Sequence record: PX309103.1
DNA from: a phage
Strand: one strand, 5' to 3'
Length of the DNA stretch: 39,129 bases
Within the stretch, counting starts at the first letter, position 1. The number at the start of each line of letters is the position of its first letter. Shown one piece after another: positions 1-39,129 of this stretch. A model generated the notes under the pieces. The model worked only from the letters and a program-made list of their open reading frames with translations. It did not search any database and was not told where the DNA came from. The position numbers were made by a program, and so were the translations under genes.

Positions 1-180
1 TCTCACAGTTCAAGAACCTCAAGTCTCCCCATAGGCCCTCTTTAAGTCCAGACCAAAGGCCCTACCCCCAGTCTATCATAAGGTTGGACCGATGGTCAAG
101 ACTTCAGGTCGACGATAGGTCTAGGCTATGGCTGGAGGTTAGACGATAGGTAGGGGCTATAGGTCTGTCTCTGTGTCTCT
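1..180. repeat. Left direct terminal repeat (180 bp), identical to 38950-39129
   Basis: Read directly: bases 1-180 are identical to the last 180 bases of the window; T7-like genomes carry such terminal redundancy. Confidence 0.95.
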
Positions 181-216
181 ATCTGTATAGTGTTATAGTA
201 TAACATTACGTCCACA

Positions 217-306
217 CCTACAGTCTCACTACCTACAGTCATTGACTCCTGCTGTACCTACAGCCTCAACCATAAGACACCAACGCCTACAGTCAGAGAC
301 CTACAG
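217..306. repeat. Array of 5 CCTACAG heptamers just inside the left terminal repeat
   Basis: CCTACAG at 217, 232, 257, 286 and 300; resembles the short repeat arrays flanking T7 terminal repeats. Confidence 0.7.
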
Positions 307-556
307 TTAATAGACACACAGCTATAGACTTAAGGTCAAAGACATGTTAGTCAAAGACTATCCTCTTACACCATGAGGCCGACGATAGCTTAATCGATAT
401 TATTTAAATAACATATTGACTATAGGTCCAGACTATGGCCTAATAGCTTCCGTCAACACGACACGGCAACAACCGGATAGTGAAGACGCCGGGTCATCCC
501 GGTTAAGTAGACAGCCTGATAAGTCATACGAACAACAGGCAGATGACAGAAAGTAG

Positions 557-586
557 TTGACAAGATGTAACGATAAGATGTAAGCT
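557..586 (+). promoter_or_regulatory. Candidate host sigma70 early promoter (TTGACA-N18-TAAGCT)
   Basis: TTGACA at 557-562 and TAAGCT at 581-586; position matches T7 A-promoters. A second weaker candidate has TTGACT at 416-421 after an AT-rich stretch. Pattern match only. Confidence 0.3.
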
Positions 587-775
587 GTACCACATCGAAA
601 CAACGGTGATGACCAACACTGAAATGGTCTACCTGAAGTCCTCTGACTGAAGGGAATGCTCTTTAACAATCTGGATAAACTCTTAATGTGCGCCGATAGC
701 GACTAACTACAGGGTCTTTGAGTCTACATCTGAAGGCCCTGACTGATAGTCACTAACAACTGAGAGGATATAACT

Positions 776-1285
776 ATGGAACGTAACGCTAACGCATACT
801 ATGAGCTGCTGGCTGCAACCGTTGAGCTGTTCAATGAGCGTATTCAGTACGACGAAATAGCTGAAGGCGATGACTACAGCGATGCGCTGCATGAGGTCGT
901 AGACGGTCAGGTCCCGCACTATTACCACGAGATTTTCACGGTGATGGCTGCTGATGGCATAGACCACGAGTTTGAGGACTCTGGGCTGATGCCTGAGACC
1001 AAGAACGTAACGCGTATACTACAAGCTCGCATCTATGAGGCACTTTATAACGATGTGTCTAATAGCTCTGAGGTGGTCTGGTTTGAGGCTGAAGAGAGCG
1101 ACGAAGAGGATGAATATTGGGTAGTTGACACTAGAACAGGCGAGATAATTGAGCAAGCTGTATCACTTTACGAGGCTACTGCATGTGCAAAAGAACTCTA
1201 TGAGGAAGGTTTTCACATGCAGGTCGAAGACATCAACGATAACGTAGTGTTCGACCCTGCGGCTGCTGAGGAGGATTGCGAGTGA
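776..1285 (+). CDS. ocr: Ocr-like anti-restriction DNA-mimic protein (T7 gp0.3 family) with C-terminal extension
   Basis: 169 aa, very acidic; the segment VPHYYHEIFTVMAADGIDHEFEDSGLMPETKNVTRILQARIYEAL matches recalled T7 Ocr; GAGGA RBS; first gene after the early promoter region. Confidence 0.85.
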   Translation: MERNANAYYELLAATVELFNERIQYDEIAEGDDYSDALHEVVDGQVPHYYHEIFTVMAADGIDHEFEDSGLMPETKNVTRILQARIYEALYNDVSNSSEVVWFEAEESDEEDEYWVVDTRTGEIIEQAVSLYEATACAKELYEEGFHMQVEDINDNVVFDPAAAEEDCE

Positions 1286-1442
1286 TAGTAACTTATGGTC
1301 TCTGCCAGCACCACGTCACCATAAGCCGGGCGTTGGTCAAAACCGGGCAGTTAAACCACGAGGAGGCCATGCGTCTCTTGAAAGTGGTCTACAGGAGACG
1401 CAAGCGCATGCACGATAGTTTACACACTGAGGACAAGTAAAC

Positions 1443-1574
1443 ATGTATCAGATAACTTATAGCAGTGAACAGGCATTCTACGAGGGGTGCTACGAGCTGA
1501 TGAAGCGTGGGGCTTGCTGGTGGGCTGACTGTAAGCAAGATGACCACTGTATCGGTGGAAGTGTAACCGTGTAA
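1443..1574 (+). CDS. Small Cys-rich early protein (43 aa), hypothetical
   Basis: ORF MYQITYSSEQAFYEGCYELMKRGACWWADCKQDDHCIGGSVTV with GAGGA upstream; below the ORF-track size cutoff. Confidence 0.4.
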   Translation: MYQITYSSEQAFYEGCYELMKRGACWWADCKQDDHCIGGSVTV

Positions 1575-1655
1575 GGCCTAGCTGAGTGATAGACGAGAGG
1601 TCATCGACTGATAGGTGGCCTCAAAGATTACCACTTAAATTGATAGGAGTTAACT

Positions 1656-1823
1656 ATGAAATTTACAGGCATAGCACTTTACGTAACGATTATTATGGCG
1701 TGGCTGACTGCGGTATTCACTGATGGGAACGCATTACGACTAGGCTGGATGGCAGTGGATATTATCTTCTCTCCGGTAGGGGTCGTGCGGGGCATCTTGA
1801 TGTGGTTTGGATTGGCGGGATAA
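1656..1823 (+). CDS. Small hydrophobic early protein (55 aa), hypothetical
   Basis: ORF MKFTGIALYVTIIMAWLTAVFTDGNALRLGWMAVDIIFSPVGVVRGILMWFGLAG with TAGGAG RBS; predicted transmembrane character. Confidence 0.45.
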   Translation: MKFTGIALYVTIIMAWLTAVFTDGNALRLGWMAVDIIFSPVGVVRGILMWFGLAG

Positions 1824-1912
1824 ACTATGAGTGTGGGATATTTGGTATGCCTGTCTCCGGTCATCTTTCTGATAGCTTGGGGGATATACGATTGTATTAA
1901 ACGGAAATCACT

Positions 1913-2110
1913 ATGAGTATCGCACTATTGATAGCCATAGGCTATGGACTTATCGCCTACGTGCTGGTGAGAGACATCAACAAAGCGCGTAAAGTCTACA
2001 AATTAAACTATGTACGTCTGGGTCGCTGGACTGTACGTCAACCTAACGGACGATTCCTGCGCAATTTAGCGAACGTCTGGGATATAGCAACTCTTGGGAG
2101 CAAACTGTAA
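1913..2110 (+). CDS. Hypothetical early membrane protein (65 aa)
   Basis: ORF with hydrophobic N-terminus; + strand, packed between early genes. Confidence 0.5.
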   Translation: MSIALLIAIGYGLIAYVLVRDINKARKVYKLNYVRLGRWTVRQPNGRFLRNLANVWDIATLGSKL

Positions 2111-2436
2111 TGAACAAGTCATACGGGATTAATCTGGTACACTCTATGGACGCAGAAATGAACATGTTAAGCCTACTGGCTACCGGGTATCGTCACGGAA
2201 CGTCAAGTCACACCGCACGTCAACAGCAGGAGCGGGACCGTGTACTACAGGCGCGACTCCGGGCAGAGGGCCATAAGTCCGAACTGATGTGTCTGGCGTA
2301 TGGCGGACGACCGATCACTGACGATGGTAAACTTTTAGTCTCAGGCTGGAAGGCGATAGACCAACGGTCAACCATCAAGCACACGACTCACGGTGACTTC
2401 AGCCATCTCCACGCTAACCCACTGATATGCAAGTAA
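2110..2436 (+). CDS. Hypothetical early protein (108 aa) at the T7 0.6/0.7 position
   Basis: ORF start overlaps the preceding stop (TAATG); I recognise no known domain. Confidence 0.5.
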   Translation: MNKSYGINLVHSMDAEMNMLSLLATGYRHGTSSHTARQQQERDRVLQARLRAEGHKSELMCLAYGGRPITDDGKLLVSGWKAIDQRSTIKHTTHGDFSHLHANPLICK

Positions 2437-2441
2437 TTCTG

Positions 2442-2464
2442 ACTTAACTATCACTATAGGACTC
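2442..2464 (+). promoter_or_regulatory. Phage RNAP promoter upstream of gene 1 (TTAACTATCACTATAGGACT)
   Basis: Matches the in-genome consensus TAAACTATCACTATAGG found 11 times. Confidence 0.7.
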
Positions 2465-2533
2465 AAGGTCTAAGACTCCAAGTGAAAGACCAAAGAGACT
2501 CTAAGTGAAAGACTAATAACAAGGACTTTAAGT

Positions 2534-5215
2534 ATGAGCGTCATCTCTATTGACAAACACGACTTCTCTGATGTGTCAAACGCCATTGAGCCGTTTAACC
2601 TGCTGGCTGACCACTACGGGCAAGACCTTGCAGTCAAACAGCTTCAGCTTGAGCATGAGGCATACACTGAAGGCGAGCGACGTTTCATCAAAAACCTTGA
2701 GCGACAGACTGAGCGCGGGGAACTGGCAGACAATCAGGTCGCCAAGCCTTTGATGCAGACTCTGGTCCCTAAGATTGCGCAAGCAGTCAAGGAGTGGCAC
2801 GAAGGTCCAGACGGGAAGCTGTCAACCTCTCGTCCTAGCGTAGCGTTCACCATGTTGAGCACTGAAGAGAAGGCCGTCAAGGACCGCTCTATGCGCATCT
2901 CCTGTGAGTCCGCTGCGGTTATCATACTGAAGGTAATACTCTCCAAGCTGGTCAAGCCCGAAGGGATACCGATTACACCTATGGCCTCCGCGATAGGTCG
3001 CACACTTGAGGACGAAATCCGCTTCGGTCGCATCCGTGACAAAGAGAAAGAGCACTTCAAGAAGGCGATAGCTGATAACCTGAATAAGCGTGCCGGGGCA
3101 TCCTACAAGAAAGCCTACATGCAAGCGGTAGAGGCATCCATGCTGGAGCAAGGCCAACTGGAAGATGCGTGGGGGACTTGGAGTCCTACAGAGGCTGTCC
3201 ACGTTGGCATTAAGATGCTCGAGATTGTCATCCAGTCAACACAACTTGTCGAGCTTAAGCGTTACGGTGCTGGCAATGCAGCGACTGACGTAGAGATGGT
3301 CCACCTGTCAGACTTCTGGGTCAAGAAGATGGCACAACGAGGATTCAGCCTTGCGGGTATCGCTCCTGTCTACCAGCCTTGCGTCGTTCCACCAAAGCCG
3401 TGGACTGGTGTCGTAGGCGGTGGGTATTGGGCCAAAGGTCGAAGACCATTGCCACTGATTCGCTTAGGGTCTAAGTCTGCGGTAGCACGTTACGAAGACG
3501 TGTACATGCCTGAAGTCTATGACGCTGTGAATATCATCCAGAATACACCTTGGAAAGTGAACAAGAAGGTATTGGACGTGGTGAACATGGTCGAGAAGCT
3601 GAACAACACGCCTATTGATGACATCCCTCAGATGGAGCCGCTGAAGCCTGAGGACTATGCTGGTGAGACCGAAGAAGAACTCAAGGCATGGAAGAAGGCT
3701 GCTGCTGGTATCTACCGCCGAGAGAAGGCCCGGCAGTCACGTAGATTGTCACTGAGCTTTATCGTTAACCAAGCGAACAAGTTCTCTCAGTTCAAGGCCA
3801 TCTGGTTTCCGTACAACATGGACTGGCGCGGTCGCGTCTACGCTGTGCCGATGTTCAACCCTCAAGGCAACGACATGCAGAAGGGTCTCCTGACTCTGGC
3901 AGTCGGCAAGCCTATTGGTGCTGACGGTTTCAAATGGCTGAAGGTCCACGGTGCAAACTGCGCGGGTGTCGATAAAGTCACCTTCGAGGAGCGCATCAAG
4001 TGGGTGGAAGACAACCACGAAAACATCATGGCTGCTGCTAAGGCACCGATGGATAGTATTGAGTGGTGGGGCAAGTTAGACTCTCCGTTCTGTTTCCTCG
4101 CGTTCTGCTTCGAGTATGCTGGCGTAATGCACCACGGCCTGTCTTACTCCTGCTCGCTGCCGATAGCGTTCGATGGGTCCTGCTCTGGTATTCAGCACTT
4201 CAGTGCGATGCTTCGTGACCACATCGGTGGACATGCAGTAAACCTGACGCCATCCGGTATGGTACAAGACATCTACCGCATTGTGTCTGACCGCATTGAG
4301 GAGGAGCTTAAAGTCCTGCTGATTAACGGTACTGACAACGAGATGGTCACTCACGAGGACAAGAAAACTGGTGAGATTACCGAACGTATCAAGCTGGGGA
4401 CACGAGAGCTGGCCCGTCAGTGGCTGACCTACGGGATGTCACGTAAGGTCACTAAGCGTTCAGTCATGACTCTGGCATACGGGTCGAAAGAGTACGGCTT
4501 CGCAGACCAAGTTTACGAGGACATCGTGATGCCAGCGATTGACTCAGGGTCTGGCGCTATGTTCACCGAGCCGAGCCAAGCGTCTCGCTTCATGGCTAAG
4601 ATGATTTGGGAAGCTGTGAGTGTGACTGTAGTTGCTGCGGTTGACGCGATGAAGTGGCTTCAAGGTGCTGCCAAGCTGCTGGCTGCTGAGGTGAAGGACA
4701 AGAAGACTGGAGAAATCCTGAAGCCTTGCCTTCCGGTACACTGGGTAACACCTGATGGTTTCCCGGTCTGGCAGGAATACCGCAAGAAGGATACCACTCG
4801 TCTGAACCTGATGTTCTTAGGGTCATTCAACCTTCAGCCTACCGTCAACAGAGGTACGAAGAAAGAGCTGGACAAACACAAGCAGGAGTCAGGAATTAGC
4901 CCGAACTTCGTCCACTCACAAGATGGTAGCCACCTCCGCAAGACTGTAGTCCACACGCACCGCAAGTATGGCGTGATGTCATTCGCAGTGATTCACGATA
5001 GCTTCGGGACCATCCCGGCTGACGCTGAGTATCTGTTCCGTGGCGTCCGTGAGACGATGGTCGAGACCTACCGCGACAACGATGTGCTGCTTGACTTCTA
5101 CGAGCAGTTTGAATACCAGCTTCATGAGAGCCAGCGCGACAAGTTACCTGAGCTACCGAAGAAAGGTAAACTGAATATCGAGGACATCTTGTCTTCAGAC
5201 TTTGCATTCGCTTAA
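2534..5215 (+). CDS. Single-subunit DNA-dependent RNA polymerase (T7 gp1 family)
   Basis: 893 aa; motifs DGSCSGIQHFSAM, HDSFGT and C-terminal ...DFAFA match T7 RNAP. Confidence 0.97.
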   Translation: MSVISIDKHDFSDVSNAIEPFNLLADHYGQDLAVKQLQLEHEAYTEGERRFIKNLERQTERGELADNQVAKPLMQTLVPKIAQAVKEWHEGPDGKLSTSRPSVAFTMLSTEEKAVKDRSMRISCESAAVIILKVILSKLVKPEGIPITPMASAIGRTLEDEIRFGRIRDKEKEHFKKAIADNLNKRAGASYKKAYMQAVEASMLEQGQLEDAWGTWSPTEAVHVGIKMLEIVIQSTQLVELKRYGAGNAATDVEMVHLSDFWVKKMAQRGFSLAGIAPVYQPCVVPPKPWTGVVGGGYWAKGRRPLPLIRLGSKSAVARYEDVYMPEVYDAVNIIQNTPWKVNKKVLDVVNMVEKLNNTPIDDIPQMEPLKPEDYAGETEEELKAWKKAAAGIYRREKARQSRRLSLSFIVNQANKFSQFKAIWFPYNMDWRGRVYAVPMFNPQGNDMQKGLLTLAVGKPIGADGFKWLKVHGANCAGVDKVTFEERIKWVEDNHENIMAAAKAPMDSIEWWGKLDSPFCFLAFCFEYAGVMHHGLSYSCSLPIAFDGSCSGIQHFSAMLRDHIGGHAVNLTPSGMVQDIYRIVSDRIEEELKVLLINGTDNEMVTHEDKKTGEITERIKLGTRELARQWLTYGMSRKVTKRSVMTLAYGSKEYGFADQVYEDIVMPAIDSGSGAMFTEPSQASRFMAKMIWEAVSVTVVAAVDAMKWLQGAAKLLAAEVKDKKTGEILKPCLPVHWVTPDGFPVWQEYRKKDTTRLNLMFLGSFNLQPTVNRGTKKELDKHKQESGISPNFVHSQDGSHLRKTVVHTHRKYGVMSFAVIHDSFGTIPADAEYLFRGVRETMVETYRDNDVLLDFYEQFEYQLHESQRDKLPELPKKGKLNIEDILSSDFAFA

Positions 5216-5227
5216 CAGGAGAGAGTT

Positions 5228-5443
5228 ATGAAATTTGCACACAAGCAGGCTGGCGTTAAGGGCGGGACTCAAATCGTGACCGTAACAGAACACAACGGCA
5301 AGGGTCTGGTGAAGACCACGGTCATTCCTACCGAGATGTCAAAGCAGCTTAACGTCCCATTCAAGACCCTAGTCTGTCTTGTGGAATCTAGCCACGAGAA
5401 ATACCTGAAAGACGCAGTGTCCAAGCTGGAGCAGACCAAATGA
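5228..5443 (+). CDS. Hypothetical protein (71 aa) between RNAP gene and the phi1.1-type promoter
   Basis: ORF with AGGAGA RBS; T7 has no gene at this position as far as I recall. Confidence 0.5.
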   Translation: MKFAHKQAGVKGGTQIVTVTEHNGKGLVKTTVIPTEMSKQLNVPFKTLVCLVESSHEKYLKDAVSKLEQTK

Positions 5444-5516
5444 CAGACTTACAGTTACTGGCCTTGTGGTTGGGAGCACTAGCAGTATTCACTTTAATCC
5501 AACGCAGAAGAGGTTA

Positions 5517-5541
5517 ACCCTAAACTATCACTATAGGATTA
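5517..5541 (+). promoter_or_regulatory. Phage RNAP promoter (phi1.1-like)
   Basis: TAAACTATCACTATAGGATT. Confidence 0.8.
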
Positions 5542-5546
5542 GACTC

Positions 5547-5573
5547 AAGGTCATGACTCAAAGTCGTGGCCTT
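5547..5573 (+). promoter_or_regulatory. Conserved hairpin, RNase III-site-like (R1.1 position)
   Basis: AAGGUCAUGAC / GUCGUGGCCUU 11-bp stem with G-U pairs and UCAAA loop; one of 3 copies of the same element. Confidence 0.6.
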
Positions 5574-5611
5574 CATGATTAACCCTAACTCATTCAATCA
5601 GGAGCTACACC

Positions 5612-5791
5612 ATGTATCAGAACACTATCAACTTCGAGCGCATCCGTGAACGTCAGCAGACTGAAGATTATATTCCGAAGGGACGCAAGCTGAACAAGAC
5701 CAAGCGTGGCGGTGGTGTAAAGGGTGCTTTCCGTAACGCTGAAGGAAAAGACTCTATGGTCAACCAAGAGAAGTATTTCGTAGGAGCATAA
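5612..5791 (+). CDS. gp1.1-like small basic protein (59 aa)
   Basis: Contains KGRKLNKTKR, matching recalled T7 gp1.1; AGGAG RBS. Confidence 0.7.
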   Translation: MYQNTINFERIRERQQTEDYIPKGRKLNKTKRGGGVKGAFRNAEGKDSMVNQEKYFVGA

Positions 5792-5795
5792 CGCT

Positions 5796-6059
5796 ATGGG
5801 CCGACTTTATAGTGGCAACCTAAACGCTTTCAAAGCAGCGTGTAACAGGCTCTATCAGTTAGACTTCGCTGTCATATCTCAGGAGTTTCAAGACCTTACG
5901 TCACGCCAAGAGTGTATGAGACTCAGGGTAGAGGACCGGGCGGGTAACATATTCGCTCTTGAGTCCTTCGCACACTACGATGAAGACGTACTGTACAACA
6001 CTGCAACAGAATTCCTCAATGGTCTCGCTGACCAACTCGACACATGGAGCAAATCATAA
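5796..6059 (+). CDS. gp1.2-like protein (inhibitor of host dGTP triphosphohydrolase family)
   Basis: N-terminus MGRLYSGNLNAFKAA... matches recalled T7 gp1.2. Confidence 0.8.
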   Translation: MGRLYSGNLNAFKAACNRLYQLDFAVISQEFQDLTSRQECMRLRVEDRAGNIFALESFAHYDEDVLYNTATEFLNGLADQLDTWSKS

Positions 6060-7162
6060 TGACAACGACTATCAAAACTAACCCGCACCGCGCTGTAGAT
6101 TACTCTGAGTCTGGCGTTAAGAAAGCACTGGAAGCAGCCGGGTCTCTGGAAGCTGAAGTGAAGTACGATGGTGTGCGCCTGAATCTCCCGGTCTTCCCTA
6201 CTGGTGAGACTCAATGGTTGAGCCGTGAGTCTAAACCTCTCCCAGCGCTTCAGCATCTGAAGTCAGAACATGGTAGTCCTACCGAATTAACAAACTGTGG
6301 AGACTGGCGCTGGTTCCTGAAGCAAGCAGGACATGAGGTCTCTGGCCTAATGATTGATGGCGAGGTGATGGTCAAAGGCGTGGACTTCAACACGTCTTCC
6401 GGTCTTATCCGCACCATGTGGTCTGACCGCAAGAACTACAAGTGGAACATGAACCCTAAGGCAGATATGGAGACCAAGAAGTCTAACAAGGTTCCCTTCC
6501 AGATTAGCCCTGAGTCCCTACGAGTGGTCGTCTACGGGGTCATCGACCTTAACGTCATCAACGACCCAAAAGCCGAAGGTCCTATTCATAGCGTCACACG
6601 CCTGAAGGCCGAAGCTATCGTCCCTCTCCTCCAGAAATACTTCCCGGAAATCGACTGGGTTCTGTCTGAGTCACACACGGTCTATGACCTTGAGTCGCTC
6701 AGCTCCCTGTACGAAGAGAAGCGTCTGGAAGGACACGAGGGTCTGGTAGTCAAGGACCCGCTTGGTAAATACAAGCGTGGCAAGAAGTCTGGCATGTGGA
6801 AAATGAAGCCTGAGGAGACCATAGACGGGACAGTGTGTGGCCTCGTGTGGGGGACTCAGGGTAAGGCGAACGAAGGTAAGGTCATCGGCTTCGAGGTGCT
6901 ACTTGAGGACGGCATGGTGGTTAACACCTGTGGCCTGACTGAAGAACAGAAGGACGAATTCACAGCTAAAGTCGCTGAATCTAGTGGCTATACCTTGGCT
7001 GGTGGCCCTGTGGTTATTCAGGATGGGACCGAGAAGACCAACCCATACGAAGGCTGGCAGTGTGAAGTCCTCTTCATGGAGCGGTTCCCAGATGGCTCAC
7101 TTCGTCACCCTAGCTTCAAGTGCTGGCGTGGAACTGAAGACAATCCGACCATTAAGAGCTAA
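6059..7162 (+). CDS. ATP-dependent DNA ligase (T7 gp1.3 family)
   Basis: Adenylation motif KYDGVR (EVKYDGVRLNL); start placed at ATG 6059 (GGAG 9 nt upstream, TAATG overlap with previous stop) rather than the ORF-track start 6044. Confidence 0.9.
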   Translation: MTTTIKTNPHRAVDYSESGVKKALEAAGSLEAEVKYDGVRLNLPVFPTGETQWLSRESKPLPALQHLKSEHGSPTELTNCGDWRWFLKQAGHEVSGLMIDGEVMVKGVDFNTSSGLIRTMWSDRKNYKWNMNPKADMETKKSNKVPFQISPESLRVVVYGVIDLNVINDPKAEGPIHSVTRLKAEAIVPLLQKYFPEIDWVLSESHTVYDLESLSSLYEEKRLEGHEGLVVKDPLGKYKRGKKSGMWKMKPEETIDGTVCGLVWGTQGKANEGKVIGFEVLLEDGMVVNTCGLTEEQKDEFTAKVAESSGYTLAGGPVVIQDGTEKTNPYEGWQCEVLFMERFPDGSLRHPSFKCWRGTEDNPTIKS

Positions 7163-7171
7163 CTAAATGTC

Positions 7172-7210
7172 AACCCAGTGGTCTTAGGACTGCTGGGTTT
7201 CTTTGCTTTG
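7172..7210 (+). terminator. Intrinsic terminator after ligase (T7 TE-like)
   Basis: Stem CCCAGUGGUC/GACUGCUGGG with UUAG loop followed by UUUCUUUGCUUUG. Confidence 0.65.
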
Positions 7211-7245
7211 TGCTAGCAAGCTATCGTTTGGGGGAACCAGCCTGA

Positions 7246-7270
7246 CCCTAAGCTATCACTATAGGACAAC
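7246..7270 (+). promoter_or_regulatory. Phage RNAP promoter
   Basis: TAAGCTATCACTATAGGACA. Confidence 0.75.
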
Positions 7271-7293
7271 CATCAACAACCTAAGGAGACTCT

Positions 7294-7554
7294 ATGTCTA
7301 AGAACTTAATGTTCAACCGTTATACCGATACCTTCCACCTGTCCAACAACCCGTTCGCTTGCATTAAGCGCAACGAGAAGCTGGGCTACTTCGGGAAGGC
7401 CGTTAAGTTATCACCTACAGTATTCGCTCTGATTACTCCGAGCAAAGCGGAGGAGGCTCGCCAGAAGCGTGAGACCAACGTACCTGTGGTCTACACTAAG
7501 TGGCCTCGCGTTCGCCTGTTCGTTGAGTTCGTGAAGGAGGTATTCAATGACTAA
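7294..7554 (+). CDS. Hypothetical protein (86 aa), gp1.6-position
   Basis: ORF with AAGGAG RBS directly downstream of a phage promoter. Confidence 0.55.
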   Translation: MSKNLMFNRYTDTFHLSNNPFACIKRNEKLGYFGKAVKLSPTVFALITPSKAEEARQKRETNVPVVYTKWPRVRLFVEFVKEVFND

Positions 7555-7858
7555 GCATGCTCCCGGCTGTACGATATGGAACGGGGCTGAAGTATGTAGC
7601 TGTAGCAACCCGCCTAATACAGACGATGGTGTACGCAAGCCGTCCCACTATCAGGTCTTTGACGGTGTGGAATCCATTGAGATTATCGCCCGGTCCATGA
7701 CTGTCAGTGAGTTCCGTGGTTTCTGCATGGGTAACGTCCTGAAGTATCGACTCCGGGCTGGTAAGAAGTCCGAGCTGGCTACTATGGAGAAGGACCTGAA
7801 CAAAGCCGCCTTCTATCAGGAGCTGTTCGACCAACATAAAGGTAAGTGTCATGCTTAA
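7547..7858 (+). CDS. DUF3310-like protein (possibly related to gp1.7 C-terminal region)
   Basis: Motif ...GNVLKYRLRAGKK...DLNKAAFY resembles the DUF3310 signature from memory; GGAGG RBS. Confidence 0.5.
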   Translation: MTKHAPGCTIWNGAEVCSCSNPPNTDDGVRKPSHYQVFDGVESIEIIARSMTVSEFRGFCMGNVLKYRLRAGKKSELATMEKDLNKAAFYQELFDQHKGKCHA

Positions 7859-7955
7859 TGATATTCTGTACTTCGGATTAATCTGTGCAGGAGTAGGTGC
7901 ATTATTGCGTTTAATGTATTGGGCGATAGAGGCGGAATATGGTAAAACCAAGTGA
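7851..7955 (+). CDS. Small hydrophobic protein (34 aa), hypothetical
   Basis: ORF MLNDILYFGLICAGVGALLRLMYWAIEAEYGKTK; start overlaps previous gene end. Confidence 0.3.
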   Translation: MLNDILYFGLICAGVGALLRLMYWAIEAEYGKTK

Positions 7956-8033
7956 GTGGTGCCGGGAGATGTATGAGAAGACTCTCAACCCGGACTACAT
8001 CACGTTATACAACCAATGGAAGGAGCGCGGTTT

Positions 8034-8192
8034 ATGACTGACGTAGAGAAGAAGTACATCGTGGAGCTTGAGGGTCACATTCAGTCCTTCGAGGTTCCGG
8101 TGTACGCAAAGTCTCTTGAAGAGGCTACCCTGAAGTCCCAAGAGTATGAGGACGCTGGGTTTGTGGTCGGACGGATTCGTCCTGAGACCTAA
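8034..8192 (+). CDS. Gp2-like inhibitor of host RNA polymerase (52 aa)
   Basis: [17 protein letters not shown]...[10 protein letters not shown] matches recalled T7 Gp2. Confidence 0.8.
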
Positions 8193-8210
8193 ACTATCAC
8201 TGTAGGACAG
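8188..8210 (+). promoter_or_regulatory. Phage RNAP promoter variant (phi2.5-like)
   Basis: TAAACTATCACTGTAGGACA; one mismatch in the TATA core. Confidence 0.55.
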
Positions 8211-8250
8211 ACGTCCAGTTCGTAACTTTTAAATTAGGAGATTTACACCA

Positions 8251-8949
8251 ATGGCTAAAGAGCAACTGAAGACTTTCACCACTCCGGTAGCTGGTATCGT
8301 TGAGCCTTACGCATGGCTTAACAAAGCAGACACCAAGTTCAACGAGCGTGGTGAACACAAAGTCAACCTGACATTCGACCTGAGCAACCCGAAGGTCCGT
8401 AAGATGATTGATGTCTTACAGAAGATTCACGACGATGCGTATGCGAAAGCACTTGCAGACCACGAGAAGAACCCGCCTCAGGTTCAGCGTGGCAAGAAGC
8501 CTATTGAACCACGAGAAGGCGACATGCCGTGGATTGAGAATGGTGATGGTACTGTTACCCTGAAGTTTAAATGCTTCGCGTCTTACCTGAAGGATGGTAA
8601 GTCAGAGCCTATCATATTACGGTTCTACGACACCGATGCTAAGTTAATCCGTGACGTCCCGAATATTGGCGCTGGCTCAAAGCTGAAGGTCAAGTTTAAA
8701 GTCCTGCCGTTCAAGTGGAACGCTGCGACTGGTGCAAGCGTTAAGCTCCAGCTTGAGTCCTGCCTTCTGGTAGAACTGAAGGAGTGGAAAGGCGATGGTG
8801 CAGGTGGCGATGGTGGTTGGGGTGATGATGAAGACCTCGGTACCGGCTACAAAGCGTCAACCGATGGTGACTTCGGGTCTGATGACTTCGGTGACGATGG
8901 TTCCGAAGGTGGTTCCGAGTCCAACTCTGGTGGCGATTACGACTTCTAA
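8251..8949 (+). CDS. Single-stranded DNA-binding protein (gp2.5 family)
   Basis: 232 aa; conserved blocks GKKPIEPREGDMPW, SVKLQLES; acidic C-terminal tail ending DYDF. Confidence 0.93.
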   Translation: MAKEQLKTFTTPVAGIVEPYAWLNKADTKFNERGEHKVNLTFDLSNPKVRKMIDVLQKIHDDAYAKALADHEKNPPQVQRGKKPIEPREGDMPWIENGDGTVTLKFKCFASYLKDGKSEPIILRFYDTDAKLIRDVPNIGAGSKLKVKFKVLPFKWNAATGASVKLQLESCLLVELKEWKGDGAGGDGGWGDDEDLGTGYKASTDGDFGSDDFGDDGSEGGSESNSGGDYDF

Positions 8950-9401
8950 TGGCCCAATGGTCTGCAAAACGGGGGCACTCTGTGGGTGCCTACCGCTCTG
9001 GACTTGAAGCCAAGAACCAGCAGTGGCTGGAACAGAACGGCGTCAAAGCGGAGTACGAAAGCCATTATATCAACTATGTGATTCCGGCTTCCGACCACAA
9101 GTACACACCAGATTTTATTCTTCCTAACGGTATCATCGTGGAGACCAAAGGTATCTTCGATAGTGATGACCGTAAGAAGCACCTTCTGGTACGAGAACAG
9201 CACCCAGAGTTAGACATCCGGTTCGTGTTCTCAAGTTCCCGCTCCAAGCTATACAAAGGGTCTCCGACCACGTATGGTGCATGGTGCGAAAAGAACGGCT
9301 ATAAGTATGCCGATAAGTTCATCCCGGTTGAGTGGCTACGAGAGGAGACTGTACGTCTGCCTTCAGGTATCCTCATCCCCAAGAAGAAAGGAGTTAAGTG
9401 A
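8949..9401 (+). CDS. Endonuclease I, Holliday-junction resolvase (gp3 family)
   Basis: 150 aa; YTPDFILPNGIIVETKG...DDRKKHLLVREQHPELDIRFVFSSSRSKLYKGSPT matches T7 gp3. Confidence 0.93.
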   Translation: MAQWSAKRGHSVGAYRSGLEAKNQQWLEQNGVKAEYESHYINYVIPASDHKYTPDFILPNGIIVETKGIFDSDDRKKHLLVREQHPELDIRFVFSSSRSKLYKGSPTTYGAWCEKNGYKYADKFIPVEWLREETVRLPSGILIPKKKGVK

Positions 9402-9871
9402 TGACTCAGAAATATAGACTTAAGGTTGACCGCCACGGGTGGCCTAAAGGTGCTATCGTTACGAAATGTGCGAAAGACCCTGTACCATCATCTGGACTTG
9501 TTCTGGTGGAATCCACTGAGCGTGGCACCTACAAACACGGAGCAGCAGGTCATAACACTCAGCCTGACGGTATGTGGGGGGCGTGGGTTTTAAAAGAAAA
9601 TCTTGAGGAAATTGTAGAGGATAAACCTCAAGTCCTGCCAGCCTCAAGTGTCCCTCCTGTCACCGTTAAACGTGAAGTCCTGACCATCGACAAGATTGGT
9701 GTAGGCCAGACGTTCATCGTCCACGGAAAGCCTGAAGAAGTTTACGTGAAGATTAGCAACTCACACGTCTTCAACCATAAGCGTCTCCAGATGCACACCA
9801 CGGACGCACAGCGCTTCACCCAGCACCTGAATCTAGTGGTCGTAGAATTGGTGGTGTACAATGGTAAGTAA
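9398..9871 (+). CDS. Hypothetical protein (157 aa) inserted between endonuclease I and lysozyme
   Basis: ORF overlaps both neighbours (ATGA at start); I recognise no motif. Confidence 0.55.
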   Translation: MMTQKYRLKVDRHGWPKGAIVTKCAKDPVPSSGLVLVESTERGTYKHGAAGHNTQPDGMWGAWVLKENLEEIVEDKPQVLPASSVPPVTVKREVLTIDKIGVGQTFIVHGKPEEVYVKISNSHVFNHKRLQMHTTDAQRFTQHLNLVVVELVVYNGK

Positions 9872-10319
9872 GGTACAGTTCAACCCACGGTCCCGGACTG
9901 ACGCTATCTTCGTTCACTGTTCGGCTACCAAGCCAGATATGGACATCGGGGTAGAGACCATCCGTATGTGGCACAAGCAGCAAGGCTGGCTGGACGTAGG
10001 CTACCACTTTATCATCAAACGTGATGGCACTGTGGAAGAGGGTCGCCCGGTCAATGTCGTAGGGTCACACGTTAAGGACTGGAACTCACGGTCTGTAGGC
10101 GTCTGCCTTGTAGGCGGAATCAACGCTAAGGGTCAGTTTGAAGCTAACTTCACTCCAGCCCAGATGAACTCCCTGCGCAACAAGCTGGCTGACCTGAAGG
10201 TCCTGTATCCTCAGGCAGAAATCAAAGCACACCATGACGTAGCACCTAAGGCGTGTCCAAGTTTCGACTTGCAACGCTGGCTGTCTACCAATGAACTGGT
10301 CACTTCCGACCGTGGTTAA
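9861..10319 (+). CDS. Lysozyme / N-acetylmuramoyl-L-alanine amidase (gp3.5 family)
   Basis: 152 aa; TDAIFVHCSATKP, GYHFIIKRDGTVEEGR, APKACPSFDL, ELVTSDRG match T7 lysozyme. Confidence 0.95.
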   Translation: MVSKVQFNPRSRTDAIFVHCSATKPDMDIGVETIRMWHKQQGWLDVGYHFIIKRDGTVEEGRPVNVVGSHVKDWNSRSVGVCLVGGINAKGQFEANFTPAQMNSLRNKLADLKVLYPQAEIKAHHDVAPKACPSFDLQRWLSTNELVTSDRG

Positions 10320-10343
10320 TAAACTCTAAAGGAGAATAACTCA

Positions 10344-10559
10344 ATGATTAAACTTATTGAATTTCTTGGTCGTCTGGTGGTGCGTGGTTATCGTCGTGCT
10401 GCGGTACTGGAACGAAAGGTAGAAAAGAAGACTGCTGACAGTGCGGCTGATGCTGCTGCTCTGGCTGACAAGCTAACAATAGCGTCACTGGAAGCTGGCA
10501 TGAAGGCACGTCAAGCTGACACCAAAGCTGACCAGTTGGCTCAGTTCTTCAAAGCCTAA
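10344..10559 (+). CDS. Hypothetical Ala-rich protein (71 aa)
   Basis: ORF with strong RBS AAAGGAGA. Confidence 0.5.
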   Translation: MIKLIEFLGRLVVRGYRRAAVLERKVEKKTADSAADAAALADKLTIASLEAGMKARQADTKADQLAQFFKA

Positions 10560-10577
10560 ACTATCACCTTAGGGATG
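10555..10577 (+). promoter_or_regulatory. Phage RNAP promoter variant upstream of gene 4
   Basis: TAAACTATCACCTTAGGGAT; two mismatches to the consensus core. Confidence 0.45.
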
Positions 10578-10624
10578 GGACCATGAGTCCTGTCCCTTTG
10601 TCCGCATTATTGACTAAGGAGTGA

Positions 10625-12328
<1,704 letters not shown>

Positions 12329-12339
12329 GGAGGAGTACA

Positions 12340-12504
12340 TTGCTAAGAAAACTTAAAGCTCGCTACCATCGGTTCATGTACAAATGGTGGAGCGATGAAG
12401 CAACCTGCCTGTCAAGCATTATAGGAGAACAGAGGTTCGACTCTAAGGCATGGAAGAAAGCTAACCGGAAGTTTATGTATCACTTCTTGCGTACAGACTT
12501 CTAG
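12340..12504 (+). CDS. Hypothetical small basic protein (54 aa), TTG start
   Basis: AGGAGG 6 nt upstream of TTG at 12340; the ORF-track 12307 start lies inside gene 4. Confidence 0.4.
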
Positions 12505-12514
12505 GTCTAGACTC

Positions 12515-12539
12515 AAGGTCATTCACATCGAGTGGCCTT
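12515..12539 (+). promoter_or_regulatory. Conserved hairpin, RNase III-site-like (R4.7 position)
   Basis: AAGGUCAUUC / GAGUGGCCUU stem; same flanks (AGACTCAAGGTC ... TTTATGATTAGAC) as the 5547 and 35956 copies. Confidence 0.6.
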
Positions 12540-12567
12540 TATGATTAGACTAAACGGAGGATTAACC

Positions 12568-14739
12568 ATGTTTGACCTTAAGAGTATCTGGGGTTCTGAC
12601 ATAGAGACCAACGGTCTCCTTGATACAGTCTCCCAGTTTCACTGTGGGGTCCTGATTAACGCCGAGTCGAATGAGACCCTTAAGTATGGGGTAGCTCCGA
12701 TGGTCGGTATCGTCGGTGGCTTCAAAGAGTATGTACAGAAGGTGGAAGAGATTGCCGCATCACCTGATGGTATGCTGGTATTCCACAACGGTATCAACTA
12801 TGACGTCCCGGCTATTGACAAGCTGAAGCGTCTGTACTTTGGGAAACGCTTTAACTTCCCGAAACACAAGATGATTGATACCTTGGTGCTGGGACGCTTG
12901 ATGTATCCAAACATTAAGTTCTCAGACATGGGCGCAGTGAAAGCTGGTCGTCTGCCACCTAAGATGATGGGACGCCAGTCTCTTGAGGCTTGGGGTTATC
13001 GTCTCGGTGAGATGAAAGGTGAGTACAAACACGATTACGTTGCCAAGTGCAAGGCTGAAGGTATCGAATATAAGGCTGGGGACGAATGGTTGTTCCCGTC
13101 TCAGGAGATGCTGGACTATAACGTTCAAGACGTTGTGGTCACACTGTCGTTGTTCAAGAAGTTCCTGACTGACAAGTATTACTTCCAGTCTGAACAGTTC
13201 GCTTTCGACCAGATTTATGCGTTGCGTCTGGAACATGATGCTGCGTGGACCTGTGCGAAGATGGAGCGTAACGGCTATCCGATGAACACCGAGATGGTCG
13301 AAGGCTTATATCGTGAACTAACCGTCAAACGTGCAGAGCTGTTGGACAAGCTGCGTTCGACTTTTGGTAGCTGGTATGCACCGAAGGGAGGCAAGGAGTT
13401 CTTCAGGCACCCACGGACAGGAAAGGACCTCCCGAAGTATCCACGAGTCGTGTATCCTAAGGTCGGTGGCATCTTTAAGAAGCCGAAGAACAAAGCTCAA
13501 CGCTTAGGTCTGGAGCCTTGCGAGTTCGACTCACGAGACACGATGGAGGGAGCGCCGTTCACACCCATCACTTACGTTGAGTTTAATCCGGGAAGCGGGG
13601 ACCACTTAGCGAAAGTTCTGATGGAGCGTGGCTGGGAGCCTGTGGACTTCACTGACACCGGGAAACCTGTAGTCGATGACGAGACGTTAGAACACGTTAA
13701 GTTACCGGACGCAGAGGCTCAGGCTTGCGTAGAGCTGGTCCGTGAGTATCTGGTAGTCCAGAAGCGCATAGGTCAGGCTGCTGAAGGTAAGAACGCATGG
13801 TTGAAACTTGTAGGTCCAGACGGACGTATGCACGGTTCAATCAACCCATGCGGGGCAGTAACTGGACGTGCTACTCACAGTTCACCAAACATGGCTCAGG
13901 TCCCTGCTAACGGTGCTCCGTATGGTGAGATTTGCCGTGGTGCTTTCGGTGCAGCTTGGAACAAGACGGATGGTAAGCCAGACCCTTGGATTCAAGTAGG
14001 TGTGGATGCTTCAGGTCTTGAGCTTCGTTGTCTGGGGAACCGAGCGGCTCCGTTTGATGGCGGTGCCTATGCGAAGACTGTGGTAGAAGGTGACATCCAC
14101 TGGGCCAACGCAGTAAACGCTGGGTTAGCACCTAACGTCCCACGCGATAAGTCGAACCACGACCATGATGCTTTCCGTAACAACGCTAAGACGTTCATCT
14201 ATGCGTTCCTGTATGGTGCAGGGGCCGCTAAGATTGGACTGATAGTAGGCGGTGGGAAGAAGGAAGGTTCAGCTCTCATGAAGAAATTCATTGAGGGTAC
14301 ACCAGCCATCAAAGACCTCAGGGAAGCTGTGAGTAGTACGTTAATCTCAGACTCTAAGTGGGTGGACGGAGAGAATATCGTCAAGTGGAAACGCCGTTGG
14401 TTGCGTGGACTTGATGGTCGCCGTATCCACATCCGGTCTCCACACTCAGCACTGAACGCCTTACTTCAGGGTGACGGTGCGGTAGTCTGTAAGCACTGGA
14501 TTGTCGAGACTGAACGTATGCTTGAAGAGGCAGGGTATGTTCACGGATGGGAAGGTGACTTTGCGTACATGGCTTGGGTGCATGATGAATTGCAGATTGC
14601 GTGTCGTACTCAGGAGATTGCCGAAGAAGTCGTCAAGATTGCGCAACTTGCTATGCGTAAGGTGGGTGAGTTCTATAACTTTAAATGTGTCCTTGATACC
14701 GAAGGTAAGATTGGACCAACGTGGAAGGAGTGTCACTAA
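12568..14739 (+). CDS. DNA polymerase (gp5 family, Pol I-like with 3'-5' exonuclease)
   Basis: Strong T7 gp5 similarity (SDIETNGLL exo motif, KYPRVVYPKVGGIFKKPKNKAQR, AVTGRATHS, DASGLELRCL, YMAWVHDELQ); start at ATG 12568 with GGAGG RBS. Confidence 0.96.
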   Translation: MFDLKSIWGSDIETNGLLDTVSQFHCGVLINAESNETLKYGVAPMVGIVGGFKEYVQKVEEIAASPDGMLVFHNGINYDVPAIDKLKRLYFGKRFNFPKHKMIDTLVLGRLMYPNIKFSDMGAVKAGRLPPKMMGRQSLEAWGYRLGEMKGEYKHDYVAKCKAEGIEYKAGDEWLFPSQEMLDYNVQDVVVTLSLFKKFLTDKYYFQSEQFAFDQIYALRLEHDAAWTCAKMERNGYPMNTEMVEGLYRELTVKRAELLDKLRSTFGSWYAPKGGKEFFRHPRTGKDLPKYPRVVYPKVGGIFKKPKNKAQRLGLEPCEFDSRDTMEGAPFTPITYVEFNPGSGDHLAKVLMERGWEPVDFTDTGKPVVDDETLEHVKLPDAEAQACVELVREYLVVQKRIGQAAEGKNAWLKLVGPDGRMHGSINPCGAVTGRATHSSPNMAQVPANGAPYGEICRGAFGAAWNKTDGKPDPWIQVGVDASGLELRCLGNRAAPFDGGAYAKTVVEGDIHWANAVNAGLAPNVPRDKSNHDHDAFRNNAKTFIYAFLYGAGAAKIGLIVGGGKKEGSALMKKFIEGTPAIKDLREAVSSTLISDSKWVDGENIVKWKRRWLRGLDGRRIHIRSPHSALNALLQGDGAVVCKHWIVETERMLEEAGYVHGWEGDFAYMAWVHDELQIACRTQEIAEEVVKIAQLAMRKVGEFYNFKCVLDTEGKIGPTWKECH

Positions 14740-14897
14740 TGGCTAAAACTTATAGCGAGCAGGAGGTCAAAGACCTGATGCGGTCAGCTTGGTGGTGTGG
14801 ACACGAGGAGTCTCGTTATAGTCCAAACCTCAGTGGACAGTGCAGTAGAGACATTCGTGAAATTCTGAAAGAACATAACGAAGAAGGAGAAGACTAA
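14739..14897 (+). CDS. Hypothetical small protein (52 aa)
   Basis: ORF coupled at both ends by TAATG overlaps. Confidence 0.4.
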   Translation: MAKTYSEQEVKDLMRSAWWCGHEESRYSPNLSGQCSRDIREILKEHNEEGED

Positions 14898-15181
14898 TGG
14901 CTATTACTAAACGTATTCGTGTAAGTTTCGACCTGAAGATGGTTGTCAGCTCAAAGGAAGAAGATACCATGTGTCGCCAACTGGCTGAGAGGACTAAAGC
15001 CTACGCTGAGGGCGAGAAGCTGGATGGACTTCAGTTGGCTCTGGTCAAAGCAGCAATCGAATCAGGCCCTGAGTCTGCCATTGAAATTGTCGCCAAGAAG
15101 ATCATCAAGGAGGAGCTGGTAGAGGCCTTTGGTGAGGGTCAGTTAGGTGTGTCCAACCTGCGATTCGAGGTCAAGCAATGA
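14897..15181 (+). CDS. gp5.5-like protein (possible H-NS-binding family)
   Basis: 94 aa; N-terminus MAITKRIRVSFDL resembles recalled T7 gp5.5; assignment tentative. Confidence 0.5.
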   Translation: MAITKRIRVSFDLKMVVSSKEEDTMCRQLAERTKAYAEGEKLDGLQLALVKAAIESGPESAIEIVAKKIIKEELVEAFGEGQLGVSNLRFEVKQ

Positions 15182-15387
15182 GTGAATACTTACGGGTCCT
15201 AGCGGCCCTTAAGTCCTGCCCGAAGACCTTCCAGTCCAACTATGTGCGCAATAACGCTGCACTTGTGGCTGAGGCTGCGAGTCGTGGACATCTAAGCTGC
15301 CTGTCTATGGATGGGCGTAACAACGGTGCGTGGGAGATTACCGCTGCTGGCACCAAGTTCCTGAACCAACATGGAGGCTGTTTATGA
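15178..15387 (+). CDS. gp5.7-like protein
   Basis: LKSCPKTFQSNYVRNNAALVAEAASRGHLSC matches recalled T7 gp5.7. Confidence 0.8.
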   Translation: MSEYLRVLAALKSCPKTFQSNYVRNNAALVAEAASRGHLSCLSMDGRNNGAWEITAAGTKFLNQHGGCL

Positions 15388-15602
15388 GTCAAGACGTATC
15401 AGGCAGAGAACTTAAGGTAGGTCAAAAAGTTGCTTTCTGCCTAGCTGGTAAGTCATACGCTATGTGTATAGGCAAAGTCGTCCGGGTAATGCCAAAGACG
15501 GTAGCCATCAAACACGAGACGTATGACCGCTGGAAGGGAATGACCGAGGAAGTCGAAACGGTACGTGCCTTCTCTTCAGTTTGCATCGTTGAGGAGGCAT
15601 AA
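15384..15602 (+). CDS. Hypothetical protein (72 aa) at the gp5.9 position
   Basis: Start ATG 15384 with GGAGG RBS; not acidic and unlike recalled T7 gp5.9. Confidence 0.5.
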   Translation: MSQDVSGRELKVGQKVAFCLAGKSYAMCIGKVVRVMPKTVAIKHETYDRWKGMTEEVETVRAFSSVCIVEEA

Positions 15603-16468
15603 TGTCAGAGAAGAAAATAGCTCTGGTTCTGGATGGTGACTATCTGGTCTTCTCTTCTATGGCTGCTGCCGAGGACGAGACAGACTGGGGCGATGACATC
15701 TGGACCCTTATCTGCGATCATGCAAAGGCTCGTCGTATCCTTGAGAACACCATCGCTGAAATCGTTAAGAAGCGCAAGGCGTGGAAAGACGCTAAGATTG
15801 TTATGTGCTTTACTGACGATAACAACTGGCGCAAGGACGTACTTCCTACCTATAAGGCTAACCGTAAGGGTTCTCGCAAGCCTGTAGGTTACAAGAAGTT
15901 CGTAGCCGAAGTGATGGCTGACCCACGGTTCAACAGCTTCCTACGTCCCACGCTTGAGGGTGATGACTGTATGGGTATCATCGGGACCAGACCTCAGATT
16001 GTCGGATGTGACCATGCGGTTCTGGTGTCCTGTGATAAGGACTTCAAGACCATCCCGAACTGTGAGTTCTTCTGGTTAACCACTGGTGAAATCCTAAGTC
16101 ATACGACTGCTGAGGCAGACTACTGGCACATGGAGCAGACCATCAAGGGTGATACTACAGATGGCTACGGTGGCATTCCTGGAATGGGTGAGGACACCAC
16201 TCGTGTATTCCTTGACGAGCCGTACTACTTCGTGCAGGAGAGCCGTGAGCTTAAGACTGGCAAGAACAAAGGCCAGATTAAGACTGAGTGGAAGAAGTAT
16301 CCGAAGCGTGAAGACATGACGCTGTGGGACTGCATGGTTACACTGGCTGCTAAGGCTGGAATGACCGAGGAGGAACTTCTGGTCCAAGCTCAGGTCGCTC
16401 GTATTTGTCGAGCCTCCGACTATGACCCTAAGTCCAAGGAGGTCATCCTGTGGACACCATCCATGTAA
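15602..16468 (+). CDS. 5'-3' exonuclease (gp6 family)
   Basis: 288 aa; DHAKARRILE, YKANRKG, CDKDFKTIPNCEFFW, TIKGDTTDGY, LWDC match T7 gp6. Confidence 0.93.
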   Translation: MSEKKIALVLDGDYLVFSSMAAAEDETDWGDDIWTLICDHAKARRILENTIAEIVKKRKAWKDAKIVMCFTDDNNWRKDVLPTYKANRKGSRKPVGYKKFVAEVMADPRFNSFLRPTLEGDDCMGIIGTRPQIVGCDHAVLVSCDKDFKTIPNCEFFWLTTGEILSHTTAEADYWHMEQTIKGDTTDGYGGIPGMGEDTTRVFLDEPYYFVQESRELKTGKNKGQIKTEWKKYPKREDMTLWDCMVTLAAKAGMTEEELLVQAQVARICRASDYDPKSKEVILWTPSM

Positions 16469-16595
16469 TATACTGGGCCGGACTTCTGGCCCTTTACTGC
16501 ATGTACAAGTGGTTCGGGTCGAACAACCGGCCTAAACACTGAGTCTAACCGATAGTCATATCCTATCAATCCAACAGTCATCCATAGGTGAAACA

Positions 16596-16618
16596 CTAAA
16601 CTATCACTATAGGGACTT
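16596..16618 (+). promoter_or_regulatory. Phage RNAP promoter (phi6.5-like)
   Basis: TAAACTATCACTATAGGGACT. Confidence 0.85.
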
Positions 16619-16678
16619 TAGGACCTAAGATATGACTATAAGATAGACTTTAGTCTTAACTTAAAGAGGAGATTCAAG

Positions 16679-16951
16679 ATGGCTATTAATGCTATTGAAA
16701 ACGTTGTTAAGCAGTTACAGGAAGAAAGACTTGATGTCCCGAACATCTCACAGTCTGCTATCCAGTTCCTGCACGTATTGTTCAACGCAAGCTACGCTGA
16801 GAAGATGGGAGCTATTAGTCTCCTCAAGCAGCAGGGCTACAGCGATGCGTTCATTGCCGGATTCATCAAGGGTCTCCAGTATTGCTCTGACACTCTCGAC
16901 TCTGCGATTGCTATGCGTCGTGAGCTGAAAGATACCGTTCAGTTTGATTAA
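16679..16951 (+). CDS. gp6.5-position hypothetical protein (90 aa)
   Basis: ORF with GAGGAG RBS. Confidence 0.55.
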   Translation: MAINAIENVVKQLQEERLDVPNISQSAIQFLHVLFNASYAEKMGAISLLKQQGYSDAFIAGFIKGLQYCSDTLDSAIAMRRELKDTVQFD

Positions 16952-16965
16952 CTGTAGGAGGGACT

Positions 16966-17190
16966 ATGTGTTTCAGTCCGAAGATTAGCACTCCGAAGCC
17001 TTCGGTCCAAGCACCTGAACCAGCACCTCTGAGTGAGGAAGTTGCGTCAGTTGACATCGGGGCTGAATCGGATGTGGACACCAACGAGACCAAAGGTATC
17101 AAAGACCTGAAGGTCAAGAAGGAGTCTGCACCTAAAGATAAATCGTCAGTGAGCCGCGCTATGCGAGCCTCTGGCGTAAACATGGGGTAA
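16966..17190 (+). CDS. gp6.7-like virion protein
   Basis: N-terminus MCFSPKISTPK matches recalled T7 gp6.7. Confidence 0.75.
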   Translation: MCFSPKISTPKPSVQAPEPAPLSEEVASVDIGAESDVDTNETKGIKDLKVKKESAPKDKSSVSRAMRASGVNMG

Positions 17191-17194
17191 GACA

Positions 17195-17599
17195 ATGCTA
17201 CCATATCTCAACTCACGCGAAGGTCGCCACATGTGCGCTTGTCGCCTCTGGGAAGACGGGCAGTCTAACTTCAAGTCATTTGAGGACTTCAAGGCTCATA
17301 CTTACCGTATGGCTGACGAGTTCGATGGTGAAGAGTACACAATCTACGATGTCTCAGGTCAACCAGTAGCGTATCTCTACATGCTGGCTACCGCATCTTG
17401 GCACCGACCAACTCCCGGTCTTGACCTTTCAATCGTCGCTATTCGTCGTGACTCGCAGTCCTCCCGCAAGGTTCTTGAGACTGTCAGGCACATCATAGAC
17501 GAAGAGTGCAAGCGTTGGGGTCTTGGCTGGTATTCTCGTGTCAAGCATGTTTCCGGGTCGGTAGACATCGTAACAACTAAGGAGATTAACCGTGGGTAA
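17195..17599 (+). CDS. gp7-position protein (134 aa), hypothetical
   Basis: ORF in synteny with T7 gene 7. Confidence 0.55.
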   Translation: MLPYLNSREGRHMCACRLWEDGQSNFKSFEDFKAHTYRMADEFDGEEYTIYDVSGQPVAYLYMLATASWHRPTPGLDLSIVAIRRDSQSSRKVLETVRHIIDEECKRWGLGWYSRVKHVSGSVDIVTTKEINRG

Positions 17600-17846
17600 A
17601 TCAATCAGTAAAGCTTTCAAGAAAGTAGTAAAAGGTACGTTAGGGGCAGTTGGTCTTGGAGCTGATGATGCACCTAAAGTTGTTGAGGCTCAGACCCCAG
17701 CACCAGCAGCACCAGTGGAAGTACCGAACGACAAAGTGGAGGATGTGGATACTGAAGCTACTGCATCTGACGAGAAGAAAGTGAAGCGTTCCGGTAAGCG
17801 TAGCCTTCAGGTCTCTCGCACCTCTGGTGGCGGTATTTCTATTTAA
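17592..17846 (+). CDS. gp7.3-like tail/ejection protein, GTG start
   Basis: MGKSISKAFKK... and C-terminal SGGGISI match T7 gp7.3; AAGGAG RBS. Confidence 0.75.
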   Translation: MGKSISKAFKKVVKGTLGAVGLGADDAPKVVEAQTPAPAAPVEVPNDKVEDVDTEATASDEKKVKRSGKRSLQVSRTSGGGISI

Positions 17847-17857
17847 GGAGGTGACGA

Positions 17858-19426
17858 ATGGCTGAACGTGAAGGGTTCGCTGCTGAAGGGGCCAAAGCGG
17901 TCTATGACCGACTGAAGAACGGTAGACAGCCATATGAGACACGCGCTCAGAACTGTGCTGCTGTCACTATCCCGTCACTGTTTCCTAAGGAGTCCGACAA
18001 CTCGTCTACTGAGTACACAACTCCGTGGCAAGCTGTAGGTGCTCGCTGTTTGAACAACTTGGCTGCAAAGCTGATGTTGGCATTATTCCCTCAGTCACCG
18101 TGGATGCGACTGACAGTCTCCGAATATGAGGCCAAGACCTTGAGTCAGGACTCAGAGGCTGCTGCTCGTGTTGACGAAGGGCTTGCTATGGTCGAGCGTG
18201 TGTTGATGGCCTACATGGAGACTAACAGTTTCCGTGTGCCATTGTTCGAAGCTCTGAAGCAGCTTATAGTCTCCGGTAACTGTCTGCTCTACATTCCAGA
18301 GCCTGAACAGGGTACTTACAGTCCTATGCGAATGTACCGCTTAGTGTCCTACGTTGTTCAACGTGATGCTTTCGGTAATATCTTGCAGATTGTGACTCTC
18401 GACAAGGTAGCGTTTAGTGCTCTACCGGAAGACGTGAAGTCTCAACTCAACGCAGACGACTATGAGCCTGACACAGAGCTGGAAGTATATACGCACATCT
18501 ACCGTCAAGACGACGAGTATCTGCGCTACGAGGAAGTGGAAGGCATTGAGGTGACAGGGACCGATGGTTCCTACCCGCTGACTGCATGTCCATATATCCC
18601 GGTACGAATGGTTCGACTGGATGGTGAAGACTATGGTCGTTCTTACTGCGAGGAGTATCTGGGAGACCTGAACTCGCTGGAGACGATTACAGAAGCTATC
18701 ACCAAAATGGCTAAGGTAGCCTCCAAGGTGATTGGCCTCGTTAACCCGAACGGCATCACGCAACCTCGACGTCTGAACAAGGCGGCTACAGGTGAGTTCG
18801 TGGCTGGTCGCGTTGATGACATCAGCTTCCTGCAACTGACGAAAGGTCAGGACTTTACGATTGCTAAGTCGGTGGCTGACGCTATCGAGCAACGTTTAGG
18901 TTGGGCCTTCCTTCTTAATAGTGCTGTTCAGCGTAATGCCGAGCGTGTCACTGCTGAAGAGATTCGTTATGTTGCTGGCGAACTGGAGGCGACCTTAGGT
19001 GGCGTGTACTCAGTACAGTCACAAGAGCTTCAGTTACCTATCGTCCGTGTGCTGATGAACCAGCTTCAGTCTGCTGGCATGATTCCTGACCTTCCGAAAG
19101 AAGCGGTAGAGCCTACTGTCTCCACTGGTCTGGAAGCGTTAGGTCGTGGTCAGGACTTGGAGAAGCTAACTCAGGCGGTTAACATGATGACTGGTCTTCA
19201 GCCGCTATCTCAGGACCCGGACATCAACTTGCCGACCCTTAAGCTACGACTCCTGAACGCTCTGGGTATCGACACCGCTGGCCTACTCCTGACGCAAGAC
19301 GAGAAGATTCAGCGCATGGCTGAGCAGTCGTCTCAACAGGCAGTTGTCCAAGGTGCTGGCGCTGCTGGTGCTAACATGGGCGCTGCTGTAGGTCAGGAAG
19401 CTGGTGAGGACATGGCTCAAGCCTAA
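17858..19426 (+). CDS. Head-to-tail connector (portal) protein (gp8 family)
   Basis: 522 aa; extensive T7 gp8 similarity (PYETRAQNCA, YRLVSYVVQRDAFGN, RMVRLDGEDYGRSY). Confidence 0.96.
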   Translation: MAEREGFAAEGAKAVYDRLKNGRQPYETRAQNCAAVTIPSLFPKESDNSSTEYTTPWQAVGARCLNNLAAKLMLALFPQSPWMRLTVSEYEAKTLSQDSEAAARVDEGLAMVERVLMAYMETNSFRVPLFEALKQLIVSGNCLLYIPEPEQGTYSPMRMYRLVSYVVQRDAFGNILQIVTLDKVAFSALPEDVKSQLNADDYEPDTELEVYTHIYRQDDEYLRYEEVEGIEVTGTDGSYPLTACPYIPVRMVRLDGEDYGRSYCEEYLGDLNSLETITEAITKMAKVASKVIGLVNPNGITQPRRLNKAATGEFVAGRVDDISFLQLTKGQDFTIAKSVADAIEQRLGWAFLLNSAVQRNAERVTAEEIRYVAGELEATLGGVYSVQSQELQLPIVRVLMNQLQSAGMIPDLPKEAVEPTVSTGLEALGRGQDLEKLTQAVNMMTGLQPLSQDPDINLPTLKLRLLNALGIDTAGLLLTQDEKIQRMAEQSSQQAVVQGAGAAGANMGAAVGQEAGEDMAQA

Positions 19427-19445
19427 ACTATCACTATAGGAACAA
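19423..19445 (+). promoter_or_regulatory. Phage RNAP promoter (phi9-like)
   Basis: TAAACTATCACTATAGGAACA. Confidence 0.85.
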
Positions 19446-19523
19446 CACCGTAAGTCCAACTCTAGGGGAGTAAACTAGACGAGGCAGGTGTTGCCTATTA
19501 ACGACTTAAAGGAGAATGACTCA

Positions 19524-20408
19524 ATGTCTCAATCAGTTTATGCCGAGTTCGGCGTTAGCTCTAATGCAATCACTGGTTCCGTTGAGGACCTGAACGAACA
19601 CCAGAAGTCTATGCTTGAACAGGACGTAGCTGTTCGTGATGGCGATGACGCTATTACCTTCAAGCAACTGGAAGCCGAAAACGAAGAGGCGACCGAAGAA
19701 GACGAGAACGTCGAAGAGGCTGAAGGTGAAGAAGACCACGAGTCCGATGACGAAGAGTCTGAGACCGATGGTGAGCAGCCTGAGTTCATCGAACTTGGTG
19801 ATGCACCAAAAGAGCTGACCGAAAGTGTCACCTATCTGGATGAAAACGAAGCTGCATTTGACGACATGGTGTCTTCTGCTGTAGAAGCTGGCAAGGTCAC
19901 TGCTGATGAAATTACCGCTATCAAGGCTGAATACGCCAAGGACGGTAAGCTGTCTGACGCATCCTACGCTAAGTTGCAGGAAGCAGGTTACACCAAGCGT
20001 TTCGTAGATTCGTTTGTCCGTGGTCAGGAAGCTCTGGCTGAACAGTATGCTGCTGGTGTGGTTCGCTACGCTGGTGGTGCTGAACAGTTTAATCGCATCC
20101 TGTCACACCTTGAGTCCAACGACCCGTCAACTCGTGAAGCACTGGAAGCTGCTATCATTCGTAAGGACATTGCGACTACCAAAGCTCTGCTGAATCTGGC
20201 TGGCAAGACTCTGGGTAAAGCTGTGGGTGTTAAACCTCAGCGTACCATCACCACTCAGGCTAAACCTGTGGTCGCACCTAAGGCTCCTCAGACCGAAGCA
20301 TTCAGCTCCAAGGCTGACATGATTAAGGCTATGAGTGACCCGCGATACCTGCGTGACGCTAAGTACACGATGGAAGTTCGCGCTAAGGTAGCTGCCTCAA
20401 GCCTGTAG
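19524..20408 (+). CDS. Capsid assembly (scaffolding) protein (gp9 family)
   Basis: Acidic protein; AKLQEAGYTKRFVDSFVRGQEAL and MIKAMSDPRY match T7 gp9; start ATG 19524 with AAGGAGA RBS. Confidence 0.9.
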   Translation: MSQSVYAEFGVSSNAITGSVEDLNEHQKSMLEQDVAVRDGDDAITFKQLEAENEEATEEDENVEEAEGEEDHESDDEESETDGEQPEFIELGDAPKELTESVTYLDENEAAFDDMVSSAVEAGKVTADEITAIKAEYAKDGKLSDASYAKLQEAGYTKRFVDSFVRGQEALAEQYAAGVVRYAGGAEQFNRILSHLESNDPSTREALEAAIIRKDIATTKALLNLAGKTLGKAVGVKPQRTITTQAKPVVAPKAPQTEAFSSKADMIKAMSDPRYLRDAKYTMEVRAKVAASSL

Positions 20409-20410
20409 GA

Positions 20411-20433
20411 CTAAACTATCACTATAGGGAGAC
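20411..20433 (+). promoter_or_regulatory. Phage RNAP promoter (phi10-like)
   Basis: TAAACTATCACTATAGGGAGACC, followed by a GGGAGACC...GGUUCCC 5' stem-loop. Confidence 0.9.
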
Positions 20434-20533
20434 CAAGAGAAAGACTCAAGGTTCCCTATTACTTCAGTCCATACGGATTGGGCGTACAGTAAGTAATAAA
20501 CTTTATCCTTCAATTGAATAGGAGAATTATCAT

Positions 20534-21577
20534 ATGGCAAACGTTCCGGGTCAGAAAGTAGGTACAGACCAAGGCAAAGGCAAATCTGGTTCCGACGCTC
20601 TGGCGTTGTTCCTGAAGGTATTTGCTGGTGAAGTACTGACCGCATTCACTCGTCGCTCTGTAACTGCTGACAAGCATATTGTCCGTACCATTCAGAACGG
20701 TAAGTCTGCTCAGTTCCCGGTCATGGGTCGCACCTCTGGTGTGTATCTGGCTCCTGGTGAGCGACTGTCCGATAAGCGTAAAAGTATCAAACATACCGAG
20801 AAAATTATTACCATTGATGGTCTGCTGACTGCCGATGTGATGATTTTCGACATTGAAGACGCGATGAACCACTACGACGTGGCTGGCGAGTATTCCAACC
20901 AGTTGGGCGAAGCTCTGGCTATCGCTGCCGATGGTGCTGTTCTGGCTGAAATGGCCACCCTGTGTAACCTCCCGGCTGCATCCAACGAGAACATTGCTGG
21001 TCTGGGCACTGCGTCCGTACTTGAAGTTGGTAAGGAAGCTGACCTCAACACCCCGGCTAAACTGGGCGAAGCAATCATCGGTCAACTGACCATTGCTCGT
21101 GCGAAGCTGACCTCCAACTACGTTCCTGCTGGCGACCGTTACTTCTACACCACGCCGGACAACTACTCTGCAATCCTCGCGGCTCTGATGCCGAACGCTG
21201 CTAACTATGCTGCGCTGATTGACCCAGAGACTGGTAACATCCGTAACGTAATGGGCTTCGTGGTTGTTGAAGTTCCACACTTGACTCAGGGTGGTGCTGG
21301 TGAAACTCGTGGTGACGATGGTATCACTATTGCGACTGGTCAGAAGCACGCCTTCCCAGCTACTGCTACTGGTAATGTTAAAGTTGCTCTGAACAACGTT
21401 GTGGGCCTGTTCTCTCACCGTTCTGCTGTGGGTACTGTGAAGCTGCGCGACTTGGCGCTGGAACGTGACCGTGACGTCGATGCTCAGGGCGACCTGATTG
21501 TTGGTAAATACGCTATGGGTCACGGCGGTCTGCGTCCTGAAGCGGCTGGCGCACTGGTTTTCAGCCCAGCGGCGTAA
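20534..21577 (+). CDS. Major capsid protein 10A
   Basis: 347 aa; strong T7 gp10A similarity (LALFLKVF, KSAQFPV, AILAALMPNAANYAALIDPE, HRSAVGTVKLRDLALER). Confidence 0.97.
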   Translation: MANVPGQKVGTDQGKGKSGSDALALFLKVFAGEVLTAFTRRSVTADKHIVRTIQNGKSAQFPVMGRTSGVYLAPGERLSDKRKSIKHTEKIITIDGLLTADVMIFDIEDAMNHYDVAGEYSNQLGEALAIAADGAVLAEMATLCNLPAASNENIAGLGTASVLEVGKEADLNTPAKLGEAIIGQLTIARAKLTSNYVPAGDRYFYTTPDNYSAILAALMPNAANYAALIDPETGNIRNVMGFVVVEVPHLTQGGAGETRGDDGITIATGQKHAFPATATGNVKVALNNVVGLFSHRSAVGTVKLRDLALERDRDVDAQGDLIVGKYAMGHGGLRPEAAGALVFSPAA

Positions 21578-21708
21578 GCACCTTTAGCCAACCTAACGTC
21601 GCTACAGTAGCGGCTGCACCTGAAGAGGAGACTCTAACTCCTCAGCAGAAAGCTGCGCGTACTCGTGCTGCGAACAGGGCCGCTAAACTGGCTGAGTCCA
21701 ACAACTAA
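20534..21708 (+). CDS. Minor capsid protein 10B, predicted -1 frameshift product
   Basis: Slippery heptamer G GTT TTC at 21556-21562, 4 codons before the 10A stop; the -1 frame stays open to TAA at 21706-21708. Confidence 0.65.
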
Positions 21709-21711
21709 TTG

Positions 21712-21750
21712 AAACCCCTTGGGTGCCTTCGGGTGCTTGAGGGGTTTTTG
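21712..21750 (+). terminator. Intrinsic terminator after capsid gene (T-phi-like)
   Basis: GC-rich hairpin CCCCUUGGGUGCC-UUCG-GGUGCUUGAGGGG followed by UUUUU. Confidence 0.85.
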
Positions 21751-21768
21751 CTTAAAGTGAGGATGATT

Positions 21769-21858
21769 ATGTTTTACTTACTTACAGCCTTGGGACTATT
21801 TGTTAGTTTCTGGGCGATTATATTATTAACCGGACCATGCAGTCCTTACGACAGATAG
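21769..21858 (+). CDS. Small hydrophobic ORF (29 aa) between terminator and gene 11
   Basis: MFYLLTALGLFVSFWAIILLTGPCSPYDR; GAGG 6 nt upstream. Confidence 0.3.
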   Translation: MFYLLTALGLFVSFWAIILLTGPCSPYDR

Positions 21859-21866
21859 GAGGGAGT

Positions 21867-22433
21867 ATGGCTCAATACATTCCACTGAATGCTAACGATG
21901 ACTTAGACGCTATCAACGATATGCTAGCTGCTATCGGTGAACCGGCAGTCCTACAGCTTGACGAGGGGAACGCTGACGTCTCGAACGCCCAACGTATCCT
22001 GCATCGTGTCAATCGTCAGGTCCAAGCTAAAGGCTGGAACTTTAACATCAATGAAGCTGCTGTCCTGACACCTGATGTCCAAGACAATAGGATTCGATTC
22101 TTGCCGTCATACCTTCGTGTAATGACCGCTGGGGCCACCAGCTACTACAGCAACATGGGTGGATACCTGTACGACCTGTCCACTCAGTCGACCACTTTCA
22201 CCGACCCTATCACGGTAGAGCTTGTGGAGATGAAGCCATTCTCCGAGATGCCTGTGGTCTTCAGGGACTACATCGTCACTAAAGCTAGCCGTGAGTTCAA
22301 CGCTAAGTTCTTCGGTAGCCCAGAGTCTGAACTGTACCTTCGTGAGCAGGAAGCAGATCTCTATCAGCAGGTCATGGAATACGAGATGGATACTGGTCGC
22401 TACAACATGATGTCTGACATCGGGAGAGACTAA
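21867..22433 (+). CDS. Tail tubular protein A (gp11 family)
   Basis: T7 gp11 similarity (AINDMLAAIGEP, GWNFNINEA, YIVTKASREFNAKFFG); start ATG 21867 with GGAGGGAG RBS. Confidence 0.93.
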   Translation: MAQYIPLNANDDLDAINDMLAAIGEPAVLQLDEGNADVSNAQRILHRVNRQVQAKGWNFNINEAAVLTPDVQDNRIRFLPSYLRVMTAGATSYYSNMGGYLYDLSTQSTTFTDPITVELVEMKPFSEMPVVFRDYIVTKASREFNAKFFGSPESELYLREQEADLYQQVMEYEMDTGRYNMMSDIGRD

Positions 22434-24790
22434 TGCCGCTTATTACGCAAAGCATAAAAAATCTTAAGGGTGGCATTAGCCAACAGCCTGACATACTGAG
22501 GTTCTCAGACCAAGGCGAGTCACAGGTTAACTGCTGGTCATCCGAGAGTGATGGCCTCCAGAAGCGCCCACCTACAGTCTTCAAGCGACGTCTTAACATC
22601 GACGTTGGGAGCAACCCTAAGTTCCACCTGATTAACCGTGACGAGCATGAGCAGTATTACATCGTGTTCAATGGGTCCAACATTCAGGTAGTTGACTTGA
22701 GTGGTAATCAATACTCAGTGTCAGGTGCGGTAGACTACGTTAAGTCCTCCAACCCACGAGATGACATCCGTGTCGTTACCGTGGCAGACTATACGTTCGT
22801 CGTTAACCGTAAGGTTGTCGTCAAAGGTGGAAGCGAGAAGTCACACTCTGGTTATAACCGCAAAGCACGAGCTTTAATTAACCTGCGTGGTGGACAGTAT
22901 GGTCGAACCCTTAAGGTGGGAATCAACGGTGGCGTTAAGGTCTCGCATAAGCTACCAGCAGGTAATGATGCCGAGAATGACCCGCCTAAGGTGGACGCTC
23001 AGGCCATTGGTGCAGCTCTGAGAGACCTTCTTGTTGCTTCCTATCCTACCTTCACGTTTGACCTTGGGTCTGGCTTCCTGCTAATCACAGCTCCTTCAGG
23101 GACCGACATTAACTCAGTGGAGACGGAGGATGGCTACGCTAACCAGCTAATAAGTCCAGTCCTAGACACTGTGCAGACAATCTCTAAACTACCTCTTGCC
23201 GCTCCTAATGGGTATATCATTAAGATTCAAGGTGAAACAAACAGTAGCGCCGATGAATACTACGTGATGTATGACTCCAACACTAAGACGTGGAAGGAGA
23301 CAGTGGAGCCGGGAGTTGTCACTGGGTTCGATAGCACCACAATGCCACACGCTCTGGTACGACAATCTGATGGCTCCTTTGAGTTCAAGACTCTGGATTG
23401 GTCCAAGCGTGGTTCTGGTAACGATGACACAAACCCTATGCCTAGCTTCGTGGATGCTGCGATTAATGATGTGTTCTTCTACAGGAACAGGCTTGGGTTC
23501 TTGTCGGGTGAGAACGTAATCATGAGCCGTTCAGCCAGCTACTTTTCGTTCTTCCCTAAGAGTGTGGCGACACTGAGTGATGATGATCCTATTGATGTAG
23601 CTGTAAGCCACCCTCGAATCTCAATCCTTAAGTATGCCGTTCCGTTTAGCGAGCAGCTACTACTTTGGTCGGATGAGGTTCAGTTCGTGATGACAAGCTC
23701 TGGGGTCCTTACCTCGAAGTCTATCCAGCTTGATGTAGGCTCAGAGTTTGCCTTAGGCGACAATGCCAGACCGTTCGCTGTAGGACGCTCAGTCTTCTTC
23801 TCAGCTCCTCGTGGGTCATTCACCAGCATTAAGCGATACTTCGCTGTAGCTGATGTGTCTGATGTGAAGGATGCTGATGATACAACCGGTCACGTATTGT
23901 CCTACATCCCTAACGGGGTGTTTGATATTCAAGGTACAGGGACTGAGAACTACATCTGCGTCAACTCTACAGGTGCATACAACAGTATCTACATCTACAA
24001 GTTCTTGTTTAAGGACGGCGTACAGCTTCAAGCCTCTTGGTCACACTGGGAGTTCCCTAAAGATGATAAGATTCTGGCGTCTGCTTCTATTGGCTCTACC
24101 ATGTTCATCGTTCGGCAGCATCAAGGAGGGGTAGACATTGAGCACCTTAAGTTCATCAAGGAGGCAACTGACTTCCCGTCAGAGCCATATAGACTACACA
24201 TTGACTCCAAGGTGTCTATGGTAATTCCAATTGGCTCATATAATGCTGACACCTATAAGACTACGGTTGACATTGGTGCTGCTTATGGTGGCAACGCTCC
24301 GTCTCCCGGTCGGTACTATCTGATTGACAGTCAGGGTGCTTATGTGGACCTTGGGGACTTGACCAGTATCTCTACTGTGATTACCCTCAACGGCGATTGG
24401 TCAGGACGTACAGTGTTCATCGGACGGCCCTATCTGATGTCCTACAAGTTCTCACGGTTCCTGATTAAGATTGAAGATGATAGTGGCACTCAGTCTGAAG
24501 ACACTGGTCGTCTACAGCTTCGTCGGGCTTGGGTCAACTACAAGGACACTGGCGCTCTGAGACTCATTGTCAGAAACGGTGAGCGGGAGTTCGTGAATAC
24601 CTTCAACGGGTACACCCTTGGTCAGCAAACCATCGGTACTACAAACATTGGTGACGGGCAGTATCGATTCGCTATGAATGGTAACGCATTAACCACGAGT
24701 CTAACCTTAGAGTCCGACTATCCTACCCCAGTGTCCATCGTTGGGTGTGGCTGGGAGGCATCATACGCTAAGAAAGCTCGTTCAGTCTAA
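22433..24790 (+). CDS. Tail tubular protein B (gp12 family)
   Basis: 785 aa, in synteny with T7 gene 12. Confidence 0.9.
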   Translation: MPLITQSIKNLKGGISQQPDILRFSDQGESQVNCWSSESDGLQKRPPTVFKRRLNIDVGSNPKFHLINRDEHEQYYIVFNGSNIQVVDLSGNQYSVSGAVDYVKSSNPRDDIRVVTVADYTFVVNRKVVVKGGSEKSHSGYNRKARALINLRGGQYGRTLKVGINGGVKVSHKLPAGNDAENDPPKVDAQAIGAALRDLLVASYPTFTFDLGSGFLLITAPSGTDINSVETEDGYANQLISPVLDTVQTISKLPLAAPNGYIIKIQGETNSSADEYYVMYDSNTKTWKETVEPGVVTGFDSTTMPHALVRQSDGSFEFKTLDWSKRGSGNDDTNPMPSFVDAAINDVFFYRNRLGFLSGENVIMSRSASYFSFFPKSVATLSDDDPIDVAVSHPRISILKYAVPFSEQLLLWSDEVQFVMTSSGVLTSKSIQLDVGSEFALGDNARPFAVGRSVFFSAPRGSFTSIKRYFAVADVSDVKDADDTTGHVLSYIPNGVFDIQGTGTENYICVNSTGAYNSIYIYKFLFKDGVQLQASWSHWEFPKDDKILASASIGSTMFIVRQHQGGVDIEHLKFIKEATDFPSEPYRLHIDSKVSMVIPIGSYNADTYKTTVDIGAAYGGNAPSPGRYYLIDSQGAYVDLGDLTSISTVITLNGDWSGRTVFIGRPYLMSYKFSRFLIKIEDDSGTQSEDTGRLQLRRAWVNYKDTGALRLIVRNGEREFVNTFNGYTLGQQTIGTTNIGDGQYRFAMNGNALTTSLTLESDYPTPVSIVGCGWEASYAKKARSV

Positions 24791-24824
24791 CTTATTGAAG
24801 GGCCTATAGATTTACCTTAACTAT

Positions 24825-24847
24825 CACTATAGGGACTATAGGCCCTT
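24825..24847 (+). promoter_or_regulatory. Phage RNAP promoter (phi13-like)
   Basis: TTAACTATCACTATAGGGACT, flanked by inverted repeat AGGGCCTATAG / CTATAGGCCCT. Confidence 0.85.
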
Positions 24848-24866
24848 AAGGTTATAAGGAGACTTT

Positions 24867-25349
24867 ATGTATATTCGCAAGGCTACGGAACCGGATGTCC
24901 ACTACTTTCTGTGGCATCTTTCAGCAGATGATGTTAATGAGTGCAAAGCAAACTATGGGTCAACCGTTGGTCTCTCTGAAAGACTGCTTAAGCACCTATC
25001 TCCGTCATCTGTGGTTTTAACGAACGGTGTAGGCGAAGTGTTTGCCTATGGTGGAAACCAAGGGGATAACGTATGGTTCTTGACTTCCGGTCTGGTCTAT
25101 AAGCTGAGACCTAAAGAGAAGCGAGAGTTCATAAAGCGTATCTCTGAGTACAGGGACTTAATGTTAGACCAATACGGGACCATCTGGAACTACGTGTGGT
25201 CAGGCAATAAGTCTCACATTAAATTCTTGAAGTCGCTTGGGGCTAAGTTCCATGATGATTGGACTATCAGCCCGGTAACTGGTGAGCGTTTTCAATTATT
25301 CACTATCTCTAAGGAGGACGTATGTGTGAACCAGTATCCATCGGCCTAG
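24867..25349 (+). CDS. gp13-position protein (internal virion protein A-like by synteny)
   Basis: 160 aa ORF with AAGGAG RBS; assigned by position only. Confidence 0.5.
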   Translation: MYIRKATEPDVHYFLWHLSADDVNECKANYGSTVGLSERLLKHLSPSSVVLTNGVGEVFAYGGNQGDNVWFLTSGLVYKLRPKEKREFIKRISEYRDLMLDQYGTIWNYVWSGNKSHIKFLKSLGAKFHDDWTISPVTGERFQLFTISKEDVCVNQYPSA

Positions 25350-25909
25350 GAGTCATGTCTGTAGCCGGGGCCACTATGTCCGCATCCCAGCAGGCCAAGG
25401 CCGAAGGTGCAGCAATTGACGCTCAGAACCGACAGGCTCAGGAAATGGTTAAGCAGATGAACTACTCTGACGCCAACCTGAAGATGCAGGAGCGAGACCT
25501 GAAGGAGCAGCAGATGGCTGAACTGACAGAGACCACGCTCAACGGTATCCGCAATCAGGGTATGGTCCGAGCTGCGGTGGCTGAGTCGGGTCTGGAAGGT
25601 AACTCTATGGACAGGATTGAACGTCAGGTCGAAGGAGATACAGTCAAGGAGCGAGCAGGGATTACCGAAAGTTACAACCGCGACTATGCGGCTATCTTCG
25701 GGAACCGTATCGCCAACATTGAGAACACCAAGTCTGCTATCCGTGGTCAAGGTAAAATCATCAAGACCAGTCCACTGACCCATGCACTTAATGTTGCTAA
25801 CGCCGGGATGCAAGGTTACGCCGCTGGTAAGTCAATCTCTGGAGCGTCAAGCTCTGGTGATGCTGCACCAATTAGTGCTGCTAAAGGCACACCTACAGGT
25901 CATAGCTAA
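25322..25909 (+). CDS. Internal virion protein B (gp14 family)
   Basis: N-terminus MCEPVSIGLG... and GNSMDRIERQVEGD resemble T7 gp14. Confidence 0.85.
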   Translation: MCEPVSIGLGVMSVAGATMSASQQAKAEGAAIDAQNRQAQEMVKQMNYSDANLKMQERDLKEQQMAELTETTLNGIRNQGMVRAAVAESGLEGNSMDRIERQVEGDTVKERAGITESYNRDYAAIFGNRIANIENTKSAIRGQGKIIKTSPLTHALNVANAGMQGYAAGKSISGASSSGDAAPISAAKGTPTGHS

Positions 25910-25920
25910 GAGGAGGACTA

Positions 25921-28203
25921 ATGGCTAGTAATATTGAATCAGCTCTGGCTAATCGGACTATGGGTCGCGGCAGAGCGCCGGGTAAAACTATCGCCGTCAA
26001 CTATCAAGCAGCCAACGTTCAGGCTCCGACTGGGGACTCCGGTCTGGCTCGTGCGTTAACCAACTTCGTTGAGTCTGGGACTGGATTGTACAAGCAGTTC
26101 AAGGACGAGGAGAAGACCAGAGCTGACGAGCGGTCTAACGAGATTATCCGTAAGCTGACACCTCAGCAAAGACGTGAGGCTATCCAGAACGGTACACTGC
26201 TGTATCAGGACGACCCTTACGCTATGGAAGCACTTCGAGTCAAGACAGGTCGTAACGCTGCCTTTGCGGTGGATGACGAGATTAACGTTAAGATTCAGAA
26301 CGGTGAGTTCCGTACACGTCAGGACATGGAAGAGTATCGCCACCAGCGACTTCAGGACGCCGCTAAGTCCTATGCTGAAGAGGCTGGTATCAACCCTACC
26401 GACGAGTTCTTCCAGCGTGGGTTCAACGATAACATCACAGACCGCAACATCGCTATCTATGGGTCTTTCAATAAGTATTTCAGCAAGCAGTCTGAAGAGA
26501 CAGCAATGTTGAACACTCGTATTGAGATGAACTCATTCCTGAACGATGGCGACCTGATGCGTTCACCCGAGTCTGGCAAGACATTCATGGCCTACCTTCG
26601 TGATGGACTGACTACTGCTGCTATCCCCTCGGACCAGCGAGCGCGGGAGGTCATTACCCAGACGGTCCGTGACGCAATCCAGAAGTCAGGCGGCTCAACC
26701 TTCCTACAGCAAGTACGAGGCGAGCGAATCACCCTTAACGGCGTTGATGCTACAGTCGAAGAGATTGTAGGACCTGATGTCTTCAACGCTGCTATTGTCG
26801 AGGCACAAGGAACTGAGTACAAGCTGGTGGCTAAGTATCAGGAAGACTTAGCGTTAGGCGTTCAGTCTGCGATTCTTCAGGACGACCCCACCATCGGCCT
26901 TGCCCAGATTCAGAAACTCAAGGAGCAGAACAACCTGCTTCAGCCGGGTGAAGAACTAACGCCTCAGCGTCAGATGCTTATTAATGCCGAAGCCAGCTTG
27001 CTGGAAGCGGTCAAGCGTAAGTCCGCTGAACAGGCTAAGGAGAACACTAAGTTAATCCAGACCCAGAACAAGCAACTTGTCATCGACCAAGTGTATCAGC
27101 GACGTCTGGCTGGGGACAACGTGTCCACCAGCTATGAGGACCTTCCGGTCTCTGAAGCTACAGGAGAGTTCAAGCGTTCAGACATGAACAACTATGCGTC
27201 TGCTAAGCTACAGCAGATTGACCAGATGGACATCCCTGAGGCTTCTAAGGACGCCCAGAAGGTTGCATTGTTAAGGGCTGACACTAACAACGGTCCGTTC
27301 CGTAATGCCTTCCAGACTCTTACTCAGGACGCTGCTGGTGAGTGGCAAGCTGCGGTCATCCGTGGGCAGTACGACCCAGACAAGATGCAACGCTTCGAAT
27401 CTCTTCGTCGTGCCTACACTCAGGACCCTTCAAGTTTTGCTGCTCTGTATCCTGACCAAGCTCAGTTGTTCTCTACGTTCGACCAGATGGACAAGATAGG
27501 TCTGGACCCTCAGACGATGATTGAAGCTGATAAGCAAGCTGCAAGTCAAAGCCGTGAGATGCGCATGGAGTCAGACAAGGCGTGGCAGGAGTTGAAGAAC
27601 GACTCTCGGAATAAGGACCTTTCGCGTCTTCCTACGTCTCTGGACGCAAGTGCTCGTAAGGTCTGGGACTCATGGTACTATCGTACAGGTAACGCTGACG
27701 CTGCAACTCAGCAGACTCAACGCTGGCTGAATGAGAACACCGTAACGTTCCAGTCTGAAGGTTCTGATGGTAAGTCAATCGGCATGGTGTCCAAGCACCA
27801 GCTTATGGTCGGGGATAACCCAGAGTCGTGGCAGGTTGGTCGAGACATTATCGACACCGCTCGTAAGCAGCTCATTAAGGCCAACCCTTGGGTAGTGAAC
27901 TCTCAGTTGTCCGTTGTTGAACAGAACGGCTCTATCTTCCTCCAAGACGCTACAGGGACTATTCGTATTCGCTACGATAAAGAACTTGTAGGTAAACTCT
28001 ACCGCGAACAACAGCAGAAGGCACAAGATGCCGCATACGCTCAGGCAGAACGTGACGCTAACAAGCGAGCGCGTATCGTCGGGACTAAAGCTGCTGGTGA
28101 CAAACGTCGAGCTGACCGAGAGGCCAACATCGAGAAGCGCGGTGGGATGTACAATGACGTCTCACTGGAGGGTATCGCAAACGTACTAATTGGTAAGGAG
28201 TAA
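25921..28203 (+). CDS. Internal virion (core) protein C (gp15 family)
   Basis: 760 aa, in synteny with T7 gene 15. Confidence 0.85.
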   Translation: MASNIESALANRTMGRGRAPGKTIAVNYQAANVQAPTGDSGLARALTNFVESGTGLYKQFKDEEKTRADERSNEIIRKLTPQQRREAIQNGTLLYQDDPYAMEALRVKTGRNAAFAVDDEINVKIQNGEFRTRQDMEEYRHQRLQDAAKSYAEEAGINPTDEFFQRGFNDNITDRNIAIYGSFNKYFSKQSEETAMLNTRIEMNSFLNDGDLMRSPESGKTFMAYLRDGLTTAAIPSDQRAREVITQTVRDAIQKSGGSTFLQQVRGERITLNGVDATVEEIVGPDVFNAAIVEAQGTEYKLVAKYQEDLALGVQSAILQDDPTIGLAQIQKLKEQNNLLQPGEELTPQRQMLINAEASLLEAVKRKSAEQAKENTKLIQTQNKQLVIDQVYQRRLAGDNVSTSYEDLPVSEATGEFKRSDMNNYASAKLQQIDQMDIPEASKDAQKVALLRADTNNGPFRNAFQTLTQDAAGEWQAAVIRGQYDPDKMQRFESLRRAYTQDPSSFAALYPDQAQLFSTFDQMDKIGLDPQTMIEADKQAASQSREMRMESDKAWQELKNDSRNKDLSRLPTSLDASARKVWDSWYYRTGNADAATQQTQRWLNENTVTFQSEGSDGKSIGMVSKHQLMVGDNPESWQVGRDIIDTARKQLIKANPWVVNSQLSVVEQNGSIFLQDATGTIRIRYDKELVGKLYREQQQKAQDAAYAQAERDANKRARIVGTKAAGDKRRADREANIEKRGGMYNDVSLEGIANVLIGKE

Positions 28204-28207
28204 CATA

Positions 28208-31200
28208 ATGGCGACTCGTGGTATTCGCAATAACAATCCGGGTAACATCCGGGTAAGTAAGGACCAATGGGAAGGAATGACTGGAGATGATGGCGCATTC
28301 GTCACCTTCGATAGTCCAGAGTCTGGCGTCCGAGCTTTAGGTAAAAACCTGCTGTCCTACGGTCGCCAAGGTTATGACTCCATCGAGAAGATTATCAACC
28401 GATGGGCACCTCCTAACGAGAACGAAACTAAGGCTTATATCGACTCAGTGGTGGCTGCAACTGGTATTCCAGCTACCCAGAGTCTCGACCTATCGAACCC
28501 GGACACCCTGTCTGCTCTGGCGCAAGCTATTAGCTTCCATGAGACAGGCTCCCGGTACAATCCAGAAGTCTATCAGAAGGGAGTCGCAAGAGCACTCAAT
28601 GGTATCAGCCCAAAGACTCCACCAGTAAGCGCTAACGTATTTGACGCACTCACGGAAGGACTCAAGGCTAAACCTAAAGTAGCTCTGGGCGAGAACCTTC
28701 CGACCGCTGCTGGTCTAAACATTGAGGGTCAAGCACCTGAAGCTCCCAACGAATCGTTCGGTGAGATGTTCTATAAGTCTACTGGCGAGACCATGCAGGA
28801 ACGAGAGGATCGCTCTACGTGGTTCGGTTTCGGCTCGGCTACAGAAGCTGAAGTGAAGAACTCTATGGTCGGCGTGGCTATCCGCGCTGGTCAGACCGAG
28901 GACTCGCTTGATGTCATTGGCGATGTGTTCAACCCTACCCGCTGGAACAACCATAAGTGGTCTCGTGAGGAGCTGGACCAGATTCGTAACGCTGGAGTTC
29001 TCCCTCAGTATTACGGTGTCATTACTGGTGGCTCCCCTCAGAACCTGACCGAGCTTATTAACTTAGCGCTTGAGAACCAGAAGTTGGACCAAGAGAAGGC
29101 CAAGGCTGGGACTGGTGCTCAGTTAGCTGCTGGTGTTATTGGCGCTGGTGTGGACCCTCTGACCTACGTTCCTATCGCTGGACAGATTGGTAAAGGTGGC
29201 AAGCTGGTCAACAAGATGTTCACCGTGGCTGCTCAATCTGGAGCACTTGCTGGTGTATCAGAGGCGGCCCGTACCTCAGTGGCTGGTGGTGATGCTCATG
29301 TGGCTGAGGCTATCCTTGGTGGTGCTCTCTTCGGCGGAGGTATGACTGCTATCGCTGATGGTTTAGGCAGAGCCTTAGGTCGCAACACTAATGAGTTTGC
29401 TGGTCCAGCTACACGTCTGGAAGCTCGTGAGACCGCTCGTAACGTTGATGGTCAGGACCTGTCTCGTCTCCCTATTCAGGAAGGTGAGCCGACCTTTAGT
29501 CATCAAGGCGTTAAGTTCGCTGACGTTCCGAATGAGCCGGGTAGTGTGCGGCTGGAGGATGGTTCAATCCTGATTGGTGAGAACCCTTTGAATCCTAAGA
29601 CACGTAAAGTCTTTGACGAAGTGATTGAGCCTGAACGTGCCGCTGCTGGTGTGAACCTTGGTGGACTTACCGAGATTGGCCTGAAGCTGCTTCGGTCTGA
29701 GAACCCAGAGATTCGTGGAGTCGCTGCTGACTTAGTGCGTTCACCAACCGGTATGCAGTCAGGGGCCTCAGGTAAAATCGGGACCACTGCGTCAGACGTA
29801 TTCGAGAGACTTCGTGCTGTGGACCATCGGTTCTACAACGACATCGACGATGCGGTTACTGAGGCACTAAAGGACCCATACTTCCAGACAGCATTCTGGC
29901 GAGACTCTGGCGCATTCCGTCAGGACATCTACCAGCGTGTGTCTATGGCTATTGAAGACGGAAGTGGGATCCTGAAGGCTGAACTGACTCCGGGAGAACT
30001 GAAAGTCTATGACCTACTGAAGAACCAGTTTGACGCCAAGCGTGAGATGATGGAGAACCCGGCGATGTTTGGTCGTCCAGACGCTCAGTCTATCTTTCCG
30101 GGTAGCCGCTTCAAGGGAACCTACGTCCCTCATGTGTATAGCAAACAGATGAAGGAGCTGTACACCAAGGAGCTTGGGAGTCCAGAGGCGTTGCAGGAGG
30201 CCATCAAGAAGTCATGGTTGACCAGCTATGCGTCTCGACCTGAAGTCAAGAAACGCGTGGACGAGGCACTCTTAGAGTCTGACCCTACGTTGACTCCAGA
30301 GGGACTTGCTGCTGCGGTCGATAAGTACGCCAACGATAAGGCTTACGGTATCTCCCACACCGAGCAGTTCGAACGTTCATCCGTAATGGAAGAGAACATC
30401 AACGGTCTGGTTGGTCTGGAGAACAACAGCTTCCTTGAGGCTCGTAACCTGTTCGATAGCGATATGTCAATCGTCCTACCTAACGGTCAGACCTTCAGTG
30501 TCAACAACCTGCGTGAGTGGGACATGGACAAGATTGTCCCGGCCTACAACCGTCGAGTTAATGGCGATATTGCTATCATGGCTGGTACAGGCAAAACCAC
30601 GAAGGACATGAAGGACTTGGTTGAGACCATGATGAACAAGGCTGGGGATGACGGTAAGTTGAAAGGTGAAGTATCTACCTTACGTGACACCTTGAAGATT
30701 CTAACTGGTCGTTCTCGACGTGATGGTGCTGATGATGCAGCCTTCGCTACCGTGATGCGCACAATGACAGACCTATCGTTCTTCGCTAAGAATGCCTACA
30801 TGGGTGTTCAGAACTTAACGGAGATTGGTGGTATGCTGGCTCGTGGCAACGTTCGTGCAATGCTGCATGGAGTCCCGATTTTCCGTGACCTAGCCTTCCG
30901 TAACAAGAAGGTTGGGGCCTCAGAGATTAAGGACCTGCACAATGTTATCTTCGGTAAGGAACTGGATGACTCAATCCGTCCGTCTAAACAGGATGTCATT
31001 GACCGTCTGCGATCTTACAGTGACCTCGGTCGTGGTACAGCTACAGCTCTGGGGACTGCCAAGTATTACACTGGCGAACTTGCAGTACGCTCTCCGTTCA
31101 CTAAAGTCCTCAACGGTACGACCAACTACCTGTTAGATGCTGGACGTCAAGGCTTCCTGTCTGACATCGTGGAGCATAGCCTGACTGGTAGTAAGCGTAA

Positions 31201-32095
31201 GTTCGATGACCGCTGGCTTAAGACCGCTGGTATCTCTGACGAGCAGTGGAAGGGCATTAAGTCCCTCATCCGTGAGTCAGTGACTCGTGGTCCAGACGGG
31301 AAGTACACCATCAAGGATAAGAAGGCGTTCAGTCAGGACCCAAGGGCTATGGACCTGTGGCGTATGGGTGACACCATCGCTGATGAAACGTTACTCCGTC
31401 CTCATAAGCTGTCCAACATGGACGCCAAGGCTTATGGTCCTATCGCTAAGACTGTCCTTCAGTTTAAGAACTTCGTCATCAAGTCCATCAATGGGCGAAC
31501 CATGCGTACCTTCTATAACGCCACGAAGAACAACCGAGCGATGGACGCTGCCCTGTCCACTGTGATGTCTATGGGTCTTGCTGGTATCTACTACATGGCT
31601 CAGGTTCATATCAAGGCTTACGCTATGCAGGATGGTCGAGACCGTGACTACCTCAAGCAAGCTCTAGACCCGACGATGATTGGATATGCAGCTCTATCAC
31701 GTAGTTCACACCTTGGTGGACCACTTGGGGTAGCTAACATTCTAGGTGGCATCGCTGGATATGAGGACACTAAGATGCTCCGTTCGTCTATCCTACCTCG
31801 TTCGCCCACAGAGAAGCCTGAACGTGCCATCGCGTATGGTGCAGCTACAAGTGACCCTGTGATGAATGTTGTTGGTAACTTCTTGGAGCAGGTTCCAGCT
31901 TTCGGATATGCTGCTAACGTTGGTGCTTCGGCTTATAACTTGGCTGGCTACCTGAAGGCCGACACTCGTGTCAACGAGCGTGACTACATAACCGGGATGT
32001 ATAACACCTTCCGTGAACTGGTACCGAACGACCCGATTACTCAGAAGTTGTTACTGGGAACGTTTGAGGAGCAAGGTATCCACATCAAGGACTAA
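28208..32095 (+). CDS. Internal virion (core) protein D (gp16 family) with divergent N-terminal domain
   Basis: About 1295 aa; from about residue 200 onward similar to T7 gp16 (GAGVDPLTYVP, RLEARETARN, PHVYS); start ATG 28208 with AAGGAG RBS. Confidence 0.9.
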   Translation: MATRGIRNNNPGNIRVSKDQWEGMTGDDGAFVTFDSPESGVRALGKNLLSYGRQGYDSIEKIINRWAPPNENETKAYIDSVVAATGIPATQSLDLSNPDTLSALAQAISFHETGSRYNPEVYQKGVARALNGISPKTPPVSANVFDALTEGLKAKPKVALGENLPTAAGLNIEGQAPEAPNESFGEMFYKSTGETMQEREDRSTWFGFGSATEAEVKNSMVGVAIRAGQTEDSLDVIGDVFNPTRWNNHKWSREELDQIRNAGVLPQYYGVITGGSPQNLTELINLALENQKLDQEKAKAGTGAQLAAGVIGAGVDPLTYVPIAGQIGKGGKLVNKMFTVAAQSGALAGVSEAARTSVAGGDAHVAEAILGGALFGGGMTAIADGLGRALGRNTNEFAGPATRLEARETARNVDGQDLSRLPIQEGEPTFSHQGVKFADVPNEPGSVRLEDGSILIGENPLNPKTRKVFDEVIEPERAAAGVNLGGLTEIGLKLLRSENPEIRGVAADLVRSPTGMQSGASGKIGTTASDVFERLRAVDHRFYNDIDDAVTEALKDPYFQTAFWRDSGAFRQDIYQRVSMAIEDGSGILKAELTPGELKVYDLLKNQFDAKREMMENPAMFGRPDAQSIFPGSRFKGTYVPHVYSKQMKELYTKELGSPEALQEAIKKSWLTSYASRPEVKKRVDEALLESDPTLTPEGLAAAVDKYANDKAYGISHTEQFERSSVMEENINGLVGLENNSFLEARNLFDSDMSIVLPNGQTFSVNNLREWDMDKIVPAYNRRVNGDIAIMAGTGKTTKDMKDLVETMMNKAGDDGKLKGEVSTLRDTLKILTGRSRRDGADDAAFATVMRTMTDLSFFAKNAYMGVQNLTEIGGMLARGNVRAMLHGVPIFRDLAFRNKKVGASEIKDLHNVIFGKELDDSIRPSKQDVIDRLRSYSDLGRGTATALGTAKYYTGELAVRSPFTKVLNGTTNYLLDAGRQGFLSDIVEHSLTGSKRKFDDRWLKTAGISDEQWKGIKSLIRESVTRGPDGKYTIKDKKAFSQDPRAMDLWRMGDTIADETLLRPHKLSNMDAKAYGPIAKTVLQFKNFVIKSINGRTMRTFYNATKNNRAMDAALSTVMSMGLAGIYYMAQVHIKAYAMQDGRDRDYLKQALDPTMIGYAALSRSSHLGGPLGVANILGGIAGYEDTKMLRSSILPRSPTEKPERAIAYGAATSDPVMNVVGNFLEQVPAFGYAANVGASAYNLAGYLKADTRVNERDYITGMYNTFRELVPNDPITQKLLLGTFEEQGIHIKD

Positions 32096-32114
32096 ACTAT
32101 CACTATAGGAAACT
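32092..32114 (+). promoter_or_regulatory. Phage RNAP promoter (phi17-like)
   Basis: TAAACTATCACTATAGGAAAC. Confidence 0.85.
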
Positions 32115-32159
32115 GGAGGCGCTACCATAGGTCTCCGTTTAAATAACAAAGGAGGCATA

Positions 32160-35100
32160 ATGTCCACGATTACACAATTCCCTTCAGGAAACACTCAGTA
32201 CAGGATTGAGTTCGACTACCTAGCCAGAACGTTTGTTGTTGTTACGCTGGTGAATAGCTCTAACCCTACCCTGAACCGTGTACTGGAAGTTGGTCGAGAT
32301 TACCGATTCCTTAATCCAACGATGATTGAGATGTTGGTTGACCAATCAGGTTTCGACATCGTTCGTATTCACCGTCAGACTGGAACTGACTTAGTGGTAG
32401 ACTTCAGGAATGGCTCAGTGTTGACAGCTAGTGACCTGACCAATTCAGAGCTTCAGGCTATCCATATTGCAGAAGAAGGTCGAGACCAAACGGTTGACTT
32501 AGCGAAGGAATATGCCGATGCTGCTAGTAGCTCTGCTGGCAACGCTAAGGATAGCGAGGACGAAGCACGACGAATCGCTGAGAGTATCAGGGAAGCTGGT
32601 CTAATTGGCTATATTACCCGTCGCTCCTTCGAGAAAGGCTACAACGTTACAACATGGAGCGAGGTCCTGCTATGGGAAGAGGATGGTGATTATTACCGCT
32701 GGGATGGTACGCTTCCAAAGAACGTTCCTGCTGGTTCAACTCCTGAAACTTCCGGTGGGATTGGATTAGGTGCGTGGGTTAGTGTTGGTGATGCTGCTTT
32801 AAGAAGTCAGATTTCAAACCCGGAAGGGGCAATACTCTACCCTGAATTACATAGAGCACGCTGGCTTGATGAAAAAGATGTCCGTGGTTGGGGTGCTAAA
32901 GGGGATGGTGTCACTGATGATACAGCAGCGTTAACGAGCGCATTAAACGACACACCGGTTGGACAAAGGCTTAATGGCAATGGGAAGACATATAAGGTCA
33001 CATCCCTGCCTGACATTAGTCGCTTCATCAACACTCGTTTCGTTTATGAGCGCATTCCCGGACAACCTCTTTATTATGTCTCTGAAGAATTTGTTCAGGG
33101 TGAGCTGTTCAAGATAACGGACACCCCTTATTACAATGCGTGGCCTCAGGATAAAGCGTTCGTATATGAGAATGTGATATATGCACCTTACATGGGTAGC
33201 GATCGTCATGGTGTTAGCCGTCTTCACGTATCATGGGTTAAGTCTGGTGATGATGGTCAAACATGGTCTACTCCAGAGTGGTTAACTGATCTGCATCCAG
33301 ATTACCCTACAGTGAACTATCATTGTATGAGTATGGGTGTATGTCGCAACCGTCTGTTTGCCATGATTGAAACACGTACTTTAGCCAAGAACGCATTAAC
33401 CAATTGTGCATTGTGGGATCGCCCCATGTCTCGTAGCCTGCATCTCACTGGTGGTATTACGAAGGCAGCAAATCAGCGATATGCAACAATCCATGTACCT
33501 GATCACGGGCTGTTCGTGGGTGACTTTGTTAACTTCTCTAACTCTGCGGTAACAGGTGTGTCAGGTGATATGAAGGTTGCAACGGTAATAGATAAGGACA
33601 GCTTCACGGTTCTTACACCTAACCAGCAGGACTCAGATTTGAATAACGCTGGAAAGAACTGGCATATGGGTACTTCATTCCATAAATCGCCATGGCGTAA
33701 GACAGATCTTGGCTTAATTCCTCGTGTGACTGAAGTTCATAGCTTTTCTGCTATTGATAACAATGGCTTTGTTATGGGTTATCACCAAGGTGATGTAGCT
33801 CCACGCGAAGTTGGACTATTCTACTTCCCTAACGCTTTCGATAATCCGGCTAACTATGTTCGTCGTCAGATACCTTCAGAGTATGAGCCAGATGCCTCAG
33901 AACCCTGCATCAAGTATTACGATGGTGTATTGTACCTCATCACCCGTGGCACTAGGAGCGATAGACTAGGTAGCTCTTTGCATCGTAGTAGAGACATAGG
34001 TCAGACTTGGGAGTCACTGAGATTTCCACATAATGTTCATCATACTACATTGCCTTTTGCTAAAGTAGGGGATGACCTTATTATGTTTGGTTCAGAACGT
34101 GCAGAAAATGAATGGGAAGCAGGTGCACCAGATGATCGTTACAAGGCATCTTATCCTCGCACCTTCTATGCACGCTTGAATGTAAACAATTGGAATGCAG
34201 ATGGTATTGAATGGGTTAACATCACTGACCAGATTTATCAGGGCGGAATAGTTAACTCAGGTGTAGGTGTTGGTTCGGTAGTTGTGAAGGATAGTTACAT
34301 CTACTACATGTTTGGTGGAGAGGACCATTTTAACCCATGGACATATGGAGATAACTCAGCGAGGGATCCATTCAAATCAGACGGTCATCCCTCAGATTTG
34401 TATTGCTACAAAATGAAGATTGGCCCAGACAATCGTGTTTCAAGGGATTTCAGGTATGGTGCTGTACCTAACAGAGCTGTTCCCGTGTTTTTTGATACGA
34501 ATGGGATTCGCACTGTTCCTGCGCCAATGGAATTTACAGGGGATTTGGGTTTAGGTCATGTGACCATTAGAGCCAGCACCAGTAGTAACATTCGCTCTGA
34601 AGTTTTAATGGAAGGTGAATATGGGTTTATCGGAAAATCTATACCGACTGATAACCCGGCAGGGCAGCGCATCATGTTTTGCGGGGGTGAAGGCACCAGT
34701 GCAACGACTGGCGCACAGATTACGCTTTATGGTGCAAATAACACCGACTCAAGGCGAATAGTTTACAACGGAGATGAGCATCTATTTCAGAGTGCTGATG
34801 TTAAGCCTTATAACGATAACGTCACTGCGCTTGGTGGGCCTAGAAACCGTTTCACCACTGCATACCTCGGAAGTAACCCTATTGTTACTTCTAACGGGGA
34901 GAGGAAAACAGAGCCGGTAGTTTTTGATGATGCTTTCCTTGATGCCTGGAGTGACGTTCACTACATCATGTACCAGTGGTTAGATGCTGTTCAACTGAAA
35001 GGCAATGATGCTCGTATTCACTTCGGGGTTATTGCTCAGCAAATTCGTGATGTATTCATTGCACATGGGCTGATGGACGAAAACAGTACGAATTGTCGTT

Positions 35101-35354
35101 ATGCTGTTCTGTGCTATGACAAGTATCCACGGATGACCGATACGGTATTTTCGCACAATGAAATCATTGAACACACTGACGAGGAGGGTAATGTCACCAC
35201 TACGGAAGAACCTGTATACACCGAGGTGGTTATTCACGAAGAGGGTGAGGAGTGGGGTGTTCGGCCTGACGGAATTTTCTTTGCTGAAGCCGCTTATCAG
35301 AGAAGAAAACTGGAAAGAATCGAAGCCAGACTTTCTGCTCTTGAACAGAAGTAA
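32160..35354 (+). CDS. Tailspike endosialidase (endo-N-acetylneuraminidase) with gp17-like N-terminal adaptor and C-terminal intramolecular chaperone domain
   Basis: 1064 aa; N-terminus FDYLARTFVVVTL resembles T7 gp17 N-domain; central region with GDGVTDDT; C-terminal domain typical of auto-cleaving chaperone domains; recalled resemblance to phage K1F endoNF. Confidence 0.9.
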   Translation: MSTITQFPSGNTQYRIEFDYLARTFVVVTLVNSSNPTLNRVLEVGRDYRFLNPTMIEMLVDQSGFDIVRIHRQTGTDLVVDFRNGSVLTASDLTNSELQAIHIAEEGRDQTVDLAKEYADAASSSAGNAKDSEDEARRIAESIREAGLIGYITRRSFEKGYNVTTWSEVLLWEEDGDYYRWDGTLPKNVPAGSTPETSGGIGLGAWVSVGDAALRSQISNPEGAILYPELHRARWLDEKDVRGWGAKGDGVTDDTAALTSALNDTPVGQRLNGNGKTYKVTSLPDISRFINTRFVYERIPGQPLYYVSEEFVQGELFKITDTPYYNAWPQDKAFVYENVIYAPYMGSDRHGVSRLHVSWVKSGDDGQTWSTPEWLTDLHPDYPTVNYHCMSMGVCRNRLFAMIETRTLAKNALTNCALWDRPMSRSLHLTGGITKAANQRYATIHVPDHGLFVGDFVNFSNSAVTGVSGDMKVATVIDKDSFTVLTPNQQDSDLNNAGKNWHMGTSFHKSPWRKTDLGLIPRVTEVHSFSAIDNNGFVMGYHQGDVAPREVGLFYFPNAFDNPANYVRRQIPSEYEPDASEPCIKYYDGVLYLITRGTRSDRLGSSLHRSRDIGQTWESLRFPHNVHHTTLPFAKVGDDLIMFGSERAENEWEAGAPDDRYKASYPRTFYARLNVNNWNADGIEWVNITDQIYQGGIVNSGVGVGSVVVKDSYIYYMFGGEDHFNPWTYGDNSARDPFKSDGHPSDLYCYKMKIGPDNRVSRDFRYGAVPNRAVPVFFDTNGIRTVPAPMEFTGDLGLGHVTIRASTSSNIRSEVLMEGEYGFIGKSIPTDNPAGQRIMFCGGEGTSATTGAQITLYGANNTDSRRIVYNGDEHLFQSADVKPYNDNVTALGGPRNRFTTAYLGSNPIVTSNGERKTEPVVFDDAFLDAWSDVHYIMYQWLDAVQLKGNDARIHFGVIAQQIRDVFIAHGLMDENSTNCRYAVLCYDKYPRMTDTVFSHNEIIEHTDEEGNVTTTEEPVYTEVVIHEEGEEWGVRPDGIFFAEAAYQRRKLERIEARLSALEQK

Positions 35355-35489
35355 TAAACAAAACCATTTTGCCATTAAGTTGGTGGGGGGTAGATGTTAG
35401 AAAGTTGCGGAGGTAGAGGCTAACTACACGCTAACCAACGTATGTAACAACTTTGGGTCACGGACGACCCGCTTTAAACTGGAGGTTTT

Positions 35490-35684
35490 ATGATTGAGTT
35501 AGACTTCAAGAATGAGGTCCTTAAAGCCTCTCCTATCGTCGGGACCGCTGCGGCTGATGGTGCCAGTCGGTTCTTCTTTGGACTTACACTGAACGAATGG
35601 TTCTACGTTGCAGCTATCGCGTACACCGTTGTCCAGATTGGTGTGCTAGTCTACAAAACGATTAAAGGAGGTGGTAAAACATGA
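35490..35684 (+). CDS. Holin (gp17.5 family)
   Basis: 64 aa; FFGLTLNEWFYVAAIAYTVVQIG matches T7 gp17.5. Confidence 0.88.
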   Translation: MIELDFKNEVLKASPIVGTAAADGASRFFFGLTLNEWFYVAAIAYTVVQIGVLVYKTIKGGGKT

Positions 35685-35944
35685 CGCAGATGGACTTAGA
35701 GAAGTTCCTCTTGATGCTTGATACTGAGCGTGCTCGACTTATGCTGCAAGACTTGCGGGATGACACTAAGCGTTCACCTCAGCTCTATAACGCCATTGAG
35801 AAGCTGCTTGCTCGTCACAACTTTGTGTTAAGTAAGGTGTCTATGGACGAGAAGACGCTGGCTGATATGGAGGCCCTGAACGCAGAGTACGATAAGGTGC
35901 TTTCAGCGACTGAGGATAATGACACAGGGTATGGTGTTCAATAA
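35681..35944 (+). CDS. Terminase small subunit / DNA maturation protein A (gp18 family)
   Basis: RSPQLYNAIEKLLARH matches T7 gp18. Confidence 0.88.
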   Translation: MTQMDLEKFLLMLDTERARLMLQDLRDDTKRSPQLYNAIEKLLARHNFVLSKVSMDEKTLADMEALNAEYDKVLSATEDNDTGYGVQ

Positions 35945-35955
35945 GTGTTAGACTC

Positions 35956-35982
35956 AAGGTCATTACTATATGTAGTGGCCTT
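35956..35982 (+). promoter_or_regulatory. Conserved hairpin, RNase III-site-like (R18.5 position)
   Basis: AAGGUCAUUAC / GUAGUGGCCUU stem with UAUAU loop; third copy of the conserved element. Confidence 0.6.
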
Positions 35983-36045
35983 TATGGTTAACACTAACTA
36001 GTGGAGGCGACTCTACGTGAAATCTGATAAACCGGGAGGGCAACT

Positions 36046-36495
36046 ATGCTCGAATTTTTAAAGAGAGCGGCTCCGTGGTTACTTGCAGCAGTGATGTTTG
36101 CTGGTGGCTACCACACCGCTAACAATAAGTGGGAGGCTAAGGTCAATGCAGAATACACCTCGAATCTTAAGGCATCGGAGGATACAAGGCTTGCTGTCCA
36201 AGCTGAAGTCAACAAAGTGTCCAAACGGTTCCAAGACGAAATGTCCTCGCTGGAAGGCAGCACTGATAGGATTATTGCTGACCTTCAGTCTGACAATAAG
36301 CGGCTGCTCATCCGAGTCAAACCTACGAGTGGAACCACGCAAAATGACGGTCGATGCTTCATTGATGGCTACGCCGAACTTGACGAACGAGATGCTAAAC
36401 GTCTTATCGCCATCGGAGTGAAAGGAGACAAGTGGATTAAGGCCCTTCAAGACACTGTGAGAGCCTTACAGCAAGAGAAGGAGGTGACGCATTGA
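36046..36495 (+). CDS. i-spanin (Rz-like, gp18.5 family)
   Basis: 149 aa; N-terminal TM segment; [21 protein letters not shown] and [10 protein letters not shown] match T7 gp18.5. Confidence 0.88.
36146..36421 (+). CDS. o-spanin (Rz1-like lipoprotein, gp18.7 family), embedded in the +1 frame of the i-spanin gene
   Basis: Signal peptide plus lipobox ([19 protein letters not shown]); GGGAGG RBS 9 nt upstream of ATG 36146; exact start uncertain. Confidence 0.65.
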   Translation: MQNTPRILRHRRIQGLLSKLKSTKCPNGSKTKCPRWKAALIGLLLTFSLTISGCSSESNLRVEPRKMTVDASLMATPNLTNEMLNVLSPSE

Positions 36496-38255
36496 GTAAA
36501 GACTTAGTGGCGCGTCAGGCGCTAATGACTGCCCGTATGAAGGCAGACTTCGTGTTCTTCCTGTTCGTCCTGTGGAAAGCTCTGTCACTCCCGGTCCCGA
36601 CTCGATGTCAGATTGACATGGCGAAGAAACTATCGGCTGGGGACAACAGGCGTTTCATCCTACAGGCGTTCCGTGGTATCGGGAAGTCCTTCATTACGTG
36701 TGCATTCGTGGTCTGGAAACTATGGAATAACCCAGACTTGAAGTTCATGATTGTGTCGGCCTCAAAGGAACGAGCCGATGCGAACTCCATCTTCATCAAG
36801 CGAATCATCGACCTCATGCCTCAGCTTCAGGAACTCAAACCTAAGCAGGGTCAGCGAGATGCGGTTATCAGCTTCGACGTTGGACCAGCCAAGCCAGACC
36901 ACTCACCTTCGGTTAAGTCCGTTGGTATCACTGGTCAGTTGACTGGTAGTCGTGCTGACCTCCTGATTGCCGATGACGTGGAGGTTCCAAACAACTCAGC
37001 GACTCAGGCTGCACGAGACCGTCTGTCAGAGCTTGTAAAAGAGTTCGACGCTATCCTGAAGCCGGGAGGTACAATCATCTATCTGGGTACTCCTCAGAAC
37101 GAGATGACCTTGTATCGTGAGCTGGAAGGCCGTGGATACACCACTACCATCTGGCCCGCTCGCTACCCACGCGATAAGAAGGACTGGCAGTCTTACGGCG
37201 ACCGTCTGGCACCGATGCTTCAGGCAGAGCTTGAAGAGGACCCTGAGTCCTTCTACTGGCGTCCGACCGATGAAGTACGATTCGATGATACGGACCTGAA
37301 GGAACGTGAGCTGTCCTATGGTAAAGCTGGCTTCGCTCTACAGTTCATGCTTAACCCTAACCTGAGTGATGCTGAGAAGTACCCTCTGAAGCTCCGTGAC
37401 CTTATCGTAGCCGACTTGGACCCAGCGTCTAGCCCAATGGTATACCAATGGCTTCCTAACCCTCAGAACAAGCGTGAGGACGTTCCTAACGTTGGACTCA
37501 TGGGTGACTCATACCACACGTATCAGACTGTAGGTTCTGCCTTCAGTTCGTACACCCAGAAGATTCTAGTCATTGACCCTAGTGGTCGTGGTAAGGATGA
37601 AACTGGTTATGCGGTACTGTACCAGCTAAACGGCTACATCTTCGCTATGGAAGTTGGCGGTATGCGAGGTGGCTATGAAGACTCTACGCTGGAAGCCTTG
37701 GCTAAGATTGGTCGTAAGTGGAAGGTCAACGAATACGTCATTGAGGGTAACTTCGGTGATGGTATGTACCTTGAGCTATTCAAGCCTGTAGCTTCCCGTA
37801 TTCATCCTGCTGCTGTAACTGAAGTGAAGAGTAAGGGTCAGAAGGAACTCCGCATCTGTGACGTTCTGGAGCCTATCATGGGGTCTCACCGACTTATCGT
37901 TAACGCTGCTGCTATCGTCCAAGATTACCAGTCTGCCTCTGATAAGGATGGTGTTCGTAACCCTATCTACTCTCTCTTCTACCAGATGACACGTATCTCT
38001 CGTGAACGTGGAGCATTGGCACACGATGACCGACTTGATGCGCTGGCTATCGGTGTACAGTTCTTCGTTGAGTCTATGGCGAAGGATGCCAACAAAGGCG
38101 AACGTGAAGTCACTGAGGAGTGGCTGGAAGAACAGATGGAGAACCCACGGAAAGGATTCGAGTCCATCCACACGGAGTTCTGGGACAATGGGGTCCGGGT
38201 AACTCACAATACGGACGACGAGCTAGGACTAGGGTCATACGTTACGTTTCACTAG
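36492..38255 (+). CDS. Terminase large subunit / DNA maturation protein B (gp19 family), TTG start
   Basis: 587 aa; very strong T7 gp19 similarity ([62 protein letters not shown]); the only in-frame start is TTG with AAGGAGG 8 nt upstream. Confidence 0.95.
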
Positions 38256-38350
38256 CTGAATGAATAACTATAGGCGAAAACTGAATTAATAAGCAGTTAG
38301 TAACCTATAGTTACTACCAGTCTAACCTACTGTTTTATAAGGGGTTTGGA

Positions 38351-38373
38351 CTTAACTATCACTATAGGGAAGA
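38351..38373 (+). promoter_or_regulatory. Phage RNAP promoter near right end (phiOR-like)
   Basis: TTAACTATCACTATAGGGAAG. Confidence 0.85.
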
Positions 38374-38551
38374 CCCCCGGTTACTTATAGTATTACTGTA
38401 GTGAATATACATATGCAGACTTTATGCAAGACCTTAGGAGGCAGACTCCGAGTTCTTACCTAAGGCTTGCACCGATGGACGGAGGGTGATATTAATCATA
38501 ATCCCTCCAATACAGATAGTAAAGACCATAGATACAGGAGGTATGTAGCAT

Positions 38552-38710
38552 ATGGCAAAGACCAAAGCTGTACTTAAAGCTCTGGCGACCAATCGAGCTA
38601 CATACAGGTTTCTTGCTTCTGTTCTACTTGCTGCTGGCGTTACTGCTGGAAGTCAGTGGGTCGGGTGGGTCGAGACTCTCGTATGTTCTCTGGTGTCTCA
38701 GTGTAATTAA
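38552..38710 (+). CDS. gp19.5-position small membrane protein (52 aa)
   Basis: ORF MAKTKAVLKALATNRATYRFLASVLLAAGV... with AGGAGG RBS. Confidence 0.55.
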   Translation: MAKTKAVLKALATNRATYRFLASVLLAAGVTAGSQWVGWVETLVCSLVSQCN

Positions 38711-38743
38711 CGCAATCATGGTAACGATTCATGAGAGGAAGAC

Positions 38744-38786
38744 CTAAGGTCAGTACGTGGATAAAGACTCACTGTACTGACCTTAG
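38744..38786 (+). promoter_or_regulatory. Perfect 13-bp inverted repeat hairpin downstream of gene 19.5
   Basis: CTAAGGTCAGTAC (38744-38756), 17-nt loop, GTACTGACCTTAG (38774-38786); shares the AAGGUCA 5' arm with the other hairpins. Confidence 0.6.
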
Positions 38787-38871
38787 CTACTGTAGTCAAG
38801 GACTTTAGGTAACACCTTAATAGAAGCTCACTTAGGGTCATCCTACTTATTGGTCCATCCTAGTGTCGCCT

Positions 38872-38910
38872 GACCTACGGTCCTTGACCTACAGTGGCTG
38901 TGACCTACAG
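38872..38910. repeat. Array of 3 GACCTAC(A/G)G repeats just inside the right terminal repeat
   Basis: Copies at 38872, 38886 and 38902; counterpart of the left-end CCTACAG array. Confidence 0.6.
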
Positions 38911-38949
38911 TAGTGACGATGAGTTTTGGACCAAAAGTTTGAGACCACA

Positions 38950-39129
38950 TCTCACAGTTCAAGAACCTCAAGTCTCCCCATAGGCCCTCTTTAAGTCCAG
39001 ACCAAAGGCCCTACCCCCAGTCTATCATAAGGTTGGACCGATGGTCAAGACTTCAGGTCGACGATAGGTCTAGGCTATGGCTGGAGGTTAGACGATAGGT
39101 AGGGGCTATAGGTCTGTCTCTGTGTCTCT
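38950..39129. repeat. Right direct terminal repeat (180 bp), identical to 1-180
   Basis: Read directly from sequence. Confidence 0.95.

Follow-up and report, generated by a model that had tools for sequence, protein, structure and literature searches.

Sequence record PX309103.1 very probably represents the complete, terminally redundant genome of a virulent Kayfunavirus podophage

The window analysed here is the whole 39,129-nt stretch of phage DNA in record PX309103.1. Forty-eight genes were placed on it, all on the + strand (as are all the features given below) and colinear with those of phages K1F (DQ111067 / AM084414) and T7, and the GC skew is positive in 13 of 13 bins of 3 kb, which fits a single coding strand. 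With tblastn, 51 of 54 queried K1F gene products and 36 of 56 T7 proteins, the latter at 31–77% amino acid identity, were matched on the + strand in the order of the respective phage, in agreement with the canonical one-strand gene order described in the first-pass annotation. Pfam profiles give the product names independently of tblastn.

The early genes begin with gene 0.3 (776–1285), coding for an Ocr DNA-mimic anti-restriction protein (Pfam ocr, 1.7e-31) that is 169 aa long as compared with 117 aa in T7 and 96% identical to K1F gp0.3. It is followed by homologs of K1F genes 0.35 (1276–1440), 0.36 (1656–1823), 0.37 (1913–2110) and 0.38 (2110–2436; phrog_7066), the products of which share 73–92% amino acid identity with their K1F counterparts and have no Pfam family. 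Gene 1 (2534–5215) codes for a single-subunit RNA polymerase of 893 aa (Pfam RNA_pol, 6.8e-106, and RPOL_N), 98.9% identical to that of K1F and 63% to that of T7. Next are the K1F homologs 1.1 (5228–5443), 1.15 (5612–5791) and 1.2 (5796–6059), the last coding for a dGTPase inhibitor, with Pfam Phage_1_1 and T7-like_gp12 matched in this block, and gene 1.3 (6059–7162), coding for an ATP-dependent DNA ligase (Pfam DNA_ligase_A_M and DNA_ligase_C). The ligase gene is 99.9% identical at the nucleotide level to that of phage BUCT788 (PV540240), yet its product shares 67% amino acid identity with the K1F ligase.

The next block (7294–8192; Pfam DUF3310 and RNA_pol_inhib, phrog_1777), with K1F and T7 homologs, consists of gene 1.6 (7294–7554), a short form of gene 1.7 (7547–7858), which relative to T7 codes for the C-terminal domain alone, gene 1.8 (7939–8037; 32 aa) and gene 2 for a host RNA polymerase inhibitor (8034–8192; RNA_pol_inhib). 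The following block (8251–10559), in which phrog_16385 was matched, contains genes 2.5 (SSB, 8251–8949; Pfam SBB_T7), 3 (endonuclease I, 8949–9401; Phage_endo_I), 3.2 (9401–9871), 3.5 (amidase/lysozyme, 9861–10319; Amidase_2) and 3.7 (10344–10559). Gene 4 (10628–12328) codes for the primase/helicase (Pfam Helic-prim_T7_N, Toprim_2 and DnaB_C) and is overlapped by gene 4.2 (12057–12356), followed by the overlapping gene 4.3 (12307–12504); Pfam DUF5480 was also matched in this block (10628–12504). Gene 5 (12568–14739) codes for an uninterrupted family A DNA polymerase of 723 aa (Pfam DNA_pol_A) starting at ATG 12568, with a further in-frame ATG at 12541. Within it, window positions 14583/14584 join K1F positions 14936/15535, so the 600-bp homing-endonuclease insertion of K1F is absent. 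The region 14739–15602 (PHROGs 20928, 1452, 1334 and 2251) holds gene 5.4x (14739–14897; 52 aa), the H-NS inhibitor-like gene 5.5 (14897–15181), gene 5.7 (15178–15387) and a 72-aa accessory gene (15384–15602), and gene 6 (15602–16468) codes for a 5′–3′ exonuclease (Pfam 5_3_exonuc_N) 98% identical to that of K1F.

Downstream lie genes 6.5 (16679–16951; Pfam T7-like_Y65), 6.7 (16966–17190; T7-like_gp67), 7 (17195–17599) and 7.3 (17592–17846), a block (16679–17846) in which Pfam VirionAssem_T7 and phrog_2746 were also matched. They are followed by gene 8 for the portal, or head-tail connector (17858–19426; Head-tail_con, 4e-97), gene 9 for the scaffold (19524–20408; Phage_T7_Capsid) and gene 10A for the major capsid protein (20534–21577; Gp10A-like, 8e-106). 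A −1 slippery site GGTTTTC (21556–21562) and a 50-codon extension in the −1 frame, together spanning 21556–21708, may give rise to a putative 10B protein by frameshifting, as T7, K1F and phiYIO1-1 share this site along with a homologous extension (..EETLTP.Q.AARTRAAN..). The tail tube and tail nozzle are encoded by genes 11 (21867–22433; Pfam Tube) and 12 (22433–24790; Phage_nozzle), and the internal virion/ejectosome proteins by genes 13 (24867–25349; Phage_T7_Gp13), 14 (25322–25909; T7_gp14), 15 (25921–28203) and 16 (28208–32095), a block with matches to PHROGs 1339 and 342, of which 342 includes a transglycosylase domain.

Gene 17 (32160–35354) codes for an endosialidase tailspike of 1064 aa with a T7-type N-terminal adaptor and a C-terminal intramolecular chaperone (Pfam Phage_T7_tail, End_N_terminal, End_beta_propel, End_beta_barrel, End_tail_spike and Peptidase_S74). 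It is 97.2% identical to K1F gp17, the chaperone part included, matches the solved K1F structures (PDB 1V0E/3GVL/3GW6) and keeps the catalytic residues E581, R596, R647 and S911 unchanged. Since the tailspike is of the K1F type with its catalytic residues retained, the host is very probably a K1-encapsulated E. coli, as judged from this protein sequence.

The right-hand genes are 17.5 for the holin (35490–35684; Pfam Phage_holin_2_2), 18 for the small terminase (35681–35944; DNA_Packaging_2), 18.5 for the i-spanin (36046–36495; a weak match to Phage_lysis) with the o-spanin gene 18.7 embedded in it (36146–36421; O_Spanin_T7, 2e-24), and 19 for the large terminase (36492–38255; Terminase-T7_RNaseH-like and Terminase_6N). 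Gene 19 has a TTG start behind AAGGAGG, and its product is 99% identical to K1F gp19. Gene 19.5 (38552–38710; 52 aa) shows 91% identity to K1F gp19.4 and a weak match to T7 gp19.5.

A pattern search located 11 phage-polymerase promoters with the consensus TAAACTATCACTATAGGGA, none being expected by chance, in slots common to the window, K1F, phiYIO1-1 and pO2. They lie upstream of gene 1 (2444–2462; repeat family D1) and in the phi1.1 (5521–5539), phi1.6 (7249–7267), phi2.5 (8190–8208), phi4 (10557–10575), phi6.5 (16597–16615), phi9 (19424–19442), phi10 (20412–20430), phi13 (24817–24835), phi17 (32093–32111) and phiOR (38352–38370) slots, those of phi6.5 and phi10 matching the consensus perfectly. 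The phiOR-type promoter near the right end is shared with T7 and is located about 580 bp before the right terminal repeat (about 550 bp in T7), whereas the promoter upstream of gene 1 sets the window apart from T7, as does the lack of a phiOL-type promoter near its left end in the same search. A candidate host sigma-70 early promoter, TTGACA-18-TAAGCT (557–586), is homologous to T7 A3, window positions 556–604 aligning with the A3 promoter region; as a generic sigma-70 scan of the window did not exceed shuffles, it is by homology alone that this candidate, the one host-type early promoter supported, was recognised. Terminators occupy the same positions as TE and Tphi of T7: the early one after gene 1.3 (7172–7199; 12-bp stem and T-run, −19.4 kcal/mol, z −4.1; terminator scan and fold) and the late one after gene 10 (21711–21748; 17-bp stem followed by UUUUUGCUU, −25.3 kcal/mol). 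Three hairpins of the RNase III type share repeat family D8/D10/D17 and lie in the R1.1 (5536–5585; stem/internal-loop fold, −17.7 kcal/mol, z −3.4), R4.7 (12504–12551, upstream of gene 5; −19.4 kcal/mol, z −3.9) and R18.5 (35944–35995; −23.1 kcal/mol, z −3.8) slots; by analogy with T7, they may be cleaved by RNase III.

The window shares its genome plan and gene order with K1F, most virion and replication proteins being 95–100% identical. Divergent alleles are found for the ligase, gp1.7 (58%), gp5.5 (32%) and gp3.2 (77%), K1F genes 0.2 and 1.75 are missing, and the two small genes at 14739–14897 and 15384–15602 are absent from K1F. The nearest record in the phage collection is BUCT788, with 97.5% identity over the aligned DNA and 99.9% across the ligase–gp1.7 block; it also has an endosialidase tailspike and, between 5.7 and 6, the same 72-aa gene. 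BUCT788 departs from the window over the initial 2 kb, where the early genes lie, is 1.3 kb longer and carries three homing/HNH endonuclease genes, while no homing endonuclease was found in the window. VIRIDIC-style similarity of the whole genome is about 27% to T7 as compared with about 90% to K1F, 91% to Mt1B1_P3 and about 93.5% to BUCT788, the cut-offs being 70% for the genus and 95% for the species, which places the phage in Kayfunavirus (K1F group, Studiervirinae) and below the species line with respect to K1F.

The first-pass annotation had called the genome T7-like with a full T7-type gene set. The name holds at the level of the subfamily and the essential core is indeed present, but twenty non-essential T7 genes, including those for the 0.7 kinase, 5.9, HNH 3.8, 5.3 and 7.7, have no homolog in the window by tblastn, and the receptor-binding part of gp17, a tail fibre in T7, is replaced by a capsule depolymerase. 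Membership in T7's own genus Teseptimavirus might be suggested by the gene order, the repeat-end motifs and the gene 10 frameshift site, all as in T7, but it is hardly credible: the 27% similarity, far under the genus line, refutes it, the promoter consensus differs, with no window-type promoters in T7, and an endosialidase stands in place of the tail fibre.

The window begins and ends with a direct terminal repeat (DTR), 1–180 and 38950–39129. The 180-bp redundancy noticed at first reading was reproduced without a mismatch, 180 being the length of the longest exact prefix equal to a suffix; such a match in 39 kb cannot be due to chance, and a repeat search found the pair to be the sole long direct repeat in the window. 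The DTR begins with TCTCACAG and finishes TCTCT|ATCTGT, with the same boundary bases as in T7 (identical over the first 9 and last ~12 bases) and Mt1B1_P3, and agrees within 1 nt with K1F, the repeat of which is 92% identical and opens and closes with the same motifs. Immediately before the right copy stands ..TTTGAGACCACA, with no difference from K1F or Mt1B1_P3, and at least six related records begin at the first base of the window. Short DTRs are described for the clade (PMC5582158), and the length of 180 bp, compared with 160 bp in T7, 202 bp in Mt1B1_P3 and 178 (record) or 179 bp (published) in K1F, falls inside the 165–202 bp span reported or seen for this group of phages.

Identical ends could also be an artefact of assembly or curation, arising if a circular-looking contig was opened so as to leave an overlap or if the ends were added by analogy, with the real ends located elsewhere or of another length. 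The depositor could have oriented and trimmed the assembly by analogy with K1F, and shotgun assemblies of relatives come out permuted with one repeat copy (L007/L008), so two-copy records need a curation step; the BUCT788 record, in which TCTCACAG occurs once (position 30254), is likewise permuted with a single copy, and phiYIO1-1 was deposited as circular. We nevertheless regard this explanation as very unlikely. The boundaries shared with T7, K1F and Mt1B1_P3 argue for real virion ends rather than an assembler overlap, the chance of an arbitrary overlap falling there being roughly 1 in 39,000 for each of the two bases; 180 is no usual assembler k-mer overlap, and primer run-off gave repeats of 183–190 bp in the K1F group (PMC4925675). 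Had the ends been placed by analogy, 1/180 would still be the cut sites to expect from the conserved boundary motifs. A metagenome contig 96–98% identical to the window runs from gene 19 through one repeat copy into gene 0.3 without host DNA, the assembler output expected from a terminally redundant linear genome.

A prophage, another chromosomal fragment or a temperate phage is an extremely improbable source of the window, and nothing in its analysis supports such an origin. As had been claimed from the sequence at first, it contains no tRNA (ARAGORN), integrase or repressor; no integrase, recombinase or repressor family was matched among 47 + strand products (the 32-aa gp1.8 left out) or the three longest antisense ORFs, no RNA family was found with Rfam, and no att-like context, host flanks or host genes were seen. 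Every base of the window is covered by an alignment to the relatives that were retrieved, which comprise seven K1F-group phage records and three metagenome contigs; for 99.7% of the bases, one or more of eight of these relatives has the identical base. Related contigs of about 38–39 kb have no host flanks. The earlier reading as one complete T7-like genome thus stands, the phage being a podophage of the T7 family, and it is highly probable that the window is one complete, unit-length virulent Kayfunavirus genome running from the physical left end to the right end with the 180-bp DTR at both. The repeat and its boundaries, the gene set, the promoter, terminator and hairpin sequences and the close kinship with K1F on which this reading draws were observed directly, and nothing in the sequence contradicts it. 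The window is an ordinary mosaic genome of a strictly lytic K1F-like coliphage, adding to the roughly 70 species known in the genus, which is described in PMC13298934 as obligately lytic.

By homology with T7 and K1F, every biochemical step of the life cycle may be proposed. The gp17 endosialidase would bind the polysialic acid of the E. coli K1 capsule and cut it, and the DNA would enter left end first. Host RNA polymerase would read the early region from A-type promoters up to the terminator after the ligase gene, yielding Ocr and the phage RNA polymerase, which would then transcribe the remaining genome from its 11 promoters, the transcripts being trimmed at the RNase III-type hairpins and terminated in part at the Tphi-like element downstream of the capsid gene. 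Replication by gp2.5, 4, 5, 6 and 1.3 would produce head-to-tail concatemers in which adjacent genomes share one repeat copy; the gp18/gp19 terminase is predicted to cut at the conserved repeat boundaries, and duplication of the repeat would leave it at both ends of each virion DNA. Lysis would proceed via the holin, amidase and spanins.

Just inside the left DTR there is a cluster of five CCTACAG heptamers (217–306; copies at 217, 232, 257, 286 and 300), which we take to be the counterpart of the SRL array described for T7 (Dunn & Studier 1983). The heptamer has only 15 copies in total on the + strand of the window, two of them, at 38888 and 38904, within an array of three TGACCTAC(A/G)G repeats (38871–38910). 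This array, read from the sequence just before the right DTR, is the counterpart of the T7 SRR array.

Megablast searches with both halves of the 39,129-nt genome (PX309103.1) against 50,697 phage records matched hundreds of T7-family podophages, the best matches being Escherichia phages of the K1F group, namely phiYIO1-1, pO2, Mt1B1_P3, K1F, vB_EcoP_PR_Kaz2018 and BUCT788 (93-97% identity, 81-100% of the query), with no record among the 50,697 reaching 100% identity over 100% of the query. Two-way genome similarity was calculated for the six fetched phage genomes (seven records) with our own approximation of VIRIDIC, for which an error of 1-2 points is possible, and amounted to 93.5% for BUCT788 (97.5% identity in the aligned DNA), 91.2% for Mt1B1_P3, 90.3% for both K1F and phiYIO1-1, 86.7% for pO2 and 27.4% for T7. 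The ICTV places genomes in one genus at a nucleotide similarity of at least 70% genome-wide. Because the similarity to K1F and Mt1B1_P3, both classified as Kayfunavirus within Studiervirinae, lies above 90% and that to T7 is 27.4%, the genome is assigned on nucleotide similarity to Kayfunavirus and outside the genus of T7 (Teseptimavirus); membership in the latter is refuted by the 27% value, and we attach almost no probability to it. The "T7-like" label of the first-pass annotation thus holds at subfamily level only, with the genus refined to Kayfunavirus. With the species line set at a genome-wide similarity of at least 95%, the genome falls within neither Kayfunavirus K1F nor any other species measured (best approximate value 93.5%, BUCT788) and is possibly a new species, lying just below the line with respect to each genome compared.

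In the current taxonomy dump the family is Autotranscriptaviridae (formerly Autographiviridae) of the order Autographivirales, and Kayfunavirus has 71 child taxa. The single-subunit T7-type RNA polymerase characteristic of the family is encoded by gene 1 (2534-5215), with Pfam matches to RNA_pol (6.8e-106) and RPOL_N and 63% identity to T7 gp1, and the genome has the plan typical of Studiervirinae, a linear dsDNA of roughly 40 kb that codes on a single strand and is ordered like T7 (early, then DNA metabolism, then virion/lysis/packaging genes), being 39,129 bp long and colinear with T7 and K1F. Leaving T7 aside, the whole window is covered by alignments to the fetched relatives, and 99.7% of its bases recur unchanged in one or more of eight of these relatives. 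The genome is a mosaic of previously known Kayfunavirus alleles, without a unique DNA segment or an unexplained feature. In an exact-protein look-up, only the RNA polymerase, gp5.5 and gp1.7 were on record, all of them in Logan assemblies. The three Logan contigs concerned (SRR22034878_20099, SRR9897379_510 and SRR9897390_8158) are near-complete genomes, two of which share the RNA polymerase protein and the endosialidase architecture of the window; they were considered as copies of the same genome and rejected, being close relatives with 88-98% identity in most aligned blocks. The exact 49-nt boundary between the left repeat and the unique sequence had no match among IMG/VR viral contigs, so this exact genome is not among them. 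The biological weight of the genome is small, given about 70 named species in the genus, a textbook T7/K1F plan and bases already seen in relatives, and it adds one more member to a very well-known kind of phage.

Positions 1-180 and 38950-39129 are identical, 180 bp being the longest exact match between prefix and suffix, and a separate repeat search returned this terminal pair (family D2) as the sole long direct repeat in the window. The identical ends described earlier were thus recovered by both approaches. The repeat boundaries were compared across the four genomes with two repeat copies, namely the window, Mt1B1_P3, T7 and the K1F record. In all four the repeat starts with TCTCACAG; it ends in ..TCTCT followed by ATCTGT in the window (180 bp) and in Mt1B1_P3 (202 bp), in ..CCCT followed by ATCTGT in T7 (160 bp), and one base short of the others in the K1F record (178 bp, 179 published). 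The three K1F-group genomes (the window, Mt1B1_P3 and K1F) share all 30 bases directly 5' of the right-hand copy, and at least six related records found by megablast start exactly where the window starts. Published repeat lengths are 179 bp for K1F and 183-190 bp for K1F-group phages by primer run-off (PMC4925675), and 165 bp for phage F (PMC5582158).

Identical ends can also be an artefact of assembly or curation; the boundaries are conserved to the base with respect to the relatives, which makes this origin very improbable. Since an overlap left by an assembler would not coincide with both conserved boundaries, we read the repeat as true terminal redundancy, with ends placed by sequence, which the depositor may have measured or set by analogy. 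In the 38,292-nt Logan metagenome contig SRR9897379_510, 96-98% identical to the window, gene 19 is followed by one copy of the repeat and then by gene 0.3, without host DNA, the collapsed form expected of a terminally redundant genome. Five CCTACAG heptamers (217-306) lie directly inside the left repeat and three TGACCTAC(A/G)G units (38871-38910) directly 5' of the right one, an arrangement which we take to be the T7-like layout, T7 having the SRL and SRR arrays of its own heptamer near the two repeats. These T7 arrays were reportedly described by Dunn and Studier in 1983. The 180-bp repeat with its shared boundaries is consistent with the short, fixed-end direct terminal repeats of Studiervirinae and, together with the T7-ordered gene set, supports the earlier view of the window as a single complete virion-type genome.

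In total, 48 genes were placed, all on the plus strand and covering 90.7% of the window, and GC skew is positive in all 3-kb bins. By tblastn, 51 of the 54 K1F products (coordinates of the AM084414 annotation) were found, in K1F order and without exception on the plus strand, with identities mostly of 92-100%; those not found in the window are gp0.2, gp1.75 and the homing endonuclease of the DNA polymerase gene. T7 proteins are represented by 36 of 56, colinear and 31-77% identical, including every core replication, virion, lysis and packaging gene, and the 20 left unmatched in this search are accessory (e.g. 0.7, 5.9 and the HNH genes). The full T7-type set in canonical order on one strand, as claimed in the first-pass annotation, therefore holds for order, strand and core genes but not for these 20 accessory proteins. 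Independent names for the products came from Pfam and PHROGs. Early genes code for Ocr, RNA polymerase, a dGTPase inhibitor, ligase and a host RNA polymerase inhibitor. DNA metabolism proteins include SSB, endonuclease I, amidase, primase-helicase, DNA polymerase A, exonuclease and a gp5.5-like H-NS inhibitor. Virion proteins comprise portal, scaffold, capsid, tube, nozzle and the internal proteins gp13-16, with a transglycosylase domain in gp16, and lysis and packaging are represented by a holin, two spanins and the small and large terminase subunits.

Several of the small genes differ from their T7 or K1F counterparts. Ocr (776-1285) has 169 aa, the same as in K1F, with the Pfam ocr domain confined to residues 7-99, whereas T7 Ocr has 117 aa and lacks the C-terminal extension of about 70 aa. 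The gp1.7 product (7547-7858) is a 103-aa short form matching only residues 103-196 (DUF3310) of the T7 nucleotide kinase, the N-terminal half of the T7 protein being absent. In the gp0.35 homolog (1276-1440), ATA stands in place of the expected ATG and the only start left is an upstream TTG. The counterpart of K1F gp0.1 (344-553, 75% aa identity) contains two stop codons and was rejected as a gene, which argues against gp0.1 being a genuine gene. No Pfam family matched any of the three longest ORFs on the antisense strand (337, 156 and 155 aa), and all three were dismissed as spurious; the 337-aa one (20510-21523, minus strand), spanning nearly all of the major capsid gene, is probably a by-product of codon usage.

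The tailspike gp17 (1064 aa) consists of a T7-type N-terminal adaptor, four endosialidase domains and a Peptidase_S74 chaperone according to Pfam, reproducing the endoNF-type architecture of an N-terminal extension, a beta-propeller with an inserted beta-barrel, a stalk and a C-terminal Peptidase_S74; the endoNF-type group is further defined by alpha-2,8-polysialic acid cleavage and plating on K1-encapsulated hosts only. Compared with K1F gp17, 30 of the 1064 positions are substituted, with E581, R596, R647 and S911 unchanged, residues with roles described in the endoNF literature, S911 presumably being the chaperone cleavage serine. Residues 245-910 match PDB 1V0E/3GVL (E = 0) and residues 790-1064 match 3GW6, the solved structures of the K1F endosialidase and its chaperone. 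The match of gp17 to the K1F endosialidase in domains, key residues and structures makes K1-encapsulated E. coli the very probable host.

Pfam and PHROGs assigned none of the products to an integrase, recombinase, repressor or partition family, and ARAGORN detected no tRNA or tmRNA, in agreement with the first-pass annotation. The genome accordingly lacks the integrase/recombinase or partition genes plus repressor that define a temperate phage, and nothing was found in support of a prophage or temperate phage, a reading to which we give a negligible chance. Kayfunavirus is described as obligately lytic in a 2026 article (PMC13298934). The absence of lysogeny genes together with this genus-level description supports the strictly lytic lifestyle suggested earlier. 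Its practical value is modest: being compact and lytic, with defined ends, no endonuclease gene and a probable specificity for the K1 capsule, the phage is suited to engineering or to therapeutic use against K1 strains of E. coli that cause neonatal meningitis and UTI.

The 19-nt motif TAAACTATCACTATAGGGA occurs in 11 copies with up to three mismatches, all intergenic and on the plus strand, with zero expected by chance; the same 11 slots are filled in K1F, phiYIO1-1 and pO2, while T7 lacks the motif, and we regard these sites as predicted phage-polymerase promoters. One of them (2444-2462), kept in K1F, phiYIO1-1 and pO2, is located directly 5' of the phage RNA polymerase gene and would allow positive feedback on it, whereas T7 has no annotated phage promoter from phiOL (405) to phi1.1A (5848). 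The motif search revealed no phiOL-type promoter in the left 2.4 kb of the window. In generic scans for sigma-70 promoters and terminators, the number of sites did not exceed that in shuffled sequences, and only three elements were kept, on grounds of position and homology: an A3-like host promoter, 556-604 aligning with T7 A3, as the sole early host promoter with support; a terminator in the TE slot directly 3' of the ligase gene (7172-7199, plus strand, 12-bp hairpin and T-run); and one in the Tphi slot 3' of gene 10 (21711-21748, plus strand, 17-bp hairpin and U-run). Three RNase III-type hairpins that resemble one another and contain an internal loop (5536-5585, 12504-12551 and 35944-35995, plus strand) occupy what we take to be the T7 slots R1.1, R4.7 and R18.5. 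No Rfam family reached its gathering threshold in the window. The GGTTTTC slippery site of T7 gene 10 is found six codons 5' of the 10A stop, and the -1 frame is open for 50 codons (region 21556-21708), coding for a tail with homology to the 10B extension of T7 (..EETLTP.Q.AARTRAAN..). Both elements are kept in K1F and phiYIO1-1, whose records annotate 10A only, and the extension in pO2 is another one, of 96 codons. The perfect-consensus phi6.5 promoter, in the 210 bp separating genes 6 and 6.5, is flanked by an inverted repeat of 24 nt (16542-16565 and 16626-16649, 83% complementary), which might serve as an origin element or, on read-through transcripts, as an RNase III site.

Taken by homology with T7 and K1F from the sequence features of the window, infection would start with capsule degradation by gp17 and DNA entry left end first, followed by early transcription by the host polymerase up to TE and later transcription by the phage polymerase. 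Replication would yield concatemers with neighbours sharing one repeat; the terminase would cut these at the conserved boundaries and the shared repeat would be duplicated, before the holin, amidase and spanins lyse the cell. The whole window is explained and nowhere requires a new mechanism.

No homing or HNH endonuclease gene was found in the window. K1F has a homing endonuclease interrupting its DNA polymerase gene, whereas the corresponding site in gene 5 of the window is empty, 14583/14584 joining K1F 14936/15535, and BUCT788 and phiYIO1-1 carry three homing or HNH endonuclease genes each, located within or behind gene 5, near gene 18.5 or behind gene 19. The other empty sites are 35945-36045, 36495 and 38256-38350. 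The window is among the most compact genomes of the K1F group. A gene for a 72-aa protein (15384-15602; phrog_2251, no function assigned) is located between 5.7 and 6, in the slot where T7 has gp5.9, the RecBCD inhibitor; this slot is vacant in K1F and filled by an unrelated gene of about 150 aa in phiYIO1-1 and pO2. Its homologs with more than 80% identity are found in 27 records, chiefly coliphages and Enterobacter phages, and some 126 Pseudomonas myophages, roughly 92 kb in size, have homologs of about 42% identity. Single-sequence AlphaFold2 predicts a small all-beta fold with low confidence (mean pLDDT 61). We consider improbable the combined reading in which the window is a new Kayfunavirus species (at most about 93.5% to the deposited genomes checked), naturally devoid of homing endonucleases, and its predicted all-beta 72-aa protein acts in host takeover or anti-defence as a factor not yet described that has passed between very dissimilar phage groups. 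Directly 3' of the DNA polymerase gene there is a 52-aa gene (14739-14897, phrog_20928, ..WWCGHEES..SGQC..), the product of which has the same sequence as phiYIO1-1 gp25 and is lacking in K1F.

What the first reader, a model, noticed from the sequence alone, without database searches (positions are those of the whole stretch)
217..306. Heptamer arrays (CCTACAG) just inside both terminal repeats
Five CCTACAG copies at 15-29 bp spacing lie inside the left repeat, and three GACCTAC(A/G)G copies (38872-38910) lie inside the right repeat. T7 carries analogous short-repeat arrays at the same positions, thought to act in concatemer processing and packaging. The heptamer here differs from the T7 one as I recall it, so it could be a lineage-specific packaging signal.
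Basis: partly seen in the sequence, partly recalled or inferred. Interest (0 to 1): 0.45.

Follow-up and report, generated by a model that had tools for sequence, protein, structure and literature searches.

The report
K1F-type heptamer arrays flanking terminal repeat
The clustered CCTACAG copies are real and strongly conserved: they are the K1F-group version of the short-repeat arrays that sit on both sides of the terminal repeat in T7-like phages, a long-known feature whose function is still unproven.

Summary
The window is a complete K1F-like (Kayfunavirus) phage genome with 180-bp direct terminal repeats (1-180, 38950-39129). Five exact CCTACAG copies lie at 217-306 and three GACCTACRG copies at 38872-38910, all on the + strand. 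They sit just inboard of the repeats, not inside them. Five copies in 90 bp never occurred in 1,500 random genomes.

The conserved unit is really 9-10 nt, A-CCTACAG-T-(C). All 14 other K1F-group genomes examined (hosts from seven genera) carry the same motif at the same two places, with variable copy number (3-7) and divergent spacers. T7, T3, K11, Berlin, gh-1 and SP6 have their own CC-rich heptamers directly after the repeat and a conserved ATCTGT pause site.

So this is the K1F-lineage counterpart of the arrays I recall as T7's SRL/SRR: an ordinary new member of a known kind.

Function was not tested here, and I found no experiment on it in the held literature. My best inference (about 0.4) is an iteron-like binding array for the phage packaging and maturation machinery at the concatemer junction. 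Structured RNA or DNA, coding sequence and a plain tandem repeat are excluded. Interest is low to moderate.

The parts
1..180 (+). Left direct terminal repeat (DTR). It begins TCTCACAG, as in T7.
   Evidence: 100% identical to 38950-39129; a single TCTCAYAG at the repeat start in all 16 junctions.
181..187 (+). ATCTGTA directly after the repeat. It is the counterpart of the T7 concatemer-junction class II pause/termination site (ATCTGTT).
   Evidence: ATCTGT abuts the repeat end in all 16 junctions; the same holds in K11, Berlin, gh-1 and SP6. K11's record annotates 180-188 as the concatemeric junction. Motif description from bioRxiv 10.64898/2026.02.12.705533.
216..225 (+). Left array copy L1, ACCTACAGTC
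231..240 (+). Left array copy L2, ACCTACAGTC
256..265 (+). Left array copy L3, ACCTACAGCC
270..276 (+). Degenerate array member CCATAAG. The CCATAAG/CCATAGG/CCATCGG variants are interleaved in relatives.
285..294 (+). Left array copy L4, GCCTACAGTC
299..308 (+). Left array copy L5, ACCTACAGTT
38872..38882 (+). Right array copy R1, GACCTACGGTC. Invariant in 13 Kayfunavirus junctions.
38886..38896 (+). Right array copy R2, GACCTACAGTG. The core ACCTACAGT is invariant in 13 junctions.
38902..38912 (+). Right array copy R3, GACCTACAGTA. This copy varies in relatives (CCTAAGG, CCTACGG, ACTGCAG).
38917..38949 (+). Near-invariant 33-bp block CGATGAGTTTTGGACCAAAAGTTTGAGACCACA abutting the right repeat. 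Inferred right-end cleavage signal.
   Evidence: identical in 12 of 13 junctions, with 4 differences in Cronobacter phage GW1.
38950..39129 (+). Right direct terminal repeat
38353..38370 (+). Phage-RNA-polymerase promoter consensus (phiOR position), TAACTATCACTATAGGGA. It would drive transcription rightward through the right array and the repeat.
   Evidence: perfect consensus match; repeat family D2. Positional analogy with T7, T3 and K11 phiOR.
35681..35944 (+). Gene 18, terminase small subunit. Candidate reader of the arrays (inferred).
   Evidence: PF11123, E 5.9e-12; at least 96.6% identical across listed Kayfunavirus-type phages; 45% to T7, 50% to K11.
36492..38255 (+). Gene 19, terminase large subunit (ATPase and nuclease)
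   Evidence: PF22530, E 5.2e-38; 580 of 588 positions (stop included) identical to MopsHU1.

Best explanation
The two arrays are the Kayfunavirus (K1F-group) counterparts of the short-repeat arrays that bracket the single terminal repeat at the concatemer junction of T7-like phages. I recall these as SRL and SRR in T7.

In replicating DNA the order is: phiOR promoter, right array (3 copies), 33-bp conserved block, terminal repeat, ATCTGT pause site, left array (5-6 copies), early host promoters.

The most likely mechanism is inferred, not shown. Each 9-10-bp unit A-CCTACAG-T-(C) would be a binding site, iteron-like, for a phage-encoded component of the DNA maturation and packaging machinery. 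The small terminase gp18, with gp19, is the best candidate. Multivalent binding on both sides of the repeat would help assemble or position the complex that cuts at the two repeat boundaries and duplicates the repeat. It would act together with RNA polymerase paused at ATCTGT.

Shown here: the elements exist, are non-random, share one orientation, are conserved as a motif while spacers and copy number drift, use the same motif on left and right, and change motif between genera.

Inferred: that a protein reads them, which protein, and that the process is packaging.
For: **Identity (confidence about 0.9)**
- The window is a complete T7-like genome closest to K1F-group phages, with 180-bp repeats.
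- T7 and T3 have CCTAAAG (T3 also CCTGTAG) arrays at exactly the same two positions.
- K11, Berlin, gh-1 and SP6 have their own heptamer arrays directly after repeat + ATCTGT.

**Selection on the motif**
- CCTACAG is the top 7-mer after the repeat in 13 of 13 Kayfunavirus junctions (58 copies). The flanking A (58/60) and T (59/60) were not part of the search pattern yet are nearly invariant, while other flanking positions are at most about 58%.
- R1 and R2 are invariant while the sequence upstream of them has indels and substitutions.
- Copy number is 3-7 and spacings are 14-16 bp or multiples of that.

**A phage-encoded reader rather than a host one**
- The same motif occurs in phages of Escherichia, Salmonella, Shigella, Cronobacter and Morganella (one search lists hits from Citrobacter and Enterobacter phages too, but their arrays were not inspected).
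- Three coliphages use different motifs: T7 and T3 CCTAAAG, K1F CCTACAG.

**Link to the packaging module**
- gp18 is at least 96.6% identical and gp19 about 99% identical among phages with this motif, even where the left-end DNA is only about 71% identical. gp18 drops to 45-50% identity in genera with other motifs.
- T3 and T7 share the heptamer, and their gp18 proteins are 93% identical and interchangeable in vitro (PMC3276506).
- gp18 is said to recognise PacB and gp19 to cut at PacC (PMC9860248).

**Not something else**
- No fold: z = +0.33.
- No Rfam family.
- No tandem repeat by TRF.
- No plausible ORF.
Against: - No experiment or binding data for any phage was found in the held literature.
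- From memory, unverified: T3/T7 deletion studies (Chung & Hinkle 1990; Hashimoto & Fujisawa 1992) place the terminase-binding site pacB within or next to the repeat, which could make the arrays accessory or dispensable.
- T7 and K11 gp18 look about 70% identical by eye in the alignment (the tool gave only 45% and 50% identity to the window's gp18), yet their dominant heptamers differ: CCTAAAG against ACCTGAG. T3 and T7 share the heptamer but show packaging specificity attributed to gp19. The heptamer is therefore not a simple specificity code.
- The covariation of gp18 and motif is confounded by phylogeny.
- The two arrays sit on opposite sides of their respective cut sites but in the same orientation. 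That is not what two independent, equivalent nuclease-positioning sites would predict.
- Copy number is not fixed.
Confidence: 0.42

Rival explanations
1. The arrays have no sequence-specific function. They would be slippage- or recombination-prone filler next to the repeat boundaries, a by-product of frequent nicking, end repair and unequal exchange at the concatemer junction, kept alike by duplication and gene conversion.
For: - Arrays expand as heptamer-plus-spacer units: five perfect 16-bp units in Salmonella phage KE05 and 15-bp units in vB_EcoP_F.
- Copy number and spacers vary freely.
- R3 is replaced in several genomes.
Against: - The 9-10-bp core is nearly invariant across 14 genomes whose spacers have diverged beyond alignment. 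This includes two flanking bases that were not selected by the search.
- R1 and R2 are invariant next to a highly variable flank.
- The same architecture persists in seven genera and two subfamilies, each with its own motif.
- Left and right arrays keep the same motif although exchange between them would delete the repeat.
Confidence: 0.15
2. The arrays are transcription-linked. They would be weak promoter-like or pause-modulating sites for the phage or host RNA polymerase, tuning read-through or pausing at the junction or binding host polymerase at the entering left end.
For: - They lie directly downstream of the ATCTGT class II pause site, and the right array lies downstream of phiOR.
- Adjacent right-array units form a sigma-70-like TTGACC-16-TACAGT.
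- Spacers such as TCTCACTA resemble the phage promoter core.
- T7's record places the leftward host promoter A0 at 224, inside its left array.
Against: - Promoter-like hits are not above shuffle expectation: 1 against 1.4 on the left, and 4 against 1.6 +/- 1.4 on the right.
- T7 and T3 polymerases have different promoter specificities but share the same heptamer.
- Phages of hosts in different genera share the motif.
- The first left copy is 36 bp or more past the pause site.
Confidence: 0.13
3. The arrays act in replication or concatemer formation. They would be primase start sites, or barriers to exonuclease resection or branch migration, that define how much of the repeat becomes single-stranded for end-to-end annealing or repeat duplication.
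For: - 48 of 60 left-array units end in GTC, the minimal T7-type primase recognition triplet (the triplet is from my own knowledge).
- The position exactly at both repeat boundaries fits a role in delimiting the repeat.
Against: - CAGTC is not one of the productive T7 primase pentamers (GGGTC, TGGTC, GTGTC; own knowledge).
- The GTC is on the + strand, which is not the lagging-strand template for a fork running into the left end.
- T7's own units mostly lack GTC on that strand.
- No strand-specific structure is predicted.
Confidence: 0.1

Closest known systems
T7 SRL/SRR short-repeat arrays (names and the Dunn & Studier 1983 citation are from my own knowledge; the sequence facts were verified here in NC_001604 and NC_003298)
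   Same: - Direct 7-bp CC-rich repeats, all in one orientation.
- They sit immediately on the genome-internal side of both terminal repeats, so they bracket the single repeat at the concatemer junction.
- The left array follows the ATCTGT pause site and the right array follows phiOR and gene 19.5.
- Spacers and copy number are irregular.
- The same motif is used on both sides.
   Different: - The motif is CCTACAG, extended to ACCTACAGTC, instead of CCTAAAG.
- There are fewer copies: 5-6 and 3, against 12 and about 7 in T7.
- CCATAAG-type variants are interleaved.
- There is no phiOL-type phage promoter between the array and the early host promoters. The first match with 3 or fewer mismatches is at 2445.
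Terminase recognition-site arrays of other phages, such as phage P1 pac (hexamer repeats on both sides of the cut) and lambda cosB R sites (own knowledge, not tested here)
   Same: Several short, like-oriented sequence elements are clustered next to a terminase cut site. In P1 they lie on both sides of it. They act, or here are proposed to act, as multivalent binding sites for the small terminase.
   Different: - No binding has been shown for the T7-group arrays.
- There are two cut sites 180 bp apart, with repeat duplication between them.
- There is no sequence similarity.
- gp18 (PF11123, 87 aa) is unrelated in sequence to lambda Nu1 or P1 PacA as far as I know.
Plasmid and phage origin iterons
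   Same: Short conserved cores are separated by variable spacers at roughly regular spacing (14-16 bp here), in direct orientation, with variable copy number.
   Different: No origin function is indicated. The secondary origins of T7-likes are associated with the phiOR and phiOL promoters (for phiOR), not with these arrays.

Membership tests
T7-type short-repeat arrays flanking the terminal repeat (SRL/SRR) | The host genome is a T7-like phage with short direct terminal repeats. | tested here: met
   The 180-bp repeat is 100% identical at both ends. The left end is about 93% identical to K1F-group phages. gp18 and gp19 families match. There are 9 phage-promoter consensus sites, all on the + strand.
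T7-type short-repeat arrays flanking the terminal repeat (SRL/SRR) | Multiple copies of a roughly 7-bp motif in direct orientation, clustered far beyond chance. | tested here: met
   5 and 3 copies, all on the + strand. A cluster of 5 was never reached in 1,500 random genomes.
T7-type short-repeat arrays flanking the terminal repeat (SRL/SRR) | The arrays lie just internal to both repeats, the left one directly after the ATCTGT junction site. | tested here: met
   Offsets are +36 to +126 from the repeat end, and -78 to -39 from the start of the right repeat. ATCTGTA is at 181-187. T7 and T3 have the same layout.
T7-type short-repeat arrays flanking the terminal repeat (SRL/SRR) | Conserved in relatives at the same positions. 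| tested here: met
   13 Kayfunavirus junctions plus MopsHU1. Analogous arrays occur in K11, Berlin, gh-1 and SP6.
T7-type short-repeat arrays flanking the terminal repeat (SRL/SRR) | The motif sequence equals the T7 heptamer CCTAAAG. | tested here: not met
   The motif is CCTACAG, matching 6 of 7 bases. No CCTAAAG occurs in either array. Motif identity is genus-specific and does not define the kind, since K11, Berlin, gh-1 and SP6 also differ.
Terminase (small-subunit) binding-site array / packaging signal | Sequence-specific binding by the terminase. | not testable with these tools
   Only indirect support: the gp18 class and the motif class coincide, and this is confounded by phylogeny.
Terminase (small-subunit) binding-site array / packaging signal | Required in cis for cutting or packaging. 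| not testable with these tools
   No deletion data were found in the held literature. Packaging plasmids are described only as phiOR origin plus concatemer junction.
Simple tandem repeat (minisatellite) | Head-to-tail copies of one unit at about 70% identity or more. | tested here: not met
   TRF finds nothing in 150-450 at minimum score 30. Spacers differ in length and sequence. Some relatives, such as KE05, do have true 16-bp tandem units.
Structured RNA or DNA element | Stable or conserved secondary structure, or a match to a known RNA family. | tested here: not met
   The fold of 181-330 has z = +0.33, and 127 of 200 shuffles fold as well. There are 0 Rfam matches in the window.

The most novel reading that the evidence does not exclude
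The arrays, rather than sequences inside the terminal repeat, could be the genus-specific recognition code read by the small terminase gp18. In that case one 9-10-bp iteron type per gp18 class would set which concatemers a T7-like phage can mature. Swapping CCTACAG for CCTAAAG, together with gene 18, would re-target packaging between K1F-type and T7-type phages and phagemids.
Probability: 0.2. Interest if true: 0.5.

Novelty: new member of a known kind. Interest (0 to 1): 0.25.

Why it matters
As far as I know, the short-repeat arrays next to the T7 terminal repeat have been visible since the genome was sequenced without a demonstrated function. This window adds no new kind of element.

The comparison does sharpen the question in three ways:
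- The unit is a 9-10-bp core under strong constraint, with free spacers.
- The same motif is kept on both sides of the repeat.
- The motif switches between genera together with the packaging module and independently of the host.

That makes a phage-encoded reader the natural hypothesis, and it gives precise sites to mutate. In practice, anyone building K1F-type transducing particles or phagemids should include both arrays, roughly 38350-39129 plus 181-310, until they are shown to be dispensable.

Tried and rejected
- **IMG/VR pattern scan.** Scanning for three CCTACAG copies 5-30 bp apart returned at least 120 loci. Going by their contig sizes and their 54-79-bp match lengths, most looked unrelated to T7-like phages, but I did not open them. 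The scan was not used.
- **Literature.** Searches for SRL/SRR, CCTAAAG, heptamer, pacB and T7 packaging signal found no paper in the held library that describes or tests these arrays. The K1F and phiYeO3-12 genome papers are not held. The supplement of PMC9860248 is not held. The PHAGEPACK preprint tested four packaging fragments but gives no coordinates in its text.
- **Tandem-repeat, fold, Rfam and ORF explanations** were all negative.
- **Genome-wide role of the heptamer.** There are 17 interior copies against about 5.6 expected under an order-3 model, but 15.8 under an order-5 model, so the excess follows from its sub-words. K11's motif shows no interior excess. Not pursued.
- **Primase-site idea.** Rejected on strand and pentamer grounds (see the third rival explanation).
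- **Sigma-70 promoter idea.** Hits are at chance level.
- **gp18 and motif covariation.** The pattern is compatible, but T7 and K11 gp18 are fairly similar while their motifs differ, and phylogeny confounds the comparison.

Full report
**What the window is.** The first 180 bases are repeated exactly at 38950-39129. The left 900 bases match K1F-group phages (genus Kayfunavirus, Studiervirinae) at about 93% identity, and many of those records start at the same base. The genome begins TCTCACAG as T7 does, and ATCTGTA follows the repeat directly. Genes 18, 19 and 19.5 and a perfect phage-promoter consensus at 38353-38370 lie before the right repeat. The window is therefore a complete, terminally redundant genome of a T7-like phage.

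**The observation.** Exact CCTACAG copies start at 217, 232, 257, 286 and 300. GACCTACGG is at 38872, and GACCTACAG at 38886 and 38902. All are on the + strand. The spacings are 15, 25, 29 and 14 bp. The copies are not inside the repeats. They lie 36 bp past the left repeat and end 39 bp before the right one.

- Genome-wide there are 24 copies, against 6.4 +/- 2.4 in shuffles.
- Five copies within 100 bp never occurred in 1,500 Markov random genomes, where the maximum was 3.
- A cluster of four or more copies of any heptamer arose in only 1 of 200 random genomes.

**What the unit really is.** I extracted the concatemer-junction sequence (right flank, repeat, left flank) from K1F, T7, T3 and 12 further records. 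Each has exactly one TCTCAYAG, at the repeat start, and an ATCTGT abutting the repeat end.

- In the 13 Kayfunavirus junctions, an unbiased 7-mer count of the 150 bp after the repeat puts CCTACAG first in every genome, with 58 copies in total.
- The base before the heptamer is A in 58 of 60 units. The base after is T in 59 of 60, and the next is C in 48 of 60. Other flanking positions are no better than about 58%. The conserved core is thus A-CCTACAG-T-(C).
- Copy number on the left ranges from 3 to 7.
- Spacings cluster at 14-16 bp, or at two or three times that. The gaps are often filled by degenerate units (CCATAAG, CCATAGG, CCATCGG), such as the CCATAAG at 270-276 here.
- Some relatives have true tandem duplications of unit plus spacer, so arrays grow by duplication. 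In this window the spacers are too different for Tandem Repeats Finder to report anything.
- On the right side, the first two units (GACCTACGGTC, ACCTACAGT) are invariant in all 13 genomes although the sequence just upstream carries indels and many substitutions. The third unit varies.
- Morganella phage MopsHU1 also has four CCTACAGTC units on the left and the same right array.

**Comparison with other T7-like phages.** T7 has eight CCTAAAG plus four one-off variants after its repeat, and several before the right repeat. T3 and a Klebsiella Teetrevirus have CCTAAAG plus CCTGTAG on both sides. Directly after repeat + ATCTGT:

| Phage | Dominant motif |
|---|---|
| K11 | ACCTGAG, also present before its right repeat |
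| Berlin | CCTTATG / CCTTAAG, followed by a second array of GACTACTTAG |
| gh-1 | CCATAGG |
| SP6 (a different subfamily) | CCTTAGT |

The architecture is general in the family. The motif is genus-specific, and the left and right arrays of one genome share it. From my own knowledge, the T7 arrays were described with the genome sequence (Dunn & Studier 1983) as SRL and SRR. I could not retrieve that paper, but the sequence facts are verified above. The window's arrays are the K1F-lineage members of this known kind.

**What they are not.**

- The left array region does not fold as a single strand: z = +0.33, and 127 of 200 shuffles fold as well.
- No Rfam family matches anywhere in the window.
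- The only ORF over the region is a spurious 38-codon one on the minus strand. Gene 0.3 starts at 776.
- Sigma-70-like hits are at chance level.

**How they most likely work.** The pattern is a short, strongly constrained core with free spacers and copy number, one orientation, and the same motif on both sides of the repeat. That is the signature of a protein-binding array.

Phages of Escherichia, Salmonella, Shigella, Cronobacter and Morganella share the motif. Meanwhile the coliphages T7 and T3 on one hand and K1F on the other use different ones.

The motif travels with the packaging module.

- gp18 is at least 96.6% identical among Kayfunavirus-type phages. In MopsHU1, gp18 is 85 of 87 residues identical and gp19 is 580 of 588 positions identical.
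- That holds for SFPH2 even though its left-end DNA is only about 71% identical to the window.
- gp18 falls to 45-50% identity in T7 and K11.

The literature I could read says the following.

- gp18 recognises PacB and gp19 cuts at PacC (PMC9860248).
- T3 and T7 gp18, which share the CCTAAAG motif, are 93% identical and interchangeable in vitro, while specificity between T3 and T7 is attributed to gp19 (PMC3276506).
- The junction site is a class II pause/terminator with a conserved 7-base motif (bioRxiv 10.64898/2026.02.12.705533).
- Packaging plasmids need the phiOR origin plus the junction.

I therefore favour a model in which the arrays are multivalent docking sites for the gp18/gp19 complex on both flanks of the repeat. 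They would help position the two boundary cuts and the repeat duplication, next to polymerase paused at ATCTGTA. This is inference. Nothing here shows binding or a requirement in cis.

**Weak points.**

- From memory, unverified, older deletion work places the T3/T7 terminase-binding site within or beside the repeat, so the arrays may be accessory.
- T7 and K11 gp18 look about 70% identical by eye in the alignment, yet their dominant motifs differ.
- The covariation of gp18 and motif is confounded by phylogeny.
- The two arrays lie on opposite sides of their cut sites but in the same orientation.

The rivals remain open at lower probability: neutral slippage-prone filler, a transcription-linked element, and a replication- or resection-linked element. 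They are treated separately in the rival explanations.

**Verdict.** It is an ordinary member of a known kind with a lineage-specific motif. Its function is unproven here, and I found no test of it in the family. A specialist would not be surprised, though the comparative data define clean mutational targets.

Noticed in passing
window 38744-38786: A strong inverted repeat, CTAAGGTCAGTAC...GTACTGACCTTAG, lies between gene 19.5 and the right array. Its folding energy is -14.1 kcal/mol, z = -4.0, and 0 of 200 shuffles fold as well. The right arm (ACTGACCTTAG) is invariant across 13 relatives, while the left arm lies mostly outside the aligned stretch and the loop comes in two versions. It may be an RNase III or terminator-like site, or relate to the hairpin intermediate proposed for T7 right-end processing (the latter from my own memory).
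   Followed up: partly
window 38917-38949: The 33-bp block CGATGAGTTTTGGACCAAAAGTTTGAGACCACA, immediately before the right repeat, is identical in 12 of 13 Kayfunavirus junctions. It contains the palindrome TTTTGG-A-CCAAAA. It is the most conserved non-coding stretch at the junction and a better candidate for the right-end cleavage signal than the heptamers.
   Followed up: partly
window 181-187: ATCTGT abuts the repeat end in all 16 junctions compared and in K11, Berlin, gh-1 and SP6. In Kayfunavirus, Berlin and gh-1 the seventh base is A (ATCTGTA), not the T described as strictly conserved for the T7 class II signal.
   Followed up: partly
window 38787-38795: CTACTGTAG is a 9-bp palindrome whose minus strand reads ACTACAGTA, an 8-of-9 match to the array core in inverted orientation. 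It is invariant in 13 relatives, inside a conserved block about 80 bp upstream of the right array.
   Followed up: partly
window interior, e.g. 7413-7421 (+), 22570-22578 (+), 37527-37535 (-): CCTACAG is also over-represented inside the genome on both strands: 17 copies against about 5.6 under an order-3 model, though 15.8 under an order-5 model. There are also three exact interior ACCTACAGT 9-mers, where I estimate about 0.3 expected from a uniform-base calculation. K11's own motif shows no such interior excess.
   Followed up: partly
window 70-99 (- strand), and its copy at 39019-39048: A leftward sigma-70-like promoter lies inside the terminal repeat: TTGACC, 18 nt, TAGACT, with a TG extension (9 of 12 matches). 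Its position recalls the leftward A0 promoter annotated inside the T3 repeat.
   Followed up: no
window 1-2444: There is no phage-polymerase promoter (3 or fewer mismatches to TAACTATCACTATAGGGA) between the left array and the early region; the first is at 2445. T7, T3 and K11 all have an annotated phiOL just after their left arrays.
   Followed up: partly
window 5539-5590 and 35948-35999: Two 52-nt segments are 85% identical (repeat family D3, TTAGACTCAAGGTCAT...TTAACCCTAACT), one in the early-middle region and one just after gene 18. The one at 5539-5590 starts at the last base of a phage-promoter-like site at 5522-5539.
   Followed up: no
L140 (Yersinia phage Berlin) about 408-540: After its CCTTATG/CCTTAAG array, Berlin carries a second, much more regular array of nine or more GACTACTTAG-type units. 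The record annotates it only as a repeat_region.
   Followed up: no

Follow-up and report, generated by a model that had tools for sequence, protein, structure and literature searches.

A long-form Ocr with an optional acidic C-terminal module encoded by gene 0.3 of a K1F-like phage

Introduction

Gene 0.3 of the phage genome PX309103.1 encodes a protein that is best read as a genuine Ocr to which an acidic, optional module, predicted to fold separately, has been appended, and on balance this module probably acts as an accessory protein-interaction cap. Ocr is the textbook example of a DNA-mimic anti-restriction protein; the core of T7 Ocr forms dimers that imitate bent B-DNA and block type I restriction-modification (R-M) enzymes as well as BREX methyltransferases. 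To our knowledge, T7 Ocr is the sole characterised member of the family, all mechanistic work having been carried out on this protein of 117 aa. Long-form gp0.3 proteins have been present in the databases since the sequencing of K1F, where they are annotated as 'ocr-like anti-restriction' only; what has gone unremarked in the literature searched is the extra domain.

Results

The window, i.e., the whole stretch of DNA analysed here (PX309103.1, 39,129 nt), is a complete linear T7-like genome of the K1F-like Kayfunavirus type, beginning TCTCACAG. Its first 180 nt (1-180) are found again at 38950-39129 as a direct terminal repeat, and position 1 therefore corresponds to the genome end. Around gene 0.3, the DNA is 87-96% identical to that of Kayfunavirus genomes, e.g., K1F, PR_Kaz2018, and PDP351P3. 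Gene 0.3 (776-1285, on the + strand like all features of this gene and its neighbour given below) is the first early (class I) gene, located near the left end and upstream of gene 1, which encodes a T7-type RNA polymerase (2534-5215). According to the list of open reading frames, it starts with ATG and ends with TGA at 1283-1285, encoding a long-form Ocr of 169 aa; a Shine-Dalgarno-like GAGAGGA, read from the sequence, lies at 762-768, 7 nt 5' of the ATG. A scan for sigma-70 promoters upstream of gene 0.3 gave matches no more numerous than those in shuffled sequence. Both the coordinates and the C-terminal sequence quoted in the original prediction were correct.

The gene that follows (1282-1440, taken from the same list) is a small early gene of the gp0.4/0.35-like type with a GTG start and a product of 52 aa. 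This start and the stop of gene 0.3 overlap in GTGA, a hint of translational coupling. PF26807 (Phage_T7_GP04) is found in its orthologues from related contigs, and the 52-aa product itself had no match in a local copy of Pfam. The interval from gene 0.3 to the RNA polymerase gene (1285-2534) contains only small ORFs of 43-108 aa, with no gene 0.7-type protein kinase, whereas in KP32, IME15, and Ebrios a serine-threonine kinase (0.7) lies directly 3' of ocr.

The Ocr family identity of the N-terminal part is solid on the grounds of sequence comparison. Pfam ocr (PF08684) covers residues 7-99 (E 1.7e-31; 109.1 bits with a cut-off of 25), PHROG 2568 ('ocr-like anti-restriction') matches the protein at E 3.8e-56, and the solved T7 Ocr (PDB 1s7z) aligns with residues 8-111 (E 8.2e-27), showing 53% identity over 106 aligned positions. 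The whole protein contains 45 acidic and seven basic residues and has a pI of 4.05, with a net charge of -16 for the core (residues 1-98; 776-1069). In alignments, neither F54 nor L82 varies among 119 long forms or across T7, short, and Ebrios-type forms; in T7 Ocr, these two residues belong to the dimer interface and to the residues touched by AriA of PARIS (PMC10802264). Mutagenesis of T7 Ocr has located acidic residues important for DNA mimicry in the Mut1, Mut2, and Mut12 segments (PMC3439906), and acidic character is retained here at 16 of the 17 positions of the Mut1/Mut2/Mut12-3 segments. The distal helix-D set (Mut4) is acidic at only two of five positions, three of the five T7 acidic residues being lost in the K1F-type core. 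Together with the position as first early gene, these features bear out the description of the protein as an Ocr-like DNA mimic, and a T7-like anti-restriction function of the Ocr part would be expected from homology. In the full-length AF2 model, the helices of the core (7-26, 35-59, and 75-95) agree with the helix layout of T7 Ocr. Against the PDB, however, this model gave no Foldseek match at E < 0.001, and 1s7z was not among the structures listed. Poor modelling of residues 51-80 in the monomer (pLDDT 46-60) is probably the reason why 1s7z was missed.

The original prediction had the alignment with T7 Ocr extending over ~115 residues. The homology as such holds, but the close similarity stops near residue 95, where the predicted helix D also ends, and residues 96-112 (NSSEVVWFEAEESDEED) form an acidic linker unlike T7 that is common to many short Ocr proteins (109-115 aa) of Kayfunavirus, Przondovirus, and SP6/K1E-like phages. 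Standing in place of the distal part of T7 helix D, residues 99-112 (EVVWFEAEESDEED; 1070-1111) comprise eight acidic and no basic residues and are coil in the AF2 model. T7 Ocr resembles the present protein in its homologous helical core with F54 and L82, in the acidic residues of the segments that imitate DNA, in a pI close to 4, and in being encoded by the first early gene, but it ends after 117 aa in a long helix D and a disordered acidic tail, without the extra domain of 55 residues. In the T7 structure, the C-terminus presumably points away from the dimer interface and is located at the distal tip of each monomer. Since a truncation of T7 Ocr lacking residues 99-116 (Ocr99) was unaffected in anti-restriction (PMC3439906), the distal C-terminus can be regarded as a permissive site for an add-on.

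The true extra part of the protein spans residues 113-167, which agrees well with the extension of ~50 residues noticed originally; the C-terminal segment quoted at that time, ACAKELYEEGFHMQVEDINDNVVFDPAAAEEDCE, corresponds to residues 136-169. Of the 120 best protein clusters (clustering at 90% identity), 118 keep the frame of the extension open and conserved, their members showing 69-97% identity and lengths of 162-179 aa. In a tblastn search of 50,697 phage records, the module was detected in 72 phage genome records, in every case inside gene 0.3; this is roughly one in eight of the phage records that encode an Ocr in the collection searched.

Structure prediction, which had been proposed as a check of the extension, yielded a beta-beta-alpha-beta-beta module at residues 113-160 (1112-1255), obtained with AF2 both for the module alone and in the full-length model and in line with column conservation. 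In the full-length model, it consists of strands 114-118 and 124-129, a helix at 131-143, and strands 148-151 and 157-159. As AF2 reached a pLDDT of 91.2 and a pTM of 0.76 on the module alone, residues 113-160 are predicted to be an autonomous, separately folding domain. The overall pTM of the full-length model was 0.54, suggesting that the module has no fixed orientation relative to the core. With 16 acidic and two basic residues, the module of the present allele has a net charge of -14 and a pI of 4.05. It is followed by the acidic tail PAAAEEDCE (residues 161-169; 1256-1282), of which the ending EEDCE is common to short forms.

Pairwise comparison of five long-form genes (10 pairs) revealed dN/dS values of 0.21-0.56 for the module and 0.06-0.18 for the core, all of them below 1; the module is thus constrained coding sequence, evolving 2-4 times faster than the core. 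Over 119 sequences, the hydrophobic core, G122, G145, and H147 are nearly invariant, as is, according to column statistics, the strand 3-4 motif V-E-D-I-N-D-x-V-V-F-D-P (residues 150-161). The variable positions (119, 120, 123, 124, 132, 133, 135, 140, 141, 143, 144, 146, 148, and 149) map to the hairpin of strands 1 and 2, to part of the helix, and to the loop behind it (144-149). The variants fall into three linked haplotypes, and the present phage and K1F carry the minority, most acidic one (LYEA[TI]ACAKELYEEGFHMQ), while the commonest allele is less acidic, with a net charge of about -9.

It had been pointed out at the outset that the extension might turn out to be a sequencing frameshift, or to be present in characterised Ocr proteins as well. 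T7 Ocr is without it. An artefact, whether a frameshift or a read-through into the neighbouring ORF, might be suspected from the fact that some database entries are frameshifted or chimeric (P0106, L007-L009, and L046-L047), but it is excluded by independent genomes, conservation, and dN/dS: the same frame of 166-169 aa recurs in phages sequenced independently from 2005 onward (K1F, SH3, CLB_P1, LM33_P1, and others), and the extension is under purifying selection and has a confidently predicted fold.

K1F-type modules and tails also display two conserved cysteines, C137 (1184-1186; 108 of 119 sequences) and C168 (1277-1279; 105 of 119), together with H147 (1214-1216), which is found in 118 of 119. 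From these residues, a metal-binding site at C137/H147/C168 is conceivable. In modules of the Ebrios type, a Cys precedes the aromatic pair in four of five sequences, and VED is preceded by Cys-His.

The same architecture as in the present protein is found in K1F gp0.3 (YP_338090; 169 aa), with which it shares 95.9% identity, and in the other long-form Kayfunavirus proteins, making it a member of this group. In several GenBank records, e.g., those of ZH4, CY1, LM33_P1, and IME177, the long-form Ocr is mis-annotated as 'protein kinase'. A second module clade was identified in Ebrios, Stenotrophomonas phage IME15, and several Aeromonas phages, the Ocr proteins of which have 172-174 aa. Their C-terminal 60 residues are only 27-30% identical to the K1F-type module but have its length and share its pattern (aromatic pair, G, SLE.A, Y, G, VED, V.[FY].P), differing in the positions of cysteines and histidines and in the absence of the EEDCE tail. 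Unlike the present genome, the phages of this clade have a 0.7 kinase gene beside ocr. Since this diverged clade shares the structural pattern, the module is older than the Kayfunavirus radiation.

At the DNA level, the module is an optional cassette with cassette-like indel boundaries, present in some related phages and missing from others, with repeated changes between the two states. Alignment of the DNA with that of L013-L020 and K1F delimited an in-frame cassette of 165 nt, or 55 codons, at 1112-1276, bounded by GA[AG]GAGGAT direct repeats in acidic-codon tracts, with the left copy GAAGAGGAT at 1103-1111 and the right copy GAGGAGGAT at 1268-1276. Its removal in silico leaves ...AGCGACGAAGAGGAT joined to TGCGAGTGA, encoding ...SDEEDCE followed by the stop, and this is the exact tail of the 114-aa Kayfunavirus Ocr in L017-L020. 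Other short forms, of 110 aa, end in ...EAEEDCE or ...EAEEGDE. In general, the short K1F/KP32/SP6-type Ocr proteins (109-115 aa; PE3-1, KP32, and mutPK1A2) have the same core, the same linker motif YNDV..S..VW[FY]E, and acidic tails (EEDCE in Kayfunavirus, EDCDD in the KP32 type), but are without exactly the 165-nt cassette, the junction lying at the GA[AG]GAGGAT repeats. The start junction of the gene after 0.3 is the same, GAGTGATGG (in the window, GAGTGATAG), in the long- and short-form phages compared.

Further variants of the gene were found. Salmonella phage PRF-SP1 (L005, 504-887) encodes an Ocr of 127 aa that has a T7-like distal helix D and only the last 13 long-form residues (SVVFDHAAAEDCE), a combination indicating recombination between Ocr subtypes within the gene. 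Long forms interrupted by frameshifts of the homopolymer type were seen in metagenome assemblies: in L007-L009 (3667-4180 of L007), one additional G in a G-run splits the frame into 117 + 59 aa, and in L046-L047 (1070-1569 of L046), a frameshift after EYWVVDAK results in 123 + 41 aa, while P0106, also from a metagenome, has Ocr fused in frame to a gp0.4-like tail. These interruptions may be real inactivations of the module or assembly errors. As short and frameshift-interrupted forms are common, the module would seem to be dispensable in at least some settings. A search for a gene that occurs only in short-form phages and could supply the module in trans produced one candidate family, which is spurious, being an out-of-frame ORF across the 0.3/0.4 junction. 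An origin of the module by internal duplication was likewise dismissed: the likeness between the linker DVSNSSEVVWFEAEE and strand 4 plus tail VEDINDNVVFDPAAAEE is suggestive, but at E 0.06 not significant.

Searches for relatives placed the module in no described protein family: Pfam, PHROGs, and PADLOC with four module variants, as well as the PDB by sequence, gave no match at E up to 1-10. In a collection of 5.8 billion proteins, single-sequence and two-clade profile searches returned only P0121 and P0127 as apparent free-standing modules, and both derive from long ocr genes split by a frameshift, of which they are the downstream half; the tblastn search mentioned above detected no module outside gene 0.3. 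An HMM profile run against 1.84 billion cluster representatives gave five matches, all to long repeat proteins and over short stretches of at most 13 bits each, in a library that did not return the long Ocr proteins themselves, presumably because these are placed under short-form cluster representatives, so that fusions in other clusters could be missed. The five matches were judged to be motif-level likeness and were not accepted as homologues. One of them, P0122, is a giant Thr/Ser-rich protein of 2313 aa with at least four copies of CKELYS.GSLTARSM.VEDINKAVGYDP (residues about 1095-2172). Its repeat (CKELYSSG...VEDINKAVGYDP) resembles the helix-strand 3-strand 4 part of the module (CAKELYEEGFHMQVEDINDNVVFDP) at no more than 13 bits per copy, and this resemblance may be convergent or may reflect a distant relationship.

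Regarding structure, small alpha/beta folds of this kind are very common. Foldseek of the module against BFVD revealed many uncharacterised phage proteins of 45-90 aa with TM scores of 0.6-0.7, none of them at E < 0.01. The best structural match was a small alpha/beta unit of the ClpS/L7-L12 type, the fold matches to ClpS, T4 Dmd, and AcrIF9 being weak. The ClpS or ribosomal L7-L12 C-terminal domain fold was rejected, as its full core of three helices on a three-stranded sheet is not present. T4 Dmd (PDB 5HY3 chain B) and AcrIF9 share 9-17% identity with the module (Dmd 9%), with fold scores too low for homology. A Dmd-type antitoxin was rejected as well, since there is neither sequence or profile homology nor a free-standing gene; unlike a small gene of the Dmd type, the module never stands alone in the collections searched.

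Discussion

The long-form gp0.3 described here is a known anti-restriction protein in an architecture for which we found no earlier description, and not a new kind of system. A flexible acidic linker connects the module to the last Ocr helix, which would place one copy at either far end of the dimer. There, as an accessory interaction or shielding cap, it could change what binds at the ends of the DNA mimic. Such a cap might give Ocr a new or broader host target, or it might make Ocr harder to recognise for the abortive-infection systems that sense it, and the module would then be kept or lost according to the defences of the local host population. Ocr is sensed by PARIS, Ronin, and EcoR22I (PMC10802264; bioRxiv 10.1101/2023.04.06.535777), which gives the presence/absence polymorphism and the fast evolution of the module surface a plausible selective reason. 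In the literature searched, we found no functional data on any long-form Ocr and no paper describing the extra domain. A more specific form of this idea, which we consider possible but rather unlikely, is that the module serves counter-counter-defence, blocking the sensing of Ocr by PARIS AriA, Ronin, or R-M systems of the EcoR22I type, either at the ends of the Ocr dimer or bound to a host factor, or neutralising a further defence system. If this were true, the repeated gain and loss of the module and its three helix haplotypes would record an arms race at a third layer.

Other readings of the module need to be weighed against the cap. Being as acidic as the core (the 16 acidic and two basic residues and the pI of 4.05 given above), it might simply lengthen or strengthen the DNA mimic, forming a charge block at the dimer ends that compensates for the shortened, less acidic helix D, without any separate target. 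The loss of the three distal helix-D acidic residues of T7 from the K1F-type core would fit this, and so would the near invariance of E151, D152, D155, and D160 in strands 3-4. We nevertheless regard a pure extension of charge as doubtful, because short forms (110-115 aa) with the same K1F-type core outnumber the long ones and are maintained in several genera although they have no module, the distal residues of T7 Ocr are dispensable for anti-restriction (PMC3439906), the commonest module allele is the less acidic one, and a rod-like mimic would not obviously be continued by a compact globular unit on a flexible linker.

Still less probable is an independent second anti-defence effector, such as a Dmd-like antitoxin or an Acr-like inhibitor, that would be directed at another defence system and could work alone. 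Among 5.8 billion proteins and 50,697 phage genomes no free-standing homologue was present, P0121 and P0127 being split ocr genes; identity to Dmd is 9%, no fold score is at the level of homology, and the fold is widespread. Finally, the module might be a passenger that is almost neutral, or it might have a purely structural task, such as helping the protein to fold, stay soluble, or oligomerise or shielding the acidic tail from proteases, and take no part in evading defences. Its repeated loss (110-aa, 114-aa, and interrupted forms), a dN/dS above that of the core, and a ClpS/L7-L12 type unit as the best structural match would be consistent with this reading. It seems very unlikely, however, as the dN/dS of the module is well below 1 in all 10 pairs, its hydrophobic core and surface acidic motif have hardly changed over 119 sequences, and it has been retained in two clades diverged to about 28% identity.

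Gene 0.3 of these phages provides a conserved orphan domain that occurs in about one in eight of the Ocr-encoding records searched, including K1F-type coliphages that are therapeutic candidates, and that comes and goes through simple indels mediated by repeats. Ocr has become a model trigger for systems that sense anti-defence proteins, such as PARIS. The natural matched pair of 169 aa and 114 aa makes it testable whether an appended domain tunes the target range of a DNA mimic or its evasion of sensors, and the natural deletion series bears on how anti-defence proteins escape sensing. If the module has a target of its own, it would represent a new small anti-defence fold.

Follow-up and report, generated by a model that had tools for sequence, protein, structure and literature searches.

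The analysed window, the entire 39,129-nt stretch of sequence record PX309103.1, is a complete genome of a Kayfunavirus (K1F-like phage). It shares 89-94% nucleotide identity with CLB_P1, PDP351P3, EPr2, Vec13, pO2 and other Kayfunavirus genomes (269 records match) and, along its full length, follows the order of the T7 genes from 0.3 to 19.5. The early end of the genome contains the following features.

416-452, plus strand: putative host (sigma-70 type) early promoter, T7 A1 equivalent (34/37 identity to the 'host RNAP promoter' annotated at 469-505 in EcoDS1)
697-755, plus strand: predicted RNase III-type hairpin (R0.3-like) in the ocr leader (fold of 690-778)
776-1285, plus strand: ocr (gene 0.3), encoding a 169-aa anti-restriction protein that mimics DNA and is extended at its C-terminus (PF08684, phrog_2568)
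1282-1440, plus strand: 52-aa gene, gp0.35 of K1F/EcoDS1, assigned to the Gp0.4 family (PHROG, hhalign, HMM, PF26807 on homologs)
1443-1574, plus strand: 43-aa acidic peptide with four cysteines (conservation, codon bias)
1572-1652, plus strand: predicted RNase III-type hairpin spacer (R0.5-like), boundary of an exchangeable cassette (fold, conservation)
1656-1823, plus strand: 55-aa protein with two hydrophobic helices (phrog_7319)
1827-1916, plus strand: 29-aa peptide, a single hydrophobic helix followed by a KRKS tail (conservation, codon bias)
1913-2110, plus strand: 65-aa gp0.6 of the T3 type, predicted to have a membrane anchor at its N-terminus and a basic tail that contains a TVRxPNGRF motif (phrog_2385, BLASTP)
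2110-2436, plus strand: 108-aa K1F-type gp0.38, a basic soluble 12-kDa protein (phrog_7066); its start overlaps the preceding stop (TAATG)
2442-2464, plus strand: putative first promoter for the phage RNA polymerase, just 5' of gene 1 (23/23 identity to the EcoDS1 'phi' promoter)
2534-5215, plus strand: gene 1, T7-type single-subunit RNA polymerase, 893 aa (63% identity to T7 gp1)

Two homologs of T7 proteins flank the small genes. Ocr matches Pfam family PF08684 (E 1.7e-31, residues 7-99) and phrog_2568 (E 3.8e-56) and is 51% identical to T7 Ocr. The identity of the gene 1 product to T7 gp1 extends over 898 aligned columns, and its first 200 residues are 98-100% identical to those of Kayfunavirus relatives. 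The gene order 0.3 (ocr), 0.35, small ORFs, 0.6, 0.38, phage promoter, gene 1, without gene 0.7, is that of the K1F and EcoDS1 annotations and is shared with SH3-SH5, the genomes of which were published in 2016 and also have a kinase-less early order (PMC4925675). The early block is normal for K1F-like phages, and its layout is already known. What varies relative to K1F, EcoDS1 and SH3-SH5 is the combination of optional small genes: those for the 43-aa, 55-aa and 29-aa products occur together in the window but in no single relative examined. The gene content of the early region varies greatly among relatives.

The interval has the same place and direction as the 0.4-0.7 region of T7, with promoters and RNase III sites arranged in the same way, and small hydrophobic early peptides are encoded in both (gp0.5 in T7). 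The T7 interval from ocr to the RNAP gene encodes 0.4, 0.5, 0.6 and the 359-aa 0.7, and the earlier description of this interval, made from sequence alone, agrees with T7 gene content. Homologs of T7 gp0.5, gp0.6 and gp0.7 were not found in the window in tblastn and hhalign comparisons. The interval 1282-2436 is best explained, with a probability of about 0.85, as the accessory segment of the early (class I) transcription unit in a complete Kayfunavirus genome.

The fold of positions 690-778, which includes the hairpin in the ocr leader, has an energy of -22.9 kcal/mol (z -2.26), and the T3 annotation places R0.3 at the position equivalent to 697-755. The hairpin spacer at 1572-1652 (-23.4 kcal/mol, z -2.48) shows 95-96% conservation with EcoDS1 and IME177, and its ST29 counterpart lies directly 3' of a short kinase gene. 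The 17-bp core of the phage promoter is represented by 10 copies in the window, against 0.1 expected, with none upstream of 2442-2464. The location of this promoter directly before gene 1 differs from T7, where a promoter for the phage's own polymerase is absent from that position. A possible second TTGACA-type element, at ~556-590, was read from the sequence. An Rfam scan of positions 1-6500 yielded no match, and a generic scan for sigma-70 promoters and terminators yielded no excess over shuffled sequences and missed the promoters identified by homology.

We infer promoter activity and RNase III cleavage from similarity to the T7, T3 and EcoDS1 annotations. The small ORFs are genuine early genes, located between the host-type promoter on their 5' side and the first phage promoter on their 3' side. 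This layout suggests that the host RNA polymerase would transcribe the early block from strong promoters at the left end soon after infection, within minutes. The early transcript would probably be cleaved at the RNase III-type hairpins, and the tightly packed, partly overlapping genes would be translated ahead of the takeover by the phage polymerase.

Five small ORFs had been counted between ocr and the RNAP gene; there are actually six. The missed one, the 52-aa ORF at 1282-1440, was overlooked because it has a GTG start at 1282. This codon overlaps the ocr stop as GTGA, and a GAGGAGG Shine-Dalgarno sequence is located 7 nt upstream. The region had been taken to begin at position 1286, which falls inside the 52-aa gene. 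The ORFs of 43, 55, 65 and 108 aa were correctly delineated, whereas the one given as 27 aa encodes 29 aa (1827-1916). In profile searches, which the sequence-only reading had proposed, the 52-, 55-, 65- and 108-aa products fall into existing PHROG families, and the 43- and 29-aa products into none. NCBIfam and PADLOC scans of the six small proteins returned nothing meaningful.

The acidic 43-aa peptide (pI 4.6) has no match in PHROG, Pfam or NCBIfam. Its residues 1-29 are 72-86% identical in 18 related loci, with 24/17/84 substitutions at the three codon positions, and its C-terminus departs from the consensus of a 41-aa family. The 55-aa protein (phrog_7319, E 8.9e-25; codon bias 48/13/71) is found in only some relatives and contains hydrophobic segments at residues 1-23 and 32-53; its identification with T7 gp0.5 was rejected (hhalign probability 0.3). 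The 29-aa peptide, with a hydrophobic segment at residues 1-24, is conserved in at least 17 related loci (codon bias 35/44/104) and matches no PHROG or Pfam family. The 55- and 29-aa products are both predicted small membrane peptides.

The 65-aa protein, which has a hydrophobic segment at residues 1-22 and a pI of 11.0, matches phrog_2385 (E 1.8e-31) and is 43% identical to the T3 gene 0.6 product (BLASTP, E 1e-10). The T3 protein is likewise 65 aa long, starts with a hydrophobic helix and shares the TVRxxNGRF motif. The gene is already named 0.6 in the K1F and EcoDS1 annotations, and 98 homologous ORFs were detected across Studiervirinae loci. In T3, Berlinvirus and KP32-like phages, 0.6 is located upstream of the kinase gene, whereas in the window and in K1F-like phages, it directly precedes gp0.38 and gene 1. 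Homology to T3 gene 0.6 places this ORF in a known family, although T3 0.6 is a named rather than a characterised protein. The basic tail of gp0.6 would be placed in the cytoplasm, with the N-terminal anchor in the membrane. T7 gp0.6 is a reported MreB inhibitor. A relationship of the 65-aa protein to T7 gp0.6 (gp0.6A) was considered and rejected, with an hhalign probability of 0.3 and only a short TVxxPxG resemblance; other families scored 0.3 or less.

The 108-aa gp0.38 (phrog_7066, E 3.2e-46; codon bias 108/60/408) contains a conserved C-terminal core of ~85 aa with 25 invariant alignment columns, and all of its 144 homologs come from phage-sized contigs. When 1.84 billion proteins were searched exhaustively with HMMER for matches to the gp0.38 profile, 13 cluster representatives were retrieved, all from its own family, and no distant relatives. 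The AF2 model is poor (pLDDT 58.8, pTM 0.39), and a Foldseek search of BFVD with this model retrieved only the same family, including EcoDS1 Gp0.38; a profile search of the PDB produced noise (E 1.1 or worse). Judging from these searches, gp0.38 is a narrow family without detectable relatives or a fold match. The comparison with T3 gp0.65 (probability 2.8, P 0.016) is confined to a short 'AYGG/AYGA' motif, and a relationship is unsupported.

For the 52-aa gp0.35, the searches led to a T7 protein. It belongs to phrog_5058 (E 3.5e-23) and cross-matches phrog_7202, the family of T7 Gp0.4, at 7e-3; conversely, T7 Gp0.4 matches phrog_5058 at 9e-5. The hhalign comparison of the gp0.35 family with T7 Gp0.4 gave a probability of 81% (P 1.2e-5), against at most 1.8% for the 29 other pairs tested. 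Reciprocal HMM matches between Gp0.4 and gp0.35 among ~3,200 ORFs reach 5.8e-6 one way and 1.9e-3 the other way, the gp0.35 of the window itself scoring only E 0.026 against the T7 Gp0.4 profile. The Pfam family PF26807 (Phage_T7_GP04) is recorded on all 21 of 21 homologs that are 67-84% identical to the gp0.35 of the window, not on its exact sequence. In the AF2 model (pLDDT 88.4), gp0.35 is a two-helix hairpin (helices 9-21 and 26-50), and T7 Gp0.4 has been predicted as two antiparallel helices (PMC13423816). The T7 protein is 51 aa long, is similarly coupled to the ocr stop codon and shares 35% identity with gp0.35 over 40 columns. Plain BLAST misses this relationship, in our analysis as well as in a previous one (PMC9372555), and BLASTP of gp0.35 against '0.4' of CR8 gave no alignment; the link is seen only at the level of profiles and structure. 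At that level, gp0.35 is a remote homolog of T7 Gp0.4, the FtsZ inhibitor. The set of supposedly novel ORFs had been drawn up without this gene, the one with homology to a characterised T7 early protein.

The absence of a gp0.7-type kinase between ocr and the RNAP gene, noted previously, is confirmed and extends to all 39,129 bases. The best tblastn match of T7 gp0.7 to the whole window has an E-value of 5.5, with none at E<=1e-3 and no kinase remnant; none of the small ORFs falls into a kinase family of Pfam, NCBIfam or PHROGs, where the gp0.7 kinase is represented by phrog_2828, phrog_15752 and phrog_18305; and in hhalign comparisons of their families with the T7 gp0.7 kinase, the probability is at most 1.8%. 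The absence is not peculiar to this genome: most of the genus lacks the kinase. A short kinase is present in 44 phage records and gp0.38 in 213, such that ~20% of the relatives carry the kinase and ~80% of the gp0.38-bearing records lack it. In the kinase-bearing relatives (Pisces, ST29, Dev2 and CR8), the protein is ~244 aa long and consists of the gp0.7 kinase domain only; these phages belong to the same genus and have the same early block, with the same gp0.6 and gp0.38 pair following. The short kinase, absent from the window, elsewhere accompanies a SAMase or replaces ocr and gp0.35; in ST29, it occupies the slot of ocr, gp0.35 and the 43-aa gene, with the flanks unchanged. A comparison of Ser/Thr/Tyr depletion in orthologs from kinase-bearing and kinase-less relatives revealed no consistent difference. 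Homologs of gp2 and gp5.7 are present elsewhere in the genome and could still serve the shut-off of host transcription without gp0.7.

Alternative explanations were considered for the nature of the small ORFs, for the identity of the 52-aa protein and for the missing kinase. The possibility that these frames are open by chance alone, in a non-coding leader and spacer between ocr and gene 1, is suggested by their very short length (29-108 aa), by the lack of PHROG or Pfam matches for the 43- and 29-aa ORFs, and by the omission of several of them by gene callers in related records, such as IME177 and CHX131. It appears exceedingly improbable, being refuted by the codon-position test as far as sequence can show. 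Among the 6-25 related loci compared for each ORF, substitutions are enriched at codon position 3 in all six frames, with 0 in-frame stops gained, whereas a shift to the +1 frame reverses the pattern, with stops gained in 4 of the 6. Furthermore, the genes are closely packed, their start and stop codons overlapping or adjoining one another; most are preceded by Shine-Dalgarno sequences, and four belong to PHROG families at E < 1e-22. Judging from the substitution pattern, all six small ORFs are genuine genes. The 52-aa protein has also been labelled differently: its homolog in CHX131 is annotated as 'NinH protein', and its basic character (pI 10.0) would suit a NinH/Fis-like DNA-binding protein that is not an FtsZ inhibitor. 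This assignment is very unlikely given that neither the protein nor its homologs match Pfam NinH even at E up to 10, that the AF2 model consists of two helices and no helix-turn-helix, and that all independent profile evidence favours Gp0.4.

A recent deletion in this isolate, analogous to early-region deletions in laboratory T7, would account for the missing kinase and accords with the highly variable content of this region and with the presence of the kinase in some relatives. However, the same arrangement, junctions and conserved hairpin spacer are found in K1F, EcoDS1, IME177 and many others; together with the prevalence of kinase-less gp0.38-bearing records and the lack of a detectable remnant in tblastn, this makes such an event extremely unlikely. 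Another explanation is that the gp0.6/gp0.38 pair adjoining gene 1 replaces the C-terminal shut-off domain, or another function, of gp0.7. Directly before gene 1, gp0.38 occupies the place of T7 gene 0.7, and the kinases of gp0.38-bearing phages are of the ~244-aa, kinase-only type. Moreover, among the loci collected, gp0.38 is found in 0 of 81 with the shut-off domain and in 38 of 40 without it, although genus and the way in which the loci were gathered confound this mutual exclusion. There is no sequence relationship (hhalign probability to the shut-off domain 0.2-0.3 for gp0.38 and 0.2 for gp0.6), and the gp0.38 model is too poor for structural comparison; the interpretation of gp0.38 as a detached shut-off domain (residues 243-359 of gp0.7) was rejected at the sequence level. 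We regard a replacement as unlikely, and a new host shut-off module formed by the pair in place of the gp0.7 domain is a more remote possibility. The preferred reading is that of a genus-typical accessory early block that lacks gene 0.7.

Within this well-sampled genus, an early region that lacks the kinase and carries these small genes is standard, and the observation as originally stated matters little. A recent view treats the T7 kinase as an anti-defence weapon, retained or discarded by phages depending on the host. The locus, in which Ocr plus Gp0.4, the SAMase and the short kinase appear to alternate as cassettes flanked by the same RNA-processing hairpins, fits this view.

The sequence-only reading proposed the ORFs as candidate novel host-interaction proteins. 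The label is fair for genuine early genes in a region of variable content, and we retain 'candidate host-interaction proteins' for five of the six genes, all but gp0.35. The sequences, though, are not novel: homologs of the 65-, 108- and overlooked 52-aa proteins are present in ~160-220 GenBank phage genomes each, and curated annotations already denote the 65- and 108-aa products gp0.6 and gp0.38. The 43-, 55- and 29-aa products, gp0.6 and gp0.38 appear to be conserved non-structural early proteins, the likeliest role of which would be binding of targets in the host envelope or cytoplasm, in host takeover or anti-defence. Because gp0.38 and T3-type gp0.6 are each found in ~210-220 sequenced phages, many of them isolated as therapy candidates, a screen for host interactions could reasonably include both.

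For gp0.35, a more specific function can be proposed. The toxicity of T7 Gp0.4 requires V15, V22, W28, M32, L35 and Y39, and the W28L substitution abolishes its activity (PMC13423816). At five of these six residues (V15, V22, M32, L35 and Y39), gp0.35 is identical to T7 Gp0.4, and W28 is replaced by His26; identities are enriched on the FtsZ face (Fisher p 0.014, for six residues only). In contrast, all four residues of T7 Gp0.4 that are sensed by CapRelEbc (A12, T14, L16 and S19) are different in gp0.35. Binding of FtsZ, with the assembly of the Z-ring prevented, would be the most likely function of gp0.35, and we regard it as reasonably probable. More tentatively, gp0.35 might be a K1F-like FtsZ inhibitor in which the FtsZ-binding face is kept and the face sensed by CapRel(Ebc) is wholly replaced, such that division would be blocked without triggering immunity. 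K1F infection produces multi-ring filaments, and K1F was said to 'lack 0.4', with the inhibitor called 'unknown' (PMC9372555). On the profile evidence and a newer Pfam model, which place it in the Gp0.4 family, gp0.35 is the best candidate for this division inhibitor of K1F, which gives the question left by that study a named candidate.

The window is a complete T7-like genome of 39,129 bases, in which homologues of T7 proteins detected by tblastn are collinear from gene 0.3 (824-1072) to gene 19.5 (38570-38698). Many genomes of the genus Kayfunavirus (K1F-like, Studiervirinae), among them CLB_P1, PDP351P3, EPr2, Vec13 and pO2, are 89-94% nucleotide-identical to its early region. Between ocr and gene 1, where T7 carries 0.4, 0.5, 0.6 and the 359-aa kinase 0.7, six small ORFs were compared with 6-25 homologous loci each, and substitutions were counted by codon position.

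Features of the early region (small genes and gene 1 from the ORF list), with substitutions at codon positions 1/2/3
776-1285, ocr (Pfam ocr, E 1.7e-31; phrog_2568, E 3.8e-56)
1276/1282-1440, 52-aa gene (gp0.35), likely start GTG at 1282; 113/94/220
1443-1574, 43-aa gene; 24/17/84
1656-1823, 55-aa gene (phrog_7319); 48/13/71
1827-1916, 29-aa gene; 35/44/104
1913-2110, 65-aa gene (gp0.6; phrog_2385); 103/40/220
2110-2436, 108-aa gene (gp0.38; phrog_7066, E 3.2e-46); 108/60/408
2534-5215, gene 1, RNA polymerase

Substitutions peak at the third position in all six genes; owing to the common descent of the relatives, the counts do not represent independent events, but the pattern agrees throughout. 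No in-frame stop was gained in any of the six across these loci. When the same DNA was read one base out of frame as a control, the peak moved to 'position 2' and stops were gained in four of the six. By these comparative measures, all six small ORFs are genuine genes. The sequence-only reading had listed ORFs of 43, 55, 27, 65 and 108 aa as candidate novel host-interaction genes lying where a gp0.7-type kinase is missing; its 43-, 55-, 65- and 108-aa ORFs are present, but the 27-aa one is 29 aa long and the 52-aa gene was overlooked. The interpretation in that reading holds in part: the genes are real and mostly uncharacterised, but neither they nor the kinase absence is new: both are already documented and ordinary.

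The kinase is indeed absent between ocr and gene 1. T7 gp0.7 searched against the whole window gave a best tblastn E of 5.5, with nothing at 1e-3, and none of the small proteins has a kinase-family match in Pfam, PHROGs or NCBIfam. This is not unusual for the group: K1F and EcoDS1 share the kinase-less order (0.3, 0.35, ORF, 0.6, 0.38, phi promoter, gene 1), which has also been published for Citrobacter phages SH3-SH5 (PMC4925675). By tblastn, the window retains homologues of gp2 (8046-8183) and gp5.7 (15178-15384), both inhibitors of the host RNAP. No homologues were detected in the window (tblastn, E<=1e-3) of T7 gp1.4, 1.5, 2.8, 3.8, 4.3, 4.5, 4.7, 5.3, 5.5 (H-NS inhibitor), 5.9 (RecBCD inhibitor), 6.3, 7 and 7.7.

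Positions 416-452 are identical at 34 of 37 bases to the annotated host-RNAP promoter of EcoDS1. The window contains 10 copies of the 17-bp phage-promoter core, against a chance expectation of 0.1; no copy lies upstream of 2445, so the six small genes can presumably be transcribed by the host polymerase only, as class I genes. Two hairpins, at 697-755 (z -2.3) and 1572-1652 (z -2.5), fold more stably than shuffled controls; RNase III sites R0.3 and R0.5 are annotated at the equivalent places in T3, and by analogy we infer that the hairpins are putative RNase III-type processing sites. Directly before gene 1, 2442-2464 matches the annotated phage promoter of EcoDS1 at 23 of 23 bases; a promoter read by the phage polymerase and placed upstream of the polymerase gene itself would give positive feedback, and T7, unlike the window, lacks one there.

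Presence of the kinase varies in the group. Kayfunaviruses Pisces and ST29 and Caroctavirus CR8 encode a gp0.7 homologue that is about 244 aa long and consists of the kinase part only; after it come, in order, a small membrane ORF, the 65- and 108-aa genes and gene 1. In Salmonella phage ST29 (locus L028, 1591-2602, compared with window 551-1630), this 243-aa kinase occupies the exact slot of ocr, gp0.35 and the 43-aa gene, and both versions are flanked by the same leader (window 551-792) and hairpin spacer (window 1583-1630). The short kinase is present in 6 of the 21 IMG/VR contigs bearing the 108-aa gene, all six of which lack ocr and the 52-aa gene; among GenBank phage records, 213 carry the gp0.38 core and 44 the short kinase. 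The short kinase and the ocr-52-aa-43-aa block look like alternative cassettes, and the comparison of ST29 with the window suggests that anti-defence cassettes are swapped at RNA-processing sites.

One gene, gp0.35, proved homologous to a characterised T7 early protein, and several independent sequence and modelling results point to its link with T7 Gp0.4. Its GTG at 1282 overlaps the ocr stop as GTGA, with GAGGAGG 7 nt upstream, and the product is K1F/EcoDS1 gp0.35 (phrog_5058, E 3.5e-23). T7 Gp0.4 itself matches phrog_5058 (E 9e-5), and the window protein matches phrog_7202, the family of T7 Gp0.4 (E 7e-3). Profile alignment with hhalign gave a probability of 81% (P 1.2e-5, 40 columns); none of the other 29 profile pairs exceeded 1.8%. 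Against about 3,200 ORFs, a T7 Gp0.4 HMM retrieved K1F-type members at 5.8e-6 to 1e-4, EcoDS1 gp0.35 at 5.3e-5 and the window's own gp0.35 at only 0.026; in reverse, the gp0.35 HMM retrieved T7-type Gp0.4 at ~2e-3 and KP32-type ORFs at 1e-6. Precomputed Pfam assignments place PF26807 (Phage_T7_GP04) on 21 of 21 gp0.35 homologues, these being the homologues' sequences and not the window's own.

The AF2 model of gp0.35 (pLDDT 88.4) consists of two helices (9-21 and 26-50); for T7 Gp0.4, too, the prediction is a pair of antiparallel helices (PMC13423816). Foldseek against BFVD returned its own family first, then small T7-like phage proteins including CR8 '0.4' (probability 0.90). The toxicity of T7 Gp0.4 is abolished by each of V15A, V22A, W28A, M32A, L35A and Y39A, whereas A12, T14, L16, S19 and R23 matter solely for its recognition by the defence protein CapRel(Ebc) (PMC13423816). 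In the window's gp0.35, V15, V22, M32, L35 and Y39 are identical and W28 is replaced by His; A12, T14, L16 and S19 are all changed and R23 is Lys. Identities are enriched on the FtsZ face (Fisher p 0.014), a statistic based on just six residues. Multi-ring filaments form on infection with K1F, which was reported to lack 'the 0.4 genes' by BLAST, with its division inhibitor 'currently unknown' (PMC9372555). Given the Gp0.4-family evidence and filaments with no assigned inhibitor, gp0.35 is the obvious candidate for the K1F division inhibitor, and we put the probability that it binds FtsZ at about 0.6. The sole added value of the finding is a specific, cheap test of that inhibitor's identity.

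In locus L045, from a phage closely related to T7 (their gp0.7 proteins are 89% identical), a K1F-type ORF resembling gp0.35 (1549-1797) replaces the T7-type Gp0.4, so the two sub-families appear to exchange between genera. Homologues of gp0.35 are labelled 'Phage protein kinase' in LT594300.1 (LM33_P1) and 'NinH protein' in PV611674.1 (CHX131), and ocr is 'protein kinase' in one Vec13 record (MH400309.1); these are apparent misannotations, none backed by our searches.

The 65-aa protein (pI 11.0, one hydrophobic segment) is a phrog_2385 member called 0.6 in K1F and EcoDS1, and shares 43% identity with the product of T3 gene 0.6 (E 1e-10). The comparison loci hold 98 homologous ORFs, with an N-terminal hydrophobic helix and a TVRxPNGRF motif; in Berlinvirus and KP32-like Klebsiella phages the homologue lies upstream of the kinase. 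A relationship to T7 gp0.6A was rejected (hhalign probability 0.3). The 29-aa product is a single hydrophobic helix with a KRKS tail, and in relative L007 (2600-2743) it is naturally fused in frame to the C-terminal tail of gp0.6 (the 65-aa protein), probably through a deletion that joined the two genes. The 55-aa product, whose gene only some relatives have, contains two hydrophobic helices. The 43-aa product is an acidic protein containing four cysteines. Conservation covers its first 29 residues, and past about residue 31 it departs from the 41-aa family consensus (ACWWADCKQDDHCIGGSVTV versus ACYVANHHSLTITLTGGY), the divergent C-terminus adding two of the cysteines.

A word-indexed search with gp0.38 returned 144 homologues, all on ~40-kb phage contigs or fragments, and exhaustive HMMER only 13 cluster representatives among 1.84 billion proteins. 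In its conserved core (residues 25-108), 25 columns are invariant, and a T-x-x-G-D-F-x-H-L motif is among them. AF2 modelled the protein poorly (pLDDT 58.8), and searches of PDB and BFVD gave no match outside its own family. By hhalign, gp0.38 showed no similarity to the shut-off domain of gp0.7 (residues 243-359); the two never occur together in the comparison loci, a pattern confounded by genus and locus collection. In L122, a phage less closely related, gene 1 is preceded by the same pair (65 and 98 aa); L122 also has a Gp0.4-family gene and no kinase. In the gp0.38 alignment (A1), the core is preceded in some homologues (130-139 aa) by ~31 inserted residues (columns 24-54, RTFTDKNGVEWKYVGTDSRGRNYWEKTG); others (83-86 aa) begin right at it.

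Only the N-terminal 112 residues of T7 gp17 match the window (tblastn), as expected for a capsule-specific tailspike. Ocr is 169 aa long, against 117 aa in T7, and its Pfam domain spans residues 7-99 only, leaving a C-terminal extension of ~70 residues; relatives have a short Ocr of 103-110 aa or a long one of 167-176 aa.

Follow-up and report, generated by a model that had tools for sequence, protein, structure and literature searches.

Introduction

Upstream of the polymerase gene (gene 1) of phage T7 lie the 0.7 kinase gene, a minor host promoter called C and an R1 RNase III hairpin; the sole phage promoter on that side is phiOL, 2.7 kb away. The first-pass annotation of the DNA studied here had attributed the transcription of T7 gene 1 to host RNA polymerase alone; this is too absolute, because phiOL stands at 405 in the T7 record, ahead of the whole early region. 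Dubendorff and Studier are said to have engineered a T7 autogene in 1991, in which the polymerase gene was put behind its own promoter, and the locus described below has a functional likeness to that construct. In T7 itself, a cassette like the one considered here drives gene 1.1, downstream of gene 1.

Phage promoters directly 5' of the polymerase gene are known from several other T7-like phages. In gh-1 (NC_004665) a promoter called phi1 is annotated at 939-961, about 100 nt before the polymerase gene at 1058. In phiA318 a phage promoter lies 5' of the kinase and polymerase genes and the authors suggest autoregulation (PMC4099482), and for LUZ100, ONT-cappable-seq located the phi1 start site and the authors put forward a positive feedback loop (PMC10134795). 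These systems differ from the present locus in that the LUZ100 loop involves a MarR-type repressor and may be linked to lysogeny, the phiA318 promoter also precedes the kinase gene, and all three phages belong to different genera, with unrelated promoter sequences and no element homologous to the cassette. The SP6 record carries no promoter annotation and is uninformative.

The closest described systems are EcoDS1 and CR8. EcoDS1 (NC_011042 / EU734172; Kayfunavirus) has a 'phi' promoter annotated at 2244-2266, between genes 0.38 and 1, which is identical to ours in 23 of 23 positions. Eleven promoters are annotated in it, at the same gene positions as the eleven found here, and its leader differs by one base in the second repeat copy (CT against TT) and in nothing substantive otherwise. 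CR8 (NC_023548; Caroctavirus) likewise has a 'predicted promoter' between 0.38 and gene 1 and, after it, a leader with an abundance of AAGACTTTAAGT-like units, but the promoter has another specificity (AAGGAAGGTACACTATAGG) and lies 102 nt, not 75 nt, before the gene, the 0.7 kinase gene is kept, and base pairing between the units of the leader gives a strong hairpin (z = -2.6), whereas the leader studied here has no significant predicted structure. A 2026 paper on Kayfunavirus describes CTWAACTATCACTATAGG repeats, one of which lies at the end of the gene whose number directly precedes that of the polymerase gene (PMC13298934). The cassette occurs in about 221 GenBank phage records, in 172 of them at 95-99% identity. 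The feature is therefore already annotated and genus-wide, and the idea of autoregulation is already published for other T7-like phages, so that the unusualness implied by the first-pass annotation is not supported. Here, we asked how well the sequence of this locus and its relatives supports a self-driven polymerase gene, and what the repeated leader between promoter and gene is likely to be.

Results and discussion

Genome context of the polymerase gene

The window, i.e. the whole stretch of 39,129 bp that was analysed, is a complete T7-type phage genome with an exact direct terminal repeat of 180 bp (1-180 = 38950-39129). It belongs to Kayfunavirus (K1F-like, T7 group), and the region around the promoter is 94-97% identical to phages of this genus. 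All features described below lie on the + strand. Gene 1 (2534-5215 in the ORF list) encodes a single-subunit RNA polymerase of 893 aa, which shares 64% identity with T7 RNA polymerase and up to 99% with the best IMG/VR Kayfunavirus loci; its specificity-loop residues N758, N766 and Q768 correspond to N748, R756 and Q758 of T7. The last early ORF, gene 0.38 (2110-2436; 92% identity to EcoDS1 gp0.38 by tblastn), has its stop codon 5 nt 5' of the -17 position of the promoter. The 0.7 kinase gene is absent from the window.

A putative early promoter of the host (sigma-70) type, corresponding to T7 A1, was assigned to 416-452 by homology to the 'host RNAP promoter' of EcoDS1 at 469-505 (alignment score 62 of a possible 74); a simple sigma-70 scan did not list it. 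Judged from this alignment, 416-452 would be the source of the first gene 1 transcripts. The early region probably ends at a TE-type terminator after the ligase gene (7172-7199, a 12-bp stem followed by a T run), and EcoDS1 has its annotated TE in the corresponding position. The only other + strand match in the terminator scan was a weak 5-bp stem at 6643; the scan found no terminator-like site between 2459 and 5215 and no strong terminator-like hairpin from the early promoters to 7172-7199. Since no strong terminator intervenes, the earliest transcripts of gene 1 could come from host polymerase, which is also the situation in T7. Downstream of gene 1, the next phage promoter is of the phi1.1 type (+1 at 5536) and is combined with an R1.1-type RNase III hairpin (5520-5590; -17.7 kcal/mol, z = -3.4 for 5536-5600). 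This element is homologous to T7 phi1.1A/R1.1, and its counterpart is annotated 'phi' in EcoDS1. Two further genes matter for the timing of transcription: gene 2, the host RNA polymerase inhibitor (8034-8189; 92% identity to EcoDS1 gp2 over 52/52 aa by tblastn), and gene 3.5, the amidase/lysozyme (9861-10316; 95% identity to EcoDS1 gp3.5 over 152/152 aa).

A phage-type promoter directly upstream of gene 1

The first-pass annotation had noticed a promoter consensus match about 75 bp upstream of the polymerase start, and our analysis bears this out. The 17-mer TTAACTATCACTATAGG at 2444-2460 matches the consensus of the genome's own promoters exactly and is contained in a predicted promoter, called phi1 here, which extends from -17 to +6 (2442-2464, ACTTAACTATCACTATAGGACTC). 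By the T7 convention, +1 is G2459, which leaves a leader of 75 nt (2459-2533) before the gene 1 ATG at 2534. The context of the start is that of a phage promoter: it is intergenic, lies ahead of a gene, and reads CACTATA-GGACTC, with the initiating GG at +1/+2 after TATA. With up to three mismatches allowed, the 17-mer has 11 copies in the window, all on the + strand, compared to 0.07 expected from dinucleotide shuffles. The corresponding start sites are 2459, 5536, 7264, 8205, 10572, 16612, 19439, 20427, 24832, 32108 and 38367, and those window promoters that match the annotated promoters of EcoDS1 all precede genes.

When a weight matrix was derived from the ten remaining sites, the one at 2459 scored 27.4 bits on it; the other ten scored 25.2-40.0 bits when each was left out in turn, and the best non-promoter position on either strand reached 16.4 bits. 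The start sequence GGACTC resembles the weaker class-II style, while the capsid-gene promoter at 20427 starts with GGGAGA. The same matrix scan detected no phiOL-type site in the genome, which makes 2459 its leftmost phage promoter.

Conservation and co-variation with the specificity loop

We gathered 80 loci encoding relatives of the polymerase and inspected the 150 nt 5' of gene 1 in 56 of them. Wherever the polymerase was at least 88% identical to that of the window, a phage-type promoter was present at the same place in every locus examined. In the T7-, T3- and K11-like loci (at most 64% identity), this place is taken by the 0.7 kinase gene together with the R1 RNase III hairpin. The comparison of this region in K1F-like genomes, which the first-pass annotation had proposed as a check, came out in favor of the promoter: none of its 23 columns varied among 15 K1F-type genomes, whereas 4 of the 8 bases just 5' of it and 12-16% of the flanking coding columns did.

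Changes in the site also go along with the polymerase. The assignment of loop residues to promoter bases is taken over from established work on T7 and T3. At -8 to -11, the promoter bases agree with the loop of the cognate polymerase and vary with it: the loop triad N/N/Q of the window goes with ACTATCAC. Two loci, L018 and L044, encode polymerases 88% identical to that of the window which carry D and R at the positions of T7 N748 and R756, like T3; in both, all three promoters of the locus including the gene 1 site are AACCCTCACTATAGG (TTAAACCCTCACTATAGG), so that D/R/Q goes with ACCCTCAC. This T3-like state of the loop agrees with the T3-like CC at -10 and -9. CR8 shows a second such switch: its polymerase is 79% identical and has a different loop, and AAGGAAGGTACACTATAGG (GGTACAC) follows gene 1 and also lies 102 nt ahead of it. 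Among the promoters of the L012-type lineage, only the one at gene 1 has A for T at -2, and it may be weakened there. The comparisons support 2442-2464 as a true promoter of the polymerase that the phage itself encodes, and they show that it tracks polymerase specificity and is kept under selection. As indirect evidence, a T7 polymerase equipped with the K1F specificity loop was active and orthogonal on the K1F consensus promoter in E. coli (PMC3458549).

A predicted positive-feedback circuit

We consider it highly probable that 2442-2464 is a functional phage promoter located between 0.38 and gene 1 and that it operates in a positive-feedback sequence. After DNA entry, host RNA polymerase would start at the early promoters near 416-600 and would transcribe 0.3 to 0.38, then gene 1, and lastly the ligase gene as far as TE at about 7.2 kb, giving rise to the first polymerase molecules. 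The new phage polymerase would then initiate at G2459 and transcribe its own gene and subsequently everything downstream, i.e. it would feed back positively on its own supply, and gene 1 mRNA would still be made after gp2 stops the host polymerase. Since gp2 shuts off host polymerase, later gene 1 mRNA could come from the phage promoter only. The loop would presumably be limited by the gp3.5 lysozyme together with the class-II-like start GGACTC (not GGGAGA). T7 lysozyme (gp3.5) inhibits the phage RNA polymerase, and by analogy gp3.5 is a likely brake on the loop in this phage.

We infer initiation at 2459 and the kinetics of the feedback from the sequence; the literature searched contained no Kayfunavirus with a mapped 5' end of a transcript, an assay of transcription in vitro or a mutant phenotype. 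Positive autoregulation, which the first-pass annotation had suggested, can sensibly be expected as a natural consequence of such a promoter, but it may add little if host-driven transcription already supplies enough polymerase. The promoter is not simply a compensation for the loss of the 0.7 kinase gene; this explanation is insufficient because CR8 has both.

Should the promoter be active as predicted, the timing of polymerase supply in K1F-like phages would differ from that in T7. Gene 1 would be transcribed past the shut-off of host polymerase in a self-amplifying loop, which bears on models of infection dynamics in the T7 group. Cloned fragments that include the native upstream region would be autogenes and probably toxic, a point of practical concern where the K1F polymerase and promoter are used as orthogonal parts. 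Compared to what had been annotated before, the present analysis makes modest additions, among them the co-variation with the loop as evolutionary evidence of function.

The leader and its resemblance to the T7 phi1.1B leader

The gene 1 leader (2459-2533, 75 nt) is A-rich, with 43% A and 62% A+T in a 61-nt window that ranks 780 among 39,069 such windows by A+T content. No significant structure was predicted for it: the fold of 2459-2545, i.e. the leader plus the first 12 nt of gene 1, had a minimum free energy of -14 kcal/mol (z = +0.08 versus shuffles), and sub-fragments of the leader as well as the leader of K1F gave z-scores of about 0 to -0.8. Nor did folding an alignment of the lineages reveal significant stability or compensatory pairs in the leader, and Rfam gave no match, either for the whole window at gathering scores or for 2350-2650 at E <= 1.

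The leader ends in a good ribosome-binding site, whose region together with the start codon spans 2521-2536 (AAGGACTTTAAGTATG) and in which GGACTTTAAGTATG has its single occurrence in the window; it is only in T7-like loci that ACTTTAAGTATG stands before gene 1.1. Aligned to T7 5923-6009, the leader from phi1.1B to gene 1.1, the leader and ribosome-binding site of the window (…AGGACTTTAAGTATG) scored 74 versus 32 +/- 6.6 for shuffles, and other leaders of the window scored 25-48. When the identical 15-nt ribosome-binding block was left out, the score was 44 versus 23 +/- 6, and 2 of 1000 shuffles were equal or higher. The cassette of promoter, leader and ribosome-binding site thus appears, on the basis of about 90 nt, to be homologous to the T7 phi1.1B-to-gene-1.1 leader, which suggests that it was exchanged between the two gene positions by recombination, in either direction. 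This likeness is another of the modest additions made here.

The likeness also raises the question of whether transcription of gene 1 is the main purpose of the promoter. The T7 primary origin consists of phi1.1A/phi1.1B and an AT-rich region, and we take the phi1.1B-to-gene-1.1 leader to be part of it. The promoter could accordingly serve mainly as the leftmost entry site of the phage polymerase, for replication priming or as a substitute for phiOL in left-end transcription or processing, with gene 1 transcription as a by-product. That T7 and K11 have an annotated phiOL and this genome has 2459 in the leftmost position fits such a role, as does the fact that only one promoter is left after gene 1, accompanied by an RNase III hairpin and without an AT-rich tract. 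As the T7 segment belongs to the primary origin, the AT-richness of the leader was checked: with 62% A+T, compared to 77% in the T7 origin tract (T7 5930-5990), the leader is not among the AT-richest parts of the genome, and a strongly AT-rich origin tract of about 60 bp after the promoter is not found. Moreover, the strong ribosome-binding site joins the gene 1 ATG, which argues that expression of gene 1 is the direct output. We therefore regard a role mainly in polymerase entry or replication as unlikely, and note that it is compatible with the positive-feedback reading, the two being not mutually exclusive.

The direct repeat in the leader

The first-pass annotation had described a tandem-repeat leader with the direct repeat AGTGAAAGAC at 2481-2490 and 2504-2513. 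Both positions are right and the repeat is real, the exact match being in fact 11 nt long (AAGTGAAAGAC; 2480-2490 and 2503-2513). The term tandem is overstated, since the arrangement is that of a spaced direct repeat within four degenerate units. The repeat search extended the two copies to 2473-2493 (AGACTCCAAGTGAAAGACCAA) and 2496-2516 (AGACTCTAAGTGAAAGACTAA), which are identical in 19 of 21 positions and have a period of 23. They are embedded in four degenerate GACTYYAAGK units, namely GACTC-AAGGTC / GACTCAAGGTC (2460), GACTCCAAGTG (2474), GACTCTAAGTG (2497) and GACTTTAAGTA (2524), the last of which, a degenerate GACTYYAAGT unit, is the ribosome-binding and start-codon region. Tandem Repeats Finder at a minimum score of 30 did not report the leader repeat but reported 10 other short arrays. 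Local exact repeats of at least 11 nt within 60 nt occur four times in the genome, the one in the leader included, versus 0.44 expected. The leader repeat is a genuine small duplication and unexceptional.

The repeat had also been put forward as a possible protein- or RNA-binding site. More specifically, the GACTYYAAGTGAAAGAC repeats could be operator-like sites in the mRNA or DNA through which a phage or host factor controls the translation, stability or elongation of the gene 1 transcript. In line with such a role, the repeat exceeds chance within the leader, 15 K1F-type genomes share unchanged AAGTGAAAGAC cores and differ at the YY positions only, and two AAGT(G/T)(A/T)(A/T)AAGAC-like motifs are present in the leader of every lineage examined, CR8 included. 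In the leader as a whole, 5 of 69 columns vary among the same 15 genomes, not clearly fewer than in the flanking coding sequence. Number and spacing of AAGTKWWAAGAC-like motifs differ by lineage (23 nt in the K1F type, ~13 in the L012 type, ~16 in CR8), and copy 1 is degraded in L018 and L044. Comparable local repeats exist at the three other places in the genome, and GACTCAAGG and AAGAC words recur in promoter-proximal leaders of this phage as part of a common vocabulary. A binding-site role is unsupported because the leader lacks significant structure and compensatory changes, Rfam is blank, the arrangement is not conserved in sister lineages and the words are shared with other leaders. Control through operator-like sites is in our view improbable, and the repeat is most readily explained as a remnant of small duplications that affected a GACTYYAAGT module rather than as a dedicated binding site.

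A broader combination of these ideas would see the cassette in Kayfunavirus and Caroctavirus as a relocated copy of the primary-origin module of the T7 type (phi1.1B and its leader), which would combine in a single place self-amplification of the polymerase, replication priming and control of the translation or transcript fate of gene 1, the latter through the repeated GACTYYAAGT units as sites bound by a phage or host factor; we give this scenario little credence.

Remaining explanations of the promoter-like site

Returning to the promoter itself, it could be a promoter-like relic, or resemble a promoter by chance, and go unused by the phage polymerase in vivo, and its 27.4 bits are indeed near the low end of the eleven sites. 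This is very unlikely, given that only 0.07 matches are expected by chance, that the site is invariant in 15 genomes while adjoining bases vary, and that its sequence has switched in step with the specificity loop in two other lineages, as a fossil or chance match would not.

That the site is a host sigma-70 promoter, as the 'host RNAP promoter' label of the homologous 23-mer in the PE3-1 GenBank record has it, or that the leader is an R1 RNase III site, by analogy to T7, where gene 1 directly follows the minor E. coli promoter C and the R1 hairpin, and in view of the 5' arm GACTCAAGGTC with which the leader begins and which is common to the RNase III-type sites of this phage, can practically be dismissed: the sequence is the phage consensus, the sigma-70 scan found no -35/-10 hexamer pair (16-18 bp apart) at 2400-2533, and of the T7-type R1 site (an irregular hairpin of ~20 bp with the arms GACTCAAGGTCAT…GTGGCCTTYATG) the leader has the 5' arm only, without the 3' arm GTGGCCTTYATG and without excess stability (-9 to -14 kcal/mol, z -0.8 to +0.1), whereas real sites fold better (z = -3.4 for 5536-5600 and -2.2 for T7 R1). 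The mislabelled PE3-1 feature is corrected accordingly to a predicted promoter of the phage polymerase, a further modest addition.

Promoters upstream of gene 1 and polymerase specificity in relatives

In phage PE3-1 (L001, KJ748011) a phage-type 23-mer homologous to the promoter upstream of gene 1, the RNA polymerase gene, lies at 2874-2896, where it is annotated as 'host RNAP promoter'; this label is a mislabel of a phage-type sequence. Five further loci (L012, L013, L014, L020 and L021), which form a sister lineage with polymerases 92-94% identical to that of the window, carry an A in place of T at position -2 of the gene 1 promoter only (CACTAAAGG, approximately 81 nt upstream of gene 1), and the remaining promoters in these loci retain T or G-T. 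The highest promoter use has been reported with T at -2 (PMC3080317). The A at -2 in the L012-type gene 1 promoter may represent a tuned-down version of the positive feedback loop in which the polymerase would transcribe its own gene.

L018 and L044 are IMG/VR contigs of Kayfunavirus-like phages, and the polymerase they encode shares 88% identity with that of the window. Their specificity loop contains D and R at the positions corresponding to 748 and 756 of the T7 enzyme, i.e. T3-like residues, and their promoters are likewise T3-like (AACCCTCACTATAGG). Judged by sequence, these two phages are a natural switch of polymerase specificity inside a close clade.

Early region and gene 1 transcription unit

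A search of positions 1-2440 of the window revealed no phage promoter of the phiOL type, the leftmost phage promoter of T7; the top candidate at the left end (+1 at 425) scored below the reporting threshold of 8 bits. In the T7 and K11 records, phiOL is annotated. A homologue of the T7 0.7 kinase was not found in the window either. An ORF of 71 amino acids (5228-5443) follows gene 1 and precedes the next phage promoter, and is therefore part of the transcription unit of gene 1. Its apparent counterpart in the related phages EcoDS1 and K1F is the 216-nt ORF (gp1.1) annotated directly after gene 1.

RNase III-type hairpins, phi13-type promoter and genome ends

RNase III-type hairpins of one family (TAGACTCAAGGTCAT…GTGGCCTTYATGRTTA), homologous to the T7 RNase III site R1.1, occur at 5544-5590, 9419-9460, 12512-12555 and 35953-35995, and all four sites have good predicted folds (-12.7 to -19.4 kcal/mol). 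Immediately downstream of the phi13-type promoter (+1 at 24832), part of a promoter core is present a second time (GACTATAGG, 24834-24842), so that the initiation region is duplicated over a short stretch.

The window begins and ends with identical copies of a 180-bp direct terminal repeat (1-180 and 38950-39129), and this exact repeat identifies it as a complete linear genome of the T7 type. Just inside the left terminal repeat, CCTACAG is present five times (217-305), and two copies of TGACCTACAGT lie close to the right end (38885-38911). These copies resemble the short repeat arrays adjoining the terminal repeats of T7 as well as the (acctacagtcaac)3 repeat annotated in Citrobacter phage CR8.

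Follow-up and report, generated by a model that had tools for sequence, protein, structure and literature searches.

A 12-nucleotide motif that recurs in the leaders and intergenic spacers of a K1F-like phage genome is very probably the sequence-invariant core of the RNase III processing signal of the T7 group, with variants of the same word embedded in other promoter-associated hairpins. The evidence for this reading comes from sequence and structure, from covariation and synteny, and from homology to sites annotated in T7 and T3; RNase III cleavage of the predicted sites, together with the exact cut positions, would follow by analogy with those phages, and whatever function the two non-canonical hairpins that hold the variants (2448-2511 and 20427-20456) may have is likewise putative. 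The motif, so identified, belongs to a kind of element that is already known, the core of a classical T7-group processing signal. The one mildly new item is a predicted hairpin before the RNA polymerase gene that contains a promoter, and no other lead here merits experimental work.

Recurrence of the motif in the genome

The stretch of DNA analyzed here (the window, 39,129 nt) is the complete genome of a K1F-like (Kayfunavirus) phage of the T7 group. Its gene order is that of T7, Kayfunavirus podophages match its first 8 kb at 90-98% identity, and its terminal direct repeats are exact over 180 bp (positions 1-180 are the same as 38950-39129), which indicates a linear genome present in full. 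About 89% of the genome is coding and about 11% non-coding, and the phage promoter AACTATCACTATAGG has 11 matches, on the + strand. The public records of relatives that we examined carry annotated promoters and terminators, with RNase III sites left unannotated.

Within this genome the 10-mer GACTCAAGGT occurs five times on the + strand (at 2460, 5542, 12510, 20443 and 35951) and three times on the - strand (at 6687, 18137 and 20107). Set against these eight copies are 0.25 expected, and eight or more were found in none of 100 dinucleotide shuffles, the maximum being 2; an order-3 Markov model (300 simulations, evaluated per strand) predicts 0.17 copies on the + strand and 0.09 on the - strand, and its per-strand maximum of 2 compares with the five observed on the + strand. 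Extended to 12 nucleotides, the word AGACTCAAGGTC is exact at 5541, 12509 and 35950, and the remaining two + strand copies are one-off variants, GGACTCAAGGTC at 2459, which begins with G, and AGACTCAAGGTT at 20442, which has T at its end. All five + strand copies are intergenic. A promoter match lies upstream of three of them (2446-2460, 5523-5537 and 20414-20428), and the copies at 12509 and 35950 have none directly upstream. These counts bear out an earlier note on this DNA, which had held that the motif recurs beyond chance and that it does so in leaders and intergenic spacers. The five + strand copies that it listed are correct, but the three on the - strand were missed, and its coordinates mixed 10-mer with 12-mer starts, an error of at most one position (the near copy AGACTTAAGGTC at the left end lies at 326-337, not 327-338).

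Chance or compositional bias is scarcely credible as the source of this recurrence. The genome does hold 148 10-mer words with at least three copies, and its coding repeats exceed a codon-aware null; against chance stand the shuffle and Markov results, the position of all five + strand copies in the non-coding 11% or so of the genome, and the matching, covarying 3' arm that accompanies three of them. Chance is refuted where the + strand copies are concerned, and it is the likeliest reading of the three on the - strand.

The minus-strand copies lie within coding sequence (Table 1) and span two different reading frames. Synonymous-codon shuffles expect 0.10 such coding copies, compared with the three observed, and relatives hold three to five minus-strand copies, partly at other places. 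This excess would favor a reading in which the motif is an autonomous linear RNA or DNA element independent of any hairpin, either a protein-binding site or a signal within the initially transcribed sequence, that is embedded in the three RNase III hairpins and stands alone at 2459, at 20442 and possibly on the - strand. In addition, the word has the form of a small palindrome, GAC-N5-GTC, and matches to the quasi-palindromic family GACYNNNGGTC are in excess on each strand, numbering 21 and 16 where about 3 would be expected. We nevertheless regard such an element as improbable. Coding 10-mers with at least three copies number 107 in the genome and about 30 in synonymous-codon shuffles (3.5-fold), so repeated coding words are underpredicted in general, the synonymous null is too strict genome-wide and the minus-strand excess is weak evidence; with its strong codon-context bias, this is a genome in which simple nulls for repeated words are too strict. 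The antisense copies also vary or vanish in diverged relatives, as in the scaffold gene (gene 9), where the copy changes freely, to GAGGCG in SH4 and to CTGGAG in Kc166A. Finally, the copies share no common context, and many members of the GACYNNNGGTC family fall in the terminal repeats and end regions. The minus-strand copies look compositional, with a small residue unexplained.

Several further observations concern these word families. Examples of the repeated coding 10-mers are GCTGCTGGTG (6 copies), GACCTGAAGG (4) and GACTCAGGGT (4). Many of the GACYNNNGGTC matches, exemplified by GACTTCAGGTC, GACCGATGGTC, GACGATAGGTC and GACCTAAGGTC, lie at 87-152, 326-430 and 38741-39100, with others scattered. 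The near copy AGACTTAAGGTC is a member of this broad family, whose matches concentrate at the genome ends; it has no covariance-model match and is not an RNase III-type site. Long-range pairing between the complement of 20107-20116 and the gene-10 leader copy was considered and rejected, given that CR44b, SH4, Eclo03 and Kc166A each change one partner without compensation.

Table 1. Predicted hairpins of the window, the left-end near copy and the minus-strand copies of the motif (CM, covariance model; z, fold relative to shuffles).
Feature	Position	Strand	Location and motif	Fold and CM values	Predicted cleavage
Near copy AGACTTAAGGTC	326-337	+	Left-end repeat region, upstream of early promoters	z -1.78
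R0.3-like diverged hairpin	698-756	+	Directly upstream of gene 0.3; no exact motif	CM 25.8 bits; z -3.97
R0.5-like diverged hairpin	1585-1637	+	Early region; core GACGAGAGGUC	CM 33.3 bits, E 1.3e-5; z -3.54
Promoter-containing hairpin	2448-2511	+	Gene-1 leader; imperfect, ~19 bp	MFE -17.2 kcal/mol; z -1.97
R1.1 counterpart hairpin	5535-5588	+	Motif 5541-5552; aligns with T7 R1.1 and T3 R1.1	CM 58.7 bits; MFE -20.2 kcal/mol; z -3.82	Between 5576 and 5577, by T7 R1.1 alignment
Minus-strand copy	6686-6697	-	Ligase gene; sense GAC CTT GAG TCG = D-L-E-S
R4.7 counterpart hairpin	12503-12554	+	Motif 12509-12520; upstream of DNA polymerase gene	CM 61.8 bits; z -3.16	Between 12542 and 12543, by alignment with T7 coordinates
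Minus-strand copy	18136-18147	-	Portal gene; sense ACC TTG AGT CAG = T-L-S-Q
Minus-strand copy	20106-20117	-	Scaffold gene; sense CAC CTT GAG TCC = H-L-E-S; 336 nt upstream of the gene-10 (phi10) leader copy
Gene-10 (phi10) transcript 5'-terminal stem-loop	20427-20456	+	Gene-10 leader; stem extended to 20424-20459 on read-through RNA	z -2.79
R18.5 counterpart hairpin	35944-35997	+	Motif 35950-35961; spacer between genes 18 and 18.5	CM 63.4 bits; z -3.18	Between 35985 and 35986, by alignment with T7 coordinates

Hairpins of the RNase III type

The three exact copies form the 5' halves of hairpins (z -3.2 to -3.8) that align column by column with T7 R0.5, R1.1, R4.7, R0.3, R18.5 and R1.3, and also with the stem_loop features of the T3 record, which are annotated RNase III recognition sites. 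The 12-mer itself is identical in T7 R0.5, and the conserved core of the alignment (six T7 and seven T3 sites), ACUCAAGGUC ... GUGGCCUU(U/C)AUGAUU, is present in all three. The consensus structure consists of a 7-bp lower stem, an internal loop in which ACUC lies opposite UAUGA, and a 10-bp upper stem. Compensatory changes are seen in 10 of the 17 consensus pairs, and 93.4% of the cells that should pair do so, compared with 75.9% in column shuffles (none of 500 as high) and 31-50% in slid registers. A covariance model (CM) trained on 16 sites from T7, T3 and the window, three genera in all, scores the exact-copy sites at 58.7-63.4 bits, with every match on the + strand, and recovers the held-out T7 R1, T7 R6.5 and T3 R6.5 sites at 42-45 bits.

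The placement of these hairpins is syntenic: one lies after gene 1 and phi1.1, with its start close to +1 of the promoter at 5523-5537, one before the DNA polymerase gene, and one between genes 18 and 18.5. Among IMG/VR sequences, more than 120 stretches, mostly on contigs of 38-44 kb, have TGGCCTT downstream of the motif at hairpin distance. An Rfam scan of the whole window returned no family at the gathering threshold; as Rfam holds no matching family, the sites are classified by our own CM and by homology to T7 and T3. A literature search combining K1F with RNase III found nothing relevant.

Inspection of the aligned sites assigns a distinct part to each segment of AGACUCAAGGUC. The AG forms the top of the lower stem, which it closes, and it covaries; ACUC makes up the 5' strand of the internal loop and stays unpaired; and AAGGUC joins GGCCUU in the basal part of the upper stem through six pairs, a U-G wobble included, that are nearly invariant across the 16 sites and three genera, in contrast to the covarying lower and apical stems. 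Because ACUC and AAGGUC remain invariant while the other stems covary, their conservation does not come from base pairing alone, and it fits the constraints of RNase III recognition and cleavage pattern. In T7 R1.1, base pairs of the proximal and distal boxes are recognition determinants for E. coli RNase III, and internal loops confine cleavage to one strand, which yields protective 3' hairpins (PMC1540722, PMC3867540). The earlier note had seen the three hairpins without recognizing in them the classical T7-group processing signals; of the role of its own that it proposed for the motif, conservation of primary sequence beyond pairing at the canonical sites stands, and a hairpin-free role finds little support.

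By analogy with T7, polycistronic phage RNA would fold at each canonical site into two stems, lower and upper, with an asymmetric internal loop between them, and host RNase III would bind the helix and confine its cut to the loop's 3' strand (CCUU(U/C)AU^GAUU). Such a single-strand cut on the 3' side of the loop has its basis in T7 (PMC1540722, PMC3867540, PMC6938266), where RNase III cuts the polycistronic RNAs at ten sites and promoters commonly adjoin cleavage sites (PMC6938266). The cut would separate mRNAs, the upstream one keeping a protective 3' hairpin. On this scheme three sites carry the exact 12-mer (R1.1-, R4.7- and R18.5-like), two early sites are diverged, the copy at 20442 supplies the loop and 3' arm of the stem-loop at the 5' end of the gene-10 transcript, and the copy at 2459 is the start of the gene-1 promoter transcript, within a predicted promoter-containing hairpin that could form only on read-through RNA. 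The T7 cleavage coordinates behind the predicted cuts in Table 1, which we take to be those of Dunn and Studier (1983), each fall within a CM match, an indirect check.

The two diverged early hairpins lack the exact motif, and the one at 1585-1637 has counterparts in K1F, EcoDS1, CR44b and Ro45lw. Another hairpin, of 11 bp (GGGAUGGGAC/GUCCUGUCCC, z -3.0), occupies positions 10572-10605 in the leader before the primase/helicase gene and is followed by CCCTTTGTCCGC, which is close to the T7 R3.8 sequence (...GGTTTCCCTTT^GTTCGC); the hairpin is a probable R3.8 counterpart that lacks the motif. A near copy at 9416-9450, AGACTTAAGGTT, is followed 13 nt on by GTGGCCT and lies in coding sequence at the junction of genes 3 and 3.x. 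It was rejected as an RNase III site, the likeness being superficial (fold z 0.21 relative to shuffles, no CM match). In Ro45lw, a promoter-like sequence, AACTATCACTGTAGG, stands at 12449-12463, immediately before the gene-5 RNase III site, and is absent at the counterpart in the window, which indicates that modules of promoter plus RNase III site are gained and lost among close relatives.

Motif copies in the gene-10 and gene-1 leaders

The copies at 20442 and 2459 had been taken to lie outside any hairpin. Both prove to fall within predicted hairpins, the former in a stem-loop at the 5' end of the gene-10 transcript and the latter in a hairpin that includes a promoter core, which argues against an autonomous element that would stand alone at these two places. 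Neither copy gives a CM match (E up to 10, filters off), and the canonical 3' arm GUGGCCUU is absent at both.

At the major capsid gene, the transcript starts with GGGAGACC at +1, paired to GGUUCCC, in a stem-loop laid out as GGGAGACC-AA-GAG...CUC-AA-GGUUCCC, in which an inner GAG/CUC helix is set off by an AA/AA internal loop. The motif copy (20442-20453) begins 16 nt downstream of the +1 of the promoter before this gene and makes up the loop and 3' arm of the structure. The stem is kept in all nine Kayfunavirus genomes compared, the window included, and in T7; in Kc166A (GGGAGAACG.../...CGUCUCCC) and in ECLMC06 the 3' arm changes along with the 5' arm. The word itself is not conserved here, reading GACTCAATGT in K1F, GACTAAAGGT in CR44b and GAACTAAATG in Kc166A, and its variation (AATG in K1F, GACTAAAGG in CR44b, GAACTAAATGCG in Kc166A) tracks the pairing partner, contrary to what an autonomous element would require. 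The copy at 20442 is explained by the hairpin, as its 3' arm.

The copy at 2459-2470 coincides with positions +1 to +12 of the phage promoter at 2446-2460, which precedes the RNA polymerase gene (gene 1, starting at 2534). A promoter directly before gene 1 is annotated in EcoDS1 and CR44b as well, and a consensus phage promoter directly upstream of the polymerase gene implies autogenous transcription. The 12-mer GGACTCAAGGTC is identical at this place in 10 of 11 relatives, and the next 50 nt occur in lineage-specific versions. This constancy, maintained while the downstream leader differs by lineage, is what a sequence-specific role would also predict, and it is the point at which an autonomous element draws most directly on the + strand copies; a hairpin-free role is possible for the copy at 2459 alone, and nothing requires it.

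Folding of the gene-1 leader as initiated at the promoter reveals no more structure than is found in shuffles (z 0.02 and 0.06). The hairpin predicted at 2448-2511 reaches further upstream: its 5' arm comprises the promoter core and the motif copy, its 3' arm reads AGACC...GAGACUCUAAGUGA, and its pairs include UCACU/AGUGA, UAGG/CUCUA, CUC/GAG and GGUCU/AGACC. Because this hairpin includes the promoter core, the whole structure can exist on read-through RNA only. Its thermodynamic support within the window is moderate, and among the window's 11 promoters the probability that the core pairs with the leader is highest at the gene-1 promoter (0.74). The same architecture is predicted in 10 of 11 relatives, EcpYZU01 keeping a short hairpin only. 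In a second lineage (lineage 2, with Ro45lw, IMM-002, ST57 and others), the stem is a perfect 11-bp helix, UAUCACUAAAG/CUUUAGUGAUA (z -2.79), and three differences from the first lineage each improve the gene-1 helix. The T>A change at -2 in lineage 2 is found in the gene-1 promoter alone among the 11 promoters of Ro45lw. The 3' arms cannot be aligned between the lineages, so the comparison yields no formal covariation count.

From these features we read the copy at 2459 as the 5' arm of a predicted promoter hairpin that would be confined to read-through RNA and may be a substitute for R1. It is possible, though we would not call it probable, that 2448-2511 is a previously undescribed regulatory hairpin at which RNase III cuts or binds read-through RNA in place of R1, and from which promoter-initiated transcripts escape. 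If this were true, polymerase mRNAs made by host-polymerase read-through and those made from the phage promoter would meet different fates, and lineage 2 would have altered its promoter at -2 to perfect the helix.

The leader also has a repetitive texture. Two copies of GACTC(C/T)AAGTGAAAGAC lie at 2474-2490 and 2497-2513, GAC recurs about every 9-14 nt, mostly 13-14, and a similar 13-mer, GACTCTACGTGAA, is found in the gene 18.5 leader at about 36008-36020. A tandem-repeat reading of this GACT-periodic leader was rejected: TRF reported none, and the repeats amount to the two 17-mers.

The copies at 2459 and 20442 could alternatively be relics, half-sites of canonical RNase III signals without present function, derived for example from an ancestral R1 before gene 1 or from a second copy of a promoter-plus-R1.1 module whose 3' arm has been lost. 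T7 and T3 carry R1 at exactly this position before gene 1, modules that couple a promoter with an RNase III site are common (phi1.1/R1.1 in the window, phi1.1/R1.1 and phi1.3/R1.3 in T3, the gene-5 site in Ro45lw), and the gene-1 leader shares 22 of 24 aligned positions, the motif included, with the R1.1 site. Outside the motif, however, the similarity to the phi1.1-R1.1 module is not significant (p 0.135), and none of 20 IMG/VR Kayfunavirus contigs and no GenBank relative has a canonical 3' arm still intact upstream of gene 1. The 12-mer at 2459 is, moreover, strictly conserved, and lineage 2 shows compensatory-looking changes; both argue for present constraint, and we consider relics unlikely. 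As an origin story, a relic is compatible with the motif as the core of an RNase III signal.

RNAalifold proposed a different partner for the gene-1 copy, with nine of ten pairs formed: the sequence GACUUUAAGU before the gene-1 AUG, in a helix joining the 5' end to the ribosome-binding site (RBS) that would hold down polymerase translation from transcripts of the phage promoter. The two partners do not vary, the 60 nt between them differ by lineage, and the pair probability reaches 0.7-0.87 in lineage 2. In the lineage of the window (W, K1F, L017, L029), by contrast, this probability is about 0 to 0.01; the helix shows no covariation, EcpYZU01 breaking two pairs and improving one; and the whole leader is, as noted above, no more structured than shuffles. 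We think it very unlikely that such a helix accounts for the copy, and the hairpin on read-through RNA remains our preferred placement of it.

Comparison with T7 and T3

For annotation, the value of this analysis is that it gives positions in a K1F-like phage for five predicted RNase III processing signals. It also separates the parts of the signal that stay the same in T7, T3 and Kayfunavirus (ACUC and AAGGUC/GGCCUU) from the remainder, which merely covaries. The predicted promoter-containing hairpin of gene 1 is the only item with some research value, in that it could set host-made polymerase mRNA apart from the phage-made. Because K1F-type polymerases and promoters serve synthetic biology, native leader elements of this kind are of some practical interest.

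The sites used for comparison were R0.5, R1.1, R4.7, R0.3 and R18.5 of T7, reportedly among the RNase III sites that Dunn and Studier described in 1983, and those annotated for T3 in NC_003298. The signals of the window share with them the lower stem, the ACUC/UAUGA internal loop, the AAGGUC/GGCCUU upper stem, the core and the strand, and they share their synteny as well, after gene 1, before gene 5 and in the spacer between genes 18 and 18.5. They differ in the sequences of loop and lower stem and in number, the five predicted sites of the window comparing with ten in T7; by CM search the window has no canonical R1, R1.3 or R6.5, in which T7 and T3 differ from it.

The stem-loop at 20427-20456 has its counterparts in the T7 phi10 leader stem-loop (GGGAGACCACAACGGUUUCCC) and in the nearly identical T7 R3.8 hairpin. 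Like that of T7 phi10, the stem of the window pairs GGGAGACC, starting at +1, with GGUU(U)CCC and lies directly before the major capsid gene; unlike it, the loop is enlarged by the inner GAG/CUC helix with its AA/AA internal loop, and as a result of this enlargement the 3' arm happens to read GACUCAAGGUU. The motif is thus a 3' arm in the phi10 leader of the window, whereas it is a 5' arm at the canonical sites.

The hairpin predicted at 2448-2511, with the promoter core inside it, recalls R3.8, R6.5 and R13 of T7 and T3, in which a promoter lies inside an RNase III hairpin that forms on read-through RNA only: T3 R6.5 (17135-17206) encloses phi6.5 (17160-17182), and the 5' arm of T7 R6.5 likewise reads AAACTCAAGGTCCC. 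Unlike hairpins of that type, 2448-2511 has an imperfect helix and lacks both the canonical 3' arm and a CM match. Before the polymerase gene itself the phages differ in kind, T7 and T3 having a canonical R1 and no phage promoter, and the window a phage promoter together with a predicted hairpin.

Follow-up and report, generated by a model that had tools for sequence, protein, structure and literature searches.

A conserved 25-codon reading frame and its upstream neighbor between the RNA polymerase gene and the next phage promoter in Kayfunavirus

What fills the slot between the RNA polymerase gene and the next phage promoter in a K1F-like phage? In T7, the ~25 bases that separate the end of gene 1 (5822) from promoter phi1.1A (5848) are non-coding, with nothing annotated there. 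The stretch of phage DNA analysed here (record PX309103.1, 39,129 nt; hereafter the window) carries two reading frames at the corresponding place. The initial annotation, made from the letters alone, had taken the T7 slot to be non-coding, which is correct. It described a 71-aa ORF with a good ribosome-binding site (ORF71, 5228-5443) and a coupled, hydrophobic 25-aa ORF (ORF25, 5440-5517), and proposed them as candidate accessory genes. The coordinates, the ribosome-binding site and the overlap of the two ORFs agree with the ORF list and with the sequence (Table 1). The reading favored here, with a probability of about 0.6 for the explanation as a whole, is that ORF71 and ORF25 are accessory genes specific to Kayfunavirus and form one coupled bicistronic module after gene 1.

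A megablast search with positions 4900-5900 of the window matched 226 phage records, the best being Escherichia phage BUCT788 with 98.9% identity; K1F itself matched with 92.9%. On the basis of this 93-99% identity to K1F-like phages, including BUCT788 and K1F, the window is assigned to Kayfunavirus, the K1F-like phages of the T7 subfamily Studiervirinae. The local order is gene 1, ORF71, ORF25, a phage promoter, the T7 gp1.1 homologue, gp1.2, and DNA ligase. Direct reading of the sequence places the TAA stop codon of gene 1 at 5213-5215, and the gene order of T7 resumes at gp1.2, followed by the DNA ligase gene.

Table 1. Features of the window in and around the ORF71-ORF25 locus
Feature	Position	Strand	Basis and remarks
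ocr-like gene	776-1285		followed by a few small early ORFs
Phage-RNAP promoter core 5' of gene 1	2446-2461	+	exact match to the 16-nt consensus
Gene 1, T7-type single-subunit RNA polymerase, 893 aa	2534-5215	+	ORF list; K1F and BUCT788 annotation, matching position
Shine-Dalgarno AGGAG of ORF71	5217-5221	+	6 nt before the ATG at 5228; read from sequence
ORF71, predicted 71-aa basic soluble protein, MKFAHKQAGV...KLEQTK	5228-5443	+	ORF list, ATG start; PHROG 8082
GGAG inside the ORF71 3' end, possible Shine-Dalgarno of ORF25	5428-5431	+	8 nt before the ORF25 ATG; read from sequence
ORF25, predicted 25-aa hydrophobic peptide MTDLQLLALWLGALAVFTLIQRRRG	5440-5517	+	ORF list, ATG start; conservation, codon signature
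38-aa GTG ORF crossing the promoter	5466-5582	+	ORF list; judged not a gene
phi1.1-type phage-RNAP promoter	5519-5541 (core 5523-5538)	+	exact consensus copy
12-bp hairpin at the 5' end of the promoter's transcript	5547-5573	+	RNA fold
Homologue of T7 gp1.1, 59 aa, "gp1.15" in K1F	5612-5791	+	Pfam PF08200 Phage_1_1, E = 1e-10; K1F annotation
gp1.2, dGTPase inhibitor	5796-6059	+	PHROG 2949, E = 3e-36; annotations in relatives

ORF71 belongs to a family that has already been recorded. It matches phrog_8082 with E = 3.2e-41 over residues 1-66 of the 66-position profile, and this PHROG is of unknown function. An orthologue with 92% identity lies directly after gene 1 in K1F (CAJ29348.1 in AM084414, where it is named "gp1.1"; AAZ72969.1 in DQ111067, where it is labeled "unknown"), and the BUCT788 orthologue is labeled "hypothetical protein". 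The K1F protein and the PHROG 8082 family share the 71-aa length and the site of ORF71 and differ from it in nothing substantive. The K1F name is misleading, because the sequence homologue of T7 gp1.1 is the next gene but one, and the ORF71 family appears unrelated to it: PF08200 matches that separate ORF, and ORF71 has no match in Pfam at E <= 1. Searches of NCBIfam, and of PDB by sequence, were likewise without a match. The proposal of two accessory genes that T7 lacks at this place is supported, with qualifications. Both are conserved, but ORF71 was already "hypothetical" in K1F and more than 200 genomes, and annotated copies of ORF25 exist in at least two phages, GA2A and IMM-002. The ORF71 family has no assigned function, as the initial annotation had supposed for both ORFs.

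The distribution of ORF71 is confined to one genus. With tblastn it was detected in 220 phage records, all of them Kayfunavirus, down to 41% identity. A search of 5.8 billion proteins returned 158 close relatives, and an exhaustive HMMER search of 1.84 billion cluster representatives (50% identity) only about six real clusters; its other matches were judged spurious, consisting of giant repeat proteins matched through 'TVTVT'-like stretches. In IMG/VR and metagenomes, neither ORF was found outside Kayfunavirus-type contigs of ~39-40 kb, and both were absent from the E. coli genomes and plasmids searched. ORF71 follows the polymerase gene after 12-18 nt in most relatives, and after ~250 nt where an extra gene intervenes. 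GGAG- or AGGAGG-like motifs precede it in the relatives as well.

Among the flanking genes compared within this genus, ORF71 diverges most, with identities of 41-100%. It is only 41-55% identical in phages whose RNA polymerase C-terminus is 95-99%, and whose ORF25 is 92-100%, identical to that of the window. In one such relative, the nucleotide alignment ends at 5224 and restarts at 5435, at the borders of ORF71. The pattern suggests that the gene has been exchanged as a cassette, or has diversified rapidly, between flanks that are conserved, and such divergence would be frequent among phage proteins in contact with variable host factors. At the same time, the protein is under purifying selection (pN/pS = 0.36 over 41 unique sequences). 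AlphaFold2, run with a diverse alignment, predicts three strands (residues 3-10, 13-22, and 25-34) followed by two helices, a short one at 37-41 and a long one at 45-69, and the fold was the same in all five models, with pLDDT 86.7-92.7. Foldseek returned no informative structural match. A double-stranded RNA-binding domain was considered and rejected, the best such matches reaching E ~1-1.7 and TM scores of 0.3-0.5, and the N-terminal helix of the alpha-beta-beta-beta-alpha fold being missing in the predicted structure. A swapped-hairpin DNA binder of the AbrB/SpoVT type, or an AbrB/MazE-like antitoxin, had been prompted by the motif '...TTVIPTEMSKQL...'; neither a Pfam match nor the swapped-hairpin barrel fold was found.

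ORF25 is too short for its length to be informative: an ATG is expected to open at least 25 sense codons about 30% of the time, which is within chance. It is conservation, and not length, that sets both ORFs beyond chance. The ORF25 region was read in 68 loci, representing 45 distinct sequence contexts, plus one further contig of 39,952 bp. The frame is intact with 25 codons in 45/45 contexts, starting with ATG in 44 and GTG in one, and ending with TAA in 42, TGA in two, and TAG in one. The further contig carries a GTG-initiated version of 26 codons, MTDNQLWLTLWSAFLITFIVFQRRRG, which differs by an in-frame indel, so that an intact frame is found in 46/46. ORF25 DNA was present in 222 phage records, which are in essence those that carry ORF71. 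The DNA search was used because tblastn with the 25-aa peptide gave no match against phages, presumably due to low-complexity masking. A scan of IMG/VR with a loose degenerate pattern recovered ORF25 only on Kayfunavirus contigs; the remaining matches were non-hydrophobic chance occurrences. A lack of conservation among relatives, one of the two findings named as refuting the initial annotation, did not emerge; both ORFs proved to be conserved across the genus.

The variation among ORF25 copies has the signature of a protein-coding sequence. In the first 27 unique nucleotide versions, on which the frame statistics were computed, the numbers of variable columns at codon positions 1, 2, and 3 are 13, 8, and 19, and pN/pS in the frame of ORF25 is 0.26. 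Frames 2 and 3 of the same strand have ratios of 1.11 and 0.95, with stops in 27/27 and 6/27 versions. The three reverse-strand frames have ratios of 0.46-1.90 and stops in 24-27 of the 27 versions. Judged by these values, the five other frames show stops, no clear constraint, or both. Distant copies point the same way. A metagenomic relative whose ORF71 is 54% identical encodes MTQLTLLVIWLAVLAVVIISQRRRG despite heavily diverged nucleotides, and the RRRG motif is kept among relatives while its arginine codons vary between CGC, CGA, CGT, and AGA. Among the tabulated alleles, M1, T2, L4, L7, W10, L11, A15, L19, I20, Q21, R23, and G25 are invariant. The region has no match in Rfam, and structured RNA was not seen at 5425-5520, which is less structured than its shuffled versions (z = +1.84). 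The peptide has no family in Pfam at E <= 1 or in NCBIfam at E <= 10, and no match in PHROGs. Coding is well supported for both ORFs, and ORF25 very probably encodes a peptide.

The public records give a different picture of this 25-codon gene. Of 12 GenBank records examined, nine have no ORF25 CDS, and two of these show in its place a 38-codon ORF that crosses the promoter in a different frame. One record has an N-terminally extended, in-frame ORF25, and one, of low quality and frame-shifted, falls outside the tally. The heavily over-annotated record of IMM-002 contains the exact 78-nt ORF as a 'DUF2842 domain-containing protein' (ATI16973.1 / YP_009812842.1), a label supported neither by Pfam (E <= 1) nor by NCBIfam (E <= 10). 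In GA2A, the 25-aa gp10 (YP_009324944.1, 'hypothetical protein') is the orthologue at the same position. The GA2A and IMM-002 copies represent the other main allele, MTDLKWLALWLAFLAVY[TI]LIQRRRG, which is ~76-80% identical to that of the window. An exact look-up in ~15 billion proteins found this allele called only in these two phages, and the allele of the window not at all. In the published gene table of phage SH4, a 78-nt gap at the ORF25 site is left empty. Common gene finders report no genes under ~90 nt, which would explain the missing annotations. The 38-codon ORF itself is rejected as a gene, since its frame has a pN/pS of 0.95 with internal stops in 6/27 variants, and it is broken wherever another gene inserts after ORF25. 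In the literature, nothing was found on the ORF71-ORF25 gene pair, nor were ribosome-profiling, proteomic, or genetic data found for either ORF. What is added here is sequence evidence across the genus for selection at the protein level on a 25-codon ORF that is missing or misannotated in most records.

This has practical consequences. K1F-like phages are used for therapy and engineering, and a strongly conserved but unannotated ORF between the polymerase gene and a promoter is easily destroyed or ignored in genome editing and annotation. In several deposited entries, the spurious frame of 38 codons spanning the promoter has taken the place of the genuine 25-codon ORF. Microproteins of this kind, too small for the usual 90-nt limit of gene finders, can be recovered through comparative codon analysis. 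A review lists phage small proteins with known targets, e.g., T7 gp0.4 and gp4.5 (PMC11323111). Should a host membrane protein turn out to be the target of ORF25, the peptide would join the few phage microproteins whose targets are known.

The two ORFs are joined by a characteristic junction. The TGA stop of ORF71 (5441-5443) overlaps the ATG of ORF25 (5440-5442) as ATGA. The junction is ATGA in nearly all contexts and GTGA in two (L015/L046 and L059). In the metagenomic relative with MTQLTLLVIWLAVLAVVIISQRRRG, the overlap is replaced by a 3-nt spacer (TAAgcaATG in L057). The overlap is kept even though the C-termini of ORF71 differ, ending in ...EQTK, ...AVTK, ...EVEQ, or ...DHQ. Its persistence whatever the C-terminus argues for coupling by termination and reinitiation, and hence for a translationally coupled pair defined by its conserved stop/start geometry. 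Not every allele retains the GGAG found within the ORF71 3' end. Among relatives, the alleles of ORF25 do not co-vary consistently with those of ORF71 or with the presence of the inserted downstream gene, so a physical complex between the two products has no support. Two apparent natural fusions were also discarded: the 97-aa PH1061 protein is merely an N-terminally extended call of ORF71, and the 84-aa P0091 enters the ORF25 region in the wrong frame.

The sequence of ORF25 resembles that of a very small membrane protein. Its hydrophobic stretch comprises 17 residues, L4-I20, which is short for a membrane span, with a mean Kyte-Doolittle value of 2.24 in the window and 1.67-2.38 across 16 peptide variants. 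Charges flank this core, D3 on one side and RRR on the other, as expected of a single-pass segment made of a hydrophobic stretch and bordering charges, and both the core and the QRRRG tail are conserved among relatives. ORF25 is thus probably a membrane peptide. By the positive-inside rule, it would span the inner membrane once in an N-out/C-in orientation. The positions that vary are found on one face of the helix (moment 0.41), a value reached by 532/10,000 shuffles; this marginal one-sidedness (~5% of shuffles) is suggestive only. Phages of Escherichia, Salmonella, Enterobacter, Citrobacter, Cronobacter, Klebsiella, and Morganella carry the peptide in near-invariant form, which suggests a target conserved across the Enterobacterales.

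With respect to transcription, the promoter core at 2446 bounds the unit of gene 1, ORF71, and ORF25 on the left. A plus-strand scan found no terminator from gene 1 to the phage promoter that follows, and no plus-strand sigma-70 site was found around ORF25. The only minus-strand sigma-70-like site within 4900-6100 lies at 5833-5804, far from ORF25. The lack of a terminator and the promoter at 2446 lead to the expectation that the module is expressed early together with gene 1 and then from phage-RNAP transcripts. By analogy with T7 biology, the three genes should be transcribed early by the host RNA polymerase and later by that of the phage.

On these grounds, a mechanism may be proposed for the module. 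Host-RNAP transcripts would supply it early, along with gene 1, and phage-RNAP transcripts would do so again. ORF71, a small basic soluble protein predicted to pack a three-strand sheet on two helices, might engage a variable host factor; its divergence far beyond that of its neighbors is as expected in such a case. Ribosomes ending ORF71 at its TGA would re-initiate at the overlapping ATG and translate ORF25. With its acidic MTD N-terminus, its L4-I20 helix, and its basic QRRRG end, ORF25 would then sit in the inner membrane, N-out/C-in. There, the helix face formed by L4, L7, W10, L11, L14, A15, and Q21 could bind an inner-membrane component conserved in the Enterobacterales, and this binding might serve host takeover or exclusion. 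ORF25 may therefore act as a microprotein in the membrane, modulating some component of the host inner membrane, but any specific role is put forward tentatively at best. More doubtful is an extension in which the pair would form a two-part host-interaction system absent from T7, with ORF25 directed against a conserved inner-membrane machine, as a block to superinfection or to a membrane-acting defence, and ORF71 against a variable host factor.

Similar tiny proteins are found elsewhere in this group of phages. T7 gp0.5 (47 aa), gp1.4 (51), gp1.5 (29), and gp6.3 (37), as well as T3 gp1.5 (25 aa), are encoded like ORF25 by very short early or middle ORFs, and contain one strongly hydrophobic helix with a best 17-residue Kyte-Doolittle value of 2.1-2.6. 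To our knowledge, none of the five has been assigned a function. They differ from ORF25 in genome position, and in gp1.5 of T7 and T3 the hydrophobic helix precedes an acidic tail, so that the charges are arranged opposite to those of ORF25. Neither ORF25 nor ORF71 showed homology to anything in T7 or in the T3 segment compared. In T3, the slot between gene 1 and gene 1.1 is filled by gene 1.05 (PF25755). There, promoter phi1.05 and the origin come first and gene 1.05 lies downstream of them, whereas ORF71 and ORF25 lie upstream of the promoter in the window. Homologues of gene 1.05 directly follow ORF25 in about half of the Kayfunavirus relatives and are absent from the window. Neither ORF is itself T3 gp1.05: no match to PF25755 was found, and L059 has a separate 164-aa PF25755 gene downstream.

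The association with gene 1.05 homologues leads to one of the alternatives, namely that ORF25 is a mere coupling or leader ORF, bringing ribosomes and a Shine-Dalgarno sequence (AGAGG) to the T3 gp1.05-like gene, with a functionless peptide that is a leftover in the window. The ATG of the next gene does lie 2-9 nt past the ORF25 stop in 23/45 contexts (plus L059), and the downstream gene there encodes a Phage_T3_1_05 protein (PF25755). The final AGA GGN provides an AGAGG in every variant, though AGA is a rare codon in E. coli, and these last codons double as the Shine-Dalgarno sequence of the downstream gene in about half of the relatives, so that constraint on nucleotides may account for some of the conservation at the 3' end. 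The other 22 contexts, including the window, have the promoter directly next and no gene to couple, yet they keep the length, start, stop, and hydrophobic sequence of ORF25. Selection acts along the whole peptide (pN/pS 0.26), and a pure leader would not need W10, L4, L7, L11, A15, and the QRRRG tail, which are kept also in distant relatives with diverged DNA. This explanation is therefore quite improbable. Even less credence is given to the view that the 78 bases are conserved as untranslated DNA or RNA, either as a recombination linker between cassettes or as an upstream element of a promoter or origin. Where ORF71 is so divergent, the stretch keeps 92-100% protein identity and nearly identical nucleotides; it lies between two sites of gene gain and loss, alignments break exactly at the ORF71 borders, and T7 and T3 have their primary origin near the corresponding promoters. 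Such a role is hard to reconcile with the concentration of variation at third codon positions, the lack of internal stops in 46 contexts, the interchange of TAA, TGA, and TAG, and the in-frame codon insertion of one relative. When an inserted gene is present, the stretch stays beside ORF71 and not beside the promoter, and the region has neither a stable RNA structure nor a counterpart in Rfam.

The remaining alternative accepts the peptide but assigns it a different activity. Small single-pass regulators and type I toxins, such as MgtR, SidA, LdrD, and PepA1, are 20-35 residues long with one hydrophobic helix, some with a basic C-terminal cluster, and work either through binding to membrane proteins or through disturbance of the membrane. 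ORF25 might accordingly be a toxin-like, membrane-perturbing peptide, comparable to Ldr, Fst/PepA1, or TisB, that causes early depolarisation or permeabilisation for shut-off or phage exclusion, with ORF71 unrelated or a modulator. Its size, single hydrophobic helix, and C-terminal basic cluster resemble those generally known of such peptides, and its early position beside gene 1 would suit this activity. No similarity to catalogued families was detected in Pfam, NCBIfam, or PHROGs, however, and homology to the bacterial small membrane peptides was not detected either; ORF25 is phage-encoded and apparently coupled to an upstream protein gene, and the likeness would be functional only. A type I toxin-antitoxin arrangement in particular is not supported: no antisense promoter overlaps or adjoins ORF25, and Rfam gives no match. 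Early depolarisation also seems risky for the phage, as genome entry and growth would need an energised cell, and conservation that is partly confined to one side of the helix agrees better with a specific partner than with nonspecific damage to the membrane. A toxin-like activity is thus rather unlikely, and the coupled accessory module with a membrane microprotein is preferred.

What follows the module is a genuine phage promoter. The 16-nt promoter consensus AACTATCACTATAGGA occurs in 12 copies on the plus strand of the window, against 0.35 expected. When the conserved CCTA 5' of the core is included, the phi1.1-type promoter begins 2 nt past the ORF25 stop, and by analogy with T7 promoters its +1 would be G5536. 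The hairpin at the 5' end of its transcript has a folding energy of -20 kcal/mol (z = -2.8), and none of 200 shuffled sequences was equally stable. It occupies the position of the R1.1 RNase III site of T7 and T3, and in T3 R1.1 is annotated equivalently.

The slot downstream of gene 1, which encodes the phage RNA polymerase, is a hot spot of optional gene content. About half of the related phages carry a gene of the T3 gp1.05 type (Pfam PF25755), of approximately 470 nt and found as several alleles, on the 3' side of ORF25, the short hydrophobic ORF. A second optional gene of approximately 240 nt lies 5' of ORF71, the 71-aa gene, in some relatives. The window represents the minimal form, in which neither gene is present. 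The coding signature looked for in the 38-codon GTG ORF of the same region was not seen. Several GenBank relatives, including vB_Eco_1RS and vB_EcoP-22664UKE3-2, have this ORF annotated as a CDS and the true 25-codon ORF omitted.

Features of the region downstream of gene 1 (L-numbers are loci of related phages)
Feature	Position in window	Strand	Remarks
38-codon GTG ORF	5466-5582	+	Runs across promoter and hairpin
Insertion between ORF25 stop and promoter			L006, L007, L010, L013-L021, L024, L025, L029, L030, L059
Insertion between gene 1 and ORF71			L004, L007, L031, L055, L059

The divergence of gp1.2, the dGTPase inhibitor (5796-6059), suggests a second exchanged cassette, since in many relatives its sequence is only 22-32% identical or undetectable between flanking genes that are more than 90% identical.

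Like ORF25, gp1.5 of T3 (2415-2492 of the T3 segment, L032; MWLILFAIVATLGLMVADDNIWPDC) is hydrophobic and exactly 25 aa long, and comparable proteins, tiny and hydrophobic, are encoded by four T7 genes (0.5, 1.4, 1.5, and 6.3). To our knowledge, these T7 and T3 proteins have not been characterized as a class, and a joint study with ORF25 may be worthwhile.

Copies of the region with 95-96% identity have been deposited under the names 'Enterococcus phage EFA-1' and 'Acinetobacter phage vB_Aba_01KA', and ORF71 also occurs on 'Pantoea' contigs of 500-770 bp (WP_455939281.1). The Enterococcus, Acinetobacter, and Pantoea host labels look doubtful or derived from contamination.

The part of the window that separates the ocr-like gene from gene 1 (776-2533) contains only small ORFs of 43-108 aa, assigned to PHROGs of unknown function, and none of them matches the T7 gp0.7 protein kinase in size. 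A perfect match to the phage promoter consensus is located at 2446-2461 (+), approximately 70 nt 5' of the RNA polymerase gene, and thus the phage RNA polymerase would transcribe its own gene from this promoter. In T7, by contrast, no phage promoter is annotated at the matching position, but only the E. coli promoter C. Downstream of the promoter copy in the window lies a hairpin-like 'ctcaaggtct...' sequence, and a similar element is found on the upstream side of gene 1 in one relative (L022).

Follow-up and report, generated by a model that had tools for sequence, protein, structure and literature searches.

We describe five hairpins in the window, the whole 39,129-nucleotide stretch of phage DNA analysed here (sequence record PX309103.1), which very probably act as intercistronic processing signals for host RNase III, orthologous to the R-sites of phages T7 and T3. 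The analysis shows homology in both sequence and structure, synteny, covariation and specificity for one strand; from these we infer cleavage, its exact position and its effects on mRNA stability and translation. By every feature of sequence or structure tested, the sites can be assigned to the RNase III family of the T7 group, as further examples of a familiar kind. The observation holds but is unremarkable, and it leaves unchanged how RNase III sites are understood to work.

Genomic context and the repeated hairpins

The window represents a complete genome of the T7 group, K1F-like (Kayfunavirus) in type. Its direct terminal repeats are 180 bp long and exact (1-180 and 38950-39129). A Megablast search with positions 5000-13000 returned 275 phage records, the best of which were Kayfunavirus or K1F-like coliphages at about 94% identity. 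All long open reading frames (ORFs) are carried by the + strand, and Pfam matches were obtained for genes 1 (RNA polymerase), 1.1, 1.2, 4, 5 (DNA polymerase), 18 and 18.5. The phage promoter consensus AACTATCACTATAGGA is matched 12 times in the whole window with up to three mismatches, against 0.35 matches expected. An exact copy, similar to phi1.1 (Table 1), sits together with a 71-aa ORF (5228-5443) between gene 1 and the hairpin that precedes gene 1.1, and transcription from it starts in a stretch that overlaps the 5' strand of that hairpin's lower stem. Inspection of the ORF list for the early region yielded no frame of the size of gene 0.7, a difference from T7, and the gene 0.7 kinase is apparently missing. 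In T7 this kinase stimulates RNase III; its apparent loss would affect the rate of RNase III action and not the recognition of sites.

Three of the five hairpins had been singled out in an earlier note on this DNA as conserved structures with common flanks, stems of 10-11 bp and paired substitutions at the stem tips, and a reading of the sequence found them exactly so. The 13-mer AGACTCAAGGTCA occurs without mismatch only at 5541, 12509 and 35950, in each case on the + strand, and the 16-mer GTGGCCTTYATGRTTA only at 5566, 12532 and 35975. When up to three mismatches were allowed, GTGGCCTTYATGRTTA gave four matches compared with a shuffle mean of 0.62, and none of 100 shuffles reached four. The stem tips (UGAC/GUCG, UUC/GAG and UUAC/GUAG) differ yet all remain paired, and the sense folds of the three hairpins are better than those of shuffled sequences (z -2.7 to -3.2). 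Their placement after gene 1, before gene 5 and before gene 18.5 was borne out by the Pfam matches. All three hairpins are real, but the count of three was too low: the window holds five sites, an R0.5-type and an R0.3-type site having been overlooked. One precedes gene 0.3, one lies among the early genes, two precede genes 1.1 and 5, and the last separates genes 18 and 18.5, with a distance of about 25-60 nt from site to start codon.

Table 1. Positions of the putative RNase III-type sites, the core stems of the three repeated hairpins, and two further elements of the window
Feature	Position	Strand	Stem arms, length and loop	Context and predicted cut
Diverged R0.3-type site	697..755	+		Upstream of gene 0.3 (start 776); assigned on synteny and fold
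R0.5-type site	1586..1634	+		Between small early ORFs 1443-1574 and 1656-1823; predicted cut after A1625
Phage RNA polymerase promoter, phi1.1-like	5523..5538	+		Exact match to consensus AACTATCACTATAGGA
R1.1-type site	5536..5585	+		Just upstream of gene 1.1 (start 5612); predicted cut U5576/G5577
Stem of R1.1-type site	5547-5573		AAGGUCAUGAC / GUCGUGGCCUU; 11 bp; loop UCAAA	
R4.7-type site	12504..12551	+		Immediately ahead of the DNA polymerase gene, gene 5 (start 12568); predicted cut U12542/G12543
Stem of R4.7-type site	12515-12539		AAGGUCAUUC / GAGUGGCCUU; 10 bp; loop ACAUC	
R18.5-type site	35945..35994	+		Gap between gene 18 (end 35944) and gene 18.5 (start 36046); predicted cut U35985/G35986
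Stem of R18.5-type site	35956-35982		AAGGUCAUUAC / GUAGUGGCCUU; 11 bp; loop UAUAU	
Right-end palindrome	38744..38786		Perfect 13-bp inverted repeat, arms 38744-38756 / 38774-38786	

Common architecture and a covariance model

Each element corresponds to an RNA of about 50 nt on the transcribed strand, with helices that amount to about two turns in all. The lower stem, 6 bp formed by the outer flanks, varies in sequence while its pairing is kept (GUGUUA/UAACAC, GGUCUA/UAGACU, GUGAUA/UAUCAC). It is followed by a conserved, asymmetric internal loop (5' GACUC versus 3' YAUGAU) and by an upper stem of 10-11 bp, in which a conserved AAGGUC/GGCCUU core with two conserved U-G wobbles supports a tip and a loop that are free to vary. 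Minimum free energy folds of four sites and of the region 697-755 all gave this two-helix layout, which is the same as that of T7 R1.1.

The RNase III processing sites of T7 were reportedly treated by Dunn and Studier in 1983, and T7 R1.1, which the Nicholson laboratory uses as its model substrate, is the standard one in RNase III biochemistry. We take the T7 sites to lie at coordinates 890, 1468, 3138, 5887, 6448, 11203, 13892, 18563, 27281 and 36856. In the T7 sequence each of these coordinates falls 3 nt after CCTT, a consistency that supports them. T7 R0.5, R1.1, R1.3, R4.7 and R18.5 carry ACTCAAGGTC...GTGGCCTTTATGATT in the same register as the window elements, and all five have sequences resembling ACTCAAGGTC...GTGGCCTT(T/C)ATGATT. 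The sequence and architecture held in common with these five T7 sites support the proposal of the earlier note that its hairpins are RNase III sites.

The likeness to T7 extends to the window sites' ACUCAAGGUC...GUGGCCUUUAUGAUU and to their layout of lower stem, asymmetric internal loop and upper stem, as well as to their location on the same strand and at the same intercistronic positions. The two phages differ in that T7 has ten sites and the window five: sites of the R1.3, R6.5 and R13 types are missing from the window, as is any convincing site of the R1 or R3.8 type. A positional match with T7 R1.1, R4.7 and R18.5 had also been claimed for the three repeated hairpins. It holds for R1.1 and R18.5, whereas the second hairpin directly precedes gene 5, as R4.7 does in T3, and T7 R4.7 precedes gene 4.7. 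T3 resembles the window further in that its promoter phi1.1 overlaps the annotated R1.1 stem-loop, and is unlike it in having ten sites, of which R1, R1.3, R3.8, R6.5 and R13 are without counterparts in the window. The R6.5 sites of T7, T3 and K11 have a promoter inside the loop (phi6.5, within the apical loop, in the case of T3); neither R6.5- nor R13-type sites were found in the window, and there is nothing comparable around the promoter at 16599.

An alignment of four window sites and five T7 sites (A1), which shows 68% mean column identity and 14 invariant columns, served as the seed of a covariance model, R1, with 15 base pairs (6 in the lower and 9 in the upper stem). Run on the window with filters off, the model returned exactly four strong matches of 57-68 bits, namely the R0.5-type (1579-1642; 57.4 bits, E 9e-12), R1.1-type (5529-5593; 64.9 bits), R4.7-type (12497-12559; 67.2 bits) and R18.5-type sites (35938-36002; 67.7 bits), all matched over the full length of the model, the next-best match scoring 14.8 bits on the antisense strand. 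It also recovered R6.5, R0.3 and R1 of T7, which lie outside the seed. Since the T7 records V01146 and NC_001604, as consulted here, do not list RNase III features, T3 was used as an independent standard: ten stem-loops are annotated in its record (AJ318471) as 'RNase III recognition site', and no T3 sequence had entered the seed. Eight of these ten were matched (R0.5, R4.7, R1.1, R18.5, R0.3, R1.3, R6.5 and R1), and the T3 + strand gave zero further matches at E<1. Matches at syntenic positions were likewise obtained in K1F, K11 and Kvp1. Pseudomonas phage gh-1 gave none, though 13 putative sites are annotated in its record; the conserved motif therefore belongs to the lineages of enterobacterial phages that were tested (T7, T3, K11, Kvp1 and K1F-like phages). 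A scan of the whole window against Rfam at gathering thresholds produced no match, Rfam being without a family for these elements. The K1F records NC_007456 and AM084414 contain no RNase III site features, and no discussion of RNase III sites in K1F-like phages was found in the literature searched.

In the R4.7-type site, ACUCAAGGUCAUUC...GAGUGGCCUUUAUGAUU (12509-12547) is identical to T7 R1.1 over the upper stem and the internal loop. The ORF that follows the R1.1-type site corresponds to Pfam Phage_1_1, and those flanking the R18.5-type site to DNA_Packaging_2 and Phage_lysis; the latter site is syntenic with T7 R18.5 and with the annotated T3 R18.5. The R0.5-type element (1589-1630) has the upstream flank GCTGAGTGATAGAC in common with T7 R0.5, and differs from the T7 pattern in two respects: the basal pair of its upper stem is G-C and not A-U, a change on both sides, and its internal loop deviates (GACGA / AAAGAU). 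Given this variant loop, its cleavage behaviour may differ.

The diverged element at 697-755 found no match in the scan of the window with the model, because its upper stem differs: the core has gained one G-C pair. It nevertheless has a lower stem, an internal loop and an upper stem of 9-10 bp (CAGGGUCUU / AAGGCCCUG), and its fold, which none of 200 shuffles equalled (z -3.9), is the two-helix layout of T7 R1.1 and K1F R0.3. It has exactly the same flanks (ACTACAGG... / ...CCTGACTGATAGTCACTAAC) as K1F 1026-1089, an element just before gene 0.3 that the model does match, at 36 bits. On the strength of its fold and its synteny, 697-755 was accepted as an R0.3-type site that has diverged.

Two half-sites were rejected. 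The first, AGACTTAAGGTCA at 326-338, is one mismatch away from the 5' arm, has no 3' partner and folds no better than shuffled sequences (z -0.66). The second, GGACTCAAGGTCT at 2459-2471, lies directly after the promoter upstream of gene 1 and was considered as an R1-type site; it forms only a 5-bp stem (GGUCU/AGACC; z -1.0) and is not matched by the model. The model separates true sites from look-alikes. With the five sites annotated, the boundaries of mRNAs in K1F-like phages can be predicted from them. Phages of this kind are used against E. coli K1.

Covariation and predicted processing by RNase III

Further members of the family were collected by a pattern scan of viral contigs, which yielded T7-like contigs together with chance matches, the two being easy to distinguish from their 3' flanks and from the pairing within the insert. 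Loci from the T7-like contigs were then searched with the covariance model, giving an alignment (A2) of 81 sites, 73 of them distinct. Standard pairs make up 96.7% of the pair cells in the 73 distinct sites, whose alignment was fitted to the model and part of which were retrieved with a pattern in which the core stem is fixed. Both-sided changes were seen at 13 of the 15 pairs, all six lower-stem pairs covary, and none of 500 shuffles attained any of the covariation measures; when the 3' partner was slid by 1-3 columns, pairing fell to 24-49%. On account of the fitting and the fixed core, the count was repeated after removal of all seeds and pattern matches; in the 16 distinct sequences left, 95.8% of cells are paired, and changes in the core, such as CAUGGGCAC/GUGCCCAUG, are included. 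Selection on RNA structure, which the earlier note had seen in the three stem tips, is supported by the strong covariation in this larger sample.

The upper part of the stem was also followed in orthologues of the R1.1-type site fetched by their flanks alone, with the stem left unconstrained. These carry two alternative tips, AUGAC...GUCGU and GCUG...CAGU, both fully paired; single differences fall mostly in the loop, and the tip is replaced in concert while the stem is kept. Beyond the nine modelled pairs of the upper stem, the apical insert forms a mean of 1.1 extra pairs, compared with 0.5 in shuffles.

Pairing and orientation both single out the transcribed strand. U-G occurs at two upper-stem pairs in 66 and 39 of the 73 distinct sites, and G-U at one lower-stem pair in 30 of the 73; on the opposite strand these pairs would be A-C mismatches. 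The sense folds of the four sites matched by the model have z scores from -2.5 to -3.2 (-2.5, -3.1 and -3.2 for the R0.5-, R1.1- and R18.5-type sites), and on the antisense strand the folds do not surpass shuffled sequences (z +0.06, -0.94, -0.19 and -1.45 for the R0.5-, R1.1-, R4.7- and R18.5-type sites). All sites are oriented with transcription.

In the mechanism that we propose, long transcripts of the host and phage polymerases would traverse the sites, and RNase III would bind the helix of about two turns and make a single phosphodiester cut 3' of the internal loop, as in T7 R1.1. Cuts are predicted after 1625, 5576, 12542 and 35985, positions that rest on the T7 coordinates given above. 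The upstream mRNA would end in the stable upper hairpin and so be protected from 3' exonucleases, and the downstream mRNA (genes 0.x, 1.1, 5 and 18.5) would begin 25-60 nt ahead of its start codon. Such a scheme follows what is reported for T7, the early precursor of which is cut by host RNase III at five sites, with R1.1 RNA giving products of 47 and 13 nt through one phosphodiester cut (PMC4858673). Internal loops confine cleavage to one strand, and the 3' hairpin that results shields upstream RNA from 3'-5' exonucleases (PMC1540722). The precursor stems of E. coli rRNA, which host RNase III also recognises, are comparable in spanning about two turns of double helix (PMC1540722). No positive sequence consensus unites the E. 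coli substrates of RNase III as a whole (PMC1540722); the T7-group sites are unlike them in forming a homologous family with conserved sequence and with an internal loop that limits cuts to one strand.

Other roles for the hairpins have to be weighed against processing. As stable intergenic hairpins on the transcribed strand they might make the host or the phage RNA polymerase terminate or pause, but none of the stems is followed by a U-tract, the 3' flank being the conserved YAUGAUUA, and a terminator scan run on 38200-39129 alone found zero sites there. Three of the five sites, moreover, lie in regions where read-through is needed for genes 5, 18.5 and 1.1, and the matches in T3 fall on annotated RNase III sites and not on the terminators TE and Tphi, so that we regard this role as scarcely credible. 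It is also highly improbable that the elements act as DNA, whether as origin structures, as protein-binding palindromes or as a small mobile repeat. In favour of this are their repetition, their palindromic form and their intergenic location; in addition, the primary replication origin overlaps the R1.1 region of T7, and RNase III-site palindromes of T7 trigger, as DNA, the Lamassu (DdmABC) defence (PMC11707656). Against this stand the conserved U-G wobbles, which only the transcribed strand would pair, the antisense folds at shuffle level, antisense model scores of at most 15 bits, the orientation of every copy with transcription, and positions that are syntenic across genera and not scattered.

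A third rival is an RNA structure that would control translation of the downstream gene or protect mRNA 3' ends while remaining uncut by RNase III. Each site lies 25-60 nt upstream of a start codon, and some motifs are known to allow RNase III to bind without cutting (PMC1540722). However, the element at 12509 has exactly the internal loop and adjoining helices of T7 R1.1, which is cleaved efficiently, and the conserved parts of the family are exactly those that it has in common with cleaved T7 sites; we consider a purely uncut structure very unlikely. Processing by host RNase III is thus the reading that we retain. As palindromes of this kind are reported to trigger Lamassu (DdmABC) (PMC11707656), the number and position of the sites may also bear on host range.

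A palindrome before the right terminal repeat

A perfect inverted repeat at the right end of the window (Table 1) had been counted as a fourth hairpin of the family. The hairpin exists and its arm does contain AAGGUCA, a heptamer in common with the RNase III-type sites, but membership in the family was rejected: with filters off and E values as high as 10 admitted, the palindrome still gave no match to the covariance model, and it has neither an internal loop nor a lower stem nor a YAUGAUU flank. It consists of a continuous perfect stem, followed by AGCTACTG, and its 5' flank AGACCTAAGGTCA is two mismatches from the family motif. The arms are 100% complementary, and the element lies 3' of a phiOR-like promoter (38354) and of the last gene, a gene 19.5-like ORF. 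The base of the stem (CTAAGGTCAGT / ACTGACCTTAG) does not vary among K1F and 21 stretches of related contigs, and the tip exists in three unrelated versions, each of which pairs with itself.

Transcription from the promoter at 38354, with no terminator in between, would place the palindrome in RNA, where it could be a perfect-duplex RNase III substrate or stabilise the 3' end of the phiOR / gene 19.5 transcript. Its helix of 16-17 bp is stable (-27 kcal/mol; z -3.6), its 5' flank approaches the family motif as noted above, and the gh-1 record labels the equivalent stem-loop 'R13; putative RNase III recognition site'. We nonetheless judge a role as RNA unlikely. The right ends of T7, T3, K11 and Kvp1, like that of the window, gave no model match; internal loop, lower stem and flank are missing, as noted above; and the helix is shorter than the approximately two turns (~22 bp) required for full engagement of RNase III (PMC1540722). 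The base of the stem, furthermore, is purely Watson-Crick and is conserved as sequence, with no covariation, and either strand folds equally well (z -3.6 and -3.9). An intrinsic terminator was rejected too, as a U-tract is lacking and 38200-39129 contains 0 terminator-like sites.

We therefore lean, with some reserve, towards a conserved element that acts at the level of DNA, a reading that is plausible though short of probable, and concatemer processing or packaging would then be its most likely function. Inverted repeats are present in the same interval of T7, T3, K11, Kvp1 and gh-1. Those of T7, T3 and K11 (AGGGATTC...CATCCCT) resemble the window palindrome in their position after the last gene and in combining a conserved stem base with a variable tip; they are unlike it in that they have no sequence similarity to it and in being 73-79% complementary, against 13 of 13 positions in the window. 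Chung, Nardone and Hinkle reportedly described in 1990 a hairpin end on T7 concatemers at about this place, and are said to have proposed it as an intermediate in the duplication of the terminal repeat. The title of that 1990 paper is cited in PMC4925675. We presume the inverted repeat of T7, T3 and K11 to be the site of this hairpin end, the position of which was not given in the literature searched. A more doubtful extension of the same idea is that the palindrome is the Kayfunavirus counterpart of a T7-group DNA hairpin conserved in position and unrelated in sequence, for example a snap-back primer site for duplicating the terminal repeat when concatemers are cut, and that the palindromes of the RNase III sites are perhaps a liability towards Lamassu-like defences that sense palindromes. 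Measured from its centre, the strongest inverted repeat of this interval precedes the right terminal repeat by 185 bp in the window (terminal repeat at 38950-39129), 184 bp in K1F, 190 bp in T7, 184 bp in T3 and ~182 bp in Kvp1, and 145 bp in K11 and 111 bp in gh-1; a fixed distance is thus only partly true, holding at 182-190 bp in four lineages.

Distribution and context of the RNase III-site motif

The conserved RNase III-site motif is lineage-specific and not a general requirement of RNase III. Searching the whole genome of Pseudomonas phage gh-1 with the model of the enterobacterial sites returned zero matches at E values up to 5, and 13 putative RNase III recognition sites are annotated in the gh-1 record. 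In the R6.5-type sites that T7, T3-like and other contigs carry, the apical loop contains the whole phi6.5 promoter, and the site can therefore form in read-through transcripts only; no site with a promoter in its loop was found near the window promoter at 16599.

In Vibrio cholerae, the Lamassu (DdmABC) defence is triggered by T7 RNase III-site palindromes and by similar palindromes of a T7-like vibriophage, which act as DNA hairpins in either orientation (PMC11707656). The RNase III-site elements of the window may therefore be costly to the phage on hosts with Lamassu-like systems.

Early region and tailspike gene

A consensus phage promoter lies immediately 5' of gene 1, which encodes the RNA polymerase, and is followed downstream by a ACTCAAGGTCT half-site and two copies of AGACTCYAAGTGAAAGAC at 23-bp spacing (window 2446-2533); the fold of this region is not significant (z -1.0). 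Such a promoter, which is absent ahead of gene 1 in the T7 and T3 annotations, would let the polymerase transcribe its own gene. Apart from gene 0.3 (169 aa), the early region holds only small ORFs of 43-108 aa, and none in window 776-2436 is as large as gene 0.7 of T7, whose product, a protein kinase, phosphorylates and stimulates RNase III in that phage (PMC4858673).

The gene 17 product, at 1064 aa, is equal in length to the K1F endosialidase tailspike, and thus the phage is probably specific for the K1 capsule.

Right-end palindrome and adjoining repeats

The right-end palindrome is perfect and strand-symmetric, and the right terminal repeat starts 185 bp from its centre. Among relatives the base stem is unchanged and the tip occurs in three alternative versions, each of them self-pairing. 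The inverted repeats found in the same interval of T7, T3, Kvp1, K11 and gh-1 are unrelated to the window palindrome and have their centres 190, 184, about 182, 145 and 111 bp, respectively, before the right terminal repeat. The window palindrome is a candidate for a DNA hairpin site at which concatemers are processed.

Coordinates of the palindrome, gene 17 and R6.5-type sites (L001, L041, L043 and L088: T7, T3-like and other contigs)
Feature	Sequence	Position
Right-end palindrome	Window	38744-38786
Counterpart of right-end palindrome	K1F (L003)	39323-39363
Gene 17	Window	32160-35354
R6.5-type site, phi6.5 in loop	L001	18497-18580
R6.5-type site, phi6.5 in loop	L041	8715-8798
R6.5-type site, phi6.5 in loop	L043	4585-4667
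R6.5-type site, phi6.5 in loop	L088	14089-14165

Short CCTACAG-type repeats form arrays on either side of the 180-bp terminal repeat (window 1-310 and 38850-38950); the T7 terminal repeat is likewise adjoined by arrays of short repeats. AGACTTAAGGTCA (window 326-338) is similar to the sequence that flanks the right-end palindrome on its 5' side, AGACCTAAGGTCA at 38740.
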